A DNA stretch of 59,271 bases from Clostridia bacterium (GTDB lineage Bacteria; UBA6262; WVXT01). Position numbers and translations under genes: made by a program. How positions within the stretch are numbered: position 1 is the stretch's first letter; each line of letters opens with the position of its first letter. The DNA is taken from assembly GCA_009619095.1 (NCBI GenBank), contig WJOT01000080.1:1-59271 (forward strand), in the 5' to 3' direction. This document shows, one piece after another, positions 1 through 59,271 of the stretch. The notes beneath the pieces were generated by a model, which ran no database searches, had not been told where the DNA came from, and saw only the letters and a list, made by a program, of their open reading frames with translations.

Positions 1-1044
1 AAAGTGGAATTGGCTACAGGAAAAATGGGACAGAAGAAGAAGAGAGAGGTTTACCAGAGAATTGTCCGGGGAGAATCTCAGATAATTATCGGCACGCACG
101 CATTAATTGAACAGGGGGTCAAATTTTCCAATTTAGCTCTGGCGGTCATTGACGAACAGCATAAGTTTGGAGTTATGCAGAGGGCGAGGTTGAGGAAGAA
201 GGGGGAAAACCTGGATATCCTGGTAATGACAGCCACGCCAATACCTCGCACACTAACCTTAACAGTTTACGGAGACCTGGACGTTTCTATAATCGATCAA
301 TTACCTCCGGGAAGGAGAAAGATTCTCACCCAGAGGCTTTCTGAGGAAGAAGCTTATCAGATGGTTATTGATGGGGTAAGAAAGGGACAGCAGGCTTACA
401 TTGTCTATCCCATAATTAATGAATCGGATAAGTTGGAATTACGCGCTGCAGTGAAAATGGCAGAGAGACTGATGGCTACTGTGTTTAAAGATTTGAGAGT
501 TGGTCTCCTGCACGGACAGATGAAAAGTGATGAGAAAGAACAGGTGATGATGAAATTTTTGAACAGGGAATTTGATATTTTAATTACTACCACTATAATT
601 GAGGTAGGTATCGATGTGGCCAATGCCTGTTTGATGGTTATTGAGCACAGTGAAAGGTTTGGGTTGGCTACTCTACACCAATTACGGGGGAGGGTGGGGA
701 GAGGCACTGAACAGTCCCTTTGCATTTTACTGGGACAAACTAAGACGGAGGAAGCAAAAAAGAGAACACAGATTATGTTGGAAACTAATGATGGATTTCG
801 CATTGCCGAAGAGGACTTGAGGTTACGCGGTGGCGGGGAATTCTTTGGCACTCAACAGCACGGACTTCCTGAATTTAAAATTGGTAACATTGTTTTTGAC
901 CAGCGTGAATTAGAACTGGCACGCCGGGCAGCCTTTCATCTGATTAGTAGAGACCCTGTTCTGACTCTTCCGGAAAACGGAGTAATTAAACAAAAGTTTA
1001 GAGAGAAATTTAAAGAAAAATTCGGCCTGGCAAGTGTGGGATAA
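1..1044 (+). CDS. recG: ATP-dependent DNA helicase RecG, C-terminal part (5' end lies outside the window)
   Basis: The ORF is open to the window edge. The translation contains the helicase motifs DEQHKFGV, MTATPIPRTL and HQLRGRVGRG. Confidence 0.9.
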   Translation, partial: KVELATGKMGQKKKREVYQRIVRGESQIIIGTHALIEQGVKFSNLALAVIDEQHKFGVMQRARLRKKGENLDILVMTATPIPRTLTLTVYGDLDVSIIDQLPPGRRKILTQRLSEEEAYQMVIDGVRKGQQAYIVYPIINESDKLELRAAVKMAERLMATVFKDLRVGLLHGQMKSDEKEQVMMKFLNREFDILITTTIIEVGIDVANACLMVIEHSERFGLATLHQLRGRVGRGTEQSLCILLGQTKTEEAKKRTQIMLETNDGFRIAEEDLRLRGGGEFFGTQQHGLPEFKIGNIVFDQRELELARRAAFHLISRDPVLTLPENGVIKQKFREKFKEKFGLASVG

Positions 1045-1052
1045 TTAGTTTA

Positions 1053-1185
1053 GCATCCCGATTTTCAATCGGGAAATCTGTGCCTGCAATCGTTTCTTGG
1101 AGTGTCAAGCGAAAGCTTGACGAGGTATCCCGACTCGTCGGGACGTTTTACACTCCGGGGATTTATAGCACGGTTTCCGCCGTGC
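1053..1185. repeat. Cluster of four hairpin-repeat modules in the recG-coaD spacer
   Basis: 1053-1089 is a 37-nt module, gcatcccgattttcaatcgggaaatctgtgcctgcaa, that recurs at 56767 and 56863. 1098-1121 is identical to 54178-54201. The closing helix ggagtgt/acactcc spans 1099-1155. A further hairpin, gcacgg/ccgtgc, lies at 1168-1185. Confidence 0.85.
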
Positions 1186-1209
1186 CAAACATAAAAAAGG
1201 AGTAAAGAA

Positions 1210-1701
1210 ATGAAAAAGAAGGGAATTGCTGTTTATCCAGGGAGTTTTGATCCGGTTACCAATGGACACATCGACGTAATAAAAAGGGCAATTCGGTTAT
1301 TTGACCGGGTAATAGTAGCAGTGATTGAAAATCCCACTAAGAAGACACTATTTTCAGTGGATGAACGAATGGAGATGCTGAGAGCTGTAACCAGAGGACT
1401 CTCCGGAGTGGTGGTCTCCCATTTCGATAGGTTATTAGTCGACTACATGAAGAAGAAGAAAGCAAGCATTATCATCAGGGGACTACGGGCAGTGTCTGAC
1501 TTTGAATACGAGTTTCAAATGGCATTAACCAACCGCAAGTTAGCACCAGACATAGAAACAGTGTTCCTTATGCCGGCAGAGGCGTATACTTATTTGAGTT
1601 CAAGTATAGTCAAAGAAGTAGTTAGACTGAATGGCAGTGTAAAGGGATTCGTTCCTCGACAAATTGAGGCACGCTTGATAAGAAAGCTGTTGACAAAGTG
1701 A
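1210..1701 (+). CDS. coaD: Phosphopantetheine adenylyltransferase
   Basis: 163 aa with the GSFDPVTNGHIDVI nucleotidyltransferase motif. AAGGAG lies upstream of the ATG. Confidence 0.93.
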   Translation: MKKKGIAVYPGSFDPVTNGHIDVIKRAIRLFDRVIVAVIENPTKKTLFSVDERMEMLRAVTRGLSGVVVSHFDRLLVDYMKKKKASIIIRGLRAVSDFEYEFQMALTNRKLAPDIETVFLMPAEAYTYLSSSIVKEVVRLNGSVKGFVPRQIEARLIRKLLTK

Positions 1702-1718
1702 AAACGCCGTGGTATACT
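1690..1718 (+). promoter_or_regulatory. Putative sigma70 promoter for pilB, embedded in the coaD 3' end
   Basis: TTGACA (1690-1695), a 17-nt spacer, then TGgTATACT (extended -10, 1710-1718). This lies 57 nt upstream of the pilB ATG. Confidence 0.55.
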
Positions 1719-1774
1719 AAAAATTGGTCAGTTTACTTTAACTTTTTTTGAATTAGAGAGGATTTACGAGAGTT

Positions 1775-3523
1775 ATGGCTAAGGGTCCGGCAATAAAAAG
1801 GAAATTGGGTGACTTATTAGTAGAAGTAGGGATAATTACCGCCGAACAATTGCAAGAAGCTTTAGAGGAAGGAAAAATCAGGGGAGGCAGGCTGGGCGAG
1901 ACTCTCATGGGATTGGGCTATATTACTGAGGATGTTTTATTAGCTTTCCTGGGTAAACAGTGCGGTGTATCTTACGTTAGCCTATCCGAATATGGAGAGA
2001 TTGACGATGAAGTCATTAAGAGTGTTCCCGAGAGCATTGCCAGGCATCAGACCCTAATTCCCATTGCCCTGGAGGGGAAAACCCTCATCATAGCTATGAG
2101 TGACCCCTTAAATGTTTTTGCCATTGACGATCTGAGACTAATGACCGGGAGAGAAATTAGCGTAGTGATTGCATCAGAAACTGAGATTAAGAATGCTATT
2201 GAGAAGTATTATGGAGCTAAAAGCTCTATGGAAGATATCGTGAAAGAGATGGAACTCTCAGTAAAGGATGAAGGAAATGTAGAGGTAGTGAAAAAGAGTG
2301 ATACCGGGGGAGAAGATATAATTGCTCTGGAGGCAGCTGGAGAAGAGGCGCCAATAATTAAGATTGTTAATCTTCTTTTGGCTGGAGCTGTCAAATCAGG
2401 AGCTTCGGACGTCCATATCGAACCTTATGAGAAGACTCTCAGGGTGCGTTATCGAATCGATGGGGTGTTACATGAAGTCTCTTCCCCGCCTAAAAAATTG
2501 CAGAATGCAGTTGTTTCCCGGTTAAAGATTATGGCTTCACTGGACATTGCTGAACGTCGCTTGCCCCAGGATGGTAGAATTAAGATTAGAGTGGTAAATA
2601 AAGAAATTGACCTGAGGGTTTCTGTTCTACCTACTTCCTTTGGGGAGAAAGTGGTTATGCGTATTCTGGATGCTTCTTCTTTGTGTCTCGATTTGACCAA
2701 GCTGGGATTTGAACCAGATGCTCTTTCCGTTTATAAGAAAAATATCGAAGTGCCTTATGGAATCATCCTGGTTACAGGACCAACTGGTTCTGGTAAATCT
2801 ACCACTCTCTATTCTACTCTAAGCACTCTTAATTATCCTGACCGTAACATCATTACTATAGAAGACCCTGTTGAATATGTCCTGCAAGGTATCAACCAGG
2901 TACAGGCAAAAGCAGACATTGGTTTAACTTTTGCTGCAGGCTTGAGGTCATTTTTGCGTCAGGACCCGGATATAATTATGGTTGGTGAAATCAGAGATAC
3001 TGAGACTGCTGAGATTGCTATTAATGCCGCACTAACAGGACACTTAGTATTTTCAACTCTGCACACCAATGATGCTCCAGGTGCTATGACCCGTTTGAAT
3101 AATATGGGTATTGAACCATTCCTGACCACTTCCACAGTAATTATGGTTGTTGCTCAAAGATTAATTAGAGTAATCTGTAAACATTGTAAAGAGCTCTATG
3201 AGGTCCCCACCGATTTCCTTTCCAGTATTGGAGTTAAAGAGGAAGAGATAAAAAGTAAAAAGAAAGTGACGCTCTATCGAGGCAAGGGATGCGATAACTG
3301 CAGTAACACTGGTTATCGGGGACGGATAGCGTGCTTTGAGGTCATGGAAGTAACTGATGATGTAAAGGAACTTATCTTAAACAGGGAATCGACGCATTTA
3401 ATCAAGTCAAAAGCGAGAGAGAGTGGGATGATAACTTTGCGAGAGGGTGCCATCAGGAAACTTTTGACAGGCGTAACTACAGTTGAAGAGGTAATGAGGG
3501 TTACCTTTGCTGATGTGGAATAA
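1775..3523 (+). CDS. pilB: Type IV pilus assembly ATPase PilB (GspE family) with an N-terminal MshEN-type domain
   Basis: 582 aa. Walker A GPTGSGKST and the tetracysteine CKHC...CDNC are present. Two 24-residue RLGxxLxxxGxIxxxxLxxxLxxQ-like motifs sit at the N-terminus. Confidence 0.92.
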   Translation: MAKGPAIKRKLGDLLVEVGIITAEQLQEALEEGKIRGGRLGETLMGLGYITEDVLLAFLGKQCGVSYVSLSEYGEIDDEVIKSVPESIARHQTLIPIALEGKTLIIAMSDPLNVFAIDDLRLMTGREISVVIASETEIKNAIEKYYGAKSSMEDIVKEMELSVKDEGNVEVVKKSDTGGEDIIALEAAGEEAPIIKIVNLLLAGAVKSGASDVHIEPYEKTLRVRYRIDGVLHEVSSPPKKLQNAVVSRLKIMASLDIAERRLPQDGRIKIRVVNKEIDLRVSVLPTSFGEKVVMRILDASSLCLDLTKLGFEPDALSVYKKNIEVPYGIILVTGPTGSGKSTTLYSTLSTLNYPDRNIITIEDPVEYVLQGINQVQAKADIGLTFAAGLRSFLRQDPDIIMVGEIRDTETAEIAINAALTGHLVFSTLHTNDAPGAMTRLNNMGIEPFLTTSTVIMVVAQRLIRVICKHCKELYEVPTDFLSSIGVKEEEIKSKKKVTLYRGKGCDNCSNTGYRGRIACFEVMEVTDDVKELILNRESTHLIKSKARESGMITLREGAIRKLLTGVTTVEEVMRVTFADVE

Positions 3524-3526
3524 CAC

Positions 3527-3606
3527 GGCACTGTAAACAGTGCCCAACCAAGTTAGGTCGGTCGCCTTTTCCCGATCCCGTCCCGGTATCGGGACGGGGC
3601 AGGGTG
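3527..3606. repeat. Hairpin repeat pair in the pilB-pilT spacer
   Basis: ggcactgtaaacagtgcc (3527-3544) is a perfect hairpin. 3556-3606, ggtcggtcgcc...cccgtcccggtatcgggacggggcagggtg, also occurs at 6141-6191 and inverted at 38577-38632. Confidence 0.85.
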
Positions 3607-3624
3607 CCGATAAAGGAGTAATTA

Positions 3625-4725
3625 ATGGTATCTATTGATGAATTACTTCAATTAATGATGGAGAAGGGAGCATCTGATTTACACTTAACAGTAGATGTTC
3701 CACCTACTTTGAGGATTGACGGAGAACTTGTCCCCACAGAATATGAGAAGCTTCAGGAAGACCAATGTCAAAGATTAGTCTATAGCCTCCTAACCGATAA
3801 ACAGAAAGAGAGATTTGAATCTACAAACGAGCTTGACTTGTCCTTTGGAATCAAAAACGTAGGACGTGTTCGAATGAACGTGTTCAGGCAACGAGGGGTA
3901 GTGGCAGCATCTCTGAGAGCAATACCCAACTATTTTATGACTTTCGAGGAACTGGGACTGCCGTCAGCAGTTTTTGATGTGGTTAAATTGCCTGTCGGCC
4001 TGGTGTTAGTAACCGGTCCCACTGGCTGTGGTAAGACGACAACCCTTGCGTCAATGATAAATTACATTAATGAGCATCGCAGTGGACACATTGTTACAGT
4101 TGAGGACCCCATCGAGTACGTTCATCCCCACAAGAATTGTATAGTTAGCCAGAGAGAGATAGGTAGTGATACTTCCTCCTTTGGCCTGGCGCTAAAGCAT
4201 GTATTTCGTCAAGACCCAAATTTCATCCTGGTCGGCGAAATGCGCGACCTGGAAACTATCGCTTCTACGCTAACAATCGCTGAGACAGGCCATCTGGTAT
4301 TTGCCACTCTGCACACAACAGATGCCACCCAATCAATTAATAGAATCATAGATGTTTTTCCCCCATACCAGCAACCGCAAATTCGTTCTCAGTTATCGTT
4401 TGTCTTGCAAGCGGTTTTCTGTCAGAGATTACTTCCCAGGGCAAGTGGCAAAGGGAGATGTCTGGCAGTGGAAGTTTTAAGGGTTACTCCGGGTATCAGG
4501 AATATGATCAGGGAAGAGAAGACGGAGCAGATTCCTTCAGCTATGCAGGCAGGAGGAAAATTTGGAATGCAGACAATGAACTGGAGCCTCTATGACCTTT
4601 ACACGCGTAGACAAATTACTTATGCCCAGGCATTGGCAGAGAGCCCGGATATGGAGGATTTAAAGAGAATCTGCAAGAAGGAAGAGGGTGTAGTGGCGGG
4701 GATGAAAAATAAAGGGTTGAGGTGA
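3625..4725 (+). CDS. pilT: Type IV pilus retraction ATPase PilT
   Basis: 366 aa. Walker A GPTGCGKTT and the PilT-type GIRNMIREEK motif are present. Confidence 0.92.
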   Translation: MVSIDELLQLMMEKGASDLHLTVDVPPTLRIDGELVPTEYEKLQEDQCQRLVYSLLTDKQKERFESTNELDLSFGIKNVGRVRMNVFRQRGVVAASLRAIPNYFMTFEELGLPSAVFDVVKLPVGLVLVTGPTGCGKTTTLASMINYINEHRSGHIVTVEDPIEYVHPHKNCIVSQREIGSDTSSFGLALKHVFRQDPNFILVGEMRDLETIASTLTIAETGHLVFATLHTTDATQSINRIIDVFPPYQQPQIRSQLSFVLQAVFCQRLLPRASGKGRCLAVEVLRVTPGIRNMIREEKTEQIPSAMQAGGKFGMQTMNWSLYDLYTRRQITYAQALAESPDMEDLKRICKKEEGVVAGMKNKGLR

Positions 4726-4732
4726 GTAAGAA

Positions 4733-5956
4733 ATGGCACTATTCGGTTATAAAGTCAGGAGCCCACAGGGAAATATTTTGACCGGAACAATAGAAGCGAG
4801 AGAACAAAGGATGGTTATCGATCGCCTCAGACACCAGAGGTTTATCGTTTTGGAAATCGGAGAAATTAAGAAGAGTGCTTCCAAAGACCTTCTGGATAGT
4901 ATAAACTTCTTGAAAAAAAGAGTAAAACAAAAAGACCTCGTTCTATTTAGCCGGCAGCTATCTACACTGATTGGAGCTGGTGTGCCCATAGTTCAGGGTT
5001 TAACAATCCTTGTGGAACAGATAGAAAATCCGGCTTTTAAAAAAGTTATCACCAGTGTGCGGGAGGACATTGAATCAGGAACATCGATTACTGAAGCTCT
5101 CAGCCGGCACCCTACAGTGTTCAGTGAGTTGTATGTGAATATGGTAAAGGCTGGAGAACTTGGTGGTATCTTGGATATTATTCTGGAGAGGCTCTCAGCC
5201 TACCAGGAATCTGCCGCTGCATTGCGAGGTAAGATTAGGGCAGCAATGATTTATCCGGCAGTGATTGCTCTTGTTGCCGGCGGCGTTACTACATTCTTGA
5301 TGGTAGTGGTTGTTCCTATGTTTGTCAAAATATTTCAACAGGTTGGTGCTGAGTTGCCACTTCCTACCCAGATACTGCTTATGTTAAGTAATTTTCTCAA
5401 ACGTTATATTATCTTTTTAATCATTGGTCTTATTGCTTTTGTTGTGGGTCTAAGACAATACTATAAAACAGAGGCAGGGAGTATGTATATAGATACGTTG
5501 TTGCTCAGGCTTCCCCTTTTCGGTTCACTGTTAAGAAAGGTAGCTGTAGCTAAGTTTACCAGGACTTTCGGGACGCTGGTTAAGAGTGGCGTGCCCATAC
5601 TTCAGGCCCTGGAGACTGTGGCCAAGACTTCAGGAAATAGAGTTGTTGAAAAGGCTGTTCTGGCAGCGAAGGATGCTATTCGGGAAGGAGAGAGAATATC
5701 CGACCCCTTAAAAGCAAGCGGTGTCTTTCCGCCAATGGTAACCCAGATGATTTCAGTGGGCGAGGAGACAGGGAACCTGGATGCAATGTTATCGAAGATT
5801 GCCGAGTTTTATGAGCAGGAAGTGGATGCTGCTGTTTCCGGTCTAACTTCCTTGATTGAGCCAGTAGTTGTTGTGTTTATGGGTGTTATCATTGGCGCTA
5901 TTGCCGTTGCTATGTATATGCCTATGTTCCAGATGGGTGCGATAGTTGGTAGGTAA
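4733..5956 (+). CDS. pilC: Type IV pilus platform protein PilC (GspF family)
   Basis: 407 aa with duplicated T2SSF-type halves, each followed by TM segments. It sits immediately after pilT. Confidence 0.9.
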   Translation: MALFGYKVRSPQGNILTGTIEAREQRMVIDRLRHQRFIVLEIGEIKKSASKDLLDSINFLKKRVKQKDLVLFSRQLSTLIGAGVPIVQGLTILVEQIENPAFKKVITSVREDIESGTSITEALSRHPTVFSELYVNMVKAGELGGILDIILERLSAYQESAAALRGKIRAAMIYPAVIALVAGGVTTFLMVVVVPMFVKIFQQVGAELPLPTQILLMLSNFLKRYIIFLIIGLIAFVVGLRQYYKTEAGSMYIDTLLLRLPLFGSLLRKVAVAKFTRTFGTLVKSGVPILQALETVAKTSGNRVVEKAVLAAKDAIREGERISDPLKASGVFPPMVTQMISVGEETGNLDAMLSKIAEFYEQEVDAAVSGLTSLIEPVVVVFMGVIIGAIAVAMYMPMFQMGAIVGR

Positions 5957-5982
5957 AACAGTTCATATACAAGGGAAAGGTC

Positions 5983-6005
5983 TGGACTCCTCCCGAAAGG
6001 GAGGG
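5983..6005 (+). repeat. GAAA-tetraloop hairpin module (family F) after pilC; possible weak terminator
   Basis: tggactcctcccgaaagggaggg followed by tttaaaag. Related copies occur at 16033, 19436 and 54154. Confidence 0.6.
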
Positions 6006-6060
6006 TTTAAAAGTCTAAAAACCTAAGAGATTAAGAGACTAAAAGTTTTTTACAAACTGG

Positions 6061-6089
6061 TTGACAGATGGGGAAAATTGTGGTAACAT
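6061..6089 (+). promoter_or_regulatory. Putative sigma70 promoter of the pilin gene
   Basis: TTGACA (6061-6066), a 17-nt spacer, then TGgTAACAT (6081-6089). This would give a leader of about 120 nt before the GTG at 6212. Confidence 0.55.
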
Positions 6090-6106
6090 TATGTATTAGC
6101 GAATAA

Positions 6107-6191
6107 GGCACTCTAAAGAGTGCCCCCGATACTTATCGGGGTCGCCCTTTCCCGATCCCGTCCCGGTATCGGGACGGGGCAGAGTGACGAA
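6107..6191. repeat. Three consecutive hairpin-repeat modules inside the pilin 5' leader
   Basis: ggcactctaaagagtgcc (6107-6124), ccccgatacttatcgggg (6124-6141), and gtcgccctttcccgatcccgtcccggtatcgggacggggcagagtgacgaa (6141-6191). Confidence 0.85.
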
Positions 6192-6211
6192 AAAAAAGGA
6201 GGTGATAAAGA

Positions 6212-6634
6212 GTGTTGAGATTTCATAGGAAGAGCAAAGGTTTTACCTTGATTGAGTTGATGATTGTGGTGGCAATTATTGGTATCCTGGCAGCAATCGC
6301 CATCCCCAGATTTGCTAACCTGATTGACAGAGCCAGGGAGGCGAGGACCCAGGGTAACCTTGGTGCTCTCAGGTCAGCAGCGGCTATTCATTACGGTGCT
6401 ACTGATGGGACATGGCCAACTGCATTACTTGCCAGCTTGACTCCAACTTACATAGACGTCATTCCCGACGTAGTGCTTCCTGCTGCCATGGGCCATGCGG
6501 AGGCGAATACGGTGGTAGCTCTTGCTGGCGATGATGGGTTGTGGTTCTATGATGTTGCTGCTGCTATTGGAGGAGTGATCAACGTTAATTGCAACCACGC
6601 CGATTCCGGAGGAGACATAGTCAATACCTGGTAA
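6212..6634 (+). CDS. pilA: Type IV pilin (major pilin candidate)
   Basis: GTG start 10 nt after AAGGAGG. Class III signal MLRFHRKSKG/FTLIELMIVVAIIGILAAIAIP. 140 aa with an Ala/Thr/Gly-rich C-terminal half. Confidence 0.85.
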   Translation: MLRFHRKSKGFTLIELMIVVAIIGILAAIAIPRFANLIDRAREARTQGNLGALRSAAAIHYGATDGTWPTALLASLTPTYIDVIPDVVLPAAMGHAEANTVVALAGDDGLWFYDVAAAIGGVINVNCNHADSGGDIVNTW

Positions 6635-6648
6635 TCCTTTGCACTGTA

Positions 6649-6730
6649 TAGGTTGATGTGTCAATTAAGGAAATTAAGCAAATTGGCATGATAATTGGTA
6701 AGTAATTAATTGGCCATCAACCTATTTTTT
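6649..6730 (+). terminator. Putative pilin terminator: 10-bp stem with a large internal loop, followed by T6
   Basis: taggttgatg (6649-6658) pairs with catcaaccta (6715-6724), followed by tttttt (6725-6730). Confidence 0.5.
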
Positions 6731-6738
6731 ATTATCTA

Positions 6739-7470
6739 ATGGTGGCAATAAGAACAGAAAATCTGACAAAAATCTATATAAGAAAACACCTCTTCAGCTC
6801 AAAGAAAACAAGCGCCTTAGAGAATCTAAATCTTGAAATCGAAGACAGAAAGGTTTTCGGGCTTTTAGGACTGAACGGTTCAGGAAAGACAACCTTACTT
6901 AAGCTTCTGGTAGGCTTGCTCTTTCCCACAAAAGGTTCTGTCTATATTTTTGAGCAGAAATTCCCCCACCTATCTCTACTCTCCAGAATCGGTTATCTCC
7001 CCGAATTTCCCTGTTTCCTTATGTATCTTACGGCAAGTGAGCTCCTCCATTTTTATGGTAAGCTTTATGGCCTTTCTACAAAAGAAAGAGAACAGAGGGT
7101 AGAGGCGACATTAGATTTGGTAGACCTTAAAGATAACAGGAACGACCGTTTGGCAGACTTCTCTAAAGGAATGCTGGAGAGAATAGGTATGGCTCAGGTT
7201 CTTCTCCACGACCCGGAACTTTTGCTACTGGATGAGCCCACTTCTGGACTCGACCCCCTGGGAATTAAGAAAATGCGCCAGACGATTCTGAGGCTAAAAG
7301 AGGAAGGGAAGACAATACTTTTGAGCTCACATTTCGTTACCGAGGTGGAAAGAGTCTGTGACCAGGTAGGAATTCTACATAAGGGAAAATTAAAAAAAAT
7401 AATTAAGATGAGAGGACTGGAAAGTAGCCTGGAGGACCTTTTTACAGAGACTGTCTCCGAGGCTGTATAA
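6739..7470 (+). CDS. ABC transporter ATP-binding protein (position equivalent to Myxococcus PilH)
   Basis: Walker A GLNGSGKTT and Walker B LLLLDEPTSGLD. 243 aa. Confidence 0.88.
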   Translation: MVAIRTENLTKIYIRKHLFSSKKTSALENLNLEIEDRKVFGLLGLNGSGKTTLLKLLVGLLFPTKGSVYIFEQKFPHLSLLSRIGYLPEFPCFLMYLTASELLHFYGKLYGLSTKEREQRVEATLDLVDLKDNRNDRLADFSKGMLERIGMAQVLLHDPELLLLDEPTSGLDPLGIKKMRQTILRLKEEGKTILLSSHFVTEVERVCDQVGILHKGKLKKIIKMRGLESSLEDLFTETVSEAV

Positions 7471-8243
7471 TGAAGAAGATATTTGCAATTGCAGAATATA
7501 CGATTAAAGAGAACATCAGGCATAAGGTTTTCTATACTATTCTTCTATTTGCCCTGGTGATTATAATAAGCTCTGTCCTTTTCTCTATGCTTTCAGGAGA
7601 AGAAGAGACCAGGGTGATTTTAGATATTGGACTGGGTGCAATTGAAATATTCGCTTTCCTCAGTGCCATTTTCGCCGCAGTTGGTCTGGTGTTGGGAGAG
7701 ATGGAAAATAAGAGCATCTCTCTCATTCTGACAAGACCGGTGAGGCGCTTCGAATATATTTGGGGGCGCTATTCTGGCATTCTTTCTATCTCCTTGTTCA
7801 ATATTCTATTAATGTCCTCTGGGCTCCTGTTTCTTCTATTCGTTAAGGGCTGGAGTTTCGACTTCAGGTTCTTACTGGCAGTAACTTTTATTTTCCTTAA
7901 AGTGGTAATTATAAGTGCCTTGGCAATTCTTATCTCTCTGATTTCCACTTCCCCAATTTCCAGCATCTCTGTGACTTTCTTCTTATGGGTTCTGGGTCAT
8001 GTTACTGACCATTTGAAATATCTAAATCACGTATTGCTGGAAGAAGGAGTTAAAATCACAATATTCCTAAAAGCAATCTACTATCTTTTGCCCAATTTTC
8101 AATACTTAAATATTAAAGATTACATAGGTTACCCGAATCCCTTAGTGGGAACTACTATTTTCTGGCAGGTAGCCTATAGTTTAGCTTATGCCAGCGTAGC
8201 CACCTGGCTTTCAGTTCTCGTCTTCTCCCGAAAAGAATTCTGA
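7470..8243 (+). CDS. ABC-2 type permease (position equivalent to Myxococcus PilI)
   Basis: 257 aa with about six hydrophobic segments. The ATGA overlap with the ATPase gene suggests translational coupling. Confidence 0.75.
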   Translation: MKKIFAIAEYTIKENIRHKVFYTILLFALVIIISSVLFSMLSGEEETRVILDIGLGAIEIFAFLSAIFAAVGLVLGEMENKSISLILTRPVRRFEYIWGRYSGILSISLFNILLMSSGLLFLLFVKGWSFDFRFLLAVTFIFLKVVIISALAILISLISTSPISSISVTFFLWVLGHVTDHLKYLNHVLLEEGVKITIFLKAIYYLLPNFQYLNIKDYIGYPNPLVGTTIFWQVAYSLAYASVATWLSVLVFSRKEF

Positions 8244-8258
8244 TAACGGGTAGTGATT

Positions 8259-8366
8259 GGTCGGGCACCGTTTACGGTGCCATCTGGCCGGGCGCTTTTC
8301 AGAGTGCCATCTGGTCGGGCGCTCTTCAGAGTGCCAATTTTTCGTCACCCTAAAGGGTGACCGACC
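8259..8366 (+). repeat. 3 x 27-bp tandem array of the GGTCGGGC..GAGTGCC hairpin module plus a terminal gtcaccc/gggtgac hairpin
   Basis: Units start at 8259, 8286 and 8313 (23-nt core plus an atct linker). ttcgtcaccctaaagggtgaccgacc follows at 8341-8366. Confidence 0.9.
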
Positions 8367-8379
8367 TGAAGAGAAAAAA

Positions 8380-9069
8380 ATGAGAAAATCTATTTCTCTC
8401 CTTATTCTGATTTTGCCTCTTTTGGGCTTATCTATTTTCACTCAGTACCAGGTTGAGAGGAGATTTGAATTTCCTCTGCCATTGATAGTAGAGATTAAAC
8501 CTTCTTCTTTTATCTATTTCTGGGGTAGTTTGCTCGGTCTTCGCCGAGTCTCTTCCGATTTAGCCTGGATAAGACTCCTGCAGTATTATGGGACTTCGGA
8601 AGGAGAAGAGGAACATGTTCACCACCTACACCATTGTGAGAGAGGGGAATATGAGGATTTACTTCCCATGTGTCAGGAGGTGGTTCGGCTTGACCCCTAT
8701 TTCCATTATGCATATCTATTTGGTGGTGGCTGTCTGGCCTTTAATCATGAGCGATACGATGAGGCAATCGAGCTTCTTCAACAAGGAATCAAAAATAATC
8801 CTAAATTCTGGAGGTTCCGCCTTTACATAGCAGCAATTGTTTATACTAAGACCAAAGAGTATGATAAAGTTGTTCCTCTTCTGGAGGAGGCGATTAAATA
8901 TAGAGACTGCCCGGAAGTGGTTAAGATTTTTCTCGCCAATATCTATAAGGTTAAAGGAGAATTTGAAAAAGCAATAGCTATCTGGGAACATATTCTTGCT
9001 ACCAGCAGGGATGAGCAGGTGAGATCAGCAGCGGAAAGCCATCTAAAAGAGATGGGAATTCTCCGTTAG
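8380..9069 (+). CDS. TPR-repeat protein with an N-terminal signal or anchor
   Basis: I chose the internal ATG at 8380 because the tracked ORF start at 8257 reads through the repeat array. N-terminus MRKSISLLILILPLLGLSIF. The C-terminal half has TPR-like helices. Confidence 0.7.
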   Translation: MRKSISLLILILPLLGLSIFTQYQVERRFEFPLPLIVEIKPSSFIYFWGSLLGLRRVSSDLAWIRLLQYYGTSEGEEEHVHHLHHCERGEYEDLLPMCQEVVRLDPYFHYAYLFGGGCLAFNHERYDEAIELLQQGIKNNPKFWRFRLYIAAIVYTKTKEYDKVVPLLEEAIKYRDCPEVVKIFLANIYKVKGEFEKAIAIWEHILATSRDEQVRSAAESHLKEMGILR

Positions 9070-9078
9070 AAATCTTGT

Positions 9079-9106
9079 CCCGTTTAGAGATAAATCTCTA
9101 ACGGGG
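9079..9106 (+). repeat. Hairpin after the TPR gene
   Basis: cccgtttagaga-taaa-tctctaacgggg, with one bulged T. No T-tract follows. Confidence 0.5.
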
Positions 9107-9188
9107 TAATGGGTGAAGGAGCTCCGAGGTTTTATTTTTCTATTTTATCATTTTCATTTTAGGTCTGGGATTTGGCAGTTTTGCTAAT

Positions 9189-9953
9189 GTGTGCATTTAT
9201 CGCCTACCCCGAGGAGAGTCGATAATCCGGCCAGGCTCGCACTGTCCTAAGTGTGGAAAGCAAATAAAGTGGTATGACAATATACCATTAATAAGTTATG
9301 CTCTTCTCGGAGGAAAATGCCGTTACTGTGGGGAAAAGATATCTCTCCAGTATCCTTTGATAGAACTAATAACGGCATTTCTTTTCCTTCTTACCTATCA
9401 GAAGTTTCGAGGAGCCCCTTTTACAATATTAATTTTCCTTCTTTTAGTATTGTCTCTAATTATCGTTTCTGCAATAGATTTTCAAACCTATACCATCCCC
9501 AATAAATTCACCTATCCATTGATTATTCTCGGCCTGTTTTCTTCACCTTTCAATTCCTTTCTTAAAGAGTATAGTGGAATAATAATAAGTAGCTCCAGAC
9601 AGCTGTCTCTCATTGTCTCTTCTTTTCTGGGACTCCTTGTAGGCGGCGGTGTACTCTATTTGATTGCCTTATTAGGGAGAAAAATGTTTAAAAGAGAGGC
9701 TATGGGAGGTGGAGATATAAAGTTAATTTTTGGAGTAGGTGCTTTCCTGGGAGTGGCCAATGTACTCTGGGTAATATTTTTAGCAAGTCTCCTGGGTGCA
9801 GTAACCGGGGGTGTGTTGATAATTGCTGGTAAGTATAAAAAATTTCAGGAAGTTGCTTTTGGAACCTATATTTCTTTGGGGACAGTATTGGTTTTTCTGT
9901 TCCAGCCAGGACTTAATCGTATTTATATTGACTTAATTTCTATCTGTAAATGA
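9189..9953 (+). CDS. pilD: Prepilin peptidase / N-methyltransferase PilD (A24 family). The true N-terminus probably lies upstream.
   Basis: Zinc-ribbon CPKC...CRYC. Catalytic Asp motifs AIDFQT and GGGDIKL. Conserved TM1 (FFYFIIFILGLGFGSFAN) is encoded upstream of the first canonical start. Confidence 0.88.
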   Translation: MCIYRLPRGESIIRPGSHCPKCGKQIKWYDNIPLISYALLGGKCRYCGEKISLQYPLIELITAFLFLLTYQKFRGAPFTILIFLLLVLSLIIVSAIDFQTYTIPNKFTYPLIILGLFSSPFNSFLKEYSGIIISSSRQLSLIVSSFLGLLVGGGVLYLIALLGRKMFKREAMGGGDIKLIFGVGAFLGVANVLWVIFLASLLGAVTGGVLIIAGKYKKFQEVAFGTYISLGTVLVFLFQPGLNRIYIDLISICK

Positions 9954-9975
9954 GAGAGCTCTGGAAATAGGAAAA

Positions 9976-10072
9976 GGAGTAGCAGACCTTGGTCTGCGTT
10001 TTGGAGTGTCAAACGAGTAGGGGTTCGATTTATCGAACCCATCTAGGCGGGCTCAATAAATTGAGCCCCTAC
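9976..10072. repeat. Hairpin-repeat cluster in the pilD-pilM spacer
   Basis: ggagtag followed by gcagaccttggtctgc. ttggagtgtcaaacgag follows. gggttcgatttatcgaaccc is at 10021-10040 and gggctcaataaattgagccc at 10049-10068. Confidence 0.8.
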
Positions 10073-10083
10073 AGAAAAGTTGT

Positions 10084-10113
10084 TGACAATTATTGTCTTT
10101 CTGGTGTATAATT
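10084..10113 (+). promoter_or_regulatory. Putative sigma70 promoter for pilMNOPQ
   Basis: TTGACA (10084-10089), an 18-nt spacer, then TATAAT (10108-10113). This lies 20 nt upstream of the pilM ATG region. Confidence 0.6.
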
Positions 10114-10132
10114 AAGAAAAATAGGGGAAAAG

Positions 10133-11242
10133 ATGGGACTATTTAGTAGTGGTAAAGAATTAGTAGGTATAGATGTTGGGACTCACTCCATTAAGCTCGT
10201 GGGATTGAAAGGAACCCCTGCCAGATGGAGTCTGGCTAAGTATGCCATTAGTGAAATTCCTGCGGGCTCTATCGAAGAGCTTTCTCCTGAAGAGAGAAAG
10301 GCAGTAATGACTTCTGCTCTAAAGAATATGCTCTCCACTACAAAAATAAGGACGAAAAAGGTTGCCACTTCGGTTTCTGGAAATGCGGTAATTGTTCGTT
10401 ATGTGAAATTTCCCCGAATGAGCCCTTCCGATTTGGAAAAGACCATCCAATTTGAAGCTGAACCTTACATTCCATTTGACATTCGTGAGGTCAATATAAG
10501 CACCCACATATTAGGCGACGTTATGGAAGAAGGACAACCAAAGATGGAGACAGTTCTGGTGGGAGCGAAAAAGGAACTTTTGCAAGAACGATCGGAGATT
10601 ATCGAGGGTGCGGGGTTAAAGCTTTTAATAATAGACGTAGATGCCTTTGCTTTAGAAAATGCTTATGAAATTACCAGAGATAAAGAACGTGCAGAGACGG
10701 TGATGTTGCTCAATCTGGGAGCGACAACATCCAACATTAATATTCTCGAAAATGGCATTTCAAAAATTGTGCGGGATATATTTATTGCGGGCAATAGCTT
10801 TACCAGGGCAATTCAGAAGAATTTGCAAGTCGAGTATCCAGAAGCAGAGAATCTAAAAAGGAAATATGGCTTGACTTTAACAGGCGCAGAAGAAGAATTG
10901 GAAAGTATAGCTGCCAAAGATGAAACAAAAGTCCAGGTTTCCACTATCCTGATGCCCCTTATCCGTGAACTTGTGGGAGAGGTTCGCAGGTCAATTGATT
11001 ATTACCAAGCGCAGACCGGGGGAGAAAAGAGCGTAGACAGGATTATGCTGAGTGGTGGTAGTTCGAAGTTAAATAACCTGGATAGATTTTTGAATGATGA
11101 ACTCGGGTTGCCGGTAGATATAAATAATCCTTTCCGGGGAATCGATACAACAAGAATCCCTGCTACAGATTGGCAGGAGCTGGCTCCTTTATTTGTTGTG
11201 GCTGTAGGGCTGGCTACCAGGCGCGAAGGGGACACCAGATAG
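10133..11242 (+). CDS. pilM: Type IV pilus assembly protein PilM (actin-like ATPase fold)
   Basis: 369 aa. N-terminal VGIDVGTHSIKLV phosphate-binding motif. Followed by pilN/O/P/Q. Confidence 0.9.
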   Translation: MGLFSSGKELVGIDVGTHSIKLVGLKGTPARWSLAKYAISEIPAGSIEELSPEERKAVMTSALKNMLSTTKIRTKKVATSVSGNAVIVRYVKFPRMSPSDLEKTIQFEAEPYIPFDIREVNISTHILGDVMEEGQPKMETVLVGAKKELLQERSEIIEGAGLKLLIIDVDAFALENAYEITRDKERAETVMLLNLGATTSNINILENGISKIVRDIFIAGNSFTRAIQKNLQVEYPEAENLKRKYGLTLTGAEEELESIAAKDETKVQVSTILMPLIRELVGEVRRSIDYYQAQTGGEKSVDRIMLSGGSSKLNNLDRFLNDELGLPVDINNPFRGIDTTRIPATDWQELAPLFVVAVGLATRREGDTR

Positions 11243-11247
11243 AAAGT

Positions 11248-11336
11248 GACAGAGCGATAGCTCTGTCTCAATGTAGGTAGTGTAGGGGTTTATCCCCGCC
11301 CCGATAAATCGGGGCGCCCATAAAGGGCTACACTAC
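11248..11336. repeat. Hairpin plus a 60-nt cloverleaf-like compound repeat
   Basis: gacagagc-gata-gctctgtc at 11248-11267. The 9-bp closing helix gtagtgtag/ctacactac (11277-11336) encloses three abutting hairpins. Confidence 0.85.
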
Positions 11337-11355
11337 ATTTAGAAGATATTAAAAG

Positions 11356-11904
11356 ATGATTAAGATTAACTTATTACCTAAAGAGGTAGAGAAGAAAGTT
11401 GCTCTGCGGGAGAAAAAGCTTCTACTTTCTATCATAGTTCTCCTGGTGGTAGGAGGATTTTTAGGATTATACTCCTTAAAGGTTGGACAATATACTCGCC
11501 TGAAGAAAAAAGCAAAAAGAGTGGAGAAGGAACTTAGCCTTTTAGAAACGATAGTTAAAAAAGTTGATGAAATAGAAAAGTCCAAAGAGGCTCTGGGTAA
11601 GAAATTAGATGTTATTCAGAGCTTGCTGGGAAATCGCGTGGTCTATCCCCAACTATTGGAGGATTTAGCAAGGATAGTTCCTTCCCGAGTATGGTTGGCC
11701 TCCTTACTGACCAAAAGCGAGTCTGATTTCTTAACTATTACCATTGAGGCTTCAGCTATAGATAATTATGCAATTGCCAATTTTATTACTAAATTAAGTG
11801 AGGATAAGAATTTTTCTAAAGTTGAACTGAGCAATATAACTACCAGAAAAGGGAAAGAAGAAGTAGCAATAAAAAATTTCGGCGTAACTTGCGAATACAG
11901 GTGA
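11356..11904 (+). CDS. pilN: Type IV pilus assembly protein PilN
   Basis: N-terminal MIKINLLP motif, then a single TM. 182 aa. Confidence 0.85.
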   Translation: MIKINLLPKEVEKKVALREKKLLLSIIVLLVVGGFLGLYSLKVGQYTRLKKKAKRVEKELSLLETIVKKVDEIEKSKEALGKKLDVIQSLLGNRVVYPQLLEDLARIVPSRVWLASLLTKSESDFLTITIEASAIDNYAIANFITKLSEDKNFSKVELSNITTRKGKEEVAIKNFGVTCEYR

Positions 11905-11933
11905 CCCCATTTTCTAATAAGTGAGACAATAAG

Positions 11934-12500
11934 ATGACAAAACAACAGAAGGTATTGTTGGGTGTTCTGGGAGTCTTAGTTTTTTTTATGTTCTATAAAT
12001 ATCTCTATGGTCCGCTGGGGCTTAAGTTGAAAAAGGTCAAGAATGAGTTGGCTACAAAGCAATCAAAACTTACACTCGCCAGAGCAAGAACAGGTCGTCT
12101 GGAACAGCTAAAAACTGATTATGAACTGCTCAGAGTTAAGGTGGCAGAAGCAGAGAAAAAGTTACCCAGAGAGAAGGAAATTCCTCGCCTGCTGCGAGAT
12201 ATAACCAGTGCTGGACGGAAGTTTAAGATTGATATTTCTGATTTCCGGCCGCGAGCAGAAAAACAGCAGGAATATTACATATCTCATCCTTTTCTAATAA
12301 CTCTGGAGACTAACTACCATAATTTAGCGCGCTTTCTGGCTGAAATAGGTCAATATGAGAGAATTTTTCATATTAAAAATTTAAGTGTAACACCAATACT
12401 GGAAGATGAAGAGAAACTGAAAGGCATTTCCACAGATTTTCAACTGTATACTTATACTTTTAAAGAAAAAGAAGAGGACGAAAAAGTAAAAAGTAAATGA
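11934..12500 (+). CDS. pilO: Type IV pilus assembly protein PilO
   Basis: 188 aa with a single N-terminal TM and a coiled-coil. Assigned by synteny between pilN and pilP. Confidence 0.8.
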   Translation: MTKQQKVLLGVLGVLVFFMFYKYLYGPLGLKLKKVKNELATKQSKLTLARARTGRLEQLKTDYELLRVKVAEAEKKLPREKEIPRLLRDITSAGRKFKIDISDFRPRAEKQQEYYISHPFLITLETNYHNLARFLAEIGQYERIFHIKNLSVTPILEDEEKLKGISTDFQLYTYTFKEKEEDEKVKSK

Positions 12501-12973
12501 ATAGTAAAATTGTTATAATTATTTTTATCCTGATTCTCCTGGGACTCAATGGTTGTCCTAAAAAAAAGGCCAGGCCAGTTTCCAGAAGACCCATAAAAGA
12601 GAAAGAGATTGTCCTGCCTAAAAAAATAGAAGAGAAAAAACGAGTCAGGTATACATATGGCGGTAAGAAGTATAAGGACCCATTTGCTCCTCCTGAGGAC
12701 ATGGGAGGAGGAATTGAAAGGGTTGGTAAAGGTGTAGAAATTGACCTGAGTAGATTGAAATTAACAGGAATTATGATTTCTCCTTCAGCCAAGGATAACT
12801 ATGCCCTGATTGATGCTGGTGGAGGAAGAGGATATGTAGTTAAAGGTGGAAAGCTAATAGATAATTACAATAGGGTTGTAGATGGTGTGGTGGCCATAGT
12901 GAGAAAAGATAAGGTAATTCTAATTACCCGTAATAATGTCATTCGAGAGCTTAGATTGAAAACTGAAAAATGA
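12497..12973 (+). CDS. pilP: Type IV pilus lipoprotein PilP-like
   Basis: Lipobox LLGLNGC. C-terminal beta-rich domain (LKLTGIMIS...YALID). Overlaps the pilO stop. Confidence 0.7.
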   Translation: MNSKIVIIIFILILLGLNGCPKKKARPVSRRPIKEKEIVLPKKIEEKKRVRYTYGGKKYKDPFAPPEDMGGGIERVGKGVEIDLSRLKLTGIMISPSAKDNYALIDAGGGRGYVVKGGKLIDNYNRVVDGVVAIVRKDKVILITRNNVIRELRLKTEK

Positions 12974-12996
12974 GAATTAAAAGAGGAGAATATCGA

Positions 12997-14823
12997 ATGA
13001 GAAAACTACTTTTTCCCAAGATAGTATTTATCTTAGTGTTAGGATTGGTCTGTTTTGTAAATGTTGGACCAGTTGCCCAAGAAGAAAATCCTGCTGTGCC
13101 TGAGTGGCAGGAATTGACCAATGTGAAAGTTCAGAAGATCAGCGAAACTAAATCGAACATTATCATTACTATTACGGGACCCATAAAATACCACTGTTTC
13201 AAGATTACTAATCCACCAAGGCTGGTAATAGAGATGACTAATACAGTTCACAACTGGAAACAGAAAGAGTTGGAAGTAGGCAATTTCTTACTTAAGAGAA
13301 TCCGTTCCGGTCAGTATCAGAATGAACCTATTAAAATAGCTCGCGTAGTTCTCGACTTAGAAAGACCAGTTGATTATGAGTCTACTGCCACTGAGAAACA
13401 GATTATCCTGACTATTTTTGGTAAAGGAACCATAGAAAAGGTAGAAAAAGAGGTGCCCAAAATAGTAAAAGTAGAAAGGGAGAAAAGGCCAAAGATAACA
13501 AAGAAAAAAATAATAAGGAAAAAAGGAATTGCACCAAACATTCAAGATGAAAAGCATAGAAGACTGGTAGAGAAGTTAAGAAAAGAGAAGAGGGAGAGAA
13601 AGTTGGCTAAACTGCCAATAGAGGAGAAGAAGAAAAGACTAGTAGCGATAGGAGAAGTAATGGGTCCAATCAGCCAGGAGCCAGTAAGTTTAGATTTTGT
13701 TGATGCTGACATATCACAAGTAATTCGCTTCTTTGCCTTGAAGACGAAGATGAATTTTGTCCTGGCTGAAGACGTTGAAGGGGAGGTCACCATTCACTTA
13801 CACAGCATACCTTTCGATGAAGCACTAAGAACTGTTCTGGATCAAAAAGGACTGATAGGAATTCAACATTCTGAAAATGTTATCAAGGTTGTAAACAAGA
13901 GCAAAATGCCCACTTATAGAAAGACATTTTCGCTGCAGAATAGAAATGCTTCAGAGGTCAAAGATACCATTGATACGTCATTAACAGAAGAAGAAAAGAA
14001 GTATACCACTGTTGGTATATCTGATGTTACTAACGCCTTAATTATAACTTCCACTGCGGAGGGTATAGAGAAGCTTTCCCAGCTCATTGAGGAATTGGAC
14101 ATCAAGATGCCTCAGATCAGAATTGTGGCAAGGATTATGGAAGTAGATATCAGTAAAGGTGTAGATCTGGGAATAGATTGGACCATGACTAAAACCTTTA
14201 CCGGCGGTGGTGCATTCGGTGATACAACGGTGACCGGAAATGTAGAAGATATGGCTTCTCCTTTTAGTTATGGAACGCCAGCAACCTTAAATATAGCTAC
14301 AATAATGAGCGGAGCAGATCTTGCTCTCACTTTAAAGGCTCTGGTAAAAAAGACCGATACAAGGACATTGTCTAAGCCCACCCTGGTGGTAGAGAACAAC
14401 CGTTCAGCACACATCCATGTGGGCGATTCGATACCTTATAAGGAAACTATAGTGACCGCGGCAGGAGTCACCGAGACCACGAAGCACCTGGAAATCGGAA
14501 CTACTCTTGATGTTACTCCTACAGTTAGCCCTACGGGTAATCAGATAAGTCTGGATGTTAACGTAGCAGTGAAAGACTTTGTGGGTTTTACTGTAGCGGG
14601 ACCACAAACCACAGACCGGGAGGCGACGACAAAAGTTACCATAACCGAAGGACAGACAGTGGTGATTGGTGGACTGATTAGTGAGACGGAAAAGGGAACG
14701 ATGTACCAGGTACCAATTTTAGGCGATATTCCCATTTTAGGTTACTTGTTTAAGAAGAAAGAGACACACAAGCGGACATTGGAACTTCTGATTTTCTTAA
14801 CCCCCCATGTCATGCGCCACTAA
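12997..14823 (+). CDS. pilQ: Type IV pilus secretin PilQ (AMIN domain, Lys-rich linker, secretin domain)
   Basis: ATG 12997 is preceded by AGAGGAG; the alternative start is 12970. Signal peptide MRKLLFPKIVFILVLGLVCF. Secretin C-terminal signature VPILGDIPILGYLFKKK. Confidence 0.88.
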   Translation: MRKLLFPKIVFILVLGLVCFVNVGPVAQEENPAVPEWQELTNVKVQKISETKSNIIITITGPIKYHCFKITNPPRLVIEMTNTVHNWKQKELEVGNFLLKRIRSGQYQNEPIKIARVVLDLERPVDYESTATEKQIILTIFGKGTIEKVEKEVPKIVKVEREKRPKITKKKIIRKKGIAPNIQDEKHRRLVEKLRKEKRERKLAKLPIEEKKKRLVAIGEVMGPISQEPVSLDFVDADISQVIRFFALKTKMNFVLAEDVEGEVTIHLHSIPFDEALRTVLDQKGLIGIQHSENVIKVVNKSKMPTYRKTFSLQNRNASEVKDTIDTSLTEEEKKYTTVGISDVTNALIITSTAEGIEKLSQLIEELDIKMPQIRIVARIMEVDISKGVDLGIDWTMTKTFTGGGAFGDTTVTGNVEDMASPFSYGTPATLNIATIMSGADLALTLKALVKKTDTRTLSKPTLVVENNRSAHIHVGDSIPYKETIVTAAGVTETTKHLEIGTTLDVTPTVSPTGNQISLDVNVAVKDFVGFTVAGPQTTDREATTKVTITEGQTVVIGGLISETEKGTMYQVPILGDIPILGYLFKKKETHKRTLELLIFLTPHVMRH

Positions 14824-14946
14824 AAAAGGGGATAGGCTACTTTTTTCAAGGAGAGGGAGGATAGAGAGTTACAAATATATACCAAAAAAGTTATCTATGT
14901 AATTTTATGCCTGATTCTTATATTTTCCCCTCTCGCTCGTGCAAGC

Positions 14947-16599
14947 ATGGATATTTGGGCGCTGACTCTTGTCTATCTCTTCTCTCTTTTTGCTCTCCTC
15001 CTTTATAGTATCCTCCTAATATGGTTTCCTCCAGCTACTTCAGAATCACAGACTTCCTTCCGCGTTCAGCTTAAGAGGCTTTCTTTTCCTCTGGTCCTCT
15101 TTTTGAGCATGGCTTACATCTCCTTTCTCTTTTCCACTAACAGATTCAATAGCAGAAACGAAATCTTCAATTTGCTCAATTACCTTTTTCTGTTTTATTT
15201 AGTAACTACTATAATAAAAAAGAAAGAGAGACAGAATTTAATTCGTTTAGTATTATTAGTAGGCATCTTTCTCTCGATAACCGGAATATACCAATTCATT
15301 AGAGGGAATGTAGCGGCCGGGACAATGGTTAATCCCAATATTTTGGCTGGATATTTAACAATGGTAATTCCATTTACGACAGGACTGATTCTCTCCTTGT
15401 CAAATTCGATTAACAGAGAATTCATCAAATCCCACTCTTTTTATTTAGTTGGTTGGTTATTAATGGTTGCTTGCTTATTCCTGACGAAATCCCCGGGAGG
15501 GATTATAGGAGTAATTTTGGGAATTTGTGTAATTCTCTATTTCAAGCATGGGAAGCAAATTTTTATTAAATTTCGATATATATTTATCGCTTTAGCTGTA
15601 GTTATCGTAGTTCTACTACTTTTTACACTCAGACAATTACAGGTTTATAATCGCCTCCTTTGCTGGTGGGGAGCATTGAGGATGATTTACCAACGTCCTC
15701 TAATAGGGGTTGGCCTTGGTGGGTTCGAAACCGCCTATGCCAGGTATAAGCTGACAGGCTTAAATCCATTATATGCTTATAACTATTTCTTGCAACTTAC
15801 AGCAGAGATGGGAGTTGTAGGATTGGGTGTTTTCCTCTGGTTCCTGTTTATGGTTGGGAAGCATATTAAATTTTTATCTAAGAGGTCGAAGCTTTCTTCT
15901 TTCGAAATCGGGGTATTGGGAAGTATTGTTGCCATATTGTTTAATAATCTTATCGATTATAATCTTTGTATTCCGGCGAATGCAATACTTTTCTGGGTTT
16001 TCTTGGGGCTATTAATTACTGGTCAGAATTCTTTGGAGTCCTCCCGAAAGGGAGGAAACTCGGCAGTCCCTAGACGCCGATTGGGGAAGACTAATAAACT
16101 ACTACTTACAGGAGTAATTACTTTTTCCATTCTTGGAGTGGGGGTAGGGATTACCAGACTATCTCTGGCAAATCGCCATTACCAGTTGGGTAAGCATCTT
16201 TTTGAGATTAGAAATTTAGAGAACTTAGTGAAAGTGGAAAAGGAGAATTTAGAGAAGGCAAAATTTGAATATGGGCGAGCTGTCGAATTGGACTCCTTGA
16301 ATTCCTGGTACCATCACGGACTTGCAGGGGTATATTTAGCCAGATACTGGAGAGAAGGATATTCGAGCTATTTGGATGAAGCAATAATTGAGTTGAGAGA
16401 AGCGGTTGAGCGGATGCCTTATTATGGACCATTTTACGCTAATCTCTCCTATGTGTACGAGATAAAGAAAAATTACAAGAAGGCTATTTTTTACATGGAA
16501 TCTGCCATAGCCTGCGACAGGCAAAATGACAATTACCGGCAAAGAATAAGCGAATTGGCGGGAAGAATGCAAACCAGGATAGATGTTGAGAATAATTAA
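14947..16599 (+). CDS. O-antigen ligase-like (Wzy_C) polytopic membrane protein fused to a C-terminal TPR domain
   Basis: About 10 or more TM segments. Wzy_C-like loop RPLIGVGLGGFETAY. A late TM is followed by TPR-like repeats (YHHGLAGVYL..., YANLSYVYEIKKNYKKAIFY). Confidence 0.75.
   Translation: MDIWALTLVYLFSLFALLLYSILLIWFPPATSESQTSFRVQLKRLSFPLVLFLSMAYISFLFSTNRFNSRNEIFNLLNYLFLFYLVTTIIKKKERQNLIRLVLLVGIFLSITGIYQFIRGNVAAGTMVNPNILAGYLTMVIPFTTGLILSLSNSINREFIKSHSFYLVGWLLMVACLFLTKSPGGIIGVILGICVILYFKHGKQIFIKFRYIFIALAVVIVVLLLFTLRQLQVYNRLLCWWGALRMIYQRPLIGVGLGGFETAYARYKLTGLNPLYAYNYFLQLTAEMGVVGLGVFLWFLFMVGKHIKFLSKRSKLSSFEIGVLGSIVAILFNNLIDYNLCIPANAILFWVFLGLLITGQNSLESSRKGGNSAVPRRRLGKTNKLLLTGVITFSILGVGVGITRLSLANRHYQLGKHLFEIRNLENLVKVEKENLEKAKFEYGRAVELDSLNSWYHHGLAGVYLARYWREGYSSYLDEAIIELREAVERMPYYGPFYANLSYVYEIKKNYKKAIFYMESAIACDRQNDNYRQRISELAGRMQTRIDVENN
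16033..16056 (+). repeat. Intragenic, in-frame copy of the family-F hairpin module
   Basis: ttggagtcctcccgaaagggagga is identical to intergenic 54154-54177. It is codon-aligned and encodes LESSRKGG in the linker between the Wzy_C domain and the TM/TPR domain. Confidence 0.85.
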
Positions 16600-18718
16600 T
16601 TTAGGTTTAATATTTATCTTTTTATATATCCCTTGGTTTAGTGGTGGAGAAAAGATATTTCCCCGTTCATTAATCCAGGCAATAATTCTTATTTTATCAA
16701 TTCTCTACTTAGCAAAAAGGAAAAATTTTAACTCTCTTTGGAAGAAATTCTACATCTCTCCTTCACTCCATTTTCCAATCGGTCTTATTCTATTCTTTTC
16801 CTTCTTTTCAGTAGTTAATTCCACATATCTACACAATTCCCTTCTCTCTTTTATAAAAATAGTCACTTTTGTTCTCTTCTATTTTCTCTTAGTAGAACAT
16901 TTAACGGATAAAGGCATATTGAGAGGAAATTATCTATTTAAAATAATTTTCGTTTCCGCTTCAATTCTTGCAGTCATTGGTCTATTCCAGTCTTTCTTTC
17001 ATTTAGAAATTAAAGCAACTCTTCCCACTCCTGACTTTTTAGCCGGTTACTTGGCAGCGGGAATAACCCTGGGAATAACTGAACTACTGACTTTTAGAAA
17101 GAGGAGTGGTCCAAATAACATTAATATAAACATTAAGAATATAATTAGCCAACATAGAGTTCCCTTCATCATTTATCTTATAGCTACACTTATAATGTCT
17201 ATATGCTTAGTCTTGACTCGCTCGTTAAGTGGAGTACTTGCTCTTTTAGCGGCAATCATATTTATAACGATTTTTCTATACAGGAAGAGGGCAGCATATA
17301 TAATCCTTACTCTCATAGGAATATTTCTAATCTTTCCTTATACGATGAAAGTTTTTCAATTGTTGGGAGGGGAAACTCTGAAGGAGTTCTTCCTCCAGAG
17401 ATTGGGAATTTGGAGTCGATGTCTGGAAGTAATCTCAGCACATCCATTCCTGGGAGTAGGCCCGGGAAACTTTGGTAATTTTCGGATTGCTTCTGGCTAT
17501 GGCACTTATACAAAATTTGCCTACAATGAGTATTTACAAATAGGTGCTGAACTGGGAATGATTGTAGTATTTCTCGTAAGTTCCATTTTTTACATAATGG
17601 TGAAGGGAGTAAAGAAATTATTAAAGAGTAATCTCTCTCTTAATTCTCAAGCTGAGGTGGTTTCTGCCTCGGCAGGCGCTTTAGCAGTATTAACCCAGGG
17701 CCTATTTTATTTCAATCTCCACCTTCCGGCAATAACCTGTATTTTACTCTTTTTTATAACAAAGATTATGGTTGATAATCATAAACTATTTCTATCCCGG
17801 ATTTCGTCTGACGAGCAATTCAGCTCGCTTTCTGACCTGCAAGCTCCCGGGTGGCTAAGAGTGACATCTATTTCTATTCTCTCAATTTTGTTTCTCCTCG
17901 TTTCAGTAAACTATCTTGGAAACCACTATGCATATAAGGGTGAATATAGGAAGGCCGTGAAACTTGTTCCTTTGAATGCTGAATACCATAAGGAATTGGC
18001 CGATTATTACAGGAAAGAAAAAAAACAGGATAGAACGATTTCAATTTATGGGAAGATTATAAAGTTACATCCTCAAGAAGCAGATTACCATGACCGGTTA
18101 GGCCATATGTACTATCGGCTTAAAGACACAGTAAGCGCTTTAAAGGAGTTTAAATTAGCAGTAAAGCATAACCCTTACAATCCGTTTTTCCGCTTTGCCC
18201 TGGGTTCTTACTATCTAGACCGCTGGGAATTTAAGAAAGCAAAGATAGAATATCAAAAAGCAGTTGATATAGAGCCATACTATCTATTAGCCCACTTGCG
18301 GTTGGGAGAGAGCCAATTGGGTTTAAAGGAGATTGCCAGAGCCAAGGAAGAATTCTACAAGGTCTTAAAGTTGAAAGGACTACTTCCCCAATTGGTCTTC
18401 TCAGGGAGAGATTATGAAAATAGATTATTTGAATTTGATTACTCTCGTGTTTATGTGGGTTTGGGAAGGTGCTGGATGGAGGAAGGGAATCTAATTCAAG
18501 CCATTGCTGAGTACAGAAAAGCCCTGAAATTGAATCGCTATTCTGTAGCTGCCCATAGCGGACTTGCCGATGTCTACTTTATCCAGAAGAGGTACGACTT
18601 AGCAACAGATGAGATTAAAAAGGCAATAAGACTGGCTCCTCAAAGTGAAGCCTATAAGATGAACCTCAAACTAATTGAGGAAGCCATCTCAGGAGGAGTC
18701 GAACTCCCCTCAGAATAA
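16583..18718 (+). CDS. Second O-antigen ligase-like (Wzy_C) membrane protein with a long C-terminal TPR domain
   Basis: 711 aa. Wzy_C-like loop HPFLGVGPGNFGNF. The C-terminal ~250 aa are TPR repeats. Overlaps the preceding paralog by 17 nt. Confidence 0.75.
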   Translation: MLRIINLGLIFIFLYIPWFSGGEKIFPRSLIQAIILILSILYLAKRKNFNSLWKKFYISPSLHFPIGLILFFSFFSVVNSTYLHNSLLSFIKIVTFVLFYFLLVEHLTDKGILRGNYLFKIIFVSASILAVIGLFQSFFHLEIKATLPTPDFLAGYLAAGITLGITELLTFRKRSGPNNININIKNIISQHRVPFIIYLIATLIMSICLVLTRSLSGVLALLAAIIFITIFLYRKRAAYIILTLIGIFLIFPYTMKVFQLLGGETLKEFFLQRLGIWSRCLEVISAHPFLGVGPGNFGNFRIASGYGTYTKFAYNEYLQIGAELGMIVVFLVSSIFYIMVKGVKKLLKSNLSLNSQAEVVSASAGALAVLTQGLFYFNLHLPAITCILLFFITKIMVDNHKLFLSRISSDEQFSSLSDLQAPGWLRVTSISILSILFLLVSVNYLGNHYAYKGEYRKAVKLVPLNAEYHKELADYYRKEKKQDRTISIYGKIIKLHPQEADYHDRLGHMYYRLKDTVSALKEFKLAVKHNPYNPFFRFALGSYYLDRWEFKKAKIEYQKAVDIEPYYLLAHLRLGESQLGLKEIARAKEEFYKVLKLKGLLPQLVFSGRDYENRLFEFDYSRVYVGLGRCWMEEGNLIQAIAEYRKALKLNRYSVAAHSGLADVYFIQKRYDLATDEIKKAIRLAPQSEAYKMNLKLIEEAISGGVELPSE

Positions 18719-18723
18719 GTCTA

Positions 18724-18792
18724 GGAGTAGCTCCGATTCATCGGAGCGTATCTCTTGATTATTCGGTAGTCGGGCTCGTCCCTGAGCCCGAC
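18724..18792. repeat. Hairpin-repeat modules after the second ligase-like gene
   Basis: ggagtag followed by gctccgattcatcggagc (18730-47). This is a compensatory variant of gtcccgattcatcgggac at 56737 and 57655. gtcgggctc-gtccct-gagcccgac is at 18769-92. Confidence 0.8.
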
Positions 18793-18818
18793 ATTGCCTA
18801 AAGCCTTAAAAATAGGGC

Positions 18819-18847
18819 TTGACAAAAGGGGAAAGTTATGATATACT
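18819..18847 (+). promoter_or_regulatory. Putative sigma70 promoter of the GbsR/MarR-type regulator gene
   Basis: TTGACA (18819-24), a 17-nt spacer, then TGaTATACT (18839-47). Confidence 0.6.
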
Positions 18848-18849
18848 TT

Positions 18850-18876
18850 GTTTAGAACATTCTAAACGTTCTAAAC
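18850..18876 (+). promoter_or_regulatory. Putative operator: an 18-bp palindrome plus a third half-site over the predicted transcription start
   Basis: gtttagaa-ca-ttctaaac (18850-18867) is a perfect inverted repeat. It is directly followed by gttctaaac (18868-18876). Confidence 0.55.
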
Positions 18877-18900
18877 CAACTATCAGAAAGCCATAAAATT

Positions 18901-19404
18901 ATGGAAAACCCTGAACTTGATAAAATAAGAGACGAATTCACAGAAATTGCTGGTCAGCTGGGTGTGCGCCTGGGACTTAGCCGCACTGTGGGCCAGCTAT
19001 ACGCATTGCTTTTCCTAAGTGATGAGCCACTCTGTCTCGATTACATGGTGGAAAGATTAAAAATAAGCAAGGGGAGCGCAAGTACAAATATTCGGGAATT
19101 GGAAAAATGGGGTGGGGTGAGAAAGGTATGGGTGAAGGGTTCCCGAAAGGATTTTTATGAGGCAAACCCTGATACCTTGAAAATAGTAATTAACAGGTTT
19201 AAAAGCGGCATACAGGAAAGAGTAAATGAAATGTCAGGAGGAATAGATAAATTTGAGAAAGCCTTATCTAAGATAGAAAACAGCCTTTCTGTAGAGGAGA
19301 AAAAGAAGGCTCAGTTCTACAAAGAGAAATTCAGAAAAGTGAAGAAAATGCAAACTCTGATCAATACCTTTTTGAAAATCATCCCCAAGAAAATTTTCCT
19401 ATGA
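18901..19404 (+). CDS. Winged-helix transcriptional regulator, GbsR/MarR-like
   Basis: 167 aa. GLSRTVGQLYALLFLSDEPLCLDYMVERLKISKGSASTNIRELEKWG resembles the GbsR/MarR wHTH core. Confidence 0.7.
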   Translation: MENPELDKIRDEFTEIAGQLGVRLGLSRTVGQLYALLFLSDEPLCLDYMVERLKISKGSASTNIRELEKWGGVRKVWVKGSRKDFYEANPDTLKIVINRFKSGIQERVNEMSGGIDKFEKALSKIENSLSVEEKKKAQFYKEKFRKVKKMQTLINTFLKIIPKKIFL

Positions 19405-19435
19405 AAAGAACTTTGAAAAAGATACAACCACTTCC

Positions 19436-19458
19436 GGAGTCCTTCCGAAAGGAAGGGA
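19436..19458 (+). repeat. Diverged family-F hairpin with compensatory stem changes
   Basis: ggagtccttccgaaaggaaggga compared with ggagtcctcccgaaagggagga. The stem tccc/ggga has become ttcc/ggaa. Confidence 0.7.
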
Positions 19459-19524
19459 ACATTCCAGATGGTTCTTTCTTCGCTAAAGAGACCGTTGAGC
19501 GACAATCTTGAGTCCAGGTGATGT

Positions 19525-20670
19525 ATGAAAATAGGAGTCTGCATGATTAGTGCATATTTTCCTCCAGTCGTTGGGGGAACCGAAATACAAACTTTGAGGC
19601 TGGCCAGGGCATTAATCGCTCGAAATGTAAATCCTTTTGTTATTACCGAAAGGTTAAAAGGACTGAAGAGATTTGAAAAGGTAGATGGGGTTCCAGTTTA
19701 TAGATTGTTCACTTTGGGTTTGGGAACTGTTGCTTCCTTGTCATTTATGTTTTCATCATTTCTTTTCCTGATGAAAAATCGAAGGAAATACCAGATTATC
19801 CATGCCCATTTAGCGTCTTCCCCGGCAATTACAGCAGCAATTGCAGGCAAACTGCTGAGAAAGAAGGTTATCGTGAAATTTGGGCGCTCCGGGAAAGTAG
19901 GAGATATCCAAACTTCCGATAGAACTTGTCTTGGAAGGGCCAAACTCAAAATTCTAATGAAATATGGTGACGTTTTCGTTTGTCCCAGTGAGGAAGTGAA
20001 GAGGGAATCAATAGACTATGGATTTGCTAAAAGGAAGGTAGTAAAGATTCCCAATGGTGTAGATACAGCCCTTTTTCATCCAGTCGACGACCTACAAAAA
20101 CAGGACTTGAAGAGACGCTTCAATTTTCCATCACTCCCAATTCTCATCTACTCGGGGAGGCTCGAGTCGGTTAAAGGACTGGCAGTATTATTCATGGCCT
20201 GGCAAATAGTCATAAAATCTGAAAAAGAAGGTTACCTGCTTATTATAGGCAATGGTTCTCAGAAAGGTAGCTTGATTAGTTTAGCCAAGGAGTTAAAAAT
20301 TATTGAATCTATAAAATTTACTGGTCAAGTTGATAATGTCAATGAATACCTTCAAACTGGTAATGGCTTTGTCTTTCCTTCAACTGCGGAAGGATTATCT
20401 AATGCACTGCTGGAAGCAATGGCTTCAGAACTGCCGATTGTAGCCACCAAGATAGGTGGCACAGAAGAAGTAATTGAGAATAAAAAGAATGGATTCTTAG
20501 TTGAACCGGGCAAAGTGCACCAATTTGCAGAAGGAATAATAACATTACTAAGCCAGCCTGAAGTTGGTCATAAATTGGGCCGAGAGGCAAGGCGGACAAT
20601 TGAAGAAAATTACTCCATAGGTATGGTAGCCCAGAAGCATGTACAATTATATGAGGAAATGATTAAATGA
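19525..20670 (+). CDS. Glycosyltransferase family 4 (GT-B fold)
   Basis: 381 aa. N-terminal YFPPVVGGTEIQ. C-terminal EX7E region PSTAEGLSNALLEAMASELPIVATKIGG. Confidence 0.85.
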   Translation: MKIGVCMISAYFPPVVGGTEIQTLRLARALIARNVNPFVITERLKGLKRFEKVDGVPVYRLFTLGLGTVASLSFMFSSFLFLMKNRRKYQIIHAHLASSPAITAAIAGKLLRKKVIVKFGRSGKVGDIQTSDRTCLGRAKLKILMKYGDVFVCPSEEVKRESIDYGFAKRKVVKIPNGVDTALFHPVDDLQKQDLKRRFNFPSLPILIYSGRLESVKGLAVLFMAWQIVIKSEKEGYLLIIGNGSQKGSLISLAKELKIIESIKFTGQVDNVNEYLQTGNGFVFPSTAEGLSNALLEAMASELPIVATKIGGTEEVIENKKNGFLVEPGKVHQFAEGIITLLSQPEVGHKLGREARRTIEENYSIGMVAQKHVQLYEEMIK

Positions 20671-20876
20671 GATTTGCGTTGGTAGACCACGATACCAATT
20701 ATTTCACAAAACCAGAACAATTGGAAAATGTATACGAAAAAATCTGGGATAAAATACCGATATGTTTATCAAATTTAAAGAAGGTAGGAGAGACCGCGCG
20801 AATGAAGATATCAGACAATTTTTTTATTTCCCGAATTATTTCCTTCTATATTCAGGAGGTTTATTTTGGGACTTAA
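20667..20876 (+). pseudogene. Probable relic of a GT4 glycosyltransferase C-terminus (69-codon ORF)
   Basis: VGETARMKISDNFFISRIISFYIQEVY resembles the terminal helix region of the intact GT4 genes in this window. It has no N-terminal domain. Confidence 0.45.
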
Positions 20877-22440
20877 AATTGTCAGCACAAATTTAAAGAT
20901 AGCAAAAGCAGCATTAATTTTGATAGTTGCAAGTACTTGCGGGCATATACTAAGTTTAGGAAAGGAAATCCTTGTTGCAAATTATTTTGGAATTACAAAG
21001 GTTATGGATGCTTTTTATGCAGCAATTACTGTTCCAAATTTAATAAATAGTGTTCTATTATCAACATTTGGAGCTGTTTTTATTCCTATATTTATTAGGT
21101 ATAAACTTAAAGACAAAAGTGAAGCAAATCATATTTCTTCAGTAATCACAAATTATCTTTTTATTTTTTTTATCTTTGCGTCTTTATTTCTTTATATTTT
21201 TGCTCCCTGGATTATCAGATTTGGTTTCCATGGTTTAAAACCAGAGACTATTAATTTAGCAATAAAGATGTTGCGTATAGTCTGCTTTACCCTTATTTTA
21301 AGTGGGCTGATAGGGATTATGGCTGGCATTCTTAATGCTTTTGAGCATTTTGCTTGGCCGGCTTTTTCTCAGATGTTTATTACAATTAGCACAATTTTGT
21401 TTATTTTATTCTTTGTAAAACAGCTGAACATTTTTACCCTTATTTATGGATTACTTGTAGGTTTAATTCTGCAATTCCTTTTCTTAATTCCTATTACAAG
21501 GGGAAAAGGGTATCATCATTACTTTGATTTTAACCGGAAACACCCGGCAATAAAAGAAATGATATCCTTAGGTTTTATTTTTTTCATAGCTATTATTGCC
21601 TCTCAATTGAATATCGTTGTTGACAGAATTATGGCCTCTTATCTTGCTCCCGGGAGTATCGCTGCTCTCGGCTATGCAGGAAAACTTGTTCAGGTTCCTT
21701 TGGTGATTTTTTCTTCATCTATTGCTATTGTAGTTTTCCCGTTCTTTTCATCTCAGGTTGCTGAAAACAAAATTGAAGAACTGAAGGATTCTGTTACCAA
21801 AAGCATAAGGATGTCTGGCTTTATCTTTATACCCTTAACTGTGATCTTAGTTATTCTTGCTAAACCGGTAATAAAGCTCTTATTCGAGAGGGGAATGTTT
21901 GATTCTCATGCAACATATTTAACCTCAGTAATTCTCATATGCTATTCTTTTCAATTTTTCTTTTATACAGTAGGAATGATTCTGGGAAGAGTATTTCTTG
22001 CTTTACAGGATATGATAACCCTTTTAAAGATAACTATCGTCGGAGTAATAATGAACATAATCTTAAATTTCGTTTTTATAAAAGCTATCAACCCTCCCGC
22101 TGCCGGAATTGCTCTTTCTACCTCGGGAATATATTTAATAACGATGTTTCTCCTTTTTGCCTTTTTAAAAAAGAAAATGATTTATTTGGATGAAAAATAC
22201 ATCTTAAAAGGGTTAGTTAAGATAGGTTTAAGTTCTATTATTATGGGGTTAGGAATTTTCTGGATATTTAACATTTTTCAAAAGTTTATTAATTTGGGTT
22301 CAATCCTAGGGCAGATGTTTTTTTTACTAATCGTAGTTTTTATATGGTTGGCTATATATATTAAGGTATCTTCCAGTTTGAAGTTATCTGAGGTAAGTAA
22401 GATCAAAGAATTAATTTATGTTAAATTCTGGAAGGGGTAA
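20866..22440 (+). CDS. murJ: MurJ/MviN-family (MOP superfamily) lipid-linked glycan flippase
   Basis: 524 aa with about 14 TM segments. N-terminal GKEILVANYFGITKVMDAFYAAITVPNLI matches the MurJ signature region. TTG start. Confidence 0.7.
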   Translation: MGLKIVSTNLKIAKAALILIVASTCGHILSLGKEILVANYFGITKVMDAFYAAITVPNLINSVLLSTFGAVFIPIFIRYKLKDKSEANHISSVITNYLFIFFIFASLFLYIFAPWIIRFGFHGLKPETINLAIKMLRIVCFTLILSGLIGIMAGILNAFEHFAWPAFSQMFITISTILFILFFVKQLNIFTLIYGLLVGLILQFLFLIPITRGKGYHHYFDFNRKHPAIKEMISLGFIFFIAIIASQLNIVVDRIMASYLAPGSIAALGYAGKLVQVPLVIFSSSIAIVVFPFFSSQVAENKIEELKDSVTKSIRMSGFIFIPLTVILVILAKPVIKLLFERGMFDSHATYLTSVILICYSFQFFFYTVGMILGRVFLALQDMITLLKITIVGVIMNIILNFVFIKAINPPAAGIALSTSGIYLITMFLLFAFLKKKMIYLDEKYILKGLVKIGLSSIIMGLGIFWIFNIFQKFINLGSILGQMFFLLIVVFIWLAIYIKVSSSLKLSEVSKIKELIYVKFWKG

Positions 22441-22466
22441 ATATTTACAAATTTTAATAAAGATTT

Positions 22467-23990
22467 TTGTCAGAATGTGAAAAGAGGGGAAAAATTGTGA
22501 TTAAGAAGAAAAACGTCATTTTATTTTATCCTAAATTTACACCTAAATCTCGAAATTGCCTTCCAATTAGCCTATTGGCATTGGCGAGGATGGTCAATCA
22601 AGACAAATATAACTTAGTTATTATTAACGCCACAACTGATGAGAGCTATTTAGAGAAAGCTGTTAAATACACTCAAGAAGCTCTTTGCTTTGGAGTATCC
22701 ACCATAGCTGGATACCAGATTATTGACGCTCTGAAAGTATCTCAGGCTGTAAAGAAAAATAATCCTTCCCTCCCCATTATTTGGGGAGGATATTGGCCAA
22801 GTTCGGCACCAAAAGAAACTTTAAGTAATCCTTATGTCGATATCGTGGTTAAGGGACAAGGAGAAATTGCTTTTAAGGAGCTTCTTTTTCACATAGAGGA
22901 AGATAAATCTTTAGAAGGAGTATCAGGTATATTTTACAAGACAAAAAATGGAAAAATTGTAGAAAACCCAAACAGGACATTACAAGATATTAACCAATTT
23001 CCGTCATTACCATATAATTTAGTGGATGCAAACCGATGTATCCGCTACCATTTCTTATGGGGACCTTCTCTTGATTATTATACTTCTCAGGGGTGTCCGT
23101 ATAATTGCAAGTTTTGTGCAGAACCGATATTTTCGGGTAGGAAATGGACTGGTCTAACTCCAGAAAGAGTGGTTAAAGATGTAGAGTATTTGGTAAATTC
23201 TTACCAAATCGATTCCATTCGCCTTGTTGACCCTGAAGTTCTTATCAATAAGAAGAGAATTTTGGAAATCTGCAAAAAAATTATTGAGAAAAAAATAAAG
23301 GTAAATTTTACAACTGTTGATACTAGAGTAGATACTTTGATGTCTTATAGTGATGAGGAATGGAAACTGATGGAAACAGCAGGAATACACGAGTTTTCAA
23401 TTGGAATTGAATCTGGAAGTAACCAAGCCTTAAAAGCAATTGGGAAGAATTTCGCGGTTGAGGATATAATCGCTCTCTTTGAGCGTATGAGAAATTATGA
23501 TTTTAAAAGTTACTTAAGTATTATGGTAGGAATACCTAGCATAGATATAAAAAAAGAATTTTTAGCAACTTGGAAATTAGTAGATATGATCCTAAAGAAA
23601 TATCGCTCTTTAATCTCTACGATGTCCGTTGTAAATTATACTCCTTATCCAGGAACGGAGTTATATAACCAAGCAATTAAAGAAGGATTTATCCCTCCTA
23701 AAAATTTGGTCAATTGGGGTTATGTAGATCATTATAGTCTGTATCCTTGCCCTTGGAGGCCAATGAAGTATCAAAAAGCTGTTAATTATATTGACTTGTA
23801 TGTTTTGCCGTATTTTTTTGAACCTGCTCCACAAAAGACTATATTTCATAGGATATTTTATGGTATTCTAAAAAATATATATCGAATCCGATGGAAATAT
23901 CGCTGGTTTAATTTATTTTTTGAAAAGCGTTTGCTTGATGCTATTAACAAGAGGTATCTTAGGAGGATACCTAAAAGTAAAAAAATGTAA
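22467..23990 (+). CDS. B12-binding-domain radical SAM protein
   Basis: N-terminal Rossmann-like B12 domain, then the CPYNCKFC CX3CX2C cluster motif. The alternative GTG start at 22497 is preceded by AAGAGGGGA. Confidence 0.8.
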   Translation: MSECEKRGKIVIKKKNVILFYPKFTPKSRNCLPISLLALARMVNQDKYNLVIINATTDESYLEKAVKYTQEALCFGVSTIAGYQIIDALKVSQAVKKNNPSLPIIWGGYWPSSAPKETLSNPYVDIVVKGQGEIAFKELLFHIEEDKSLEGVSGIFYKTKNGKIVENPNRTLQDINQFPSLPYNLVDANRCIRYHFLWGPSLDYYTSQGCPYNCKFCAEPIFSGRKWTGLTPERVVKDVEYLVNSYQIDSIRLVDPEVLINKKRILEICKKIIEKKIKVNFTTVDTRVDTLMSYSDEEWKLMETAGIHEFSIGIESGSNQALKAIGKNFAVEDIIALFERMRNYDFKSYLSIMVGIPSIDIKKEFLATWKLVDMILKKYRSLISTMSVVNYTPYPGTELYNQAIKEGFIPPKNLVNWGYVDHYSLYPCPWRPMKYQKAVNYIDLYVLPYFFEPAPQKTIFHRIFYGILKNIYRIRWKYRWFNLFFEKRLLDAINKRYLRRIPKSKKM

Positions 23991-23999
23991 GAGGGAAAA

Positions 24000-24950
24000 G
24001 TGAAAAATAGATTATTAAAACTCCTTTGCTGCCCTAAATGTAAAGCGGATTTAGGTATACGTAAATCCAAAAGTGCAAAGAGTGAAATTGAAAGCGGCAT
24101 TTTGCATTGTCCCGTTTGTCAAAGGGAATATCAAATCATAAATTTTATCCCTCGGTTTGTTTCAACGGATAAATATGTGGAAAGTTTCAGTTTTGAGTGG
24201 AAAATTCATAAAAAAACGCAGTTAGACAGCGCAACAGGAAAGACAGAATCCAAGGTTACATTTATACAAAAGATCGGTACTAAAGTTGAAAACTTGAGAA
24301 ATAAGATTGTTCTGGATGTGGGTTGTGGAATGGGACGATTCATGGAAGTAGTTCAGCCCTATGCAAAGGAAGTAATAGGAATAGATTTATCCTTTGCTGT
24401 AGATTCTGCACATGAAAATCTAAAAAAGTTTGATAATGTTCATTTTATACAGGCTGATGTTTTTAACCTTCCGCTCAAAAATAATACGTTTGATTATATT
24501 TACAGCATAGGCGTTTTACACCATACTCCTGACACTAAGAGAGCATTTATGAAGCTTCCATGTATTTTGAAAAGCGGAGGAGAAATTGCTATCTGGGTTT
24601 ATTCTGACGAAACAGGTTATACACGAATCAGAAATAGGTTTACTGATTTTTATAGAATTTTTACTACTCATCTGCCAAAGAAATTATTGTGGTATTTGTC
24701 TCATTTGGCGATTCCCTTTTACTACTGTAAAAAAATTTCAAAAGTTGGAGCTTTTCTCGACCTTGTTTTTCCTACGAGCAATCATCCTGTTATCGAGTGG
24801 CGTGTACTTGATACGTTTGATTGGTATTCGCCAAAATATCAGCGCAAGCATACTCGGGATGAGGTTATTAACTGGTTTAAGGAAGCCGGGCTAAAAGATA
24901 TCGAAGCGTCAGATTTTCCAGTAGCAGTTAAGGGTAGGAAACGAAAATGA
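24000..24950 (+). CDS. Class I SAM-dependent methyltransferase with an N-terminal Trm112-like zinc ribbon
   Basis: CPKC...CPVC ribbon. Motif I is VLDVGCGMGRF. GTG start. Confidence 0.8.
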   Translation: MKNRLLKLLCCPKCKADLGIRKSKSAKSEIESGILHCPVCQREYQIINFIPRFVSTDKYVESFSFEWKIHKKTQLDSATGKTESKVTFIQKIGTKVENLRNKIVLDVGCGMGRFMEVVQPYAKEVIGIDLSFAVDSAHENLKKFDNVHFIQADVFNLPLKNNTFDYIYSIGVLHHTPDTKRAFMKLPCILKSGGEIAIWVYSDETGYTRIRNRFTDFYRIFTTHLPKKLLWYLSHLAIPFYYCKKISKVGAFLDLVFPTSNHPVIEWRVLDTFDWYSPKYQRKHTRDEVINWFKEAGLKDIEASDFPVAVKGRKRK

Positions 24951-26101
24951 ATTTTAGAATCTGCATGATATGTTCTCAATTTTATCCTGTTATTGGTGGG
25001 ACAGAACAACAAGCAGAAGCATTAGCAAGGGAGTTGTTAAAAGAGGGAGCAAAAGTGTTTGTTCTTACTCAGAGGATAAAGGGCCTAAGAAGAAGAGAGA
25101 ACTTGAATGGAGTGATAGTATATAGAGATATAATTGCTCCTCAGTGGGGACTTATTTTTGGATTGAGTTATTTATTAACAACTTTTATATTTCTATTGAG
25201 AAAAAGAAAAGAATATGATGTAATTCACTGTCATATTCTTTATCTTCATACCGTATCAGCAATATTAGTTAAGAAGTTATTAAAGAAAAAAGTTGTTGTT
25301 AAAATTGCTGGCATTAGTAAATTTGGAATCGGAGATATTGTAAGAATTAAAGAAATAAAGGGGTCAAAGATTATATTGGGAATAAGTAGAGGTGTTGATA
25401 GATTTATTGCTATTAGCAGAGAAATGAGAAATGAATTGAGAGAAATCGGTGTCAAAGAGGAACAAATCCTTGATATTCCGAATTTTGTGAACACTGAGAA
25501 ATTTTACCCTATTTCAAATGGAAAACGAAACGAACTACGAAATGAGCTTTTTTTGCCAATAGATAAAAAAATTATTTCTTTTGTCGGTCGTCTTTATATA
25601 GAAAAGGGGATTTCCTATTTGATTGAGGCGTGGTCTGAAATCATTATCGCATATCCTGAAGTAGCTTTGTTAATTATCGGGGATGGGCCTCTGATGAAAA
25701 GTTTAAAAGATCAGGCAAGGGCTTTAAATTTATCGGATAAGATAGAATTTTTAGGAAAGAAAGAGAATATTTCTGAATATCTTCAGGCGAGTGACATATT
25801 TGTTTTACCCTCGCTTTCAGAAGGGCTGTCCGGTGCGCTTTTGGAGGCAATGGCTTGTGGGCTTCCTTGTATAGCAACAAAGATTGGAGGTAATGTTGAC
25901 TTAACTGATGATGGTAAAGATGGAATTTTAGTAGAACCAGCAAGTAGTGAAGAACTCGCATCTGCTATATTGAGGTTATTAAAGGATAAAGAATCTTCTA
26001 AAAATATAGGTAATCAGGCGAGAAAGAAAATCTTAGAACGGTATTCAATAAATTCTATAGTTCCAGCTTATATAAATTTATACAAGGGACTCTTAAGCTA
26101 A
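24947..26101 (+). CDS. Glycosyltransferase family 4
   Basis: FYPVIGGTEQQ at the N-terminus. PSLSEGLSGALLEAMACGLPCIATKIGG is the EX7E region. Confidence 0.85.
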   Translation: MNFRICMICSQFYPVIGGTEQQAEALARELLKEGAKVFVLTQRIKGLRRRENLNGVIVYRDIIAPQWGLIFGLSYLLTTFIFLLRKRKEYDVIHCHILYLHTVSAILVKKLLKKKVVVKIAGISKFGIGDIVRIKEIKGSKIILGISRGVDRFIAISREMRNELREIGVKEEQILDIPNFVNTEKFYPISNGKRNELRNELFLPIDKKIISFVGRLYIEKGISYLIEAWSEIIIAYPEVALLIIGDGPLMKSLKDQARALNLSDKIEFLGKKENISEYLQASDIFVLPSLSEGLSGALLEAMACGLPCIATKIGGNVDLTDDGKDGILVEPASSEELASAILRLLKDKESSKNIGNQARKKILERYSINSIVPAYINLYKGLLS

Positions 26102-26137
26102 CGGCTCTGGTAACATAACAAGCTTCGGAAATTTGTA

Positions 26138-27214
26138 ATGAGTAACAAAAAAATTCTTTTTGTAATCTACTCCATCTACGGTGGTGGGGCAGAGAAACAA
26201 ATGCAATATATTTTGAGATATATTGATAGGAAAAAATTTGAGCTGAATCTTGCTGTTTTTCACTTGACAGGAACGGAGAACGAGCTGGTGCCTGAGGATG
26301 TTCCTATTTTTGATTTGGGTACAAAATTAAGACCAGCCTCGATTTTTTTGACCTACAAACTGATAAGTTTAATTAAAAAAATTAAACCTGATAGGATATT
26401 GTCTTTTCTCTGGGGAACGAACTTGATTTCCATTTTAGCAGGGATTCTTACGAAGACAGACTTTCTGATAAGTGAAAGAACGTTCTCAAAGATAGATATA
26501 AAAGGATATTCTCTTCCAAAGTTAAGAAAAAAAATGATTTCACTACTTTATCCTAAAGCAGAAAAAATAACTACGGTCTCATATGATGTCAGGGAGAATT
26601 TATGTAAATATTTTGATATTCCAGAAAGTAAAATTGAAGTAATTTATAATGGGATAGATTTAGAAAAGATAAAAAAGCTAAAAAATGAATATGAAATCAA
26701 TCTCCAAAGTTATTTGCTTGCTTGTGGGGGATTACACAAATGGAAAAATTATGATTTCTTGATTGAAGTAATGGCAGAACTTAAAAGCTTATCTCTGGTT
26801 ATTTTGGGTGAGGGTCCTTTAAGGAAACATCTTAAAGAGAAAGCAGAATCTTTGGGAGTAGATTTAATTCTGCCTGGTTATATTAACAACCCGTATCCTT
26901 ATTTTAAGAAAGCAAGAGCTTTTGTCTTGACTTCTTTATATGAAGGGTTTCCTAATGTTGTTTTAGAAGCAATGGCTTGTGGAGTTCCTGTTGTCTCGGT
27001 GGATTGTCCGGGTGGTGTGAACGAAATTATTGAAAATGGAAAGACAGGCCTTTTAGTTCCATCTGATGATAAAAAGGTATTGGCTGGGGCTATGATTAAA
27101 TTGCTTAAGGATGAAAATTTGTGTAAAGTTCTTACAGAAAATGCCTATAGAAAAGTGAAGGAAGAATTTACATTGGCTCGGATGGTTAAGAGTTATGAGG
27201 ATGTGTTGAAATAA
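26138..27214 (+). CDS. Glycosyltransferase family 4
   Basis: TSLYEGFPNVVLEAMACGVPVVSVDCPGG is the EX7E region. 358 aa. Confidence 0.85.
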   Translation: MSNKKILFVIYSIYGGGAEKQMQYILRYIDRKKFELNLAVFHLTGTENELVPEDVPIFDLGTKLRPASIFLTYKLISLIKKIKPDRILSFLWGTNLISILAGILTKTDFLISERTFSKIDIKGYSLPKLRKKMISLLYPKAEKITTVSYDVRENLCKYFDIPESKIEVIYNGIDLEKIKKLKNEYEINLQSYLLACGGLHKWKNYDFLIEVMAELKSLSLVILGEGPLRKHLKEKAESLGVDLILPGYINNPYPYFKKARAFVLTSLYEGFPNVVLEAMACGVPVVSVDCPGGVNEIIENGKTGLLVPSDDKKVLAGAMIKLLKDENLCKVLTENAYRKVKEEFTLARMVKSYEDVLK

Positions 27215-29118
27215 TGTGTGGAATTTGTGGAATATTAAATTTTGATGGTAAGCCGATATCTGAAGAATTATTGAAAAAGATGAACGATCAATTAATTCAT
27301 CGGGGACCGGATGATGAAGGGTACTATATCAACGCAAAATATAACGTGGGGATGGGGATGAGGCGGCTGAGTATTATTGACTTGGAAACAGGACAGCAGC
27401 CAATTCATAATGAGGATAAGTCAATATGGGTTATATTAAACGGTGAGATTTACAATTTCCAGGAGCTTCGGAATAATCTTAAAAAAAAGGGTCATAATTT
27501 TTACACAAAGAGCGATACAGAGGTACTTGTACATCTGTACGAGGATTATGGGACTGACTGCCTCAAATATATGAATGGAATGTTTGCCTTTGCCCTGTGG
27601 GATGAGAATAAACACTGTCTCTTCATCGCAAGGGACCGGGTTGGGAAGAAGCCTCTATATTATATGAGAATAGGTGATAAGTTCTATTTTGCTTCGGAGA
27701 TAAAGTCATTTCTGGTAATACCGGAATTTAAGAAGGAAGTTAATCTGAAGGCAATTCATTATTATTTAACATATCAATACATTCCTTCGCCTATGACGAT
27801 ATTTAAAAATGTCTTCCGCCTTCCACCCGCTACATTTATGGTTATTGATTCACAGGGCAGGATAAAAAGCTGCAAGTACTGGTCGCTAAATTTCAGGCAT
27901 AAGACAGATTTGACTTTTCATGAAGCCAAGGAGAAAATCAGGTCACTGTTGAGAGATGCTGTTAGGATTAGGATGATTGCTGACGTTCCTTTAGGTGCAT
28001 TTCTTTCTGGCGGGCATGATTCTTCCATAATTGTGGGATTGATGAGTCAATTATCATCTCAACCGGTAAAAACATTTTCTATTGGCTTTGAAGAACAAGA
28101 ATTTTCAGAATTAAAATATGCTAGAATACTTGCTAAGAAATTTGGATGTGACCATCATGAATTTATCGTTAAACCAGATTATATTGATATTTTACCTAAG
28201 ATTGTCTGGCATTATGACCAACCTTATGCTGATAGCTCAGCCTTACCAAGTTTTTATGTTGCTAAGATGACACGTCAATATGTAAAAGTTGCCTTAAATG
28301 GAGATGGGGGGGATGAGAATTTTGCCGGTTATCTGAGATATTCTGCCTTAAGAAATTTTACTCTTATGGCTTTACCCTTTCAAATAATTCCTCATAAATT
28401 ATTTTCAAAATTTTTGAATTTAATTCCTGATATTGAATCATCTCAACGGAACCCCGTTCGTTATGCAAAACGGCTTTTGTCTGCATTAAATGAATCTCCT
28501 TCTCGTAGAAACATTATCTGGCATTGTTTCTTTAATAATTTCTCAAAAAAGCGGATCTATTCTGATGGGATGAGAAATAGATTTTCAGATATTGATACTT
28601 ATGAATATCTCGGCAATTTATTTGAGCGGGCGCCAGCAACCGGGGTTATTGACAGAGCTCTTTATACTGATATCAATGCTTATCTTCCGGAGGATTTACT
28701 TGTAAAGATGGATGTGGCTACAATGGCGAATTCCCTTGAGGCACGCTCGCCATTTCTGGACTATCGCATACTTGAATTTACTTCCAGCCTTCTATCTTCC
28801 TGGAAAATGAAGATTTTTTCTCAAAAGTATATCCTAAAAAGAACATTTGAGGATTTACTTCCTCCTGAAATCCTGCATCGTTCTAAACAGGGATTTGGCA
28901 TTCCTGTCGGAGAATGGTTTCGTCATCAATGGAAGGATCATTTCAGGGAGATTGTCCTTTCTCCAAAAGCAAATAGGGGTTATTTTGATATGAACGAAGT
29001 GAAGGCATTATTTCAGGAGCATATCTTGGGAAGACGAGACCACGGCTATCGCCTATGGGCTCTTTTTATGTTAGAATTATGGCATAGAGTTTTTATTGAT
29101 GGAGATATTGTAGTATGA
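27214..29118 (+). CDS. asnB: Asparagine synthase (glutamine-hydrolysing) family amidotransferase
   Basis: N-terminal MCGICGI (Ntn Cys2). PP-loop SGGHDSS. 634 aa. Confidence 0.88.
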
Positions 29119-29243
29119 AAAAAGCACTTATTACCGGGATTGCAGGACAGGGTGGTTCATATTTGGCAGAATTTTTGTCATCAAAAGGATATGAAGTTCA
29201 TGGAATAATTAGAGATCATCAAAGAAGAGTGTTTGTTTCATAA
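29115..29243 (+). pseudogene. Truncated N-terminal fragment of GDP-mannose 4,6-dehydratase
   Basis: [33 protein letters not shown] matches the Gmd N-terminus. It then diverges and stops after 42 codons. Confidence 0.7.
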
Positions 29244-29286
29244 AATAGTTCCTCAATACTTGAATCTCTACCGTAAACTTTTTTAA
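29209..29286 (+). pseudogene. Relic of a GT4 C-terminal tail
   Basis: A different frame encodes ...[19 protein letters not shown]. Compare the end of the 24947-26101 GT4, SINSIVPAYINLYKGLLS. Confidence 0.55.
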
Positions 29287-29287
29287 G

Positions 29288-30522
29288 ATGAATAAGGAAA
29301 GGAAATATTTAATTTTCATTTTCATAATTGCATTAACTTAAGGTTAACGTACGTCCTGTTTTTCCCTCAGTCAAAAATACATAGTGATGCTTTGCAATAT
29401 GATACTATTGGCTGGAATTTAGCTTCTGGTGATGGTTTTTCACTGGAACCCGGTGTGCCGACACCAGTTAGGGCGCCGGTCTATCCATTTTTCTTGAGTT
29501 TTATTTATTTTATATTTGGGCACAGTTATTTGGCGGTAAGATTAGCACAAACAATAGTCAGTGCTTTGACTTGTTTGGTCATCTATTGGCTGGGAAAGGA
29601 GATCTTTGACGAAGGGGTTGGTCGGGTCGCTTCCTTAATTTTAGCTTTGTACCCAATTTTGATAGGGTACACTGGTTTACTTCTAACAGAAACCTTATTT
29701 ACTTTTCTGCTGTCTCTTGCCGTATTATTTTTAGTGAGAGCAGTAAAAAATAGATCAAGCAAATCTTATGCAATTAGTGGCATGTTTCTGGGAATAACAG
29801 CCCTATGTCGAGCGACAGTGATATTTTTTCCGCTTTTTCTCTTTGTAGGATTATGGGCTGTTTATAGAGTGAGGGTCAGAGCAATTGTCCATTTTTCGAT
29901 TTTTCTTTTAATGATGGTTGTTGTAATAGCTCCCTGGACAGTGCGCAATTACTTTCGGTTTCATACCTTTTTACCCGTTGCCACAGGAGGAGGATTGACA
30001 TTATGGGCAGGTACTTATGTGCCCTGGGACGGTAAATATCAAGGGGCGGGAACAGAACCCTTAAAAAGCATGGCAATGAAGTATTCAGCTATAGAATTGG
30101 ATAAGAGGTTATTTAGGGAAGGACTGAAAAATATCAAAGAGCATCCCATTAGATATCTTATTATGTCCATAAGGAAATTTCCTGAGTTTTGGGTGATTAG
30201 TAGCGATGTATTTGGCATATATAAGACCAGTTTCTGGTATATCCGGGAACGTCGGTATTTCCCGCTTTTTGTGAAATTTTGTCTATTGTTTTTGCACAGC
30301 TTTCTTGTTATTCTTGCCATTATCGGTTTTTCCTCAATTAGACAACAATGGAAGTCTTATATAATTCCTTTATTACTGATTTGTTATTTTACAGGGCATA
30401 TTTTTCTGGTTACCATCGCCCGTTATCATCTTCCAGCCTTACCTTATGTTTTTATTTTTACTTCAGTGTGTTTGATAAGAGCCAATAAAAAAATCATAGA
30501 ATCAAAAGTTAAAGTAAAATGA
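29288..30522 (+). pseudogene. GT-C (GT39/ArnT/PMT_2-like) glycosyltransferase with its N-terminus disrupted by a 1-nt frameshift
   Basis: ATG 29288 encodes MNKERKYLIFIFIIALT*. The next frame continues LRLTYVLFFPQSKIHSDALQYD... into the 29392-30522 ORF. The joined protein aligns with the paralog at 31931-33220. Confidence 0.65.
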
Positions 30523-31238
30523 AAGAAAGTAAAGTCGGTGAAATGCTAGAAGCGATTCAGAATTTAGATAGGATGTCGAAGACCATCAATTACAATAATT
30601 GGATATATAAAATAATTAAGCCATTTATTGGAAAAAGGATGTTGGAGATTGGTTGCGGCATTGGAAATATGACCAAATTTTTTCTTAATTATGAAACAAT
30701 AGTTGCCATCGATATTTCATCCGAGTGCATAGAAATTATGAAATCTAGATTCTCTCATTATAAAAACTTACGGATCGTCAATCACGACATATCCAATGAA
30801 GAATTTGGAGAACTGAGAGAATTCAATTTTGATACTATTGTTTGCATAAATGTATTGGAACACGTAAAAGACGACCTTCGAGCACTAAGAAATTGTTATC
30901 AGTTACTCAACGAACGGGGGAGATTAATTTTGTTTGTACCCGCTCTTAAAATTCTTTATGGAACCATTGACCAAGCTGATTCTCATTATCGAAGGTATGC
31001 TAAAATTGAATTAACTAATAAATTAGGGGAGGCTAGTTTCGTTATCAAAAAGGCAGCTTATGCTAATTTTTTTGGAATTTTTCCCTGGATTTTACACAGT
31101 AAGATCTTAAAGAAGCCGGTACATCCTCCCAAGCAGATGGTATTCTTTGATAAATTTGTGCCCTTTTGCACTTTCTGGGAAAAAATATTTCCACCTCCTA
31201 TTGGACTTAATTTACTTTTCGTTTGTGAGAAAGGTTAA
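30519..31238 (+). CDS. Class I SAM-dependent methyltransferase
   Basis: Motif I is MLEIGCGIGNM. 239 aa. Overlaps the upstream stop codon. Confidence 0.8.
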   Translation: MKESKVGEMLEAIQNLDRMSKTINYNNWIYKIIKPFIGKRMLEIGCGIGNMTKFFLNYETIVAIDISSECIEIMKSRFSHYKNLRIVNHDISNEEFGELREFNFDTIVCINVLEHVKDDLRALRNCYQLLNERGRLILFVPALKILYGTIDQADSHYRRYAKIELTNKLGEASFVIKKAAYANFFGIFPWILHSKILKKPVHPPKQMVFFDKFVPFCTFWEKIFPPPIGLNLLFVCEKG

Positions 31239-31241
31239 GGT

Positions 31242-31934
31242 ATGAAGTTATCAGTGATAATGCCTGTTTATAATGAAAAACATACCATAAAGGAAATCGT
31301 ACGCAAGGTAATGAATGTAAATATGGAGAAAGAGATTATAATTGTGGATGATTGTTCAATAGATAGTACGCGAGATACATTAAGGAGAATTGATAATAAT
31401 AACATCAAAGTGATTTATCATGATAAAAATATGGGAAAAGGTATGGCGATAAGAACAGGGATTAAGTATGTAACCGGAGATATCATAATTATTCAAGATG
31501 CTGATTTAGAATATGAGCCCGAAGACTATTATGAATTGACCCGGCCCATTATTGAGGGGAAAGCAGATGTGGTATACGGGTCTCGAGAACTTCTTAAACA
31601 AAATAAATGGTCTTACTATCGGTATGCCATCGGAGGCAGATTCTTGAGTTGGCTGACAAATCTACTTTACCATTCAAGTATTACTGATGAGCCAACTTGT
31701 TATAAAGTATTCAAAGCTGACATTTTGAAAAGTATCAATTTGGACTGTAAGAAGTTTGAGTTTTGTCCTGAAGTCACAGCTAAGGTACTAAGAAGAGGTA
31801 TTAGAATCTATGAAGTACCAATTCATTATTATCCGAGATCCATCGAAGAAGGAAAGAAGATAGGGTTGAGGGATGGATTGCAAGCGATATGGACCCTGAT
31901 AAAGCATCGTTTTATAGATAAACATTCTTTGTGA
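31242..31934 (+). CDS. GT2 glycosyltransferase, polyprenyl-phosphate sugar synthase-like (DPM1/ArnC/GtrB type)
   Basis: SVIMPVYNE, VDDCSIDST and QDADLEYEP motifs. 230 aa, soluble. Confidence 0.8.
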   Translation: MKLSVIMPVYNEKHTIKEIVRKVMNVNMEKEIIIVDDCSIDSTRDTLRRIDNNNIKVIYHDKNMGKGMAIRTGIKYVTGDIIIIQDADLEYEPEDYYELTRPIIEGKADVVYGSRELLKQNKWSYYRYAIGGRFLSWLTNLLYHSSITDEPTCYKVFKADILKSINLDCKKFEFCPEVTAKVLRRGIRIYEVPIHYYPRSIEEGKKIGLRDGLQAIWTLIKHRFIDKHSL

Positions 31935-33220
31935 GTGTGCCAATGAAAAAAGAGCTCGAAAAAATTATGGCTGGCAAATTGGTAATTAATGAATACTTAT
32001 TCTTATTAGTCTTATTTTCGTTAGCCAGTCTTTTGAGAATTTTGTATGCCTTTTATTTAAAAGGAAATATTCCTGTCAGTGATGCTGCAGGATTTGATCT
32101 ATTAGGGATAAATATTTTGAAGTATGGCCAATATGCTTTTCAACCGGGCATTCCTACAGCACACCGCACACCTGTATATCCACTTTTTCTATCAGGGGTA
32201 TACTTTCTCTTTGGGCACAGTTATCTTGCAGCAAGGATAGTCCAGTCATTGATTGGCGGTTTAACCTGTATAGTTATATATTTCATTGGCAAGAGAACAG
32301 TCAATAAGAAGGTTGGCATTATTGCCGCCACTGTTTCTATGTTTTATCCATTTTTTATCTATTACACGGGGTATTTACTTGTGGAGACATTGTTTACATT
32401 TCTCCTGGCGGTTACTGTGTACTGGCTTATCACCAGCATAGAGAAGCCTGATTGGAAGAATCTTAGCCTGAGTGGGGTGTTTATGGGACTGGCAGCCCTA
32501 TGTAAGCCAACGGCCTTTGCTTTCGTTCCTTTCTCTGTTTCAAGTTTCTTGGTGATTTTGGGAATTAGGAAAGTGTCAACATATAGAAATATTGGCATCT
32601 TTTTGCTTTTTTTTACTATTACTTTGTCTCCTTGGGTTATTAGAAACCATATTGTTTTTAGAAGAATTATCCCGTCTACTACACAGTTAGGCTTTGCGTT
32701 ATTAGACGGAAGCTTGCTATTCGATGCTGAGCACCAGTGGCGGATGGAAGAGGAAGAGCAAAAAAATCCTATATTACTAAAAGGGAAAGAATTGAATGAA
32801 ATAGAACAAAACGACTACTTTACCAAGGAGGCTTTAAAGTTTATAAGAAATAATCCAAAATACATGATGAAATTAGCCCTCAGGAAATTCCTTAAATTTT
32901 GGAGATTGTACCCGCATACGGAAAACATTTATACTTACGGGCAATCAAAAGGTCTGTTAGTTCTCCTTAGCCTTCTTTCTTATGGTATACTTTTACCTTT
33001 TAGCATACTCGGAATCATCTTTTCAATCAAGAACTGGAAGCGGTTCACATTTTTTTATGGTTTGATACTATCTTTTACTATTATACACTTGATTGTTTGG
33101 TCGCAAATCAGGTACCGCTTGCCGATTATGCCTTATATGATAGTTTTTGCAGCGTTCGGCTTAAATTTCATTATAGAGAGAATGAAATCGCTGAGATTGG
33201 CGAAGCGAGTCAAAATTTAG
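31931..33220 (+). CDS. GT-C (GT39/ArnT/PMT_2-like) membrane glycosyltransferase
   Basis: 429 aa and polytopic. The conserved block AHRTPVYPLFLSGVYFLFGHSYLAARIVQS is shared with 29392-30522. Confidence 0.75.
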   Translation: MSVPMKKELEKIMAGKLVINEYLFLLVLFSLASLLRILYAFYLKGNIPVSDAAGFDLLGINILKYGQYAFQPGIPTAHRTPVYPLFLSGVYFLFGHSYLAARIVQSLIGGLTCIVIYFIGKRTVNKKVGIIAATVSMFYPFFIYYTGYLLVETLFTFLLAVTVYWLITSIEKPDWKNLSLSGVFMGLAALCKPTAFAFVPFSVSSFLVILGIRKVSTYRNIGIFLLFFTITLSPWVIRNHIVFRRIIPSTTQLGFALLDGSLLFDAEHQWRMEEEEQKNPILLKGKELNEIEQNDYFTKEALKFIRNNPKYMMKLALRKFLKFWRLYPHTENIYTYGQSKGLLVLLSLLSYGILLPFSILGIIFSIKNWKRFTFFYGLILSFTIIHLIVWSQIRYRLPIMPYMIVFAAFGLNFIIERMKSLRLAKRVKI

Positions 33221-33248
33221 ATGGAATGTAAGGGACTTCGGAGGAAAT

Positions 33249-33551
33249 ATGGCTGGTAAATTGGTAATTAGGGTAATTAAGATTAAGGGGAAATGCCCGG
33301 TGTACAGTGTTGGGGACAGGATTGTGCTGGATGAGGGGTATAAATTAAATCTTAAAGAGACTACCAATATCTGTATGCACTCTTTGTCTTCAATTATTCC
33401 TTATTATAATGCTTTGTATAACGGTGTTGCCCCGGAAAAATTGGGGCTTGCCAACAAGGATGGAAAAACTTGTGTGCAGTGCCTGGACCCTTGCGAAATT
33501 ACTGGCGGTGGGACAGTTTTGTTTGAAATTGAGCTTTTGGGGCCAGAGTGA
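33249..33551 (+). CDS. Small Cys-rich protein, TIGR04076-like
   Basis: 100 aa. GKCPVYSVGDRIV...CMHSLSSIIPYY...CVQCLDPC. The family assignment is from memory only. Confidence 0.5.
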   Translation: MAGKLVIRVIKIKGKCPVYSVGDRIVLDEGYKLNLKETTNICMHSLSSIIPYYNALYNGVAPEKLGLANKDGKTCVQCLDPCEITGGGTVLFEIELLGPE

Positions 33552-33633
33552 CAGCATCTTAGTAAGGGAGCAACGATATTTATTCTGCTTAGAAAATGAA
33601 TGAAATGTTCTCTGGGAGCAGAACTAATGGGCG

Positions 33634-34791
33634 ATGAGATTGAGACGCATTAACTTGTTGCAAGTTGTTCCTGGTTTGACTGTGGGAGGGACGGAAAAGA
33701 TGTTCGTTCAGTTCCTTCCATTGTTCAATAAAGCCAGGTACAATCTTTCAGTTTGTTGTCTAAAGGGTCGGGGAGTTTTGTCCAACGAGTTGAAAGAAAG
33801 GGGCATTAAGGTAGAATATTTGAATATGCCCAGAGGTCCAGGTTTTTTGATTCTTCTGGACAGCTTTAGAGCTATTATCAAATTATTCTACTTGATGAAG
33901 AAGAGAAAAATTGATATTGTACACTCTTACCTGTTTCGGGCAAATATATTATGCCGTATAACTGCAAAATTGGCTGGAGTACCAGTGGTGATTTCTTCTA
34001 TGCAAGGCATAGAGGTGACTAGAATGTGTCCTCTTTTGCTGGAGAAGGTAACTTCACCGCTTGTAGATAAGTTCACTGCAGTCTCGGATGCCATAAGGAT
34101 TTATATCATCCAAAAAGCCCGCATAGACCCTGAAAAGATAGTGACTATCCACAACGGAATCGGGCTTATTGAAGCGAATGTGGCACCAATAGAAAGAAAG
34201 GAATTTGGTTTAAGGCCAGGTGTACCAATTGTGGGTGTGGTGGGCCGATTGGCAAAGGAGAAGGGACACGAATATCTTTTGAATGCAGTCAGGATTGTAA
34301 TCAGAGAATATCCCCAGGCACACTTTCTTGTTGTGGGAGATGGAGCCCAACGCAAAGAGTTAGTAAATTTGGCATTCGATTTGGGATTGAAAGACCATAT
34401 TACCTTTACTGGATACAGGAGAGATGTCCTTCGCGTCTTGGCTCTTTTTGATATTTTTGCTTTAGCCACATTCTGGGAGGGTTTATCTATGGTGATTTTG
34501 GAAGCTATGGTAATGGCTAAGCCTGTAGTTACCACTAATGTGGTAGGAAATCCTGAAGTAGTAGTTGACGGAGTTACAGGATTTCTGGTAGCGCCTCGGG
34601 ATGCAGAGGGTTTAGCTGAGCGGATACTAACATTATTAAGGGATGAGAATTTGAGGAAACGAATGGGCAGTGCGGGAAGAAGACGGATAGAGGAGAAGTT
34701 TACCATAGAAAGAATGGTAAGTGAAACCGAAAAACTTTATGGAGAATTACTTGTGAAGAAAAGAGGAGAAAAAAGAGGCAATAAATCTTGA
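33634..34791 (+). CDS. Glycosyltransferase family 4
   Basis: ATFWEGLSMVILEAMVMAKPVVTTNVVGN is the EX7E region. 385 aa. Confidence 0.85.
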   Translation: MRLRRINLLQVVPGLTVGGTEKMFVQFLPLFNKARYNLSVCCLKGRGVLSNELKERGIKVEYLNMPRGPGFLILLDSFRAIIKLFYLMKKRKIDIVHSYLFRANILCRITAKLAGVPVVISSMQGIEVTRMCPLLLEKVTSPLVDKFTAVSDAIRIYIIQKARIDPEKIVTIHNGIGLIEANVAPIERKEFGLRPGVPIVGVVGRLAKEKGHEYLLNAVRIVIREYPQAHFLVVGDGAQRKELVNLAFDLGLKDHITFTGYRRDVLRVLALFDIFALATFWEGLSMVILEAMVMAKPVVTTNVVGNPEVVVDGVTGFLVAPRDAEGLAERILTLLRDENLRKRMGSAGRRRIEEKFTIERMVSETEKLYGELLVKKRGEKRGNKS

Positions 34792-36290
34792 TTTCCAGAA
34801 AGATAGAAAGAATATTACTGATCCAGCCACCGTATGACATTTTAAGAATTGAACCCAAGACCACTCAGCCTCCACTGGGGCTGGCCTATCTTGCTGCTGT
34901 CTTAGAAAAGGACTATGAAGTAAAGGTGCTTGATGCTGTTGTAGAAGGTTTCGAAAATGAACAGGTTATCGATAGAGAATTCAAGAGATATGGTCTACAT
35001 TTTGATGACATAAAGAGAGAAATAGAAAAATTTAATCCAGATGTTGTGGGAGTTTCTTGTCTTTTTTCTACTCAGGCTGAAAATTCTCATAAAGTTGTCA
35101 ATCTTGCCAAGGAAGTAAACCCAGATATAATTACACTATTTGGCGGAGCACACCCTTCGGCTCTTCCAGAGTTAGTAATGGAAGATGGCAATATTGATTT
35201 CGTCATAATTGGGGAGGGGGAGCACACTACAAGGGAGTTACTTAGGGCGTTAGAGACAGGAAGTGGTTTTTTAGCGCTGGATGGATTGGCTTTCAGAGAA
35301 AATGGAAGTGTAAAAGTTTTACCGAAGACGAATTATATTCAACACCTGGATGGTCTTCCTTTTCCAGCGAGACATTTGCTTTTAATGGAAAAATATTTTA
35401 AAATAAATACTCCCATGGGAACAACAACTCGCAGGATGCCGAATACTTGTCTTTCTACATCGAGAGGCTGTCCCGCTAATTGTATTTTCTGTTCTATCCA
35501 TACGGTTTGGGGTAGAAAATATAGACCTCGTCCGCCAGAAAATGTAGTAAATGAAATAGAACTTTTAATAAAAGAATACGGAGTAAAAGAACTACAATTC
35601 TATGATGATAACCTGACTTTCGATAGAGCAAGGGCTTTTCAGATTTTCGATGAAATGATTAAAAAAAGACTTGACCTGTTATGGACTACTCCCAATGGAG
35701 TTGCCATTTGGGCGCTGGATGAAGAATTGCTAAGGAAAATGAGGGAAAGCGGGTGCTATAAGATAAGTCTTGGGGTAGAATCTGGCGATGATTATGTTCT
35801 GCACCGTATAATTCAGAAACCCCTGAACCTCAAAAAGGTAAAGCCAATAATCAATTTCTGCAGAAAATTAGGGATGGGTATAGATGCATTTTTTGTGGTC
35901 GGTTTTCCTGGAGAGACCAAGGAGCAGATGGAAAAGACTTTGAGATTTGCCCGAAGTTTGAAAGTAGATAACCTGAGTGTTACTCTTGCTACTCCGCATC
36001 CAGGCACCCGTCTCTACGAAATTTGTCAAAAAGAAAATTATCTCAGGCCGGGTTTTAACTTTAAAGTCATCAGGTCTCGCAGAGGTCAAATTGATACCCC
36101 TCAGTTTACTGCTAAAGAAGTAGAGAAGATGGTCTCCAGGGTTAACTTTATTTCTCGTTTAGAACTCGTCTTCAGGAGTCCAGTTGCTTTTTATGAGAGA
36201 GTAGTAAAGCGACTATTTAAAGAGCCAAAGTTTTTTATGGCTTTGGCTTATGAAACTATTAAAAAAATGTTCTCTTTAGGAGGAAGATAA
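34788..36290 (+). CDS. B12-binding-domain radical SAM protein (second copy)
   Basis: B12-like N-terminal domain, then CPANCIFC. TTG start overlapping the upstream TGA. Confidence 0.8.
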   Translation: MISRKIERILLIQPPYDILRIEPKTTQPPLGLAYLAAVLEKDYEVKVLDAVVEGFENEQVIDREFKRYGLHFDDIKREIEKFNPDVVGVSCLFSTQAENSHKVVNLAKEVNPDIITLFGGAHPSALPELVMEDGNIDFVIIGEGEHTTRELLRALETGSGFLALDGLAFRENGSVKVLPKTNYIQHLDGLPFPARHLLLMEKYFKINTPMGTTTRRMPNTCLSTSRGCPANCIFCSIHTVWGRKYRPRPPENVVNEIELLIKEYGVKELQFYDDNLTFDRARAFQIFDEMIKKRLDLLWTTPNGVAIWALDEELLRKMRESGCYKISLGVESGDDYVLHRIIQKPLNLKKVKPIINFCRKLGMGIDAFFVVGFPGETKEQMEKTLRFARSLKVDNLSVTLATPHPGTRLYEICQKENYLRPGFNFKVIRSRRGQIDTPQFTAKEVEKMVSRVNFISRLELVFRSPVAFYERVVKRLFKEPKFFMALAYETIKKMFSLGGR

Positions 36291-37574
36291 ATGGAATTGA
36301 AAGAGAAAATTGTTCGGCACAAAGCTAAAATCGGGGTTATTGGGTTAGGATACGTTGGGCTTCCTCTGGCAATGGAGTTTAGTAAGGCAGGATTTGATGT
36401 TACTGGAATTGAAATCGATAAGGATAAAGTGAGAATGATTAATCAAGGAAAGTGCTATATTCAAGATATCAAGCAGAATGAGTTAAAAGATTTAGTAAAA
36501 AATAATAGATTGAAGGCAACCGTAGACTTCTCAGTTTTGAAAGAGATGGATGCGGTAAGTATATGCGTGCCCACGCCTTTACGCAAGACGAGGGACCCTG
36601 ATATCTCTTATATTATTTCTGCCGTTGAAGAAGTGGCTAAATATTTGCGCCCAGGACAACTGGTTATACTGGAAAGCACTACCTATCCAGGCACAACGAG
36701 AGAGGTAATTCTTCCCCGCTTGAAGGCGAGAAATCTTCAAGTAGGAAAAGACTTCTTTCTGGCTTTCTCGCCGGAACGCGTAGACCCTGGCAATAAGATT
36801 TACACTATAAGGAATACGCCAAAAATTGTAAGTGGTATCACAAAGAAATGTACCAGCATTGCTGTTACTCTCTATGAACAGATAATTGATGAGGTGGTTC
36901 CTGTCTCCACAACGGAATCTGCAGAGATGGTAAAACTTCTAGAGAATACCTTTCGCATTGTTAACGTGGGATTGGTTAATGAAATTGCCCTCATCTGCGA
37001 CAGGCTGAAACTGGATACCTGGGAGGTGATAGATGCAGCGGCTACAAAGCCATTTGGTTTTACGCCTTTCTATCCAGGTCCTGGTTTGGGAGGCCACTGC
37101 GTACCTATAGACCCCCACTATCTTTCCTGGAAACTGAAAGCTTTGAACTTTTATGCCCGTTTTATTGAACTGGCTGGTGAGATAAATAGTAAAATGCCAG
37201 AGTTTCTGGTTAGTAAAATTGATGCTGCACTAAACGAAAGAGAAAAAAGTATAAAGGGGTCTAAGATCTTAATCTTAGGGGTAGCCTACAAGAGTAATGT
37301 CTCGGATATTCGGGAATCCCCGGCTTTGGATGTTATGAAGCTTCTCAAAGAAAGAGGGGGAAAGGTCGTATATAATGACCCTCATGTGCCTCAAGTAGAG
37401 GGACTGAAATCGATTCCCCTGACGGAGAGTTCTTTAAGAGATGCTGATTGCGTGGTAATTACCACTGCGCATAGTGACTATGATTATAAACAGATTGTAG
37501 AGAACGCAAGGCTGGTTATCGATTCCAGAAATGCAACCAAAGGAATAAAGAGTAAAAAGATAATAAAACTGTAA
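36291..37574 (+). CDS. UDP-N-acetyl-hexosamine 6-dehydrogenase family (WbpO/TviB/WecC-like nucleotide-sugar dehydrogenase)
   Basis: GVIGLGYVGLPLA NAD-binding motif. Catalytic GGHCVPID. 427 aa. Confidence 0.8.
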   Translation: MELKEKIVRHKAKIGVIGLGYVGLPLAMEFSKAGFDVTGIEIDKDKVRMINQGKCYIQDIKQNELKDLVKNNRLKATVDFSVLKEMDAVSICVPTPLRKTRDPDISYIISAVEEVAKYLRPGQLVILESTTYPGTTREVILPRLKARNLQVGKDFFLAFSPERVDPGNKIYTIRNTPKIVSGITKKCTSIAVTLYEQIIDEVVPVSTTESAEMVKLLENTFRIVNVGLVNEIALICDRLKLDTWEVIDAAATKPFGFTPFYPGPGLGGHCVPIDPHYLSWKLKALNFYARFIELAGEINSKMPEFLVSKIDAALNEREKSIKGSKILILGVAYKSNVSDIRESPALDVMKLLKERGGKVVYNDPHVPQVEGLKSIPLTESSLRDADCVVITTAHSDYDYKQIVENARLVIDSRNATKGIKSKKIIKL

Positions 37575-37601
37575 GAAGCAACAAAGGAAAAGGAGAGAGA
37601 A

Positions 37602-38540
37602 TTGGCGTTATATTTAGTGACTGGCGGGGCTGGTTTTATTGGCTCAAATATTGTTGAGGAATTGGTTAAAAGGGGAGAGAAAGTCAGAATAGTGGATGAT
37701 TTCTCTACTGGTAAGAGAGAAAACATTGTCGGGTTTAAAGATAGTGTCGAGCTCATCGAAGGAGACCTCAGGGATTGGGAAATAGTTAAGAGAGTAATGG
37801 CGGGAGTCGATTTTGTCCTCCATCAAGGAGCTCTGCCCTCTGTAGAGAGGTCAATAGAAGACCCTCTCACCACTACTAAGGTTAACATCCTGGGGACATT
37901 GAATGTCTTGTTAGCGGCGCGCGAGGTGAAAGTTAAAAGAGTGGTTTATGCTTCTTCCTCTTCGGTTTATGGAGATACTCCCACCTTACCTAAGAAAGAA
38001 GGAATGAAAGCTAATCCTCAGTCTCCCTATGCGGTTACTAAGTTGATTGGAGAAGAGTATTGTCGAATATACTATTCTATTTATGGACTGGAAACAGTTT
38101 GTCTGCGTTATTTTAATGTTTTTGGTCCCAGGCAGGATCCTGGTTCGCAATATGCAGCAGTCATTCCCAAATTCATCACTCTCATGTTGAAAGGCAAATC
38201 GCCTCCCATCTATGGTGATGGTGAGCAATCGAGGGACTTCACTTTTATAGATAACGTAGTAGAAGCTAATTTACAAGCATGCACAGCAAAAGGGGCACCG
38301 GGAGAAGTGTTCAATATTGCTTATGGTAAGAGAGTCACTATAAATGAATTGGTAGAGAGGCTGAATAAGATTCTCCAAACCAGAATAGAGCCTATTTATC
38401 AGAGTCCAAGAAAGGGTGATGTGAGACATTCTTTGGCAGATATTTCTCAGGCTGGGAAGACTCTCCATTATTCACCTGAGATTGGGTTTGATGAGGGTCT
38501 AGAAAAGACTGTTCAAGGGTTTAAAGGTACCTTTTTCTAA
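37602..38540 (+). CDS. SDR-family nucleotide-sugar 4-epimerase (WbpP/TviC-like)
   Basis: VTGGAGFIGSN, YAVTK (YxxxK). TTG start. Adjacent to the dehydrogenase. Confidence 0.8.
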   Translation: MALYLVTGGAGFIGSNIVEELVKRGEKVRIVDDFSTGKRENIVGFKDSVELIEGDLRDWEIVKRVMAGVDFVLHQGALPSVERSIEDPLTTTKVNILGTLNVLLAAREVKVKRVVYASSSSVYGDTPTLPKKEGMKANPQSPYAVTKLIGEEYCRIYYSIYGLETVCLRYFNVFGPRQDPGSQYAAVIPKFITLMLKGKSPPIYGDGEQSRDFTFIDNVVEANLQACTAKGAPGEVFNIAYGKRVTINELVERLNKILQTRIEPIYQSPRKGDVRHSLADISQAGKTLHYSPEIGFDEGLEKTVQGFKGTFF

Positions 38541-38549
38541 ATTCCAATT

Positions 38550-38632
38550 GGTCGGGTACTCTTCAGAGTGCCGTCCTTCGTCACCCTGCCCCGTCCCGAT
38601 ACCGGGACGGGATCGGGAAAGGGCGACCGACC
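38550..38632 (+). repeat. 83-nt MITE-like composite repeat with GGTCGG/CCGACC termini and a nested inner hairpin
   Basis: ggtcgggtactcttcagagtgcc, gtcc, then ttcgtcaccc[tgccccgtcccgataccgggacgggatcgggaaa]gggcgaccgacc. Short forms without the bracketed insert occur at 8313-8366 and inverted at 48465-48518. Confidence 0.85.
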
Positions 38633-38679
38633 AGTTTAGCTGGAGTTGTTGCAAAAGCAAGGTAATTAAAAGGGGAAAG

Positions 38680-39702
38680 ATGAATATTAAGTTAATAATT
38701 GGTGTTGCAACAGTTATCATCTTTGTTATATTATACTTTTTGTTAAAAGGACTCTTACTCTCACTTTCCCGAAAAAAGAAGTATAGAAAAGTGGAAGATA
38801 GGATAAAGAGAAGTATAAAACCTCTCTCTAAAGAGAAAGGAGGTGAGAAAAGGTATTCGGTTTCTGAATATGAGGAATGTATCAGGAGGACTAAGGATAA
38901 AAATGTGAAAGCCTGGGGGAAGTGGCTTCTGGCTCAATTTTATCATAATAATCCCCATCGCCAGAAAGATTACCTTGATAAAGCAATTGAGTGCTATACA
39001 GATATAATGAAGGAATTTTCGGATTACCCTTTTCACGAAGAGAGTTTATTCCGCTTGGGAAAGCTTCTCTTCTTTGAGAAGTTAGATCATAGGAAAGTCT
39101 GCTATGTATATCAACAGTTGCTCGAGAGATATCCCCGCTCTAAATGGGTGATTATTGCCAAGGAGAGAGTGAAGCTCGTTAGAAATAATCTTACCTACCC
39201 TCATGCATTAAATGATTATATTCTTGCAGAAAAATATTTTGAACGGGGCAAATATGAAAAGAGTATCCAAAATTTGCTCGATATCATTGAAAAATATCCC
39301 AAATCAGGTCTGGCCAGCGAGGCTTTATATTTTCTGGGTGACATATATCAGTTTAAACTTAAAGATTACAGTAAGGCAATAGGTGAATATCAGAATCTTA
39401 TTCAGGAGTTTCCTCAGAGTAGATTTGTGGCCAATGCCCAATTTAAAATTGCCGAATGTTGTCGTAAACTGGAAAAGTGGCAAGAGGCAATTAAAGCCTA
39501 CGAGAAATTCATAAAAAATTACAGTCAATATGGCTATTCCGATTACGCCCAATTCTATATGGGGCAGTGCTATGAGAAATTGGAGGATTGGAAAAAGGCA
39601 AAAGATACATATAGTTCAATTTCCACGAATTATCCTGAAAGCATATGGACTGATATTGCCCGTAACAGGATTAAATATTTAGATAAACACCCGGGAGGTT
39701 AA
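38680..39702 (+). CDS. TPR-repeat protein with an N-terminal TM anchor (YbgF/BamD-like repeats)
   Basis: I chose the internal ATG at 38680, which follows AAAAGGGGA, because the tracked start at 38548 reads through the repeat. TM IIGVATVIIFVILYFLL. Multiple TPR-like units. Confidence 0.7.
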   Translation: MNIKLIIGVATVIIFVILYFLLKGLLLSLSRKKKYRKVEDRIKRSIKPLSKEKGGEKRYSVSEYEECIRRTKDKNVKAWGKWLLAQFYHNNPHRQKDYLDKAIECYTDIMKEFSDYPFHEESLFRLGKLLFFEKLDHRKVCYVYQQLLERYPRSKWVIIAKERVKLVRNNLTYPHALNDYILAEKYFERGKYEKSIQNLLDIIEKYPKSGLASEALYFLGDIYQFKLKDYSKAIGEYQNLIQEFPQSRFVANAQFKIAECCRKLEKWQEAIKAYEKFIKNYSQYGYSDYAQFYMGQCYEKLEDWKKAKDTYSSISTNYPESIWTDIARNRIKYLDKHPGG

Positions 39703-39704
39703 CT

Positions 39705-40715
39705 ATGGTTTTCTATGTAGTGGCGTTTTTCTTTGCTCTGGCTCTAGCGTATGTGTTGACTCCGCTATTGCGAAAAATAGCACTTAAGTTTGGAATTCTC
39801 GACCATCCGGTCCCGGCTATAAAAATTCATCTAAAGCCAGTTCCCTATTTAGGAGGCTTAGCCATCTGGTTGGCTTTTATTGTGACTCTTCTGGGAGTGA
39901 GGCTCCTCACCAGTTTTCCTACAGGCACGCTTCATAATCTCCGAGGAATCTTCTATGGGGGAACTTTGATAATGGTCTTAGGACTTATCGACGACATTTG
40001 GAAGCTCGACTACAGGGTAAAACTTTTTGGACAGTTCATTGCTAGCATCATCTTAATCCTGTATAATATCAGAATAGAATTCATTTCCAGTCTCCCCCTG
40101 TCCGTTTTTCTAACTATTTTCTGGGTAGTAGGCATAACTAATGCAATTAACATTATTGATATAATGGATGGTTTGGCTGCGGGAGTGGTAGTTATTGCCG
40201 GTTTGGCTTTTTTCTTCATTGCTTTACCCACGGAAAAGATTTATGTCAACTTTGCTGCCTTAGCTCTGGCTGGAAGTTGCCTCGGTTTCTTAAGATACAA
40301 CTGGCGCCCGGCCAGGATATTTATGGGAGATTCCGGGAGCCTGTTTATCGGGTTCATTCTGGCTGCTATCTCATTGGGGGAAAGTTATACAACAATAAAT
40401 AATATTGGGCTTTTTGCTCCCTTTTTAGTCTTAGGCATTCCCATATATGACACCTTATTGGTCATATTTTTCCGGATACTTAAAGGGAAGTCGATATTTG
40501 CTGGAAGTCGTGACCATTTTGCTTTCAGGCTGGAGGCAATGGGATATAATAGAAAGAAAGTCGTTCTGATTAATTACTATCTTACAGCAATCTTAGGACT
40601 TGCAGCATTTCTTATTACCACAGTTAAATTTGAACTTGCAGTGATTATATATGCAGCGATTATCGCTTTTGCTATTCTTTATGCCACTCGTTTAATTTAT
40701 GTCAAGGTGGAATGA
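39705..40715 (+). CDS. Polyprenyl-phosphate N-acetylhexosamine-1-phosphate transferase (WecA/MraY family)
   Basis: 336 aa and polytopic. LIDDIWKL and NAINIIDIMDGLA motifs. Confidence 0.8.
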   Translation: MVFYVVAFFFALALAYVLTPLLRKIALKFGILDHPVPAIKIHLKPVPYLGGLAIWLAFIVTLLGVRLLTSFPTGTLHNLRGIFYGGTLIMVLGLIDDIWKLDYRVKLFGQFIASIILILYNIRIEFISSLPLSVFLTIFWVVGITNAINIIDIMDGLAAGVVVIAGLAFFFIALPTEKIYVNFAALALAGSCLGFLRYNWRPARIFMGDSGSLFIGFILAAISLGESYTTINNIGLFAPFLVLGIPIYDTLLVIFFRILKGKSIFAGSRDHFAFRLEAMGYNRKKVVLINYYLTAILGLAAFLITTVKFELAVIIYAAIIAFAILYATRLIYVKVE

Positions 40716-42073
40716 TGGCTGGAAAAATGTTAATAATAGGAGCGGGATTAACCGGTTTAAGCACTGCTTTCCATCTGGAAAAGATGGGAGGAATAGACTA
40801 CTCGGTTTATGAGAAAGAGAAGAGGGTCGGTGGCTTATGCCGCTCAGAGTATAAGCCATGTCCAGGATTGAAAGGGAAGTTTACCTTCGATATCCTGGGA
40901 CACCTCCTGCACCTGAAAGAAGAATATACAATAGGATTGGTAAGAAGACTCCTGAAGGAAAATCTCACGACCGACATCCCAAGAGATTCCTGGATCTATT
41001 CAAAAGGTGTGTATACGAGGTACCCATTCCAGGCAAACACATATGGTTTGCCACCAAAAGTGGTGAAAGAATGTGTCTTTGGATTTATTAGTGCCAAGTA
41101 CCATTCTCTTCACTGCAAGACACGTCCACCTGAGGGATCGTTCTATAATTGGATTCTGCAAAATTTTGGAGAGGGGATTGCTAAACATTTTATGATTCCC
41201 TATAATCAAAAAATATGGACAGTCCATCCACGAGACTTGACTTGTGGATGGATAAAAGTGAACCCCAAATATGTGCCTTCGCCTAACATTCAGGAGGTAG
41301 TAATTGGCGCTTTGGAAGACCAGAAAAAACATTTTGGATACAATGTCCGTTTCGACTATCCCCGCAGAGGGGGGATCCAGAAATTGCCTGATGCATTTGA
41401 AGCGAAGATTAAGAATCTGGAATTGAACACAAACTTTTCCAGAGTGAACATAAGAAAAAAGGTGGCTTACTTCGATGGTGGAAAAATCGAGGAGAAGTTC
41501 CGATTTCTGGTTTCCACAGTTCCTCTACCAGAATTAATTTTAGAGATAATAGAGGATGTGCCAGAAAAGGTTAAGAACGCTGCTCTTAAATTGAAATATA
41601 CTTCAGTTTTGAGTTTGAATCTGGGAATTAAACGCGAGGAGATGGACCATGGACATTGGGTCTATTTTCCTGAAAAGGAATATCTCTTTTATCGGGTCGG
41701 CTTTCCCAAGAAGTTTTCAGATGAGATGTGCCCTCCTGGCACAAGCTCAGTCTATGTTGAGATTGCCTATAAGCCAGAGCCAATAACTCAAGAAAAAGAG
41801 GAAAAATTTGTCGCCAGGGCAAAAAAGAACCTAGTCAAGGCTGGGATTCTGAGAACAGAGCGTGAAATCCTTGTGGAGCATCGGGAACGGATAGCCTATG
41901 CTTATGTCATTTATGACCGAAATCGAGACAGGAATTTAAAGATAATTCAGGATTATCTGAAAGAGAAAGATATTTATTCAGTGGGACGATATGGTGGCTG
42001 GAAGTATTCTACCATGGAAGAGGCGATTTTAGAAGGAAAGGAAGTTGCAGAAAAGTTGGTTTCAGAATTGTAA
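40712..42073 (+). CDS. FAD-dependent oxidoreductase (amine-oxidase / UDP-galactopyranose-mutase-like fold)
   Basis: N-terminal IIGAGLTGLS...YEKEKRVGG dinucleotide-binding motif. 453 aa. Confidence 0.6.
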   Translation: MMAGKMLIIGAGLTGLSTAFHLEKMGGIDYSVYEKEKRVGGLCRSEYKPCPGLKGKFTFDILGHLLHLKEEYTIGLVRRLLKENLTTDIPRDSWIYSKGVYTRYPFQANTYGLPPKVVKECVFGFISAKYHSLHCKTRPPEGSFYNWILQNFGEGIAKHFMIPYNQKIWTVHPRDLTCGWIKVNPKYVPSPNIQEVVIGALEDQKKHFGYNVRFDYPRRGGIQKLPDAFEAKIKNLELNTNFSRVNIRKKVAYFDGGKIEEKFRFLVSTVPLPELILEIIEDVPEKVKNAALKLKYTSVLSLNLGIKREEMDHGHWVYFPEKEYLFYRVGFPKKFSDEMCPPGTSSVYVEIAYKPEPITQEKEEKFVARAKKNLVKAGILRTEREILVEHRERIAYAYVIYDRNRDRNLKIIQDYLKEKDIYSVGRYGGWKYSTMEEAILEGKEVAEKLVSEL

Positions 42074-42082
42074 TATAATCAT

Positions 42083-42201
42083 GTCACTGCGAGCGACTGA
42101 AAGGAGCGTGGCAGTCAGGAGATTGCTTCGGTCACTTCGTTTCCTCGCAATGACAGGTTTGCTGCTACAGTATGCGCCCGACCAGGGCGGGTCGGTCGGC
42201 C
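42083..42201. repeat. 72-nt palindromic element (gtcaYtgcga family) plus back-to-back GGTCGG-type termini
   Basis: gtcactgcgag...ctcgcaatgac at 42083-42154. A related half-copy is at 56815-56843. gcgcccgaccagggcgggtcggtcggcc is at 42174-42201. Confidence 0.75.
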
Positions 42202-42215
42202 TTTTAGGGGGAAAA

Positions 42216-43154
42216 ATGCGTTGTCTGGTTACTGGTTGTGCTGGATTTATTGGATCGCATCTGGCTGAGAAATTAGTTGAATCCGGTTTTGAGGTTGTGG
42301 GAATAGACTCTTTTACAGATTACTACGACCGAAGAATTAAGGAAACTAATGTGCAAGACCTGTTGAAATCGTCCAATTTCACTCTTGTAAAAGAAGACCT
42401 TTTGGGTGTAGATTTAGATAAGTTGTTGGAAGGGATCGATTATATCTTTCACCATGCTGCCCAGGCAGGAGTTCTCGCCAGTTGGGAGCGCTTTGAAACC
42501 TATTTAAATAACAACATTCTGGCTACACAGAGATTACTGGAATCAGTAAAGAAAATCTCTCTGAAATCGTTTATTTTCGCCTCGTCTTCCTCTGTTTATG
42601 GAGATTGTGAGTTGCCGATGAGGGAAGATACACTACTTTCACCAGTCTCTCCTTACGGTGTCTCCAAGCTGGCCTGTGAAAGTTTGTGTTATTCGTATTG
42701 GAAGAATTTCGGGGTTCCTGTGGTATCGTTAAGGTATTTTACGGTCTATGGACCACGCCAGAGACCAGATATGGCTTTTCACAAGTTTATCAGAGCAATG
42801 TTGAAGGGAGAAGAGATTACCATCTACGGAGATGGAGACCAGACTCGAGATTTCACTTATATCGAAGATGCTGTGAATTCCAATATTTTGGTGATGGAAA
42901 AAGCGTGCACAGGCGAAATTTTTAACATTGGGGGTGGTAGCTATATCTCTGTAAATGGCGCGATCAAATTATTGGAGGAAATTATTGGAAAAAAGGCCCA
43001 AATTAAATACACAGAAAAGATGAAAGGAGATATGCGGGCGACTTGGGCGGACATAAAAAAGGCAAAGAAGATGTTAGGGTATAATCCCAGATTTAATTTG
43101 AAAGAAGGTCTAATTGAAGAAATAAAATGGATTAAAGGGGTAATGGCTAAATAA
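42216..43154 (+). CDS. NAD-dependent nucleotide-sugar epimerase/dehydratase (UDP-glucuronate 4-epimerase-like)
   Basis: I chose the internal ATG at 42216 because the tracked start at 42045 reads through repeats. VTGCAGFIGSH, YGVSK. Confidence 0.8.
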   Translation: MRCLVTGCAGFIGSHLAEKLVESGFEVVGIDSFTDYYDRRIKETNVQDLLKSSNFTLVKEDLLGVDLDKLLEGIDYIFHHAAQAGVLASWERFETYLNNNILATQRLLESVKKISLKSFIFASSSSVYGDCELPMREDTLLSPVSPYGVSKLACESLCYSYWKNFGVPVVSLRYFTVYGPRQRPDMAFHKFIRAMLKGEEITIYGDGDQTRDFTYIEDAVNSNILVMEKACTGEIFNIGGGSYISVNGAIKLLEEIIGKKAQIKYTEKMKGDMRATWADIKKAKKMLGYNPRFNLKEGLIEEIKWIKGVMAK

Positions 43155-44305
43155 TGAGAAAGTATGAAGTGGCGACAATTATTACAAAACTGGAACTGGG
43201 AGGAGCCCAAGAGATCGTTATTTACACTACCGAAAACCTTAATCGAGACAGATATAACCCTATTTTAATCTCTGGCTGTGGGGGGATTCTGGATGGTGAA
43301 GTCAAAAGTAATCCCAGGATAAAGTCATTTTTTATTCCCCAACTGATTCGGGTGCTGAATCCTATAAAAGATGCGATTACCTTAATGAAGATATGGAGAC
43401 TTTTAAAGTCAGAAAAGATTGACTTAGTGCATACCCACTCTTCCAAAGCGGGAATTCTTGGCCGCTGGGCAGCCCATTTTGCTGGCGTGCCTCAGATTTT
43501 CCACACATACCACGGTTTTGGGTTTAATGAGTATCAGAAGTGGTGGATAAGAAAAGCTTTTATCTGGGTAGAGAGAGTAACTGCCTGGATTACTGACAAG
43601 TTAATCGTAGTATCTTCCGAAAATGTGAAAAAAGGCCTGGCTAATAGGATTGGGAAAAAAAGACAATATGAGGTGATACATTGCGCTACAAATATTAAAG
43701 CATTTTCTGAAATAAAAGTTGATTTTGACCAAAAAAAGAGAGAATTCGGAATTAACTCTGGAAGTCCTGTAGTGGTAATGATTGCCTGTTTCAAGCCTCA
43801 AAAGGCTCCTCAAGATTTTATTTTTCTTGCCCATCGTGTCTGCCAGGTTTTACCATCCACAAGGTTTCTTTTGGTGGGAGATGGGGAGTTAAGACCCGAG
43901 GTGGAGGAATTGATCAGGAGGTTCAACCTGAAAGAAAAAGTTATTTTGACTGGCTGGCGACGCGATGTCCCGGAGATTATGCAGATTATTGATGTTTTGG
44001 TGCTTACTTCCCTGTGGGAGGGTCTTCCTATTGTGTTTGCTGAAGCTATGGCTTCTGGAAAGCCTGTTGTAGCCACAGCTGTGGACGGCGCTAAAGAAGC
44101 AATTATTGAGGGAGTAAATGGATTTTTGGTCGAGCCTCACAATATAGAAAAATTTGCTGAGAGGGTAATTAAGTTGCTTAGAGATCGGAATTTGGCTCAG
44201 AGAATGGGTAGGGAAGGCAAGAAAATGGTCTATCCTACTTTTGATATCACTCACATGTTGAACAGGATAGAAGCCCTCTACGAAAAATCACTTGTTGACT
44301 TTTGA
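43154..44305 (+). CDS. Glycosyltransferase family 4
   Basis: TSLWEGLPIVFAEAMASGKPVVATAVDGA is the EX7E region. 383 aa. Confidence 0.85.
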   Translation: MRKYEVATIITKLELGGAQEIVIYTTENLNRDRYNPILISGCGGILDGEVKSNPRIKSFFIPQLIRVLNPIKDAITLMKIWRLLKSEKIDLVHTHSSKAGILGRWAAHFAGVPQIFHTYHGFGFNEYQKWWIRKAFIWVERVTAWITDKLIVVSSENVKKGLANRIGKKRQYEVIHCATNIKAFSEIKVDFDQKKREFGINSGSPVVVMIACFKPQKAPQDFIFLAHRVCQVLPSTRFLLVGDGELRPEVEELIRRFNLKEKVILTGWRRDVPEIMQIIDVLVLTSLWEGLPIVFAEAMASGKPVVATAVDGAKEAIIEGVNGFLVEPHNIEKFAERVIKLLRDRNLAQRMGREGKKMVYPTFDITHMLNRIEALYEKSLVDF

Positions 44306-44316
44306 GGAGATTGATT

Positions 44317-45612
44317 ATGGGTAAGACTATCTCTGAAAAAATTATTACCTCCCGTTTGGGAAGAGAAGTAACTGCAGGGAATATTGTGATTGTGCCGGTA
44401 GACCTCTGTATGGTGCAGGATGGCACAGGTCCCCTCGCTATTAAGCAGTTAAGAAAATTAAAAAGAGGTGGAGCTTTAAGCGGCCCAGGTAGAGCAGTTG
44501 ACTGTGGAATTTTTGCTCCAGAGAAAACGATTATTTTCCTCGACCATGCTGTTCCTCCTCCGCGCAAAGAACTTTCCAATGTCCAAAGAGAGTTACGAGA
44601 TTTTGCAAGAGAAACCAAGGTAAATCTCTCGGAAATAGGGGAGGGAATTTCTCATCAGAGACTGGTGGAAAGCTTTGTGAATCCCGGCGATATTGTTATT
44701 GGTGCCGATTCTCATACTTGCACTTCTGGGGCTTTGGCTGCCTTTGCTACCGGAATGGGCTCTACGGATGTGGCTGTAGTGATGGCTACAGGAAAAACCT
44801 GGCTTAGGGTTCCCCTGACTTTCTTGATTAATGTAGAAGGAAAGTTTCCCCAAGGTGTCTATGCTAAGGATTTGATTCTGTACATTATTGGTATGCTGGG
44901 AGCTGATGGAGCAACTTACAGAGCTTTAGAATTTGCCGGGGAAGCGGTGGAAAAGATGTCCCTCTCCGGAAGATTCACTCTTTGCAATATGGCTGTAGAA
45001 GCAGGAGCTAAGGCTGGACTTGTTGCTTCGGATGGTTTAACCAGAGCCTACCTCAAGGAGAGGGATCGGGAAAAGAGATATAAAGAAATTAAGGCAGATA
45101 AGGATGCAAAATACGAAAGAGTTTTTGAAATCGATGCCTCAAAATTGGAACCAATGCTTGCCTGTCCTGAGACCCCGGACAATGTTAAACCAATTTCTCA
45201 AATAAAGGCTAAAAACATCAGAATTGACCAGGTTTTTATTGGTACCTGCACCAATGGACGAATAGAGGATTTGCGCCTGGTGGCAGAGATATTGAAAGGA
45301 CGAAGATGTGCTCCGGGAACAAGGTTGATTATTGCTCCAGCTTCCCGCCAGGTTTACCTCCAGGCAGTGAAAGAAGGAATTCTTGAGATACTCGTTGGAG
45401 CTGGGGCTACTATTTTGAGCCCGGGTTGCGGGCCCTGCGTGGGGTTGCAGGGAGGGATTTTGGCTGATAACGAGAAATGCCTATCAACAGCGAACCGCAA
45501 TTTTAAAGGCAGAATGGGTAACCCCAATTCCCAGATATACCTTTCTTCTCCGGCTACAGCTGCCTGGACAGCAGTAAAGGGAAAGATAAGTGACCCCAGG
45601 GAAATAATGTGA
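44317..45612 (+). CDS. leuC: Aconitase-family dehydratase large subunit (3-isopropylmalate dehydratase / homoaconitase, archaeal-size type)
   Basis: ATG 44317 follows GAGGAG. Fe-S ligand regions GADSHTC and GCGPC are present. About 431 aa. Confidence 0.8.
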   Translation: MGKTISEKIITSRLGREVTAGNIVIVPVDLCMVQDGTGPLAIKQLRKLKRGGALSGPGRAVDCGIFAPEKTIIFLDHAVPPPRKELSNVQRELRDFARETKVNLSEIGEGISHQRLVESFVNPGDIVIGADSHTCTSGALAAFATGMGSTDVAVVMATGKTWLRVPLTFLINVEGKFPQGVYAKDLILYIIGMLGADGATYRALEFAGEAVEKMSLSGRFTLCNMAVEAGAKAGLVASDGLTRAYLKERDREKRYKEIKADKDAKYERVFEIDASKLEPMLACPETPDNVKPISQIKAKNIRIDQVFIGTCTNGRIEDLRLVAEILKGRRCAPGTRLIIAPASRQVYLQAVKEGILEILVGAGATILSPGCGPCVGLQGGILADNEKCLSTANRNFKGRMGNPNSQIYLSSPATAAWTAVKGKISDPREIM

Positions 45613-45736
45613 TAGTGGCAAAAATCTAATGAAAGAAAAGTCAAAAAAGCCTTGTAAATAAAGGAAAAAATCTTTCATAAGTGGGGAGGGAATATATTTT
45701 TGCAGATTGGGTTCGAGAGATCTCTATAAACTTATT

Positions 45737-45757
45737 CCTCCCCCTTGATGGGGGAGG
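45737..45757 (+). repeat. 5' flanking hairpin of the DUF559 cassette
   Basis: cctccccc-ttgat-gggggagg. Confidence 0.7.
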
Positions 45758-45763
45758 ATAAAG

Positions 45764-46153
45764 GTGGGGGTGAAATTGGGTAAGAAGTTAGTTAATACTG
45801 GAAGGGATCTTAGAAAGAATTCTACTGAGGTAGAAAGATATTTATGGAGATATTTAAGAAGAAATCAGTTAGAAGGGTTTAAATTCCGGCGGCAACAACC
45901 GATAGGAAGATATATAGTGGATTTCGTTAATTTTAAAAGAAAGATTGTAATAGAGGTAGATGGTGGACAACATGCAATTGGAAGCAGGAAAGATAGGAAA
46001 AGAGATAAGTGGTTAAGGGAAGAAGGGTTTGAGGTTCTAAGGTTTTGGGATAACGATGTTCTTAAAAATATAGAAGGTGTTTTAGAAGTTATAAGGGACA
46101 AACTCTTACTATCCCCTCACCTTAATCCTCTCCCACAAGGGGAGAGGGAATAA
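45764..46153 (+). CDS. DUF559 (Vsr-like endonuclease fold) protein
   Basis: RDLRKNSTEVERYLWRYLR...FKFRRQQPIGRYIVDFV...IEVDGGQH...RDKWLREEGFEVLRFWDNDV. The start is ambiguous (GTG 45764, GTG 45770 or TTG 45776). Confidence 0.8.
   Translation: MGVKLGKKLVNTGRDLRKNSTEVERYLWRYLRRNQLEGFKFRRQQPIGRYIVDFVNFKRKIVIEVDGGQHAIGSRKDRKRDKWLREEGFEVLRFWDNDVLKNIEGVLEVIRDKLLLSPHLNPLPQGERE
46127..46147 (+). repeat. 3' flanking hairpin of the DUF559 cassette (inside the gene's last codons)
   Basis: cctctccc-acaag-gggagagg, encoding ...NPLPQGERE. Confidence 0.7.
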
Positions 46154-46199
46154 AACAAAAATTTTTGACAATACTAATAGTGTAAAAAAGGAGAGAAAA

Positions 46200-46697
46200 A
46201 TGATTATTAAAGGCAAGGCACATAAGTTTGGGGATAACATCAGCACAGATTTGATTGCACCTGGGAGATATTTCCATTTAAGGAACAATTTGCCAGAGCT
46301 GGCTAAACATACACTGGAAGACGCCAATCCCGGATTTATAAAGAAAGTAAAATCAGGAGATTTCATTGTGGCAGGGAAGAACTTTGGTATGGGTTCATCC
46401 CGGGAGCATGCTCCCGCAATAATCAAACTGTGTGGCGTAAAAGCAATTTTAGCCAAGTCTTTTGCCAGAATATTCTTCCGCAATGCAATCAATATTGGAC
46501 TGCCTGTTCTGGAATGTGAAACTGAGAAGATTGCTCGGGGAGATGAATTGGAAATCGATTTAGCTAAAGGTATAATAAAAAATAGAAAGAAGGGACTGGA
46601 ACTAATATTCCATCCGCTTCCTAAGGTAATGGTTAACATTTTGCGCGATGGCGGATTGGTAGAACATATCCGGAAACACGGTGGTTTCAAACTGTAA
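46200..46697 (+). CDS. leuD: Aconitase-family dehydratase small subunit (LeuD/HacB type)
   Basis: 165 aa. GKNFGMGSSREHA motif. Confidence 0.82.
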   Translation: MIIKGKAHKFGDNISTDLIAPGRYFHLRNNLPELAKHTLEDANPGFIKKVKSGDFIVAGKNFGMGSSREHAPAIIKLCGVKAILAKSFARIFFRNAINIGLPVLECETEKIARGDELEIDLAKGIIKNRKKGLELIFHPLPKVMVNILRDGGLVEHIRKHGGFKL

Positions 46698-46722
46698 ATA
46701 CTGCTAATACTAATAATGTAGC

Positions 46723-46821
46723 TGCAGAGCGAAGCTCTGCATGTAGGGGTGGCACTCAGTGGCCACCCGAATGCAGGGACGGCATGCCGAAAAATCGGCA
46801 TAAACTGCGTCCGTCCCCTAC
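46723..46821. repeat. Compound hairpin repeats in the leuD-dehydrogenase spacer
   Basis: tgcagagc-gaa-gctctgca at 46723-41. The closing helix gtagggg/cccctac (46743-46821) encloses the ggtggc...gccacc and atgccga-aaaa-tcggcat hairpins. Confidence 0.8.
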
Positions 46822-46872
46822 GGAGAAGCAAATCTTGTGCTTTGCTGCTACAACAGATAAAAGGGGGCGATT

Positions 46873-47931
46873 ATGTATAAAGTTACCTTAATTCCTGGTG
46901 ATGGTGTGGGGCCGGAAGTGGTCGATGCTGCTCGAAAATGTATTGAGGCCACAGGGGTAAAGATTAATTGGGAAAAAGTCGATGCCGGAGCCGATATTAT
47001 GGATAAGTATGGAACGCCTTTACCTGATAAGGTAATCGATTCCATAAAGAAAAATAGGATTGCTTTGAAAGGTCCTGTCACCACACCTGTAGGCATAGGG
47101 TTTCGTAGCGTTAATGTTGCCCTGCGTCAGAAACTCGACCTCTACGCTTGCCTCCGTCCCTGTAAGTGGTATCCCGGTGTGAGGTCACGGTATGAAGGGG
47201 TCGATTTAGTAGTGGTCAGAGAGAATACGGAAGATGTATATTCAGGAATAGAATTTGAAGAGGGAAAGCCTGAGACCAGTGAACTCATCAATTTTATTTA
47301 CGCTTCCACGAATGTGAAGATTTCTGATGATTCTGGAATAAGTATCAAGCCAATTTCCCGACACGCTTCAGAACGGATTATTCGTTTTGCATTCGACTAT
47401 GCGAGGAAGAATAACCGAAAAAAGGTCACCGGGATACATAAAGCCAATATAATGAAATATTCAGATGGAATCTTTGTGGAAGTATTCCACGAAGTTGCCC
47501 GTGATTATCCGGACATCCAATCTGAAGATAAAATCGTGGATAATATGTGTATGCAATTAGTGCAAAAGCCTGCACTTTACGATGTACTCGTCCTGCCTAA
47601 TCTCTATGGGGATATAATCTCCGATTTATGCGCAGGATTGGTGGGAGGGCTTGGTTTAGCTCCCGGAGCAAATATTGGTGAGGAAATTGCTGTTTTCGAG
47701 GCAACTCACGGCAGTGCGCCGAAGTATAAGGGAAAGAACAAAGTAAATCCCACGGCTATGATTCTATCAGGGGTATTGATGTTAAGGCATTTGGGAGAGG
47801 AAGAAAAGGCAGAGAGGTTGGAGAATGCTGTGGTTCGGGTAATTGCTAAAGGAGAGACAGTTACCTATGACTTGGGAGGGACTGCTAAAACTTCTCAGAT
47901 GGCCAAAGCAATCATCAAAAATTTAAAATGA
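46873..47931 (+). CDS. Isocitrate/homoisocitrate/isopropylmalate dehydrogenase family protein (IDH3-like)
   Basis: VTLIPGDGVGPEV, LKGPVTTPVG, VVVRENTEDVYSG, LPNLYGDIISD. Confidence 0.82.
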   Translation: MYKVTLIPGDGVGPEVVDAARKCIEATGVKINWEKVDAGADIMDKYGTPLPDKVIDSIKKNRIALKGPVTTPVGIGFRSVNVALRQKLDLYACLRPCKWYPGVRSRYEGVDLVVVRENTEDVYSGIEFEEGKPETSELINFIYASTNVKISDDSGISIKPISRHASERIIRFAFDYARKNNRKKVTGIHKANIMKYSDGIFVEVFHEVARDYPDIQSEDKIVDNMCMQLVQKPALYDVLVLPNLYGDIISDLCAGLVGGLGLAPGANIGEEIAVFEATHGSAPKYKGKNKVNPTAMILSGVLMLRHLGEEEKAERLENAVVRVIAKGETVTYDLGGTAKTSQMAKAIIKNLK

Positions 47932-47989
47932 GACTGTGGAAGAAGTTTCCCATCTCTAACCCAGGACAGGCTCGGCGAAAAATCTCAAG

Positions 47990-48448
47990 TTGTGGAAGGA
48001 GAAAATCTTGGAACGCACATTAGTAATTATTAAGCCAGATGCGCTCTCTAAGAAAATAGTAGGAAAAGTCATTACCACATTTGAACAGAAGGATTTCAAA
48101 ATTGTTGCCTTCAAAATGGTCCTTGTTAGTCGGGAAAAGGCAGAGGAGTTTTATCAAGAACATAAAGGAAAGGAATTTTATGAGCCTTTAGTCAATTTTA
48201 TGTCATCCAATCCCTGTCTGGTGATGGTCTTGGAGGGAGAGAACGCAACTCAGAAGATTCGAGATATTGCCGGCAATACAGACCCTCAAAAAGCAGAAGA
48301 AGGAACCTTGAGAGAGCTCTACGCTCAGGATAACCGTCACAATATCCTTCATGCAGCAGATTCGCTGAAATCAGCAGAGAGGGAAGTTAAATTCTTCTTT
48401 TCCGAAAACGAAATACACCATTGGGAAGGAAAAATATACAAAAAATAA
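47990..48448 (+). CDS. ndk: Nucleoside diphosphate kinase
   Basis: RTLVIIKPDA and NILHAADS (catalytic His). The start may be TTG 48008, which follows AAGGAG. Confidence 0.88.
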   Translation: MWKEKILERTLVIIKPDALSKKIVGKVITTFEQKDFKIVAFKMVLVSREKAEEFYQEHKGKEFYEPLVNFMSSNPCLVMVLEGENATQKIRDIAGNTDPQKAEEGTLRELYAQDNRHNILHAADSLKSAEREVKFFFSENEIHHWEGKIYKK

Positions 48449-48464
48449 GCCAGACACATAAGCT

Positions 48465-48518
48465 GGTCGGTCACCCTTCAGGGTGACGAAAAAAAGGCAC
48501 TCTAAAGAGCGCCCGACC
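48465..48518 (-). repeat. Short form of the GGTCGG-terminated composite repeat, inverted orientation
   Basis: ggtcggtcacccttcagggtgacgaa, aaaaa, then ggcactctaaagagcgcccgacc. This is the reverse complement of the 8313-8366 architecture. Confidence 0.85.
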
Positions 48519-48533
48519 AGCGAGATTACCCAA

Positions 48534-49379
48534 ATGTATAAAATTTTAAATAAGCAAAATTTGGCTCCTTCTATAAAAGAATTTCTGATATCTTCGCCGG
48601 AGATTGCCAGAAAAGCTCAGCCCGGACAGTTCGTAGTGGTGATAATTGATGAGAGGGGAGAGAGGATTCCGTTAACTATTGCAGATTATGAAAGAGATAA
48701 AGGAACTATAACTATCGTAATTCAGGAAGCAGGAAAGAGTACTTGTCAGTTGGGAAGGCTAAATTCAGGCGATACCCTCTCTGATGTTATTGGACCTTTA
48801 GGCAGACCCACCCATATGGAAGATGTAGGCACAGTAGTTTGTGTAGGCGGAGGCGTGGGAATAGCGCCTATCTATCCTGTGGCTTGTGGCTTTAAAGAAA
48901 TTGGGAACAAGGTTATATCGATTATCGGTGCGCGCACCGGGGAACTGGTAATCTGGGAGGATAAGATAGCCTCTGTCTCGGACGAAGTTTACATTACTAC
49001 TGATGATGGTTCTTATGGCCGGAAAGGTTTTGTGTCCGATGAATTGCAAAGGTTGATTAAAGGAAAGAAGGAATTTGCTTTGGTCTTTGCCGTGGGGCCC
49101 ACTCTTATGATGCGTGCTGTTTCTGAAGTGACCAGGCCACATAAATTGAGGACTATAGTGAGTCTCAATCCCATAATGGTTGATGCTACCGGAATGTGCG
49201 GTGCTTGCCGAGTTTCGGTAGGGGGCAAGACAAAATTCGTTTGTGTGGATGGTCCGGATTTCAATGGTCACCAGGTAGATTTTGACCAACTCCTCAGTCG
49301 TCAGAGAATTTACCTACCAGAGGAAAAGAAAGCTCTCCAGAGCTATGATTCAGCCCATAAACATAGTAGAATAAAATGA
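48534..49379 (+). CDS. nfnA: NfnA-like ferredoxin-NADP+ oxidoreductase subunit (FAD/NAD-binding plus a 2Fe-2S tail)
   Basis: I chose the internal ATG at 48534 because the tracked start at 48483 reads through the repeat. C-terminal CGACRVSVGG...CVDGP. Confidence 0.75.
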   Translation: MYKILNKQNLAPSIKEFLISSPEIARKAQPGQFVVVIIDERGERIPLTIADYERDKGTITIVIQEAGKSTCQLGRLNSGDTLSDVIGPLGRPTHMEDVGTVVCVGGGVGIAPIYPVACGFKEIGNKVISIIGARTGELVIWEDKIASVSDEVYITTDDGSYGRKGFVSDELQRLIKGKKEFALVFAVGPTLMMRAVSEVTRPHKLRTIVSLNPIMVDATGMCGACRVSVGGKTKFVCVDGPDFNGHQVDFDQLLSRQRIYLPEEKKALQSYDSAHKHSRIK

Positions 49380-50788
49380 AAATTACTCCTAAAAAAGTAG
49401 AAATGCCACGTCAAGAGCCCAAAATCAGGGTGACGAATTTTAATGAGGTGGCTTTGGGCTATACAAAAGAGCAGGCACAACAGGAGGCCAGAAGGTGTCT
49501 CCAGTGTAAGAAGGCTCCCTGTATTAAGGCCTGTCCAGTGGAAATTGACATCCCTGGTTTTATTGCTAAGATTGTCAAAAAGGATTACCGGGGAGCCATC
49601 CACAAGATTAAGGAGGCTAACCTCTTGCCAGCTATGTGTGGGAGAGTATGTCCCCAGGAGGGGCTTTGCGAAAAAGCCTGTATTCTAAGTAAAAAGTACG
49701 AGCCTGTCGCCATTGGACGACTGGAACGCTTTGTTGCTGATTGGGAAATCCAGAAGGGCAGTCCAGAAAGCTCATCACTTCCTTCTTCTACTGGAAAACG
49801 CATGGCAGTCATTGGCTCTGGTCCTGGCAGCTTATCCTGTGCCGGCGATTTAATCAGGTTGGGACATAGTGTGACCATTTTCGAAGCATTGCATAAACCA
49901 GGAGGCGTTCTGGTCTACGGGATTCCAGAATTTCGCTTACCCAAAGCTATTGTGGGAAGAGAAATAGAGTACATTCGCTCCCTGGGGGTGGAAGTAAAAA
50001 CTGGCTATGTGATTGGCAAGATTTATACTCTCGATGAACTTTTCTCCCAGGGTTATGATGCTATTTTCATTGGAATTGGGGCTGGTTTGCCCAAGTTTAT
50101 GGACATTCCCGGAGAAAACCTCAATGGGGTCTATTCAGCCAACGAATTTTTAACCAGAACCAACATGATGAAGGCATACTTATTTCCCCAGTACGATACT
50201 CCCGTAAAAATTGGGAAAAGGGTTGCAGTAATAGGAGGGGGAAACGTGGCAATGGACGCCTCGCGGGTAGCCTTAAGGTTAGGAGCTCAAAAGGTTTACA
50301 ATATTTACCGCCGTTCCCCACAGGAGATGCCTGCGCGGGCGGAAGAAGTGCAAAATGCCAAAGATGAGGGAGTAGAATTTAAATTTTTGACCAATCCAGT
50401 GCGGATTCTTGGCAATAAGGAGAATTGGGTTACTGGAATTGAATGTATAAGGATGGAACTGGGGGAGCCTGATGAGTCTGGACGCCGCCGGCCAGTACCG
50501 ATTAAGGGTTCTGAATTCACCATAAAGGTTGATATAGTAATAATGGCTATTGGCGCTGGTGCCAACCCTCTGCTTCCTTCTGCTACCCCAGATTTGGAAG
50601 TAAACAAATGGGGCTATATTGTTATAGATGAAACTAGCGGAAAGACCTCAAAAGAGAGTGTCTGGGCTGGAGGGGATATTGTAAGCGGTGCAGCCACAGT
50701 GATTTCCGCTATGGCTTCTGGTAGGAGGAGTGCCAAAGCAATCCATCAATATCTGATGAAAGATTTACAAGCACGTGATTTTTCTTGA
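49376..50788 (+). CDS. nfnB: NfnB / glutamate synthase small-subunit-like NADPH oxidoreductase
   Basis: CLQCKKAPCIKACP, CGRVCPQEGLCEKAC, and AVIGSGPGSLSCAGDL FAD motif. 470 aa. Confidence 0.8.
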   Translation: MKITPKKVEMPRQEPKIRVTNFNEVALGYTKEQAQQEARRCLQCKKAPCIKACPVEIDIPGFIAKIVKKDYRGAIHKIKEANLLPAMCGRVCPQEGLCEKACILSKKYEPVAIGRLERFVADWEIQKGSPESSSLPSSTGKRMAVIGSGPGSLSCAGDLIRLGHSVTIFEALHKPGGVLVYGIPEFRLPKAIVGREIEYIRSLGVEVKTGYVIGKIYTLDELFSQGYDAIFIGIGAGLPKFMDIPGENLNGVYSANEFLTRTNMMKAYLFPQYDTPVKIGKRVAVIGGGNVAMDASRVALRLGAQKVYNIYRRSPQEMPARAEEVQNAKDEGVEFKFLTNPVRILGNKENWVTGIECIRMELGEPDESGRRRPVPIKGSEFTIKVDIVIMAIGAGANPLLPSATPDLEVNKWGYIVIDETSGKTSKESVWAGGDIVSGAATVISAMASGRRSAKAIHQYLMKDLQARDFS

Positions 50789-50813
50789 CAAACCCATTTT
50801 TAACTTGTAATAT
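50785..50813 (+). promoter_or_regulatory. Putative promoter of the rpmF-plsX-fab operon
   Basis: TTGACA (50785-90, overlapping the nfnB stop), a 17-nt spacer, then TAATAT (50808-13). Confidence 0.45.
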
Positions 50814-50858
50814 TAAAAACTATTGTTTAGGATAATTTTAGCATTACTTGTGCAAAAG

Positions 50859-50920
50859 GGTAGTCGCAACCTTCAGGTTGCGTTCTGTAAATTTCGCTCC
50901 GATAAATCGGAGCGGCTACC
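50859..50920. repeat. Two-hairpin compound repeat closed by ggtag/ctacc in the rpmF leader
   Basis: cgcaacc-ttca-ggttgcg at 50865-82. cgctccgataaatcggagcg at 50895-914. Confidence 0.8.
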
Positions 50921-50949
50921 ATTATAGCATTATTGTTTAGGAGTAGCTT

Positions 50950-51165
50950 ATGGCTAATCCCAAGAGAAGACATTCTGTTTCCAGACAAGGTAAACGAAGA
51001 GCCAACTGGAAACTACATATCCCCACTCTATCTATTTGCCCGATGTGCAAGGAATTTAAACTTCCCCATTTTGCTTGCTTCAATTGTGGCTATTATAATG
51101 AAGAAAAGATAATTAAGACAAAAAAAGAGATAGAGGAAAAAAGGAAAAGAAAAGGGAAAAGTTAA
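50950..51165 (+). CDS. rpmF: 50S ribosomal protein L32 (zinc-ribbon type with a Lys-rich C-terminal tail)
   Basis: MANPKRRHSVSRQGKRR and CPMC...CFNC. Confidence 0.9.
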   Translation: MANPKRRHSVSRQGKRRANWKLHIPTLSICPMCKEFKLPHFACFNCGYYNEEKIIKTKKEIEEKRKRKGKS

Positions 51166-51180
51166 CCAGGGGTCTTATTT

Positions 51181-52161
51181 ATGCGAATCGCTGTAGATGC
51201 TATGGGGGGCGACTATGCTCCCGGAGTAGTGGTGGAAGGAGCAGTTCAAGCTGTCAAAAAAACCCCTTACGAAATAATTTTAGTGGGGGATAAAACCCAC
51301 TTAACAGGGGAGATGAAGAACTATCGAAGTTCATCTTTACCCCTTTCCATTTACCACTGTTCGGAGGTTATCGGTATGGATGAGTCACCGGCGATAGCTT
51401 GTCGCCAAAAGAAAGATTCCTCCATCATGGTTGCTACCCGATTAGTCAAAGAGGGCATGGCTGACGCCATGGTTTCTGCAGGAAACTCGGGTGCAGTATT
51501 GGCCTCAGCATTGATGGTTTTGGGGAGATTGCCCAAAGTCGATAGGCCTGCTATTGCTGCATTAATACCTACTCTAAAAGGTGTAGTTGCACTTCTCGAT
51601 GTTGGCGCAAACGTCAACTCTACGGCAAAAGGTTTGCTCCAGTTTGCGGTAATGGGTAACATCTATATGAAGACAATTATGAATAAAGAATCTCCCCGTA
51701 TTGGACTGTTGAGTACCGGGGCGGAAGAAACCAAGGGGAATGAGGTGACTGTAGAAGCCCATCGTCTCTTGCGCCAATCGGGATTGAATTTTGTGGGTAA
51801 TGTAGAAGGCAAAGATATTGTGAAAGGAAAGGCTGATGTTATCGTTTGTGATGGATTTGTAGGCAATATTCTTCTGAAATTTAGTGAAGGTATAGCTGAA
51901 GAATTTATTAGTTTGTTTAGAGATGAAATTCTCAAATATCCTTTCCGAAAAATAGCACTTATATTGTTGAGAGGCGCCTTTAAAGATATCAAGAAGAGAG
52001 TCGATTATACTGAATATGGAGGAGCTCCTCTTTTGGGCGTAGATGGCTGTTCCATTATTTGCCATGGCAGTTCCAACGCTAAGGCAATTTCCAATGCTAT
52101 CCGGGTAGCAGGAGAGTTTGTGGAAAAGAGAATCAATCAACAAATCAAAGAAAGTTTATAG
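51181..52161 (+). CDS. plsX: Phosphate acyltransferase PlsX
   Basis: MRIAVDAMGGDYAP N-terminus. 326 aa. rpmF-plsX-fabH synteny. Confidence 0.92.
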   Translation: MRIAVDAMGGDYAPGVVVEGAVQAVKKTPYEIILVGDKTHLTGEMKNYRSSSLPLSIYHCSEVIGMDESPAIACRQKKDSSIMVATRLVKEGMADAMVSAGNSGAVLASALMVLGRLPKVDRPAIAALIPTLKGVVALLDVGANVNSTAKGLLQFAVMGNIYMKTIMNKESPRIGLLSTGAEETKGNEVTVEAHRLLRQSGLNFVGNVEGKDIVKGKADVIVCDGFVGNILLKFSEGIAEEFISLFRDEILKYPFRKIALILLRGAFKDIKKRVDYTEYGGAPLLGVDGCSIICHGSSNAKAISNAIRVAGEFVEKRINQQIKESL

Positions 52162-52174
52162 GAGTAGGAAAATA

Positions 52175-53152
52175 GTGGGTATTCGCATAGTGGGAACTGG
52201 GTCATATCTGCCAGAGAAAGTCTTAACCAATAAGGATCTTGAGAAAATAGTCGATACATCCGATGAGTGGATTGTAAGTCGTACGGGAATCAGAGAGAGA
52301 AGGATATGTTCCGATAAACAGGCTGCTTCTGACCTGGGGATTAAAGCTGCCCAGAGAGCACTGGAGGATGCTAATGTAAAAGTTGAAGATATCGATTTAC
52401 TTATTGTGGCAACGATTACTCCGGATATGTTCTTCCCTTCAACAGCTTGTATAATACAGACTAAGTTAGGGATAAAAGGTGCTGCTATTTTTGATTTAAA
52501 TGCTGCCTGCGCTGGCTTTATTTATTCTCTTTCTACTGCCCAGCAATTTTTACAGATGGAAACATATAAAACAGCGCTGGTCATTGCCACGGAAACTCTT
52601 TCTAAAATTACTGACTGGGAGGACAGGAATACTTGTGTGCTTCTGGGGGATGGCGCGGGAGCAGCAGTTTTGAAAAAGGAGAAAGGTGATTCAGGGATTC
52701 TCTCTTGTTATTTAGACGCAGATGGTCAGTATGGCGATTTGTTGAATATGCCCGCTGGGGGCTCGAGACTCCCGGCAACTGTAGACACAGTCAAGAACAG
52801 GCTCCATTACCTGAAGATGAAGGGAAATGAGACTTTCAGAATAGGCGTACCGGAAATGGTGAACTCTGTCAAACGAGGATTGGAAGGATGTGGACTTAAG
52901 ATAGAGGACGTAACTCTGTTGATACCACATCAGGCAAATATCAGGATAATTAAAGCAATCGCAAAGAGATTATCTATATCCATAGATAAGGTTTTCGTAA
53001 ATATTGATAAATGCGCAAATACTTCAGCAGCTACTGTGCCTATTGCTCTGGACCAAGCAAATCGCCAGGGCAGAATTAAACAAGGAGATATTATAGAATT
53101 GGTTGCCTTTGGTGCTGGGTTTACCTGGGGTTCCTGTGTGATTAAATGGTAA
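52175..53152 (+). CDS. fabH: 3-oxoacyl-ACP synthase III
   Basis: GTG 52175 follows GGAGTAGGA; the tracked start at 52118 overlaps plsX. Active-site NAACAGF. Confidence 0.9.
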   Translation: MGIRIVGTGSYLPEKVLTNKDLEKIVDTSDEWIVSRTGIRERRICSDKQAASDLGIKAAQRALEDANVKVEDIDLLIVATITPDMFFPSTACIIQTKLGIKGAAIFDLNAACAGFIYSLSTAQQFLQMETYKTALVIATETLSKITDWEDRNTCVLLGDGAGAAVLKKEKGDSGILSCYLDADGQYGDLLNMPAGGSRLPATVDTVKNRLHYLKMKGNETFRIGVPEMVNSVKRGLEGCGLKIEDVTLLIPHQANIRIIKAIAKRLSISIDKVFVNIDKCANTSAATVPIALDQANRQGRIKQGDIIELVAFGAGFTWGSCVIKW

Positions 53153-54108
53153 AAGTTGCTTTCCTCTTTCCAGGTCAGGGCTCACAATACGTAGGTATGG
53201 GAAGGGAACTATACGAAAGGTACGAGCCGGCCCGGAAGATTATTGACCGGGCAAATGATATTTTAGGTTACGACCTCAGAAAAAAAATTTTTTATGGCCC
53301 TGAGGAGGAATTACAACAAACTCTAATTACTCAGCCCGCCGTCTTTACTATAAGTGTTGCTTGTTTGGAAGTTCTCCAGAGACCTGAAAGTTACTCTTCT
53401 AAAGAAATCTTAAGACCCCAGATTGTAGCCGGCCATAGTTTGGGAGAATATACTGCTTTAGTTGCTGCAGGGGTTTTCGATTTTCCCCAAGCCTTATCAG
53501 TAGTTCAAAAAAGAGCTGAGTTTATTCATAAGGCTTCCCAGGAGAAGCCCGGAGCAATGGCAGCCATTATAGGATTGGAAAGAGAGAAATTAGAAGAAGT
53601 TATTGAGGAAGTTAGAGGAGAAGAAGTACTGGAAGCTGTAAATTTCAATTCTCCTCATCAAATAGTTATTGCTGGAGAATTGAAAGCGATTGAGAGGGCT
53701 GTGGAAGGAGCCAAAGCAAAAGGCGCAAAGAGGGCTATTATTCTAAAAGTTAGCGGAGCTTTCCACTCCCAGTTGATGGCTCAAGCGGGGAAGAATCTGG
53801 CCAGAGAATTGGAGAATTATGAGTTGAAAGATCCCGTTATTCCTGTGGTGACAAACTGTAATGCGAAACCGGCAACTTCACGGGAAGAAATCAGAAAAGC
53901 ATTGGTTTCACAAATAGATAATCCTGTATTATGGGAAGATAGTATAAAAGAGATGTTCCAAAGAGGTGTGGAGATTTTTATTGAGGTAGGTCCAGGGAAG
54001 GTGTTAACTGGACTTTTAAGTAGAATAACCAAGGGGTCTTCCGGATTAAACGTGGAAGACGAGAAAAGTCTTCAGGAAACCCTTAAGAAACTGGAAGGAT
54101 TAGATTAA
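53146..54108 (+). CDS. fabD: Malonyl-CoA-ACP transacylase
   Basis: FPGQGSQYVGM and GHSLGEYTA. Confidence 0.92.
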   Translation: MVKVAFLFPGQGSQYVGMGRELYERYEPARKIIDRANDILGYDLRKKIFYGPEEELQQTLITQPAVFTISVACLEVLQRPESYSSKEILRPQIVAGHSLGEYTALVAAGVFDFPQALSVVQKRAEFIHKASQEKPGAMAAIIGLEREKLEEVIEEVRGEEVLEAVNFNSPHQIVIAGELKAIERAVEGAKAKGAKRAIILKVSGAFHSQLMAQAGKNLARELENYELKDPVIPVVTNCNAKPATSREEIRKALVSQIDNPVLWEDSIKEMFQRGVEIFIEVGPGKVLTGLLSRITKGSSGLNVEDEKSLQETLKKLEGLD

Positions 54109-54153
54109 AAGATAGTTTGTTCATTCCAGAGGAATTTCTTAACGTAGAAAGTT

Positions 54154-54260
54154 TTGGAGTCCTCCCGAAAGGGAGGATGGAGTGTCAAGCGAAAGCTTGA
54201 CCCAGTGAAACTCTCGTTTCACACTCCAGAATTTAATATCCTTGCTTTCGCAAGGACTCC
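54154..54260 (+). repeat. About 107-nt multi-hairpin compound element in the fabD-fabG spacer
   Basis: Outer helix ggagtcc/ggactcc. Hairpins tccc-gaaa-ggga, gtcaagc-gaaa-gcttgac, gtgaaac-tctc-gtttcac and ccttgc-tttc-gcaagg. Inner helix tggagtgt/acactcca. Confidence 0.85.
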
Positions 54261-54302
54261 ATATCACAAATTATCTTTTAATGGTGCGGGGGGTGATCGA
54301 TT

Positions 54303-55043
54303 TTGGATTTAAAAGGTAAAGTAGCGATTGTAACTGGAGGGGCGCAGGGGATTGGAAAGACCATTGCTACTCAGTTGGCTCAAGAGGGAGCAAATGTGGT
54401 TATCGCAGATGTTATGGAAGAAGTAGCTAAAGCTACTGCCCGAGAAATTTCCCAAAAAGGAAGTGAAGCTATCTCCATTGGGGTAGATGTCTCTATTCTA
54501 TCTTCGGTGGAAGAAATGGCGAAAAAAACTCTTGACAAATTTGGCAGAATTGATATATTAGTCAACAATGCTGGAATAACTCGAGATGCACTGATAATGC
54601 GCATGAAAGAAGAGGATTGGGACCTGGTTTTGGATATTAATCTCAAGGGCGCATTTAATTGTATTAAGATAGTTTCCCCCGTTATGATGAAGCAAAAGTC
54701 TGGAAAGATTGTTAATATTGCTTCCATTGTGGGGATAATTGGGAACGCTGGTCAAGCTAACTACTCAGCATCTAAAGGAGGGCTGATTGCTTTAACCAAG
54801 ACCTGTGCCAGAGAACTCGCTGGCCGTCGAATAAATGTTAATGCTGTGGCTCCGGGCTTTATTCAAACGAGCATGACTGAACGATTATCTGCACAAGTAA
54901 AAGAGAAATTATCTTCTCAAATTCCTTTTGGTGAGTTAGGGAAGTCCGAAGATGTGGCTAGCGCAGTCCTATTTTTAGTATCTGAGAAAGCCAGTTATAT
55001 TACCGGAGAAGTAATTAAAGTAGATGGTGGCATGGCAATGTAG
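54303..55043 (+). CDS. fabG: 3-oxoacyl-ACP reductase
   Basis: TGGAQGIGK and YSASKGG (YxxxK). TTG start. Confidence 0.9.
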   Translation: MDLKGKVAIVTGGAQGIGKTIATQLAQEGANVVIADVMEEVAKATAREISQKGSEAISIGVDVSILSSVEEMAKKTLDKFGRIDILVNNAGITRDALIMRMKEEDWDLVLDINLKGAFNCIKIVSPVMMKQKSGKIVNIASIVGIIGNAGQANYSASKGGLIALTKTCARELAGRRINVNAVAPGFIQTSMTERLSAQVKEKLSSQIPFGELGKSEDVASAVLFLVSEKASYITGEVIKVDGGMAM

Positions 55044-55111
55044 AGTTTTCAAAACGTGTAACTTTTTAATTGTTTGGTTACACAATTCTTTTGTGGAGGT
55101 GAAAAAACAAA

Positions 55112-55351
55112 ATGGCAGTAGCCGAAAAGGTAAAAGAAATCATTGTTGAACAACTTGGGGTAGATCCGGAAGAGGTGACTATAGAGGCTTCATTTGTTAA
55201 TGATTTGGGAGCCGATTCTTTGGATACTGTAGAACTTGTAATGGCACTGGAAGAAGAATTTAATATCGAAATCCCAGACGAAGAAGCAGAAAAATTAGAT
55301 ACAGTTGGTAAAGCGATCGAGTACATTAATAGACATAAAGCACAAGCCTAA
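55112..55351 (+). CDS. acpP: Acyl carrier protein
   Basis: [11 protein letters not shown] phosphopantetheine site. 79 aa. Confidence 0.95.
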
Positions 55352-55363
55352 ACTAACAAGAAG

Positions 55364-55406
55364 AAAACCGCTACACAGCAGGAATTTTTGGCGTGGTAGC
55401 GGTTTT
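55364..55406 (+). terminator. Rho-independent terminator or attenuator after acpP
   Basis: The A-tract plus ccgctac (55368-74) pairs with gtagcgg (55396-402), followed by tttt. Confidence 0.6.
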
Positions 55407-55448
55407 GTATTTTATTTTTTTTCTTCCGATTAAATTTTTGGAGGGGAA

Positions 55449-56699
55449 ATGGACCGCAGAGTAGTGATTACGGGATACGGAGTCATTTCGCCAATCGGAA
55501 TCGGAGCAGATGATTTCTGGAACTCACTAGTGAGCGGAAAGTCGGGCATAAGTAGAATCTCGACCTTTGATACCTCTCAATTCTCAACCCAGATTGGTGC
55601 TGAAGTAAAGAATTTCCAACCAGAAAAATATATTGATAAAAAGAAGATTAGAAAGATGGATCGTTTTAGTCAACTTGCGTTTGCTGCTGCCAAGATAGCC
55701 ATAGAGGACGCAAAGCTTGACATGAAGAAGGAAGATCCTTTTCGAGCAGGAGTTATCGTGGGTTCTGGCATAGGAGGATTATCTACTGTTGCTGCGGAAC
55801 ATAAGGTATTATTAGAGAAAGGACCTCGTCGGGTAAGTCCTTTTATGATCCCCATGCTAATTACCAATATTGCTGCTGGAGAGATTGCCATTGCTCACAA
55901 CATCCAGGGGCCAAACTATTCATTATCCAGCGCCTGTGCTACCAGTAACCATACGATAGGAGATGCTTTACGCCTCATCCATTATGGGGATGCAGATGTG
56001 ATTATTGCCGGTGGTTCGGAAGCGGCAGTTACTCCCCTGGGCCTTGCTGGCTTCTGTTCAGCCAGAGCTTTGTCTACTCGAAATGACGACCCTGAACACG
56101 CCAGTCGGCCTTTCGACAAGGAGAGAGATGGTTTTGTAATGGGAGAAGGAGCTGGAATTGTAATTTTGGAATTGTTAGAACACGCCCTTTCCCGGGGAGT
56201 TACCATTCGCGCTGAACTGATTGGCTATGGAGCTACAAACGATGCTTACCATATTACTGCTCCCTCTCCTGACGGGCAGAGTGCTGCTCGGGCTATGTCT
56301 AATGCTTTAGCCGATGGCGGTGTAAAACCCGAAGAAGTCGATTACATAAATGCTCACGGCACTTCCACTCCTTTAAATGATAAGGTAGAAACCCTTGCCG
56401 TAAAGAAAGTTTTTGGGGACTATGCCTACAAGATTCCCATTTCATCAAGCAAGTCTATGATCGGGCACCTCCTGGGAGCAGCAGGAGTTGTAGAATTAAT
56501 CGCCACAATTCTTAGCATGGAAAAAGAGATGCTCCCTCCAACGATAAACTATGAATTTCCTGATCCCGAATGTGACCTGGACTATGTCCCCAATAAAGCC
56601 CGCCCTAAGAAAATCAATGTAGCCCTCTCCAACTCTTTAGGTTTTGGTGGCCATAATGCCACCTTGGTAGTAAGAAAATATAAACCAGAAACAGTGTAG
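55449..56699 (+). CDS. fabF: 3-oxoacyl-ACP synthase II
   Basis: SSACATSNH active-site Cys. HGTSTP and GHLLGAAG motifs. Confidence 0.93.
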   Translation: MDRRVVITGYGVISPIGIGADDFWNSLVSGKSGISRISTFDTSQFSTQIGAEVKNFQPEKYIDKKKIRKMDRFSQLAFAAAKIAIEDAKLDMKKEDPFRAGVIVGSGIGGLSTVAAEHKVLLEKGPRRVSPFMIPMLITNIAAGEIAIAHNIQGPNYSLSSACATSNHTIGDALRLIHYGDADVIIAGGSEAAVTPLGLAGFCSARALSTRNDDPEHASRPFDKERDGFVMGEGAGIVILELLEHALSRGVTIRAELIGYGATNDAYHITAPSPDGQSAARAMSNALADGGVKPEEVDYINAHGTSTPLNDKVETLAVKKVFGDYAYKIPISSSKSMIGHLLGAAGVVELIATILSMEKEMLPPTINYEFPDPECDLDYVPNKARPKKINVALSNSLGFGGHNATLVVRKYKPETV

Positions 56700-56736
56700 T
56701 TTGCAGCTACAATTTCGAATTTTAAAGCATTTGTAA

Positions 56737-56899
56737 GTCCCGATTCATCGGGACAAGAATGGTTTTGCATCCCGATTTTCAATCGGGAAATCTGTGCCTA
56801 CAATTGATTATGCTGTCATTGCGAACGGAGTGAAGCAATCTCGTAATTCAGGTTTTAATTTTGCATCCCGATTTTCAATCGGGAAATCTGTGCCTACAA
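56737..56899 (+). repeat. Five repeat modules in the fabF-rnc spacer, including two direct copies of the 37-nt family-A unit
   Basis: gtcccgattcatcgggac at 56737-54. Family A units at 56767-56803 and 56863-56899, identical to each other. gtcattgcgaacggagtgaagcaatctcg at 56815-43. Confidence 0.9.
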
Positions 56900-56920
56900 C
56901 GAAACGGAGGATTCTTTAAT

Positions 56921-57607
56921 ATGAACTCGAAGAATCTTGAACAAAAGTTAAAAATAAATTTTAAAAACAAAGAACTGTTTTGGCAGGCTTTAACGCATAA
57001 ATCTTATGCGCACATGTCCGGTATAAAAGAAGATAATGAACGACTCGAGTTTCTAGGGGACAGTGTGCTGAATTTAGTGATATCTGAGCACCTTTATCAG
57101 CGGTATCCAACATACGACGAAGGGAAGTTAACTAAACTGAAATCGAGCCTGGTAAACAGAAAGTCTCTTCTGCTCTGGGCCAAGAAATTATCCCTGGGCG
57201 ACTATCTTTTAATAAGTGAAGAGGAAGAGAAAGCAGGCGGTCGCCAGAGAGCTTCTCTGTTAAGTAATGCCTTGGAGGCCCTAATCGGTGCGATTTACCA
57301 GGATCAGGATTGGGATAAGGCAAAGAAGTTTATTCTGGGACAGATTTTCACGCTTAAGGGCATAAGGAAGGTAGATTATAAAAGTAGTCTTCAAGAGTTG
57401 ATTCAAAAGAAATATAAGATTTTACCAGAATATAAGGTAAAGACAGAGTGGGGTCCAGCCCACAAGAAATTTTTTGAAATCGAAGTGAAAGTGAAAAGTA
57501 GAATTTTTGGCCGGGGCACGGGGTTGAGCAAAAAAACAGCCGAACAAGAAGCAGCTAAAAAGGCACTAAAGAAGATTAAAGCTAAGAAAAAAACGAAGAC
57601 ACAATAA
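56921..57607 (+). CDS. rnc: Ribonuclease III
   Basis: ATG 56921 follows GGAGG; the tracked start at 56861 reads through a repeat. ERLEFLGDSVL catalytic motif and a C-terminal dsRBD. Confidence 0.92.
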   Translation: MNSKNLEQKLKINFKNKELFWQALTHKSYAHMSGIKEDNERLEFLGDSVLNLVISEHLYQRYPTYDEGKLTKLKSSLVNRKSLLLWAKKLSLGDYLLISEEEEKAGGRQRASLLSNALEALIGAIYQDQDWDKAKKFILGQIFTLKGIRKVDYKSSLQELIQKKYKILPEYKVKTEWGPAHKKFFEIEVKVKSRIFGRGTGLSKKTAEQEAAKKALKKIKAKKKTKTQ

Positions 57608-57679
57608 ACAGTTTTCAAACTGTGGAGTAGCAGAACTTGCTCTATGTTATTATCGTCCCGATTCATCGGGACTACTCCA
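57608..57679 (+). repeat. Hairpin after rnc plus a compound repeat closed by tggagtag/ctactcca
   Basis: acagttt-tc-aaactgt at 57608-23. gtcccgattcatcgggac at 57655-72 is identical to 56737-54. Confidence 0.8.
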
Positions 57680-57696
57680 ATTTTTTGGAGGGCGAT

Positions 57697-58860
57697 ATGG
57701 AATACTTTCTTAGTGAAGAACAGAAGATGATTTGTGAATTAGCCAGAAGGATTGCTGAAGAGAAAATTAAGCCGGTACGAGAGCATTATGATGAGACTGA
57801 AGAATTTCCCTGGCCGATTGTGGAGGAGTTGGCTAAAGTAGACCTCTGCGGGGTGTATATTCCTGAGGAATATGGCGGAACTGGCGGAGGGGTGTTTGAG
57901 CTATGCCTTGCCGTGGAAGAGCTCTGCAAAATTGATGGGGGAATAGCTTTGGTATTAGCTGCCACAGCCCTGGCTGCTTTTCCTATTATGCTTTTTGGTA
58001 ACGATGAACAGAAGAAAAAATATCTCCCGGATATTGCAGCGGGTAAGAAATTGGCAGCCTTTGCTCTCACTGAGCCAGGTGCTGGTTCCGATGCCGCAGC
58101 TATTCAAACCACTGCTAAGAAAGAAGGAGACAGCTATATCCTGAATGGCACGAAATGCTTCATTACCAATGGAGGGGAAGCACAAATTTATATAGTAATT
58201 ACCATGACCGACAAAACAAAAGGTTCCCGGGGAGCATCTGCCTTCATTGTGGAAAAAGATACTCGTGGATTCTCATTTGGAAAGAAAGAGAAAAAGATGG
58301 GAATTCGCGGTTCTGCGACAAGAGAATTGATTTTCAATGAGTGCAAAGTTCCTAAAGAAAACCTTTTAGGTAGAGAAGGTCAAGGATTTATAATTGCCTT
58401 GAAAACTTTCGACGTTTCTCGTCCGGGAGTGGCTGCCCAGGCTCTGGGAATTGCTGCTGGTGCTCTGGAGGACGCGATTAAGTATTCCAGGGAGAGAGAA
58501 CAGTTCGGACAGTCCATCTCTTCCTTTCAGGCAATCCAGCATCTTTTAGCTGATATGGCCACTGAAGTGGAGGCAGCTCGAGCATTAATCTATGCTACTG
58601 CCAGGATGATCGATAAAGGCCCAAAAACGAGAACTACCAAAGAGTCGGCGATGTGTAAACTCCTTGCTTCCGACGTGGCTATGAAAGTTACCACTGACGC
58701 TGTTCAAGTTTACGGAGGCTATGGATATATGCGCGAGTATCCTATGGAAAAGCGAATGCGCGATGCCAAAATCACCCAGATTTACGAAGGGACAAACCAG
58801 GTTATGAGAAATGAGATAGCACTTGCCCTGATAAAGGAAGCGGCTAGAGCAAAGAAATGA
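57697..58860 (+). CDS. Acyl-CoA dehydrogenase (butyryl-CoA dehydrogenase-like)
   Basis: ATG 57697 follows GGAGGG. ALTEPGAGSD and YEGTNQVMRNEIA motifs. Confidence 0.88.
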   Translation: MEYFLSEEQKMICELARRIAEEKIKPVREHYDETEEFPWPIVEELAKVDLCGVYIPEEYGGTGGGVFELCLAVEELCKIDGGIALVLAATALAAFPIMLFGNDEQKKKYLPDIAAGKKLAAFALTEPGAGSDAAAIQTTAKKEGDSYILNGTKCFITNGGEAQIYIVITMTDKTKGSRGASAFIVEKDTRGFSFGKKEKKMGIRGSATRELIFNECKVPKENLLGREGQGFIIALKTFDVSRPGVAAQALGIAAGALEDAIKYSREREQFGQSISSFQAIQHLLADMATEVEAARALIYATARMIDKGPKTRTTKESAMCKLLASDVAMKVTTDAVQVYGGYGYMREYPMEKRMRDAKITQIYEGTNQVMRNEIALALIKEAARAKK

Positions 58861-59271
58861 ATTTCATTGTCTGCATTAAACAGGTACCAGGAACTACAGA
58901 GGTAAAGATTGACCCTAAAACCAACACTTTGATTCGCGAGGGGGTTGAGTCCATTGTAAACCCATTCGATAGTTATGCGATTGAGGAAGCTTTGAGACTC
59001 AAAGAGAGAATGGGAGGAAAGGTAACTGTAATTTCCATGGGACCTCCACAAGCTGAATCGGCTCTCCGAGAAGCTCTATCTATGGGATGCGATGAAGCCA
59101 TCCTCCTTACTGACCGTGCCTTTGCAGGAAGTGATACCTTAGCCACTTCCTATATCTTGGCGCGCGGGATCAAGAAGATAGGGGAATTTGATTTAGTCAT
59201 CTGTGGTAAACAGGCTATTGATGGAGATACAGCACAGGTCGGTCCGGGGATTGCAGAAAAACTGGGAGTTC
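58857..59271 (+). CDS. etfB: Electron transfer flavoprotein beta subunit, N-terminal part (runs off the window)
   Basis: My own translation from ATG 58857: MNFIVCIKQVPGTTEVKIDPKTNTLIREG...VICGKQAIDGDTAQVGP. The ATGA overlap links it to the acyl-CoA dehydrogenase gene. Confidence 0.85.
   Translation, partial: MNFIVCIKQVPGTTEVKIDPKTNTLIREGVESIVNPFDSYAIEEALRLKERMGGKVTVISMGPPQAESALREALSMGCDEAILLTDRAFAGSDTLATSYILARGIKKIGEFDLVICGKQAIDGDTAQVGPGIAEKLGV

Follow-up and report, generated by a model that had tools for sequence, protein, structure and literature searches.

GC-rich hairpin clusters in an uncultured sediment lineage very probably form a REP/REPIN-RAYT system

The GC-rich hairpin clusters of the 59,271-nt contig analyzed here (referred to as the window) very probably constitute a REP/REPIN-RAYT system of an uncultured sediment lineage, with loci made of REP units, i.e., single-stranded DNA hairpins with a short 5′ recognition tag. 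Most of these units form inverted doublets (REPINs), which are nested, chained, or piled into BIME-like mosaics; the units share one anatomy, are dispersed across genomes, and turn over fast between close relatives. The mobilizing enzyme is likely a RAYT tyrosine transposase, whose gene lies ~46 kb outside the window in related genomes, and two tag classes each flank their own RAYT gene (a TnpA_REP-type Y1 HUH transposase) in genomes of the same lineage. REP/REPIN elements are small mobile DNA hairpins that are not autonomous and are known chiefly from Proteobacteria.

Abundance and anatomy of the units

About 19 loci with GC-rich hairpins were found, nearly all of them intergenic, in line with the ~20 of the original prediction. 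When perfect stems of at least 6 were considered, 35 of the 52 perfect GC-rich hairpins were located in the intergenic part of the window, which makes up ~7% of it, while units combining a tag with a hairpin numbered 28, compared with 3.4 (maximum 5) in Markov shuffles. All exact repeats previously listed were present: a 37-mer at 1053, 56767, and 56863 (chance expectation 0), two pairs of 24-mers (1098/54178 and 16033/54154), an 18-mer pair (56737/57655), and a ~50-nt unit found on the forward strand at 3560 and 6140 and on the reverse strand at 38577–38632. Neither confinement to the window nor an assembly artefact, both raised as possible objections, was borne out, as one module occupied more than 103 genomic places among the matches listed in a genome scan, the same modules occurred at numerous sites across six or more related metagenome-assembled genomes (MAGs), and an independent ENA assembly (L001) reproduced window positions 1–6357, four clusters included, at 99.8% identity.

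In each REP unit a short 5′ tag directly abuts a 6–9 bp stem. At least three tag classes, GGAGT(CC/GT/AG), GTAG(N), and (C/T)TGGTCG, occur side by side, and the 5-mers TGGAG, TGTAG, GGAGT, GGTCG, and GTAGC were strongly enriched beside perfect hairpins. Inverted doublets and arrays are visible directly in the window sequence, and lone units without a partner are common. The "closing helices" described earlier turn out to be such inverted pairs, the two strands of each supposed helix being the 5′ tags of the two units. The compensatory stem variants are genuine: using a genome scan pattern that permitted all four Y/R combinations, C-G (102) and T-A (11) pairs were recovered vs. only three C-A and one T-G, and more than 50 distinct stems after GGAGT had at least six of seven positions paired. 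The commonest loops were TAAA, TTCA, GAAA, and TTC, which agrees with the GAAA loops but not with the TTCG-like loops that had been anticipated.

Organization of the clusters and their turnover

The first cluster starts with a GTAG-class REP on the reverse strand (1053..1089, the first of three 37-mer copies), whose tag is mutated to GCAG and in which a small CCCGAT..ATCGGG hairpin (1056–1074) replaces one hairpin arm; in the L094 orthologue the hairpin of this REP is intact (GCACAGATT-G-AATCTGTGC+CTAC). In the adjacent GGAGTGT-type REPIN (1099..1156; left unit GGAGTGTCAAGCGAAAGCTTGAC (+), right unit end ..CGTTTTACACTCC (−)), the hairpin TCCCGACTCGTCGGGA (1128–1143) replaces the 5′ arm and loop of the right unit, and the L094 orthologue again shows an intact doublet. 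Beside this cluster lies an untagged GCACGG..CCGTGC hairpin (1168..1185), interrupted in L094 by a CCCGATTTTCAATCGGG hairpin. At 3527..3610 (+), a GGCACTG-TAAA-CAGTGCC hairpin precedes a long GGTCG-tagged unit (3556–3610) holding a nested CCCGTCCCG..CGGGACGGG hairpin, and the orthologous gap in L094 contains wholly different GGAGT units. A single GGACTCC-type unit, GGACTCCTCCCGAAAGGGAGG, a variant of GGAGTCC (5984..6004, +), is followed by three abutting hairpins (6107..6190, +), namely GGCACTC..GAGTGCC, CCCCGAT..ATCGGGG, and a long GGTCG-class unit duplicating the one at 3556–3610 (family D2, 81% over 93 nt). At 8257..8370 (family D3), four (C/T)TGGYCG-tagged units, of which three are direct and the fourth is inverted, form a BIME-like array.

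Three elements occupy 9976..10072: a GGAGTAG unit (9976–9997, +), a truncated GGAGTGT unit (10003–10016), and a GTAG REPIN (GTAG at 10017–10020, CTAC at 10069–10072) that recurs in L011, L087, and L195. A 12/12 promoter-like site is situated after them, at 10083. The next cluster (11248..11336) consists of a GACAGAGC..GCTCTGTC hairpin and a 71-nt composite, GTAGTGTAGGGG ... CTACACTAC, which encloses three small hairpins and recurs in L011 and L032. The one element predicted to lie inside a gene is truly intragenic: this GGAGTCC-type unit (16035..16056, +) is in frame (..LESSRKGGN..) within ORF 14947–16599, in the linker that connects its Wzy_C and TPR domains. A GGAGTA-GCTCCGATTCATCGGAGC unit and a GGTA-GTCGGGCTC..GAGCCCGAC unit follow at 18724..18792 (+), with a promoter-like site after them at 18819, and a single GGAGTCC-type unit at 19436..19456 (+) has a stem altered in a compensatory way to TTCC/GGAA.

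Further downstream, a TTGGTCG ... CGACCAG doublet (38548..38634) joins a short unit (+) to an inverted long nested unit (−), and its L005 orthologue carries different GGAGT units. At 46718..46821, a GTAGC-tagged hairpin (46723–46741) precedes an 81-nt GTAGGGG ... CCCCTAC composite that encloses two hairpins and recurs in L010 and L087; the closest relative, L024, holds a different element set there. The CTGGTCG ... CGACCAG doublet at 48463..48520 is absent from L194, where the two genes abut. A GTAG REPIN, GTAGT-CGCAACC..GGTTGCG ... CGCTCCGA..TCGGAGCG-GCTAC (50860..50919), is part of a ~90-nt insertion (50.84–50.93 kb) with empty sites in L024 and L047, while a GGAGTCC-type REPIN, GGAGTCCTCCCGAAAGGGAGG ... 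CCTTGCTTTCGCAAGGACTCC (54156..54260), accommodates a complete GGAGTGT-type REPIN (54179–54227) in its spacer. The second copy of the 37-mer composite (−) follows the hairpin GTCCCGATTCATCGGGAC (56737..56803), and the third lies at 56863..56899 (−). The same hairpin, GTCCCGATTCATCGGGAC, forms the right half of a GGAGTAG ... TACTCC REPIN (57624..57678) with a decayed left hairpin. This REPIN is retained in L047, where two pairs have changed in a compensatory way and the loop is inverted, and is absent in L194.

Five false N-terminal ORF extensions were verified instead of the six predicted, at TTG 8257 (array; likely true start ATG 8380), TTG 38548 and GTG 48483 (doublets; likely true starts 38680 and 48534), TTG 56861 of rnc (third 37-mer copy; likely 56921), and TTG 57637 (REPIN; likely 57697). 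Overall, neighbouring intergenic sites turn over between genomes that are 82–99% identical in the flanking genes, orthologous gaps hold different element sets or none, and insertion/absence polymorphisms (50.84–50.93 kb and 57.62 kb) distinguish close relatives.

A RAYT transposase as the likely partner

As already noted from the sequence, no RAYT gene was found in the window. The suggested search for an IS200/IS605-type partner recovered Y1 HUH genes flanked by units in related genomes, so a partner once considered unknown can be named from sequence for the GGAGTCC-type units, the candidate being the RAYT (P0010 / P0017) of congeneric genomes. This ~175-aa Y1 HUH transposase gene is flanked on both sides by the GGAGTCC-type unit, as seen for the Y1_Tnp gene of the Scalindua locus L100 and for the likewise arranged homologues P0008 and P0010. 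A second paralogue, represented by the B-type RAYTs P0248 and P0249, is flanked by GGAGTGT units (the type of REPIN 1099..1156) identical to those of CAYOFG L016. GGAGT/GGAAT-tagged hairpins were detected by an automatic scan in the flanks of about 55 of 90 RAYT loci, and RAYT similarity tracks the tag 7-mer, with the nearest neighbour sharing the tag in 26 of 35 cases (permutation p 5e-4). The best solved relative of the clade profile is E. coli TnpA_REP (4ER8, E 9e-16), compared with ~1e-3 for the TnpA of IS608/ISDra2, and the RAYT motifs NHYH, WY, and YIHHNP match subclass 2.8 (PMC6006769), to which the RAYT may on this basis belong.

The flanking genes of locus L105, which encodes P0010, are 92% identical to those of DAOVHK, the closest relative of the window, and the JGI contig Ga0315314_1000186 combines a block syntenic to window positions 44914–59266 with RAYT P0017. 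In a related contig that shares synteny with 44.9–59.3 kb of the window, the RAYT gene follows fabF at a distance of ~46 kb downstream, and a single clean REPIN takes its place at the orthologous locus of JBHIBS. As the closest sampled relative (DAOVHK, L029) has no RAYT at the locus where others carry one, and the HUH motif of P0017 is degenerate (QYR), the GGAGTCC class may be an orphan in the genome from which the window comes. No RAYT could be linked to either the GGTCG or the plain GTAG class.

If it works like E. coli TnpA_REP and IS608, the RAYT would act on single-stranded DNA, probably the template of the lagging strand, where it would bind the folded hairpin together with the 5′ tag, cleave beside the unit, and rejoin the DNA. 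Such activity would copy and move units, place one within another, and exchange them at their tags, which would account for the mosaic. The orientation of the GGAGT units (128 with the tag on the coding strand vs. 62 on the other) fits strand-specific single-strand transposition. Besides the RAYT absences described above, two further observations count against the REP/REPIN-RAYT explanation: nested hairpins replace one arm of the host hairpin instead of being simply inserted, which to our knowledge no published REP mechanism predicts, and an imperfect duplication of ~20 nt, involving the rpmF ribosome-binding region, flanks the ~90-nt insertion at 50.84 kb, whereas IS200/IS605-type transposition is not known to generate such duplications. 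Since the elements are located between operon genes or just upstream of promoters, they are probably co-transcribed with the neighbouring genes and may have a secondary, putative effect as stable RNA hairpins (mRNA 3′-end protection or ribosome-binding site occlusion).

Alternative explanations

The original prediction left the choice between a REP/BIME-like or MITE-like mobile system and structured leader RNAs. Tagged hairpins, inverted doublets, alternating arrays, genome-wide dispersal, insertion/absence polymorphism, and RAYT flanking all favour the REP/BIME-like system. It is improbable that the hairpins are primarily functional RNAs (operon-internal stabilizers, processing sites, attenuators, or leaders) repeated through selection for a common fold and not through mobility. 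Their GC-rich stable stems inside operons or at operon ends, the 2:1 bias of the tag toward the coding strand, the excess of G·T over A·C on the coding strand in single-mismatch stems (11 to 3), and a likely Shine-Dalgarno sequence in the 3′ arm of the unit just upstream of RAYT start codons would suit such a role, but the bias is confounded with replication direction because all genes in the window run with the GC skew, a third of the units are tagged on the non-coding strand, one unit is in frame within a gene, and orthologous gaps differ in their elements. Moreover, an Rfam search gave no match, T-tract terminators were not enriched (21 vs. 16.9 ± 5.1), and the RAYT association directly accounts for the repetition.

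Classical MITEs, i.e., deletion derivatives of DDE-transposase insertion sequences moved by cut-and-paste via terminal inverted repeats, are less probable still. Doublet ends are indeed inverted (GGAGT..ACTCC) and a direct duplication flanks the recent insertion at 50.84 kb, but this duplication is ~20 nt long and imperfect vs. the fixed 2–9 bp of DDE elements, none accompanies the REPIN at 57.62 kb, partnerless single units are common, the window has no DDE transposase, and among protein genes only those of Y1 HUH transposases were found enclosed by ends of this kind. Chance hairpins, ordinary terminators, or an assembly artefact, favoured by nothing beyond the general abundance of hairpins after genes, are refuted by the 37-mer statistics, the shuffles, the independent assembly, and the recurrence in other MAGs.

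Comparison with known systems

Similar to the REP/BIME elements and TnpA_REP of E. coli (PDB 4ER8; PMC3333891, PMC3479197), the elements of the probable REP/REPIN-RAYT system are short, imperfect palindromes that are rich in GC and bear a conserved 5′ tag beside the stem; they are mostly extragenic, clustered, and of alternating orientation, and the RAYT gene, with its profile match to 4ER8, is flanked by units. They differ in their tags (GGAGT(NN), with GTAG only within the GGAGTAG subtype, plus a GGTCG class), shorter stems (6–9 bp) with tetraloops, the nesting of several classes in each other, the HUH motif (NHYH in this clade vs. DHLH), and the host, an uncultured anaerobic sediment lineage and not a proteobacterium. 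Shared with the REPIN-RAYT systems of Pseudomonas (PMC3116915, PMC5581495) are the inverted doublet as repeated unit, a single-copy RAYT flanked by the REPINs that belong to it, the presence of several RAYT paralogues with a separate REP class for each, and orphan REPINs left after RAYT loss, whereas the RAYT is from a different subclass. Furthermore, descriptions of REPINs usually portray their sequences as specific to a lineage and inherited vertically, while the 21-nt GGAGTCC unit is nearly identical in the window lineage and in MAGs labelled Planctomycetota (Scalindua), Deltaproteobacteria, and Elusimicrobiota.

RAYT subclass 2.8 of Quentin et al. 2018 (PMC6006769), with reported relatives in unrelated phyla, has comparable motifs (NHYH / W[YH] / YIH[YH]NP), a proline-containing N-terminus (HPPH), and single-copy genes flanked by REPs; its description drew on 8 sequences from cyanobacteria, whose GT[AG]G REPs are long, whereas the hairpins of the window are short and GGAGT-tagged and members from uncultured phyla number in the hundreds (141 and 454 matches). 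The in-frame unit at 16035–16056 is reminiscent of the Rickettsia palindromic elements (about 100–150 bp, CGTC-tagged; PMC3733652), but only one of the ~19 loci is intragenic. With the IS200/IS605 family (IS608, ISDra2) the system shares a Y1 HUH transposase, in a family that recognizes subterminal hairpins on single-stranded DNA, and the orientation bias expected from replication coupling, although those elements are autonomous and multi-copy and the similarity of the clade to their TnpA is weak.

With clusters that are very probably REP/REPIN elements and a likely RAYT encoded in related genomes, the window would thus hold elements of an already known kind, as a well-documented further example in a host outside the Proteobacteria.

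Anatomy of the repeat units

The window (59 kb, GC content ~40%) has all of its long ORFs on the + strand and a GC skew that is positive throughout. All exact repeats listed in the original prediction were recovered, each at the position at which it had been read, and 35 of the 52 perfect GC-rich hairpins (stem ≥ 6 bp) were intergenic, in a window of which intergenic DNA makes up ~7%. These elements have the properties by which REP sequences are recognised, being short (20–40 nt), GC-rich, imperfect palindromes that are multi-copy and mostly extragenic; a single unit is intragenic, falling in frame within the linker that joins the domains of a Wzy_C+TPR protein. Assembly artefacts were discarded as a source of the repeats because window 1–6357, four clusters included, is found again at 99.8% identity in L001, an ENA assembly made independently.

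The 5′ flank of each hairpin was read on both strands in order to define the tag at the stem foot. In most window hairpins a short tag abuts the stem foot. The tag is GGAGT (extended by CC, GT, or AG), GTAG (extended by G, C, or T), or (C/T)TGGTCG, and 28 tagged units were observed vs. 3.4 in Markov shuffles. Among 143 perfect hairpins from 269 kb of one related MAG, the adjoining 5-mers were mostly TGGAG (16), TGTAG (15), GGAGT (10), and GGTCG (10), which dominated the set. The GT[AG]G tetranucleotide is present at the hairpin foot of the GTAG(N) and GGAGTAG units; in the GGAGTCC, GGAGTGT, and TGGTCG classes its position is occupied by a different tag.

Units are usually arranged as inverted pairs, in the window as well as in a locus of the related MAG CAYOFG (L016), e.g., GGAGTCCTCCCGAAAGGGAGG ... 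CCTTGCTTTCGCAAGGACTCC, GGAGTGTCAAGCGAAAGCTTGAC ... GTGAAACTCTCGTTTCACACTCC, GTAG-hairpin ... hairpin-CTAC, and CTGGTCG-hairpin ... hairpin-CGACCAG. Doublets (REPINs) are located at 1099–1156, 10017–10072, 48463–48520, 50860–50919, 54156–54260, and 57624–57678, and a BIME-like array at 8257–8370, while other units are nested inside the doublets at 54156–54260, 11273–11336, and 46743–46821. Since the units usually form inverted pairs, the "closing helices" described originally correspond to the tags of a doublet, which face each other in inverted orientation; likewise, the groups of 2–4 hairpins are doublets with nested units or arrays. This anatomy is that of REP, REPIN, and BIME architecture.

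The compensatory nature of the stem variants was upheld by pair counts at one stem position, obtained with a genome scan pattern permitting all four combinations (C-G 102, T-A 11, C-A 3, and T-G 1 among the matches listed). Pairing was bimodal across 194 distinct GGAGT-N7-tetraloop-N7 strings, of which 62, made from > 50 different stems, had at least 6 of 7 positions paired. A single-copy, untagged 11-bp interrupted hairpin (TCCCGTTTAGAGATAAATCTCTAACGGGG, 9078–9108) follows a TPR gene; as none of the fetched loci contains a copy, this hairpin may have no relationship with the REP families.

REP units are absent from a low-GC (32–38%) polysaccharide island at 19.5–38.5 kb, and the low GC content together with the lack of any REP unit suggests that this island is recently acquired DNA. 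The island (19500–38500) encodes asparagine synthase, a PMT_2 glycosyltransferase, and other polysaccharide biosynthesis functions. Downstream of the asparagine synthase gene, a gap of 273 nt holds a truncated gene fragment (29121–29240), a 40-codon N-terminal remnant of GDP-mannose 4,6-dehydratase (PF16363, E 5e−11) that ends in a stop.

Dispersal and turnover

The modules recur outside the window, with the GGAGTCC unit found at no fewer than 103 stretches. The matches listed belonged mostly to six related MAGs, i.e., DAOVHK (94–99% identity to the window), CAYOFG (88–90%), CAZTSA, CAZJWT, CAYFRM, and JBHIBS, and they also placed the GGAGTCC 21-mer in MAGs labelled Scalindua, Deltaproteobacteria, Elusimicrobiota, and Gammaproteobacteria. 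FabF matches, examined as a lineage marker, bore conflicting labels ("Elusimicrobia", "bacterium", and "subsurface metagenome"), as against "Clostridia" for the MAGs, which makes the phylum label of the lineage unsettled. Other window modules, including composites of 65–81 nt, were found again in the fetched loci, which had been picked by a different module (the GGAGTCC unit) and not by the recurring composites. In JACRCB01, an unrelated "Deltaproteobacteria" MAG with 53% GC (L040, L045, L074, L086, L092, L101, and L103), the GGAGTCC unit is the core of a ~100-nt composite, in which the 21-nt core is bordered by TTTCGGTGAG..CTCACCGAAA and TTTCGGTGTG..CACACCGAAA hairpins. AT-rich short tandem repeats (CAAATTT / TTTGGATTT type) adjoin GGTAGTGTAGGGG hairpins in relatives (L094 6490–6568; L194 1205–1375 and 8630–8720); none were seen in the window.

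In alignments of the window with syntenic loci, breakpoints fell exactly at hairpin clusters. The GTAG doublet at 50.84–50.93 kb faces an empty site in both DAOVHK and CAYOFG, the doublet at 57.62 kb is kept in CAYOFG and missing from L194 (an 82%-identical contig), and that at 48.46 kb is missing from L194, where both neighbouring genes abut. The orthologous gaps at 1.05, 3.5, 38.5, 46.7, and 54.1 kb are occupied by other units. Filled vs. empty sites at 50.84, 48.46, and 57.62 kb and the replaced occupants thus document movement within genomes; since orthologous gaps differ or are empty in relatives, the pattern fits mobile elements rather than conserved cis-regulatory RNAs.

Several further observations were made at these sites. 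The REPIN insertion upstream of rpmF (50817–50945) has an imperfect duplication of ~20 nt on its two sides, with the ribosome-binding site (TATTGTTTAGGA..) as part of the duplicated sequence, and the native site contains GGAGTA, which is similar to a REP tag. The hairpin at 57655–57672 and its ortholog in L047 (~7540) differ by two compensatory pair changes (GTCCCGA/TCGGGAC vs. GCTCCGA/TCGGAGC), and their loops are reverse complements (TTCA vs. TGAA), which looks like a flip of the hairpin or its exchange for a family member. A ~570-bp segment (45613–46185) with a DUF559 (Vsr-like endonuclease) gene at 45764–46153, a perfect 9-bp hairpin upstream (45736–45758), and another at the gene 3′ end (46127–46147) looks like a small mobile gene, because neither L024, the closest relative, nor L194 has it.

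The probable RAYT partner

Searches with tblastn and an HMM built from 116 RAYTs found no RAYT in the window or in L002–L104, and none was present in ~580 kb sampled from the six related MAGs; because the window and L002–L104 gave no match, the partner was sought via other genomes. The Scalindua locus L100 carries a 175-aa gene with the Pfam domain Y1_Tnp (PF01797) and the GGAGTCC unit on both sides, and it has many homologues (protein collection, 141; JGI metagenomes, 454). According to an automatic scan, about 55 of 90 RAYT loci have GGAGT- or GGAAT-tagged hairpins in their flanks, typically as inverted pairs, and RAYT similarity follows the 7-mer of the tag, which was shared with the nearest neighbour by 26 of 35 RAYTs (permutation p 5e−4). 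The profile of this clade matched E. coli TnpA_REP (4ER8) at E 9e−16, vs. ~1e−3 for the IS608/ISDra2 transposases. NHYH and YIHHNP motifs occur in P0010, P0008, L100, and L116, so that the proteins combine an HUH motif and a catalytic Tyr in Y---NP with a closer relationship to TnpA_REP than to IS200 TnpA, as in the TnpA_REP type. The motifs NHYH, WY, and YIHHNP match those of RAYT subclass 2.8, a small group described from cyanobacteria (Quentin et al.).

Relatives of the window genome do possess a RAYT. Protein P0010 is encoded in L105, whose flanking genes are 92% identical to DAOVHK, and the 81.7-kb JGI contig Ga0315314_1000186 (L193), which carries a block syntenic with window 44914–59266, encodes P0017 ~46 kb downstream of fabF with GGAGTCC doublets on both sides. 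The GGAGTGT units on both sides of a second paralogue (P0248/P0249, in L195 and L197) are identical to the ones in CAYOFG L016, and the paralogue lies on contigs that also carry the window's GTAG doublet. RAYTs flanked by GGAGTCC units are thus present in congeneric genomes (L105 and L193), and RAYTs flanked by GGAGTGT units in related genomes with these repeat classes in common (L195 and L197). While the motifs of P0010 are intact, P0017 (L193 10001–10525) is full length and REPIN-flanked with QYR replacing HYH, and judging from this substitution it is probably catalytically dead. At the orthologous locus, JBHIBS has one clean doublet instead of the gene, and DAOVHK and CAZTSA have the JBHIBS-type doublet with a nested GTAG unit. 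Comparison of P0010, P0017, and the doublet-only relatives thus reveals three RAYT states at one locus, i.e., intact, degenerate, and lost.

Proposed mechanism and alternative readings

The window elements are a REP/REPIN-RAYT system in an uncultured sediment lineage; the mobile, REP/BIME-like system of the original prediction is borne out by the anatomy, dispersal, turnover, and RAYT association of the units. By analogy with E. coli and IS608, the RAYT would bind the hairpin and tag on single-stranded DNA and would then cut and rejoin the DNA beside the unit (PMC3333891, PMC3479197). Tags lie on the + (coding, lagging-template) strand about twice as often as on the other strand, a bias that fits such action on single-stranded DNA and is confounded with transcription direction, as all genes run along the GC skew. 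The published REP model does not explain why the insertion at 50.84 kb has an imperfect duplication of ~20 nt around it.

Recurrent arm replacement was also observed, in which a CCCGA..TCGGG or GTAG-tagged hairpin displaces one arm of a resident unit together with its loop, while the resident tag and other arm are kept (window 1053–1089 and 1125–1156; L029 1878–1950; L049). The resulting 37-mer composite then spread as a unit, with three copies in the window and more in L036, L053, and L102. Arm replacement appears to be a way in which modules diversify and may be a RAYT-catalysed strand exchange at tags; we know of no published REP mechanism that describes it.

Effects of the hairpins at the RNA level, for instance in mRNA stability or translation, are possible. 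The hairpins lie within operons or shortly ahead of strong promoter-like sites (10083 and 18819), and single-mismatch stems on the coding strand show G.T 11 times vs. A.C 3 times, an excess that is suggestive of RNA-level selection but too small, among only 39 stems. A primary nature as cis-regulatory RNAs, riboswitches, or leaders (structured leader RNAs had been offered originally as the other reading) is not supported, given 0 Rfam matches at gathering thresholds and orthologous gaps that differ between relatives; a tRNA scan of the window found nothing. Intrinsic terminators were rejected as well, with 21 terminator-like sites vs. 16.9 ± 5.1 in shuffles (1–20 kb), only two REP hairpins weakly terminator-like on the + strand, and hairpins without T tracts. 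Nor is a DDE-type MITE supported, for which terminal inverted repeats, a target-site duplication of short fixed length, and a parent IS with a DDE transposase would be expected; the one duplication seen is ~20 nt and imperfect, there is none at 57.62 kb, and only Y1 transposase genes were found between such ends. DNA-uptake sequences, considered in view of the type IV pilus genes present, were dropped: conservation is limited to 5 nt, and the repeats are accounted for by their association with RAYTs.

The near-identical 21-nt unit GGAGTCCTCCCGAAAGGGAGG is common to MAGs labelled Planctomycetota (Scalindua), Deltaproteobacteria, and Elusimicrobiota and to this lineage, with accompanying RAYTs that are only 55–60% identical. 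This suggests either that REP-RAYT pairs have been transferred between phyla living in the same sediment or that the protein-DNA constraint is unusually tight. That the GGAGT-tagged REP/RAYT system, its diversification by arm replacement included, is something other than a purely vertical passenger seems to us rather doubtful.

Significance

The elements affect annotation, since at least five genes in 59 kb receive a false N-terminal extension from them, and they also break assemblies. ORF starts do fall inside the clusters, as originally noted, but five mechanical starts were confirmed rather than six. Recognising the elements should improve gene calls in related MAGs.

To our knowledge, work on REP/REPIN-RAYT systems has dealt almost wholly with Gammaproteobacteria. 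Surveys (PMC3733652) report about eight phyla that have them, and neither Firmicutes-like nor candidate lineages are among these. The present analysis adds an uncultured sediment lineage with a dense REP population of several classes and a matching RAYT clade, resembling the little-known subclass 2.8, that is widespread in uncultured phyla, and the series of intact, HUH-degenerate, and lost-with-REPIN states at one locus is useful for the study of REPIN populations that outlive their transposase.

Follow-up and report, generated by a model that had tools for sequence, protein, structure and literature searches.

What do two membrane proteins of the O-antigen ligase type do when their genes close a type IV pilus operon instead of lying in an LPS core cluster? 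The question is raised by ORFs A and B, which follow pilMNOPQ in a contig of 59,271 nucleotides (the window, meaning the whole stretch of DNA analysed here). A sequence-only reading had taken the two for protein-directed oligosaccharyltransferases, possibly one for each of two acceptor classes, with an Ala/Thr/Ser-rich pilin as a candidate substrate, and had stated that no protein of this Wzy_C-TPR design was known to have been functionally characterised. The features on which our analysis rests are collected in Table 1.

Table 1. Features of the window that bear on ORFs A and B
Feature	Position	Strand	Description
Type IVa prepilin	6212..6634	+	cleavage between KSKG and FTLIELM; only one in window; candidate acceptor; C-terminus ...VNTW
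Prepilin peptidase PilD	9189..9953	+	Wzy_C genes directly 3' of pilD in L038, L041, L042, L054
Perfect sigma-70 consensus	10083..10112	+	TTGACA-18-TATAAT, 5' of pilM
pilM, pilN, pilO, pilP, pilQ	10133..14823	+	PilP lipoprotein (lipobox LNGC); PilQ secretin
ORF A	14947..16599	+	550 aa; A-like Wzy_C (WaaL-fold) membrane protein, extra C-terminal TM, 3-repeat TPR tail (predicted periplasmic)
A Pro183	15493-15495		in place of first Und-PP-binding Arg
A large periplasmic Wzy_C loop (residues 229-287)	15631..15807	+	includes Arg236 and Tyr278
A Arg236	15652-15654		Und-PP-binding Arg position retained
A Tyr278	15778-15780		occupies catalytic His position
A periplasmic tail (residues 403-550)	16153..16596	+	after last predicted TM; model's long final helix to residue 418, then 3 TPR repeats
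ORF B	16583..18718	+	711 aa; B-like Wzy_C membrane protein, 13 TM segments, ~6 TPR repeats (predicted periplasmic)
B Wzy_C domain (residues 201-331)	17183..17575	+	Pfam; includes Leu215, Arg273, Tyr314
B Leu215	17225-17227		family has Arg (CmWaaL R191)
B Arg273	17399-17401		retained (CmWaaL R265)
B Tyr314	17522-17524		family has His (CmWaaL H313)
B YFNLH variant of family motif DFNLHLP	17708..17722	+	Tyr376 for conserved Asp; invariant His380 kept
B extra TM13 (residues 423-451) and TPR domain (~452-703)	17849..18691	+	Pfam, hydropathy, AlphaFold model
Two GC-rich hairpins	18730..18792	+	18730-18747 and 18769-18792, 3' of B
Promoter-like site	18819..18847	+	TTGACA-17-TATACT with TG, before MarR-like gene; sets glycan genes apart from A/B
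MarR/GbsR-like regulator	18901..19404	+	directly 3' of B
Variable glycan-building cluster	19525..44305	+	24.8 kb, 3' of MarR-like gene

Architecture and operon setting of ORFs A and B

The reading frames of A and B overlap by 17 nt, and their products are paralogues (BLASTP, 24% identity over 520 aa, E 9e-21). Each has a Pfam Wzy_C domain above the gathering cut-off of 31.7 bits (A, residues 171-297, E 3.7e-12, 46.7 bits; B, E 3.3e-14, 53.4 bits). TPR matches are strong in B, spanning approximately residues 450-692, and fall slightly under threshold in A (residues 484-527). Neither protein gave a Pfam match at E <= 0.1 to PglL_A or Wzy_C_2, the domains that flank Wzy_C in PglL/PglS-type O-oligosaccharyltransferases (O-OTases; PMC3643930, PMC12645811); TfpO and TfpM likewise lack both (PMC12645811). 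Hydropathy places 12 TM segments in A and 13 in B: 8-9 before the Wzy_C loop, three helices after it, and one more ahead of the TPR tail. The count for A becomes 13 if a conserved upstream segment, TM0, is included; the annotated ATG of A is probably not ancestral, and the real start codon may be located further upstream, within the in-frame TM0 region (14890-14946).

By parity and the positive-inside rule, the tails beyond the last TM segment, 148 aa in A and 268 aa in B, are predicted to be periplasmic. AlphaFold models (pLDDT 84.9 for A, 81.8 for B) place three TPR repeats in A and about six, with a cap, in B. The modelled fold of A, and that of the B-like group as judged by profile, is WaaL-like (Wzy_C/O-antigen-ligase superfamily, PF04932, GT-C_B fold). 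The top PDB match of the A model is 7TPG (chain 7TPG_B, E 3.2e-4, 387 aligned columns, TM-score 0.50 on the target), a structure of WaaL from Cupriavidus metallidurans (CmWaaL; PDB 7TPG/7TPJ; CAZy GT121), and a profile of B-like TM domains matched 7TPG alone among solved structures (E 2.7e-14). The names given in databases are 'O-antigen ligase family protein'. The two paralogous Wzy_C-TPR membrane proteins described from the sequence are thereby borne out, as is the suspected Wzy_C fold; a cytoplasmic TPR domain, named beforehand as refuting the sequence-only reading, is not predicted for either protein.

WaaL shares the periplasmic Wzy_C loop with A and B but has 12 TM segments and no added C-terminal periplasmic domain (PMC10920833), whereas A and B each continue into one more TM helix and a TPR domain predicted to be periplasmic. 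With PglS, which has 13 TM segments and a periplasmic C-terminal domain (PMC12800693), they have this general plan in common, although their own domain is of the TPR and not the PglS type.

Upstream of A the genes run pilB, pilT, pilC, pilin, ABC transporter, TPR, pilD and pilMNOPQ. No promoter-like or terminator-like site occurs in the 123-nt gap between pilQ and A; the sigma-70 site before pilM is likely the promoter of a pilMNOPQ-A-B unit, and the hairpins 3' of B likely mark its end. Both genes are under purifying selection (dN/dS 0.2-0.3), with loop and TPR alike constrained. The MarR/GbsR-like gene also directly follows B in the close relatives L001-L007 (78-98%) and in L022, L025 and L026 (43-48%).

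Linkage to pilus genes in related loci

The comparison covered 81 related loci that carry a Wzy_C ORF. In 26 of them a same-strand pilQ or pilD is no more than 1 kb away, and in 35 no more than 5 kb; the linkage persists down to approximately 25% identity, and the 26 closest cases are mostly labelled Elusimicrobia. Within the pil cluster the Wzy_C genes shift position, occurring 3' of pilA, between pilD and pilM, or 3' of pilQ, and their pil adjacency is independent of glycan genes. A Wzy_C(-TPR) gene directly follows pilA in three lineages (L016, L033, L051), and the order pilA-pilD-Wzy_C-pilM occurs in four loci (L038, L041, L042, L054). Genes for pilin-specific O-OTases often adjoin their cognate pilin gene (PMC3643930, PMC12645811); the three lineages share this arrangement and the four loci nearly do so. 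The place of A/B-type genes inside the type IV pilus cluster across the phylum Elusimicrobia points to pilus-protein glycosylation, and this comparative evidence favours a role for the family linked to pili.

An unlikely alternative is that A and/or B join the product of the adjacent cluster to lipid A-core or another lipid acceptor, possibly as a polymerase and ligase pair, in which case the pil linkage would reflect a conserved surface-structure super-locus and have no mechanistic meaning. WaaL is the only solved relative, the database naming points the same way, and the 59 kb window holds no Wzy_C gene besides A and B. Fused homologues outside Elusimicrobia are not beside pil genes (in L045, aroQ lies upstream and the downstream neighbour is a YfhO-like GT-C), and the glycan clusters found 3' of the pair in most loci leave room for an LPS link. 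A lipid acceptor is harder to reconcile with Wzy_C genes that move inside the pil cluster yet stay pil-adjacent irrespective of glycan genes, with an extra TM helix and periplasmic TPR domain that follow the O-OTase plan as opposed to the 12-TM WaaL plan (PMC10920833, PMC12800693), and with the loss from the window copies of WaaL's His and one Arg.

Active-site residues, glycan cluster and pairing

WaaL employs two Und-PP-binding Arg and one acceptor-activating His (PMC10920833), namely R215, R288 and H338 in Escherichia coli (PMC3643930). The His is needed for activity in WaaL, PglL and TfpM (PMC3643930, PMC9829042), and TfpM H286A is inactive (PMC9829042). CmWaaL R191, R265 and H313 have their counterparts in the A/B family in the motifs SR(G), R...IW and AHN. 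Neither window copy has the full set (Pro183/Arg236/Tyr278 in A, Leu215/Arg273/Tyr314 in B): R191 is replaced by Pro or Leu and H313 by Tyr in both, and the essential His of PglL (H349) and TfpM (H286) is missing. With the His and the first Arg replaced in both proteins, and the Asp as well in B, their catalytic competence in this lineage is uncertain as judged from the sequences. Their designation as protein-directed oligosaccharyltransferases stands in part, sustained by the WaaL-like fold, the periplasmic TPR domain and the pil linkage and weakened by the replaced residues.

Most B-like relatives keep the canonical residues (Arg in 50 of 59, His in 53, Asp in 48). Among A-like relatives the His is found in 25 of 29 and one of the Und-PP-binding Arg in just three. 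Close orthologues of A alternate between His and Tyr. Loss in the clade of B is stepwise, L003 lacking the Arg and Asp only and the clade of at least 73% identity also lacking the His; elsewhere His loss is sporadic (Leu in L051, Met in P0192). This pattern lends some weight to the idea that A and B, at least in the lineage of the window, are non-catalytic pilus accessory proteins in which a degenerate Wzy_C region only anchors the protein or binds lipid-linked glycan, while the TPR domain docks PilQ, PilP, pilins or peptidoglycan and aids pilus assembly. Purifying selection acts on both genes nonetheless, TPR included, the genes share an operon with the PilMNOPQ alignment/secretin subcomplex, and PilW, PilF and Tgl, TPR proteins of the pilotin type, match the TPR domain of B below threshold. 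We consider a purely accessory role rather improbable: most B-like orthologues retain the full residue set, the periplasmic loop is the best-conserved part of B within its own clade (84-100% identical), and TPR-to-TPR matches are generic.

The glycan genes, put at about 25 kb from the sequence, do extend over that length after the MarR-like gene. They encode five GT4, a MurJ-like flippase, two B12-radical-SAM enzymes, two methyltransferases, an AsnB-type amidotransferase, two PMT_2 plus GT2, a sugar dehydrogenase, epimerases and a WecA/MraY-type initiating transferase, and the cluster is likely the source of the donor glycan. Neither a separate Wzy nor a Wzz turned up in the cluster, and the ORFs of the window scanned with Pfam showed no Wzz/PCP chain-length regulator and no OPX/exporter partner. 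A and B are 79% and 81% identical to their counterparts in L001, where the glycan genes are unrelated to those of the window.

It is very improbable that A and B are Wzy-type polymerases of the repeat units of an O-antigen or exopolysaccharide made by this cluster. Pfam Wzy_C does include polymerases (PMC4594306), the cluster offers no other Wzy candidate, and conserved Tyr and Arg/Lys, not His, are typical of retaining polymerase families (PMC10920833). Wzy proteins, however, diverge extremely between serotypes (PMC10920833), and the swapping of the glycan cluster while A and B stay approximately 80% identical argues against polymerases, as do the missing Wzz/PCP or OPX partner and a pil linkage left unexplained. 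Conservation across exchanged clusters instead fits, at the sequence level, the relaxed glycan specificity of a ligase or OTase, such as the PglL-family O-OTases, which use Und-PP-glycans.

An adjacent A-like/B-like pair is present in most related loci, and in other phyla both are fused, with a single shared TPR, in proteins of 1,049-1,174 aa. The comparison identifies A-like and B-like proteins as an ancient obligate pair and, given the fusions, the two probably function together as a single unit. That two independent O-OTases should serve one acceptor class each, as the two copies had suggested, is scarcely probable: the deep A/B divergence and the unequal TPR domains (three against about six repeats) would suit it, but Rosetta-stone fusions unite the two with one TPR, the genes adjoin in most loci and overlap in the window, and A-like proteins nearly always lack one Und-PP-binding Arg.

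Comparable known systems and a proposed function

The statement that no Wzy_C-TPR protein had been characterised is contradicted by WsfB, the S-layer O-oligosaccharyl:protein transferase of Paenibacillus alvei, which combines Wzy_C with a C-terminal TPR motif (PMC2943079) and shares, as described, the architecture of A and B. In Geobacillus stearothermophilus the two parts are divided between the Wzy_C protein WsaB and the TPR protein WsaA, whose gene lies upstream (PMC2943079), an arrangement paralleled by the split Wzy_C and TPR genes of L051. Unlike A and B, these systems glycosylate tyrosine of Gram-positive S-layers and have no pilus link and no second Wzy_C module. PglL of Neisseria, PglS, TfpO/PilO and TfpM, likened here by description, belong to the same superfamily; A and B differ from PglL-family O-OTases in their two-module organization, TPR C-terminus and lack of PglL_A and Wzy_C_2.

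TfpW, the polytopic arabinosyltransferase of Pseudomonas aeruginosa group IV pilin, is encoded at the pilin locus and ends in a large TPR domain on the periplasmic side (bioRxiv 10.1101/2020.04.19.049825). It follows the same logic of design, a pilin-locus membrane glycosyltransferase with TPR, but is an ArnT/Emb-like GT-C enzyme with a DDX motif and a polyprenyl-P-monosaccharide donor and does not have the Wzy_C/WaaL-type fold. The best NCBIfam match of A is the cyanobacterial O-antigen-ligase-like IctB family (TIGR00947), over nearly the whole TM domain, at 88.5 bits, far under the family cut-off of 366. A and the IctB group have an NPN(L/I) motif in common (motif noted in PMC4594306); IctB, unlike A, lacks both a TPR and a pilus setting.

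We propose, with about even confidence, that A and B are two modules of one WaaL/PglL-superfamily machine, housed in the Elusimicrobia type IVa pilus cluster, that glycosylates a protein acceptor. Und-PP-linked oligosaccharides, made by the neighbouring glycan cluster, which is freely exchangeable, would be flipped to the periplasmic face, bind the Wzy_C loop site and be transferred en bloc to the acceptor, most likely pilin prior to assembly, which the periplasmic TPR domain on its extra C-terminal TM helix would hold. B-like proteins would form the canonical catalytic module and A-like proteins a partner module missing one Und-PP-binding Arg. In the lineage of the window (Pro183 and Tyr278 in A; Leu215, Tyr314 and Tyr376 in B) the active site may have been remodelled, or mainly a binding or scaffolding role may have been kept.

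Several observations count against pilin glycosylation. The pilin gene of the window, although in the same pil cluster as A, lies 8.3 kb upstream, and its product is Ala-rich as described (18.5%) but not Ser-rich, with only 3 Ser and 9 Thr in its 130 mature residues. A and B are without the essential His and one Und-PP-binding Arg and have no PglL_A or Wzy_C_2 match, and the fused homologues of other phyla lie away from pil genes.

Comparative genomics makes the link to pili much stronger than is visible from a single window. A Wzy_C-TPR O-oligosaccharyltransferase was already known in WsfB; A and B represent a paired, pilus-cluster version of that architecture in which catalytic residues have been replaced.

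Architecture and fold of ORFs A and B

Both open reading frames proposed by the sequence-only reading, ORF A and ORF B, are present, overlap by 17 nt and encode membrane proteins that are indeed paralogous (24% identity across 520 aa, E 9e-21). Each carries a Wzy_C domain with a Pfam match above threshold (residues 171-297 in A, E 3.7e-12; residues 201-331 in B, E 3.3e-14), and neither matches PglL_A or Wzy_C_2. For TPR, Pfam matches B strongly (residues about 450-692) and falls just short of threshold in A (484-527); NCBIfam yields only an IctB-family match, far sub-threshold, for A and only generic TPR families for B. Hydropathy analysis gives the two proteins a common layout, in which eight (A) or nine (B) transmembrane (TM) segments precede a loop of 59-70 residues that is followed by three TM segments, one additional TM segment and a TPR tail. 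If the Wzy_C loop is periplasmic, like that of WaaL, Lys/Arg counts in the loops obey the positive-inside rule, and both TPR tails are predicted to be periplasmic. The last cytoplasmic loop of A holds seven Lys/Arg versus one Asp/Glu; the corresponding loop of B is less decisive, its tail being assigned by parity.

AlphaFold models (pLDDT 84.9 for A, 81.8 for B) contain three TPR repeats in A and about six, plus a cap, in B. The best PDB match of the A model is 7TPG (E 3.2e-4, 387 columns), the cryo-EM structure of Cupriavidus metallidurans WaaL (CmWaaL), and a profile built from 19 TM domains of B-like proteins, the relatives of B, matches exactly one PDB sequence, 7TPG/7TPJ (E 2.7e-14). The top 50 Foldseek matches of the B model are all TPR structures, so the WaaL fold of B rests on the profile match and on paralogy with A. 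Single-sequence PDB searches returned TPR proteins only, and a phmmer search with full-length B against 1.84 billion representatives placed about 25 full-length relatives among the top 150 matches, the rest being mainly generic TPR proteins.

To the sequence-only reading, no Wzy_C-TPR architecture was known to have been functionally characterized, a claim contradicted by WsfB, the S-layer O-oligosaccharyltransferase (O-OTase) of P. alvei, which by description combines Wzy_C and TPR as A and B do, and whose domain combination occurs in split form as WsaA/WsaB (PMC2943079; bioRxiv 10.1101/2020.05.20.105809). The pilin arabinosyltransferase TfpW is similar to A and B in design logic but differs in fold subclass (bioRxiv 10.1101/2020.04.19.049825). 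In view of these precedents, the architecture is not unprecedented.

An in-frame stretch of 19 codons lies ahead of the ATG of A, VIYVILCLILIFSPLARAS, encoding an extra TM helix (TM0). Its protein sequence is conserved in the related loci L001, L005, L006 and L007 and the related proteins P0026 and P0044, where most changes are synonymous. From the preceding TAG to the annotated start, the window contains no ATG, GTG or TTG, and the codon at that start is ATG, GTG, CTG or TGG among orthologues. This pattern would fit an upstream start that is non-canonical, or else a recent shift of the start codon that deleted TM0. A and pilQ share one reading frame; PilQ-A readthrough was rejected as topologically implausible.

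Gene surroundings in the window and in related loci

The neighbourhood is as the sequence-only reading described it; all of its genes lie on one strand. The upstream order is recG, coaD, pilB, pilT, pilC, a single prepilin gene, genes for an ABC ATPase, an ABC-2 permease and a TPR protein, pilD and pilM-N-O-P-Q; downstream of A and B follow the MarR-like gene, 24.8 kb of glycan genes (to 44305), leuC/leuD and housekeeping genes. The pattern of promoter-like sites and hairpins, together with a 123-nt pilQ-A gap devoid of promoter-like or terminator-like sites, makes pilMNOPQ-A-B look like one transcription unit and the glycan genes a separate one, these calls being consensus matches.

Positions of features in the window
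Feature	Position	Remark
Prepilin gene	6212-6634	C-terminus NTW
ABC ATPase, ABC-2 permease, membrane-anchored TPR protein	6739-9069	between pilin gene and pilD
Sigma-70 consensus, perfect	10083-10112	before pilM; consensus match
TAG codon	14833	
Interval holding the in-frame 19 codons ahead of A	14836-14946	
Start codon of A	14947	
ORF A	14947-16599	+ strand, 550 aa
ORF B	16583-18718	+ strand, 711 aa
Two GC-rich hairpins	18730-18747 and 18769-18792	after B; pattern
TTGACA-17-TATACT promoter-like site	18819-18847	before MarR-like gene; consensus match
MarR/GbsR-like regulator	18901-19404	own promoter-like site
MurJ-like protein	20866-22440	sole flippase candidate in glycan cluster
Two B12-binding radical-SAM enzymes, two SAM methyltransferases	22467-36290	glycan cluster
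ArnT-like PMT_2 membrane protein	29392-30522	
Small GT2	31242-31934	flanked by the PMT_2 proteins
ArnT-like PMT_2 membrane protein	31931-33220	
leuC	44302-45612	
DUF559 (Vsr-like endonuclease)	45764-46153	between leuC and leuD
leuD	46200-46697	

One fragment at 96% identity and most deeper relatives in a species-level genome collection are labelled Elusimicrobia, which, judged by these sequence relationships, is the lineage of the window. MAG records named 'Clostridia bacterium' (L005, L006, L008, L009, L011, L012, L024, L035) hold loci up to 95% identical to the window or an Elusimicrobia-type pil/Wzy_C layout, and their taxonomic labels look unreliable.

The order pilD-pilMNOPQ-A-B-MarR is kept in close relatives at 79-95% identity; of these close relatives, L007 alone shares the glycan genes past MarR, those of L001 and L002 being unrelated. 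Across 81 loci with a Wzy_C ORF, pilQ or pilD lies on the same strand at a distance of up to 1 kb in 26 and up to 5 kb in 35, a proximity that still holds where B is about 25% and PilQ about 30% identical. In most loci the Wzy_C genes of a pil cluster follow pilQ; they occur also between pilD and pilM (L038, L041, L042, L054) and directly after the major pilin gene (L016, L033, L051), the order in L033 being pilA, A-like (the relative of A), B-like. Placement next to the pilin gene has been reported for TfpO, TfpM, PglS and most PglL homologues (PMC3643930, PMC12645811). That pil adjacency survives rearrangement is the strongest evidence in this analysis for a putative functional tie to the pilus. 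Our literature searches found nothing relevant on genes of the Wzy_C or O-antigen-ligase type, either within pil operons or from Elusimicrobia, and no report of a pil-cluster embedding conserved across the related, mostly Elusimicrobia, loci.

The ABC ATPase, ABC-2 permease and TPR genes are kept with pil genes in L001 and resemble the pilGHI arrangement of Myxococcus (M. xanthus). Nearly all major pilins of this family (compared in the window and in L008, L009, L016, L038, L040, L041, L051, L054 and L065) end in Ser/Thr-(x)-Trp, as TSW, SSW, TTW or HSW, often preceded by a TDTK motif that the window pilin has lost. This kept hydroxyl residue beside the C-terminus could serve as an acceptor site; the pilin of P. 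aeruginosa 1244 reportedly uses its C-terminal Ser as acceptor. Within the glycan cluster, the PMT_2-GT2-PMT_2 set is, by its predicted families, a hallmark of periplasmic modification that draws on polyprenyl-P-sugar donors. The MarR/GbsR-like gene, which may control this cluster, lies directly downstream of B in close relatives (78-98% identity) and recurs a few kb from the A/B pair in many deeper Elusimicrobia loci.

Active-site residues and the pairing of A with B

Profile alignment equates the Arg of the SR(G) motif with R191 of CmWaaL, the loop Arg with R265 and the His of the AHN motif with H313, residue roles being taken from PMC10920833, PMC3643930, PMC9829042 and PMC12800693. In published descriptions, a pair of Arg residues binds the Und-PP phosphates, and acceptor activation is the role proposed for the His (PMC10920833). 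E. coli WaaL needs the equivalent residues, which PglL conserves (PMC3643930), and TfpM depends on the His (PMC9829042). B-like relatives largely retain the first Arg (50/59), the loop Arg (56/59) and the His (53/59), as well as the Asp (48/59) and His (50/59) of a DFNLHLP motif. In A-like relatives the loop Arg is invariant (29/29) and the AHN His frequent (25/29), the first Arg occurs in just 3 of 29, and the HLP His is almost always missing.

The window copies depart further, A having Pro183, Arg236 and Tyr278, and B having Leu215, Arg273, Tyr314, Tyr376 and His380. Loss in B was stepwise: L003, a 57% relative, lacks the Arg and Asp and keeps the His, and the clade sharing at least 73% identity lacks all three; close orthologues of A have His in some cases and Tyr in others. 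Sequencing errors do not account for the Tyr codons, since several independent assemblies show the same residues, and a pseudogene reading was rejected on a dN/dS of 0.2-0.3; the best-conserved part of B is the loop. Either Tyr would substitute as acid/base in the window copies, or these would be binding or scaffold proteins. Elsewhere, the catalytic His position of B-like proteins is Met in P0192 and Asn in P0009, and in L051 (9971-12038) the Wzy_C and TPR parts are separate ORFs, with Leu at that position. We found no report in the literature of lineage-specific replacement of catalytic residues of the kind seen in window A and B.

Across related loci the A-like gene (about 500-590 aa, short tail) comes first and the B-like gene (about 650-730 aa, long TPR) second. 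Outside Elusimicrobia, fused ORFs of 1,049-1,174 aa join an A-like and then a B-like module to a single C-terminal TPR domain; the MAGs that carry them are labelled FCPU426, Firestonebacteria, Spirochaetia or Methylomirabilis, or are bacterial MAGs lacking a label (L043, L045, L046, L049, L053, L055, L057, L058; for example L045 9398-12673). Fusions of this Rosetta-stone kind favour joint action of A and B as a single unit and speak against the earlier suggestion that two copies could serve two acceptor classes. The fused genes do not adjoin pil genes (those in L045 neighbour aroQ and a YfhO-like GT-C protein), so the A/B module would not be restricted to pili. A 762-766-aa ORF, YfhO/PTPS_related-like in L045, follows the fusion in the same operon in L045 and L049. 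The literature yielded no report of the A/B pairing or its fused form.

A candidate pilin glycosylation system

Functional statements here draw on sequence, models and gene order, with topology predicted. We give about even odds to window A and B forming an oligosaccharyltransferase system that acts on protein, most likely on pilin, and would draw on the adjoining, exchangeable glycan cluster. Pointing this way at family level are the fold shared with WaaL, an extra TM segment and periplasmic domain resembling those of O-OTases, the TPR, gene positions inside the pil cluster or beside the pilin gene, and conservation irrespective of what the glycan cluster contains; the closest functional analogues would be the Wzy_C O-OTases PglL, PglS, TfpO and TfpM. 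Confidence would be higher for the canonical orthologues than for the window genes.

WaaL itself is the closest solved relative, and an LPS ligase or polymerase-ligase pair, which would make the finding ordinary, is the alternative that survives best, though we consider it unlikely beside the pil-embedded genes. More doubtful still are pseudo-enzymes with a structural pilus role in the window lineage: these would fit the replaced residues, for which a substituting Tyr would be the other explanation. Wzy polymerases, which would share the Wzy_C domain, are very improbable, since A and B are conserved across swapped glycan clusters and no Wzz turned up among the Pfam-scanned ORFs of the window. 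Two independent oligosaccharyltransferases seem least likely given the fused forms.

A more elaborate proposal, which we offer as speculation unlikely to hold in full, is a hitherto undescribed two-module pilin glycosylation machine of Elusimicrobia, in which an ancient Arg-deficient A and a canonical B ligase would be coupled through periplasmic TPR domains to the PilMNOPQ platform, with a fused form of about 1,100 aa in other phyla. The window-lineage replacement of Arg, His and Asp (by Leu/Pro, Tyr and Tyr) under continued purifying selection would then be a new catalytic solution inside the Wzy_C superfamily or mark a structural pseudo-enzyme acting in pilus biogenesis.

Bioconjugate vaccines are made with bacterial O-oligosaccharyltransferases, of which, to our knowledge, only four classes have been characterized (PglL, PglS, TfpO and TfpM), all from Proteobacteria. 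If the protein-directed reading is true, a lineage-wide Wzy_C-TPR pair in a pilus operon would be a fifth kind, from an uncultured phylum, with a built-in protein-recognition domain and a natural fused form. That one lineage has lost the 'essential' His, Arg and Asp while staying under purifying selection would be a natural experiment showing which residues a Wzy_C active site requires, and the pair would offer a first way into the study of pilus glycosylation in Elusimicrobia.
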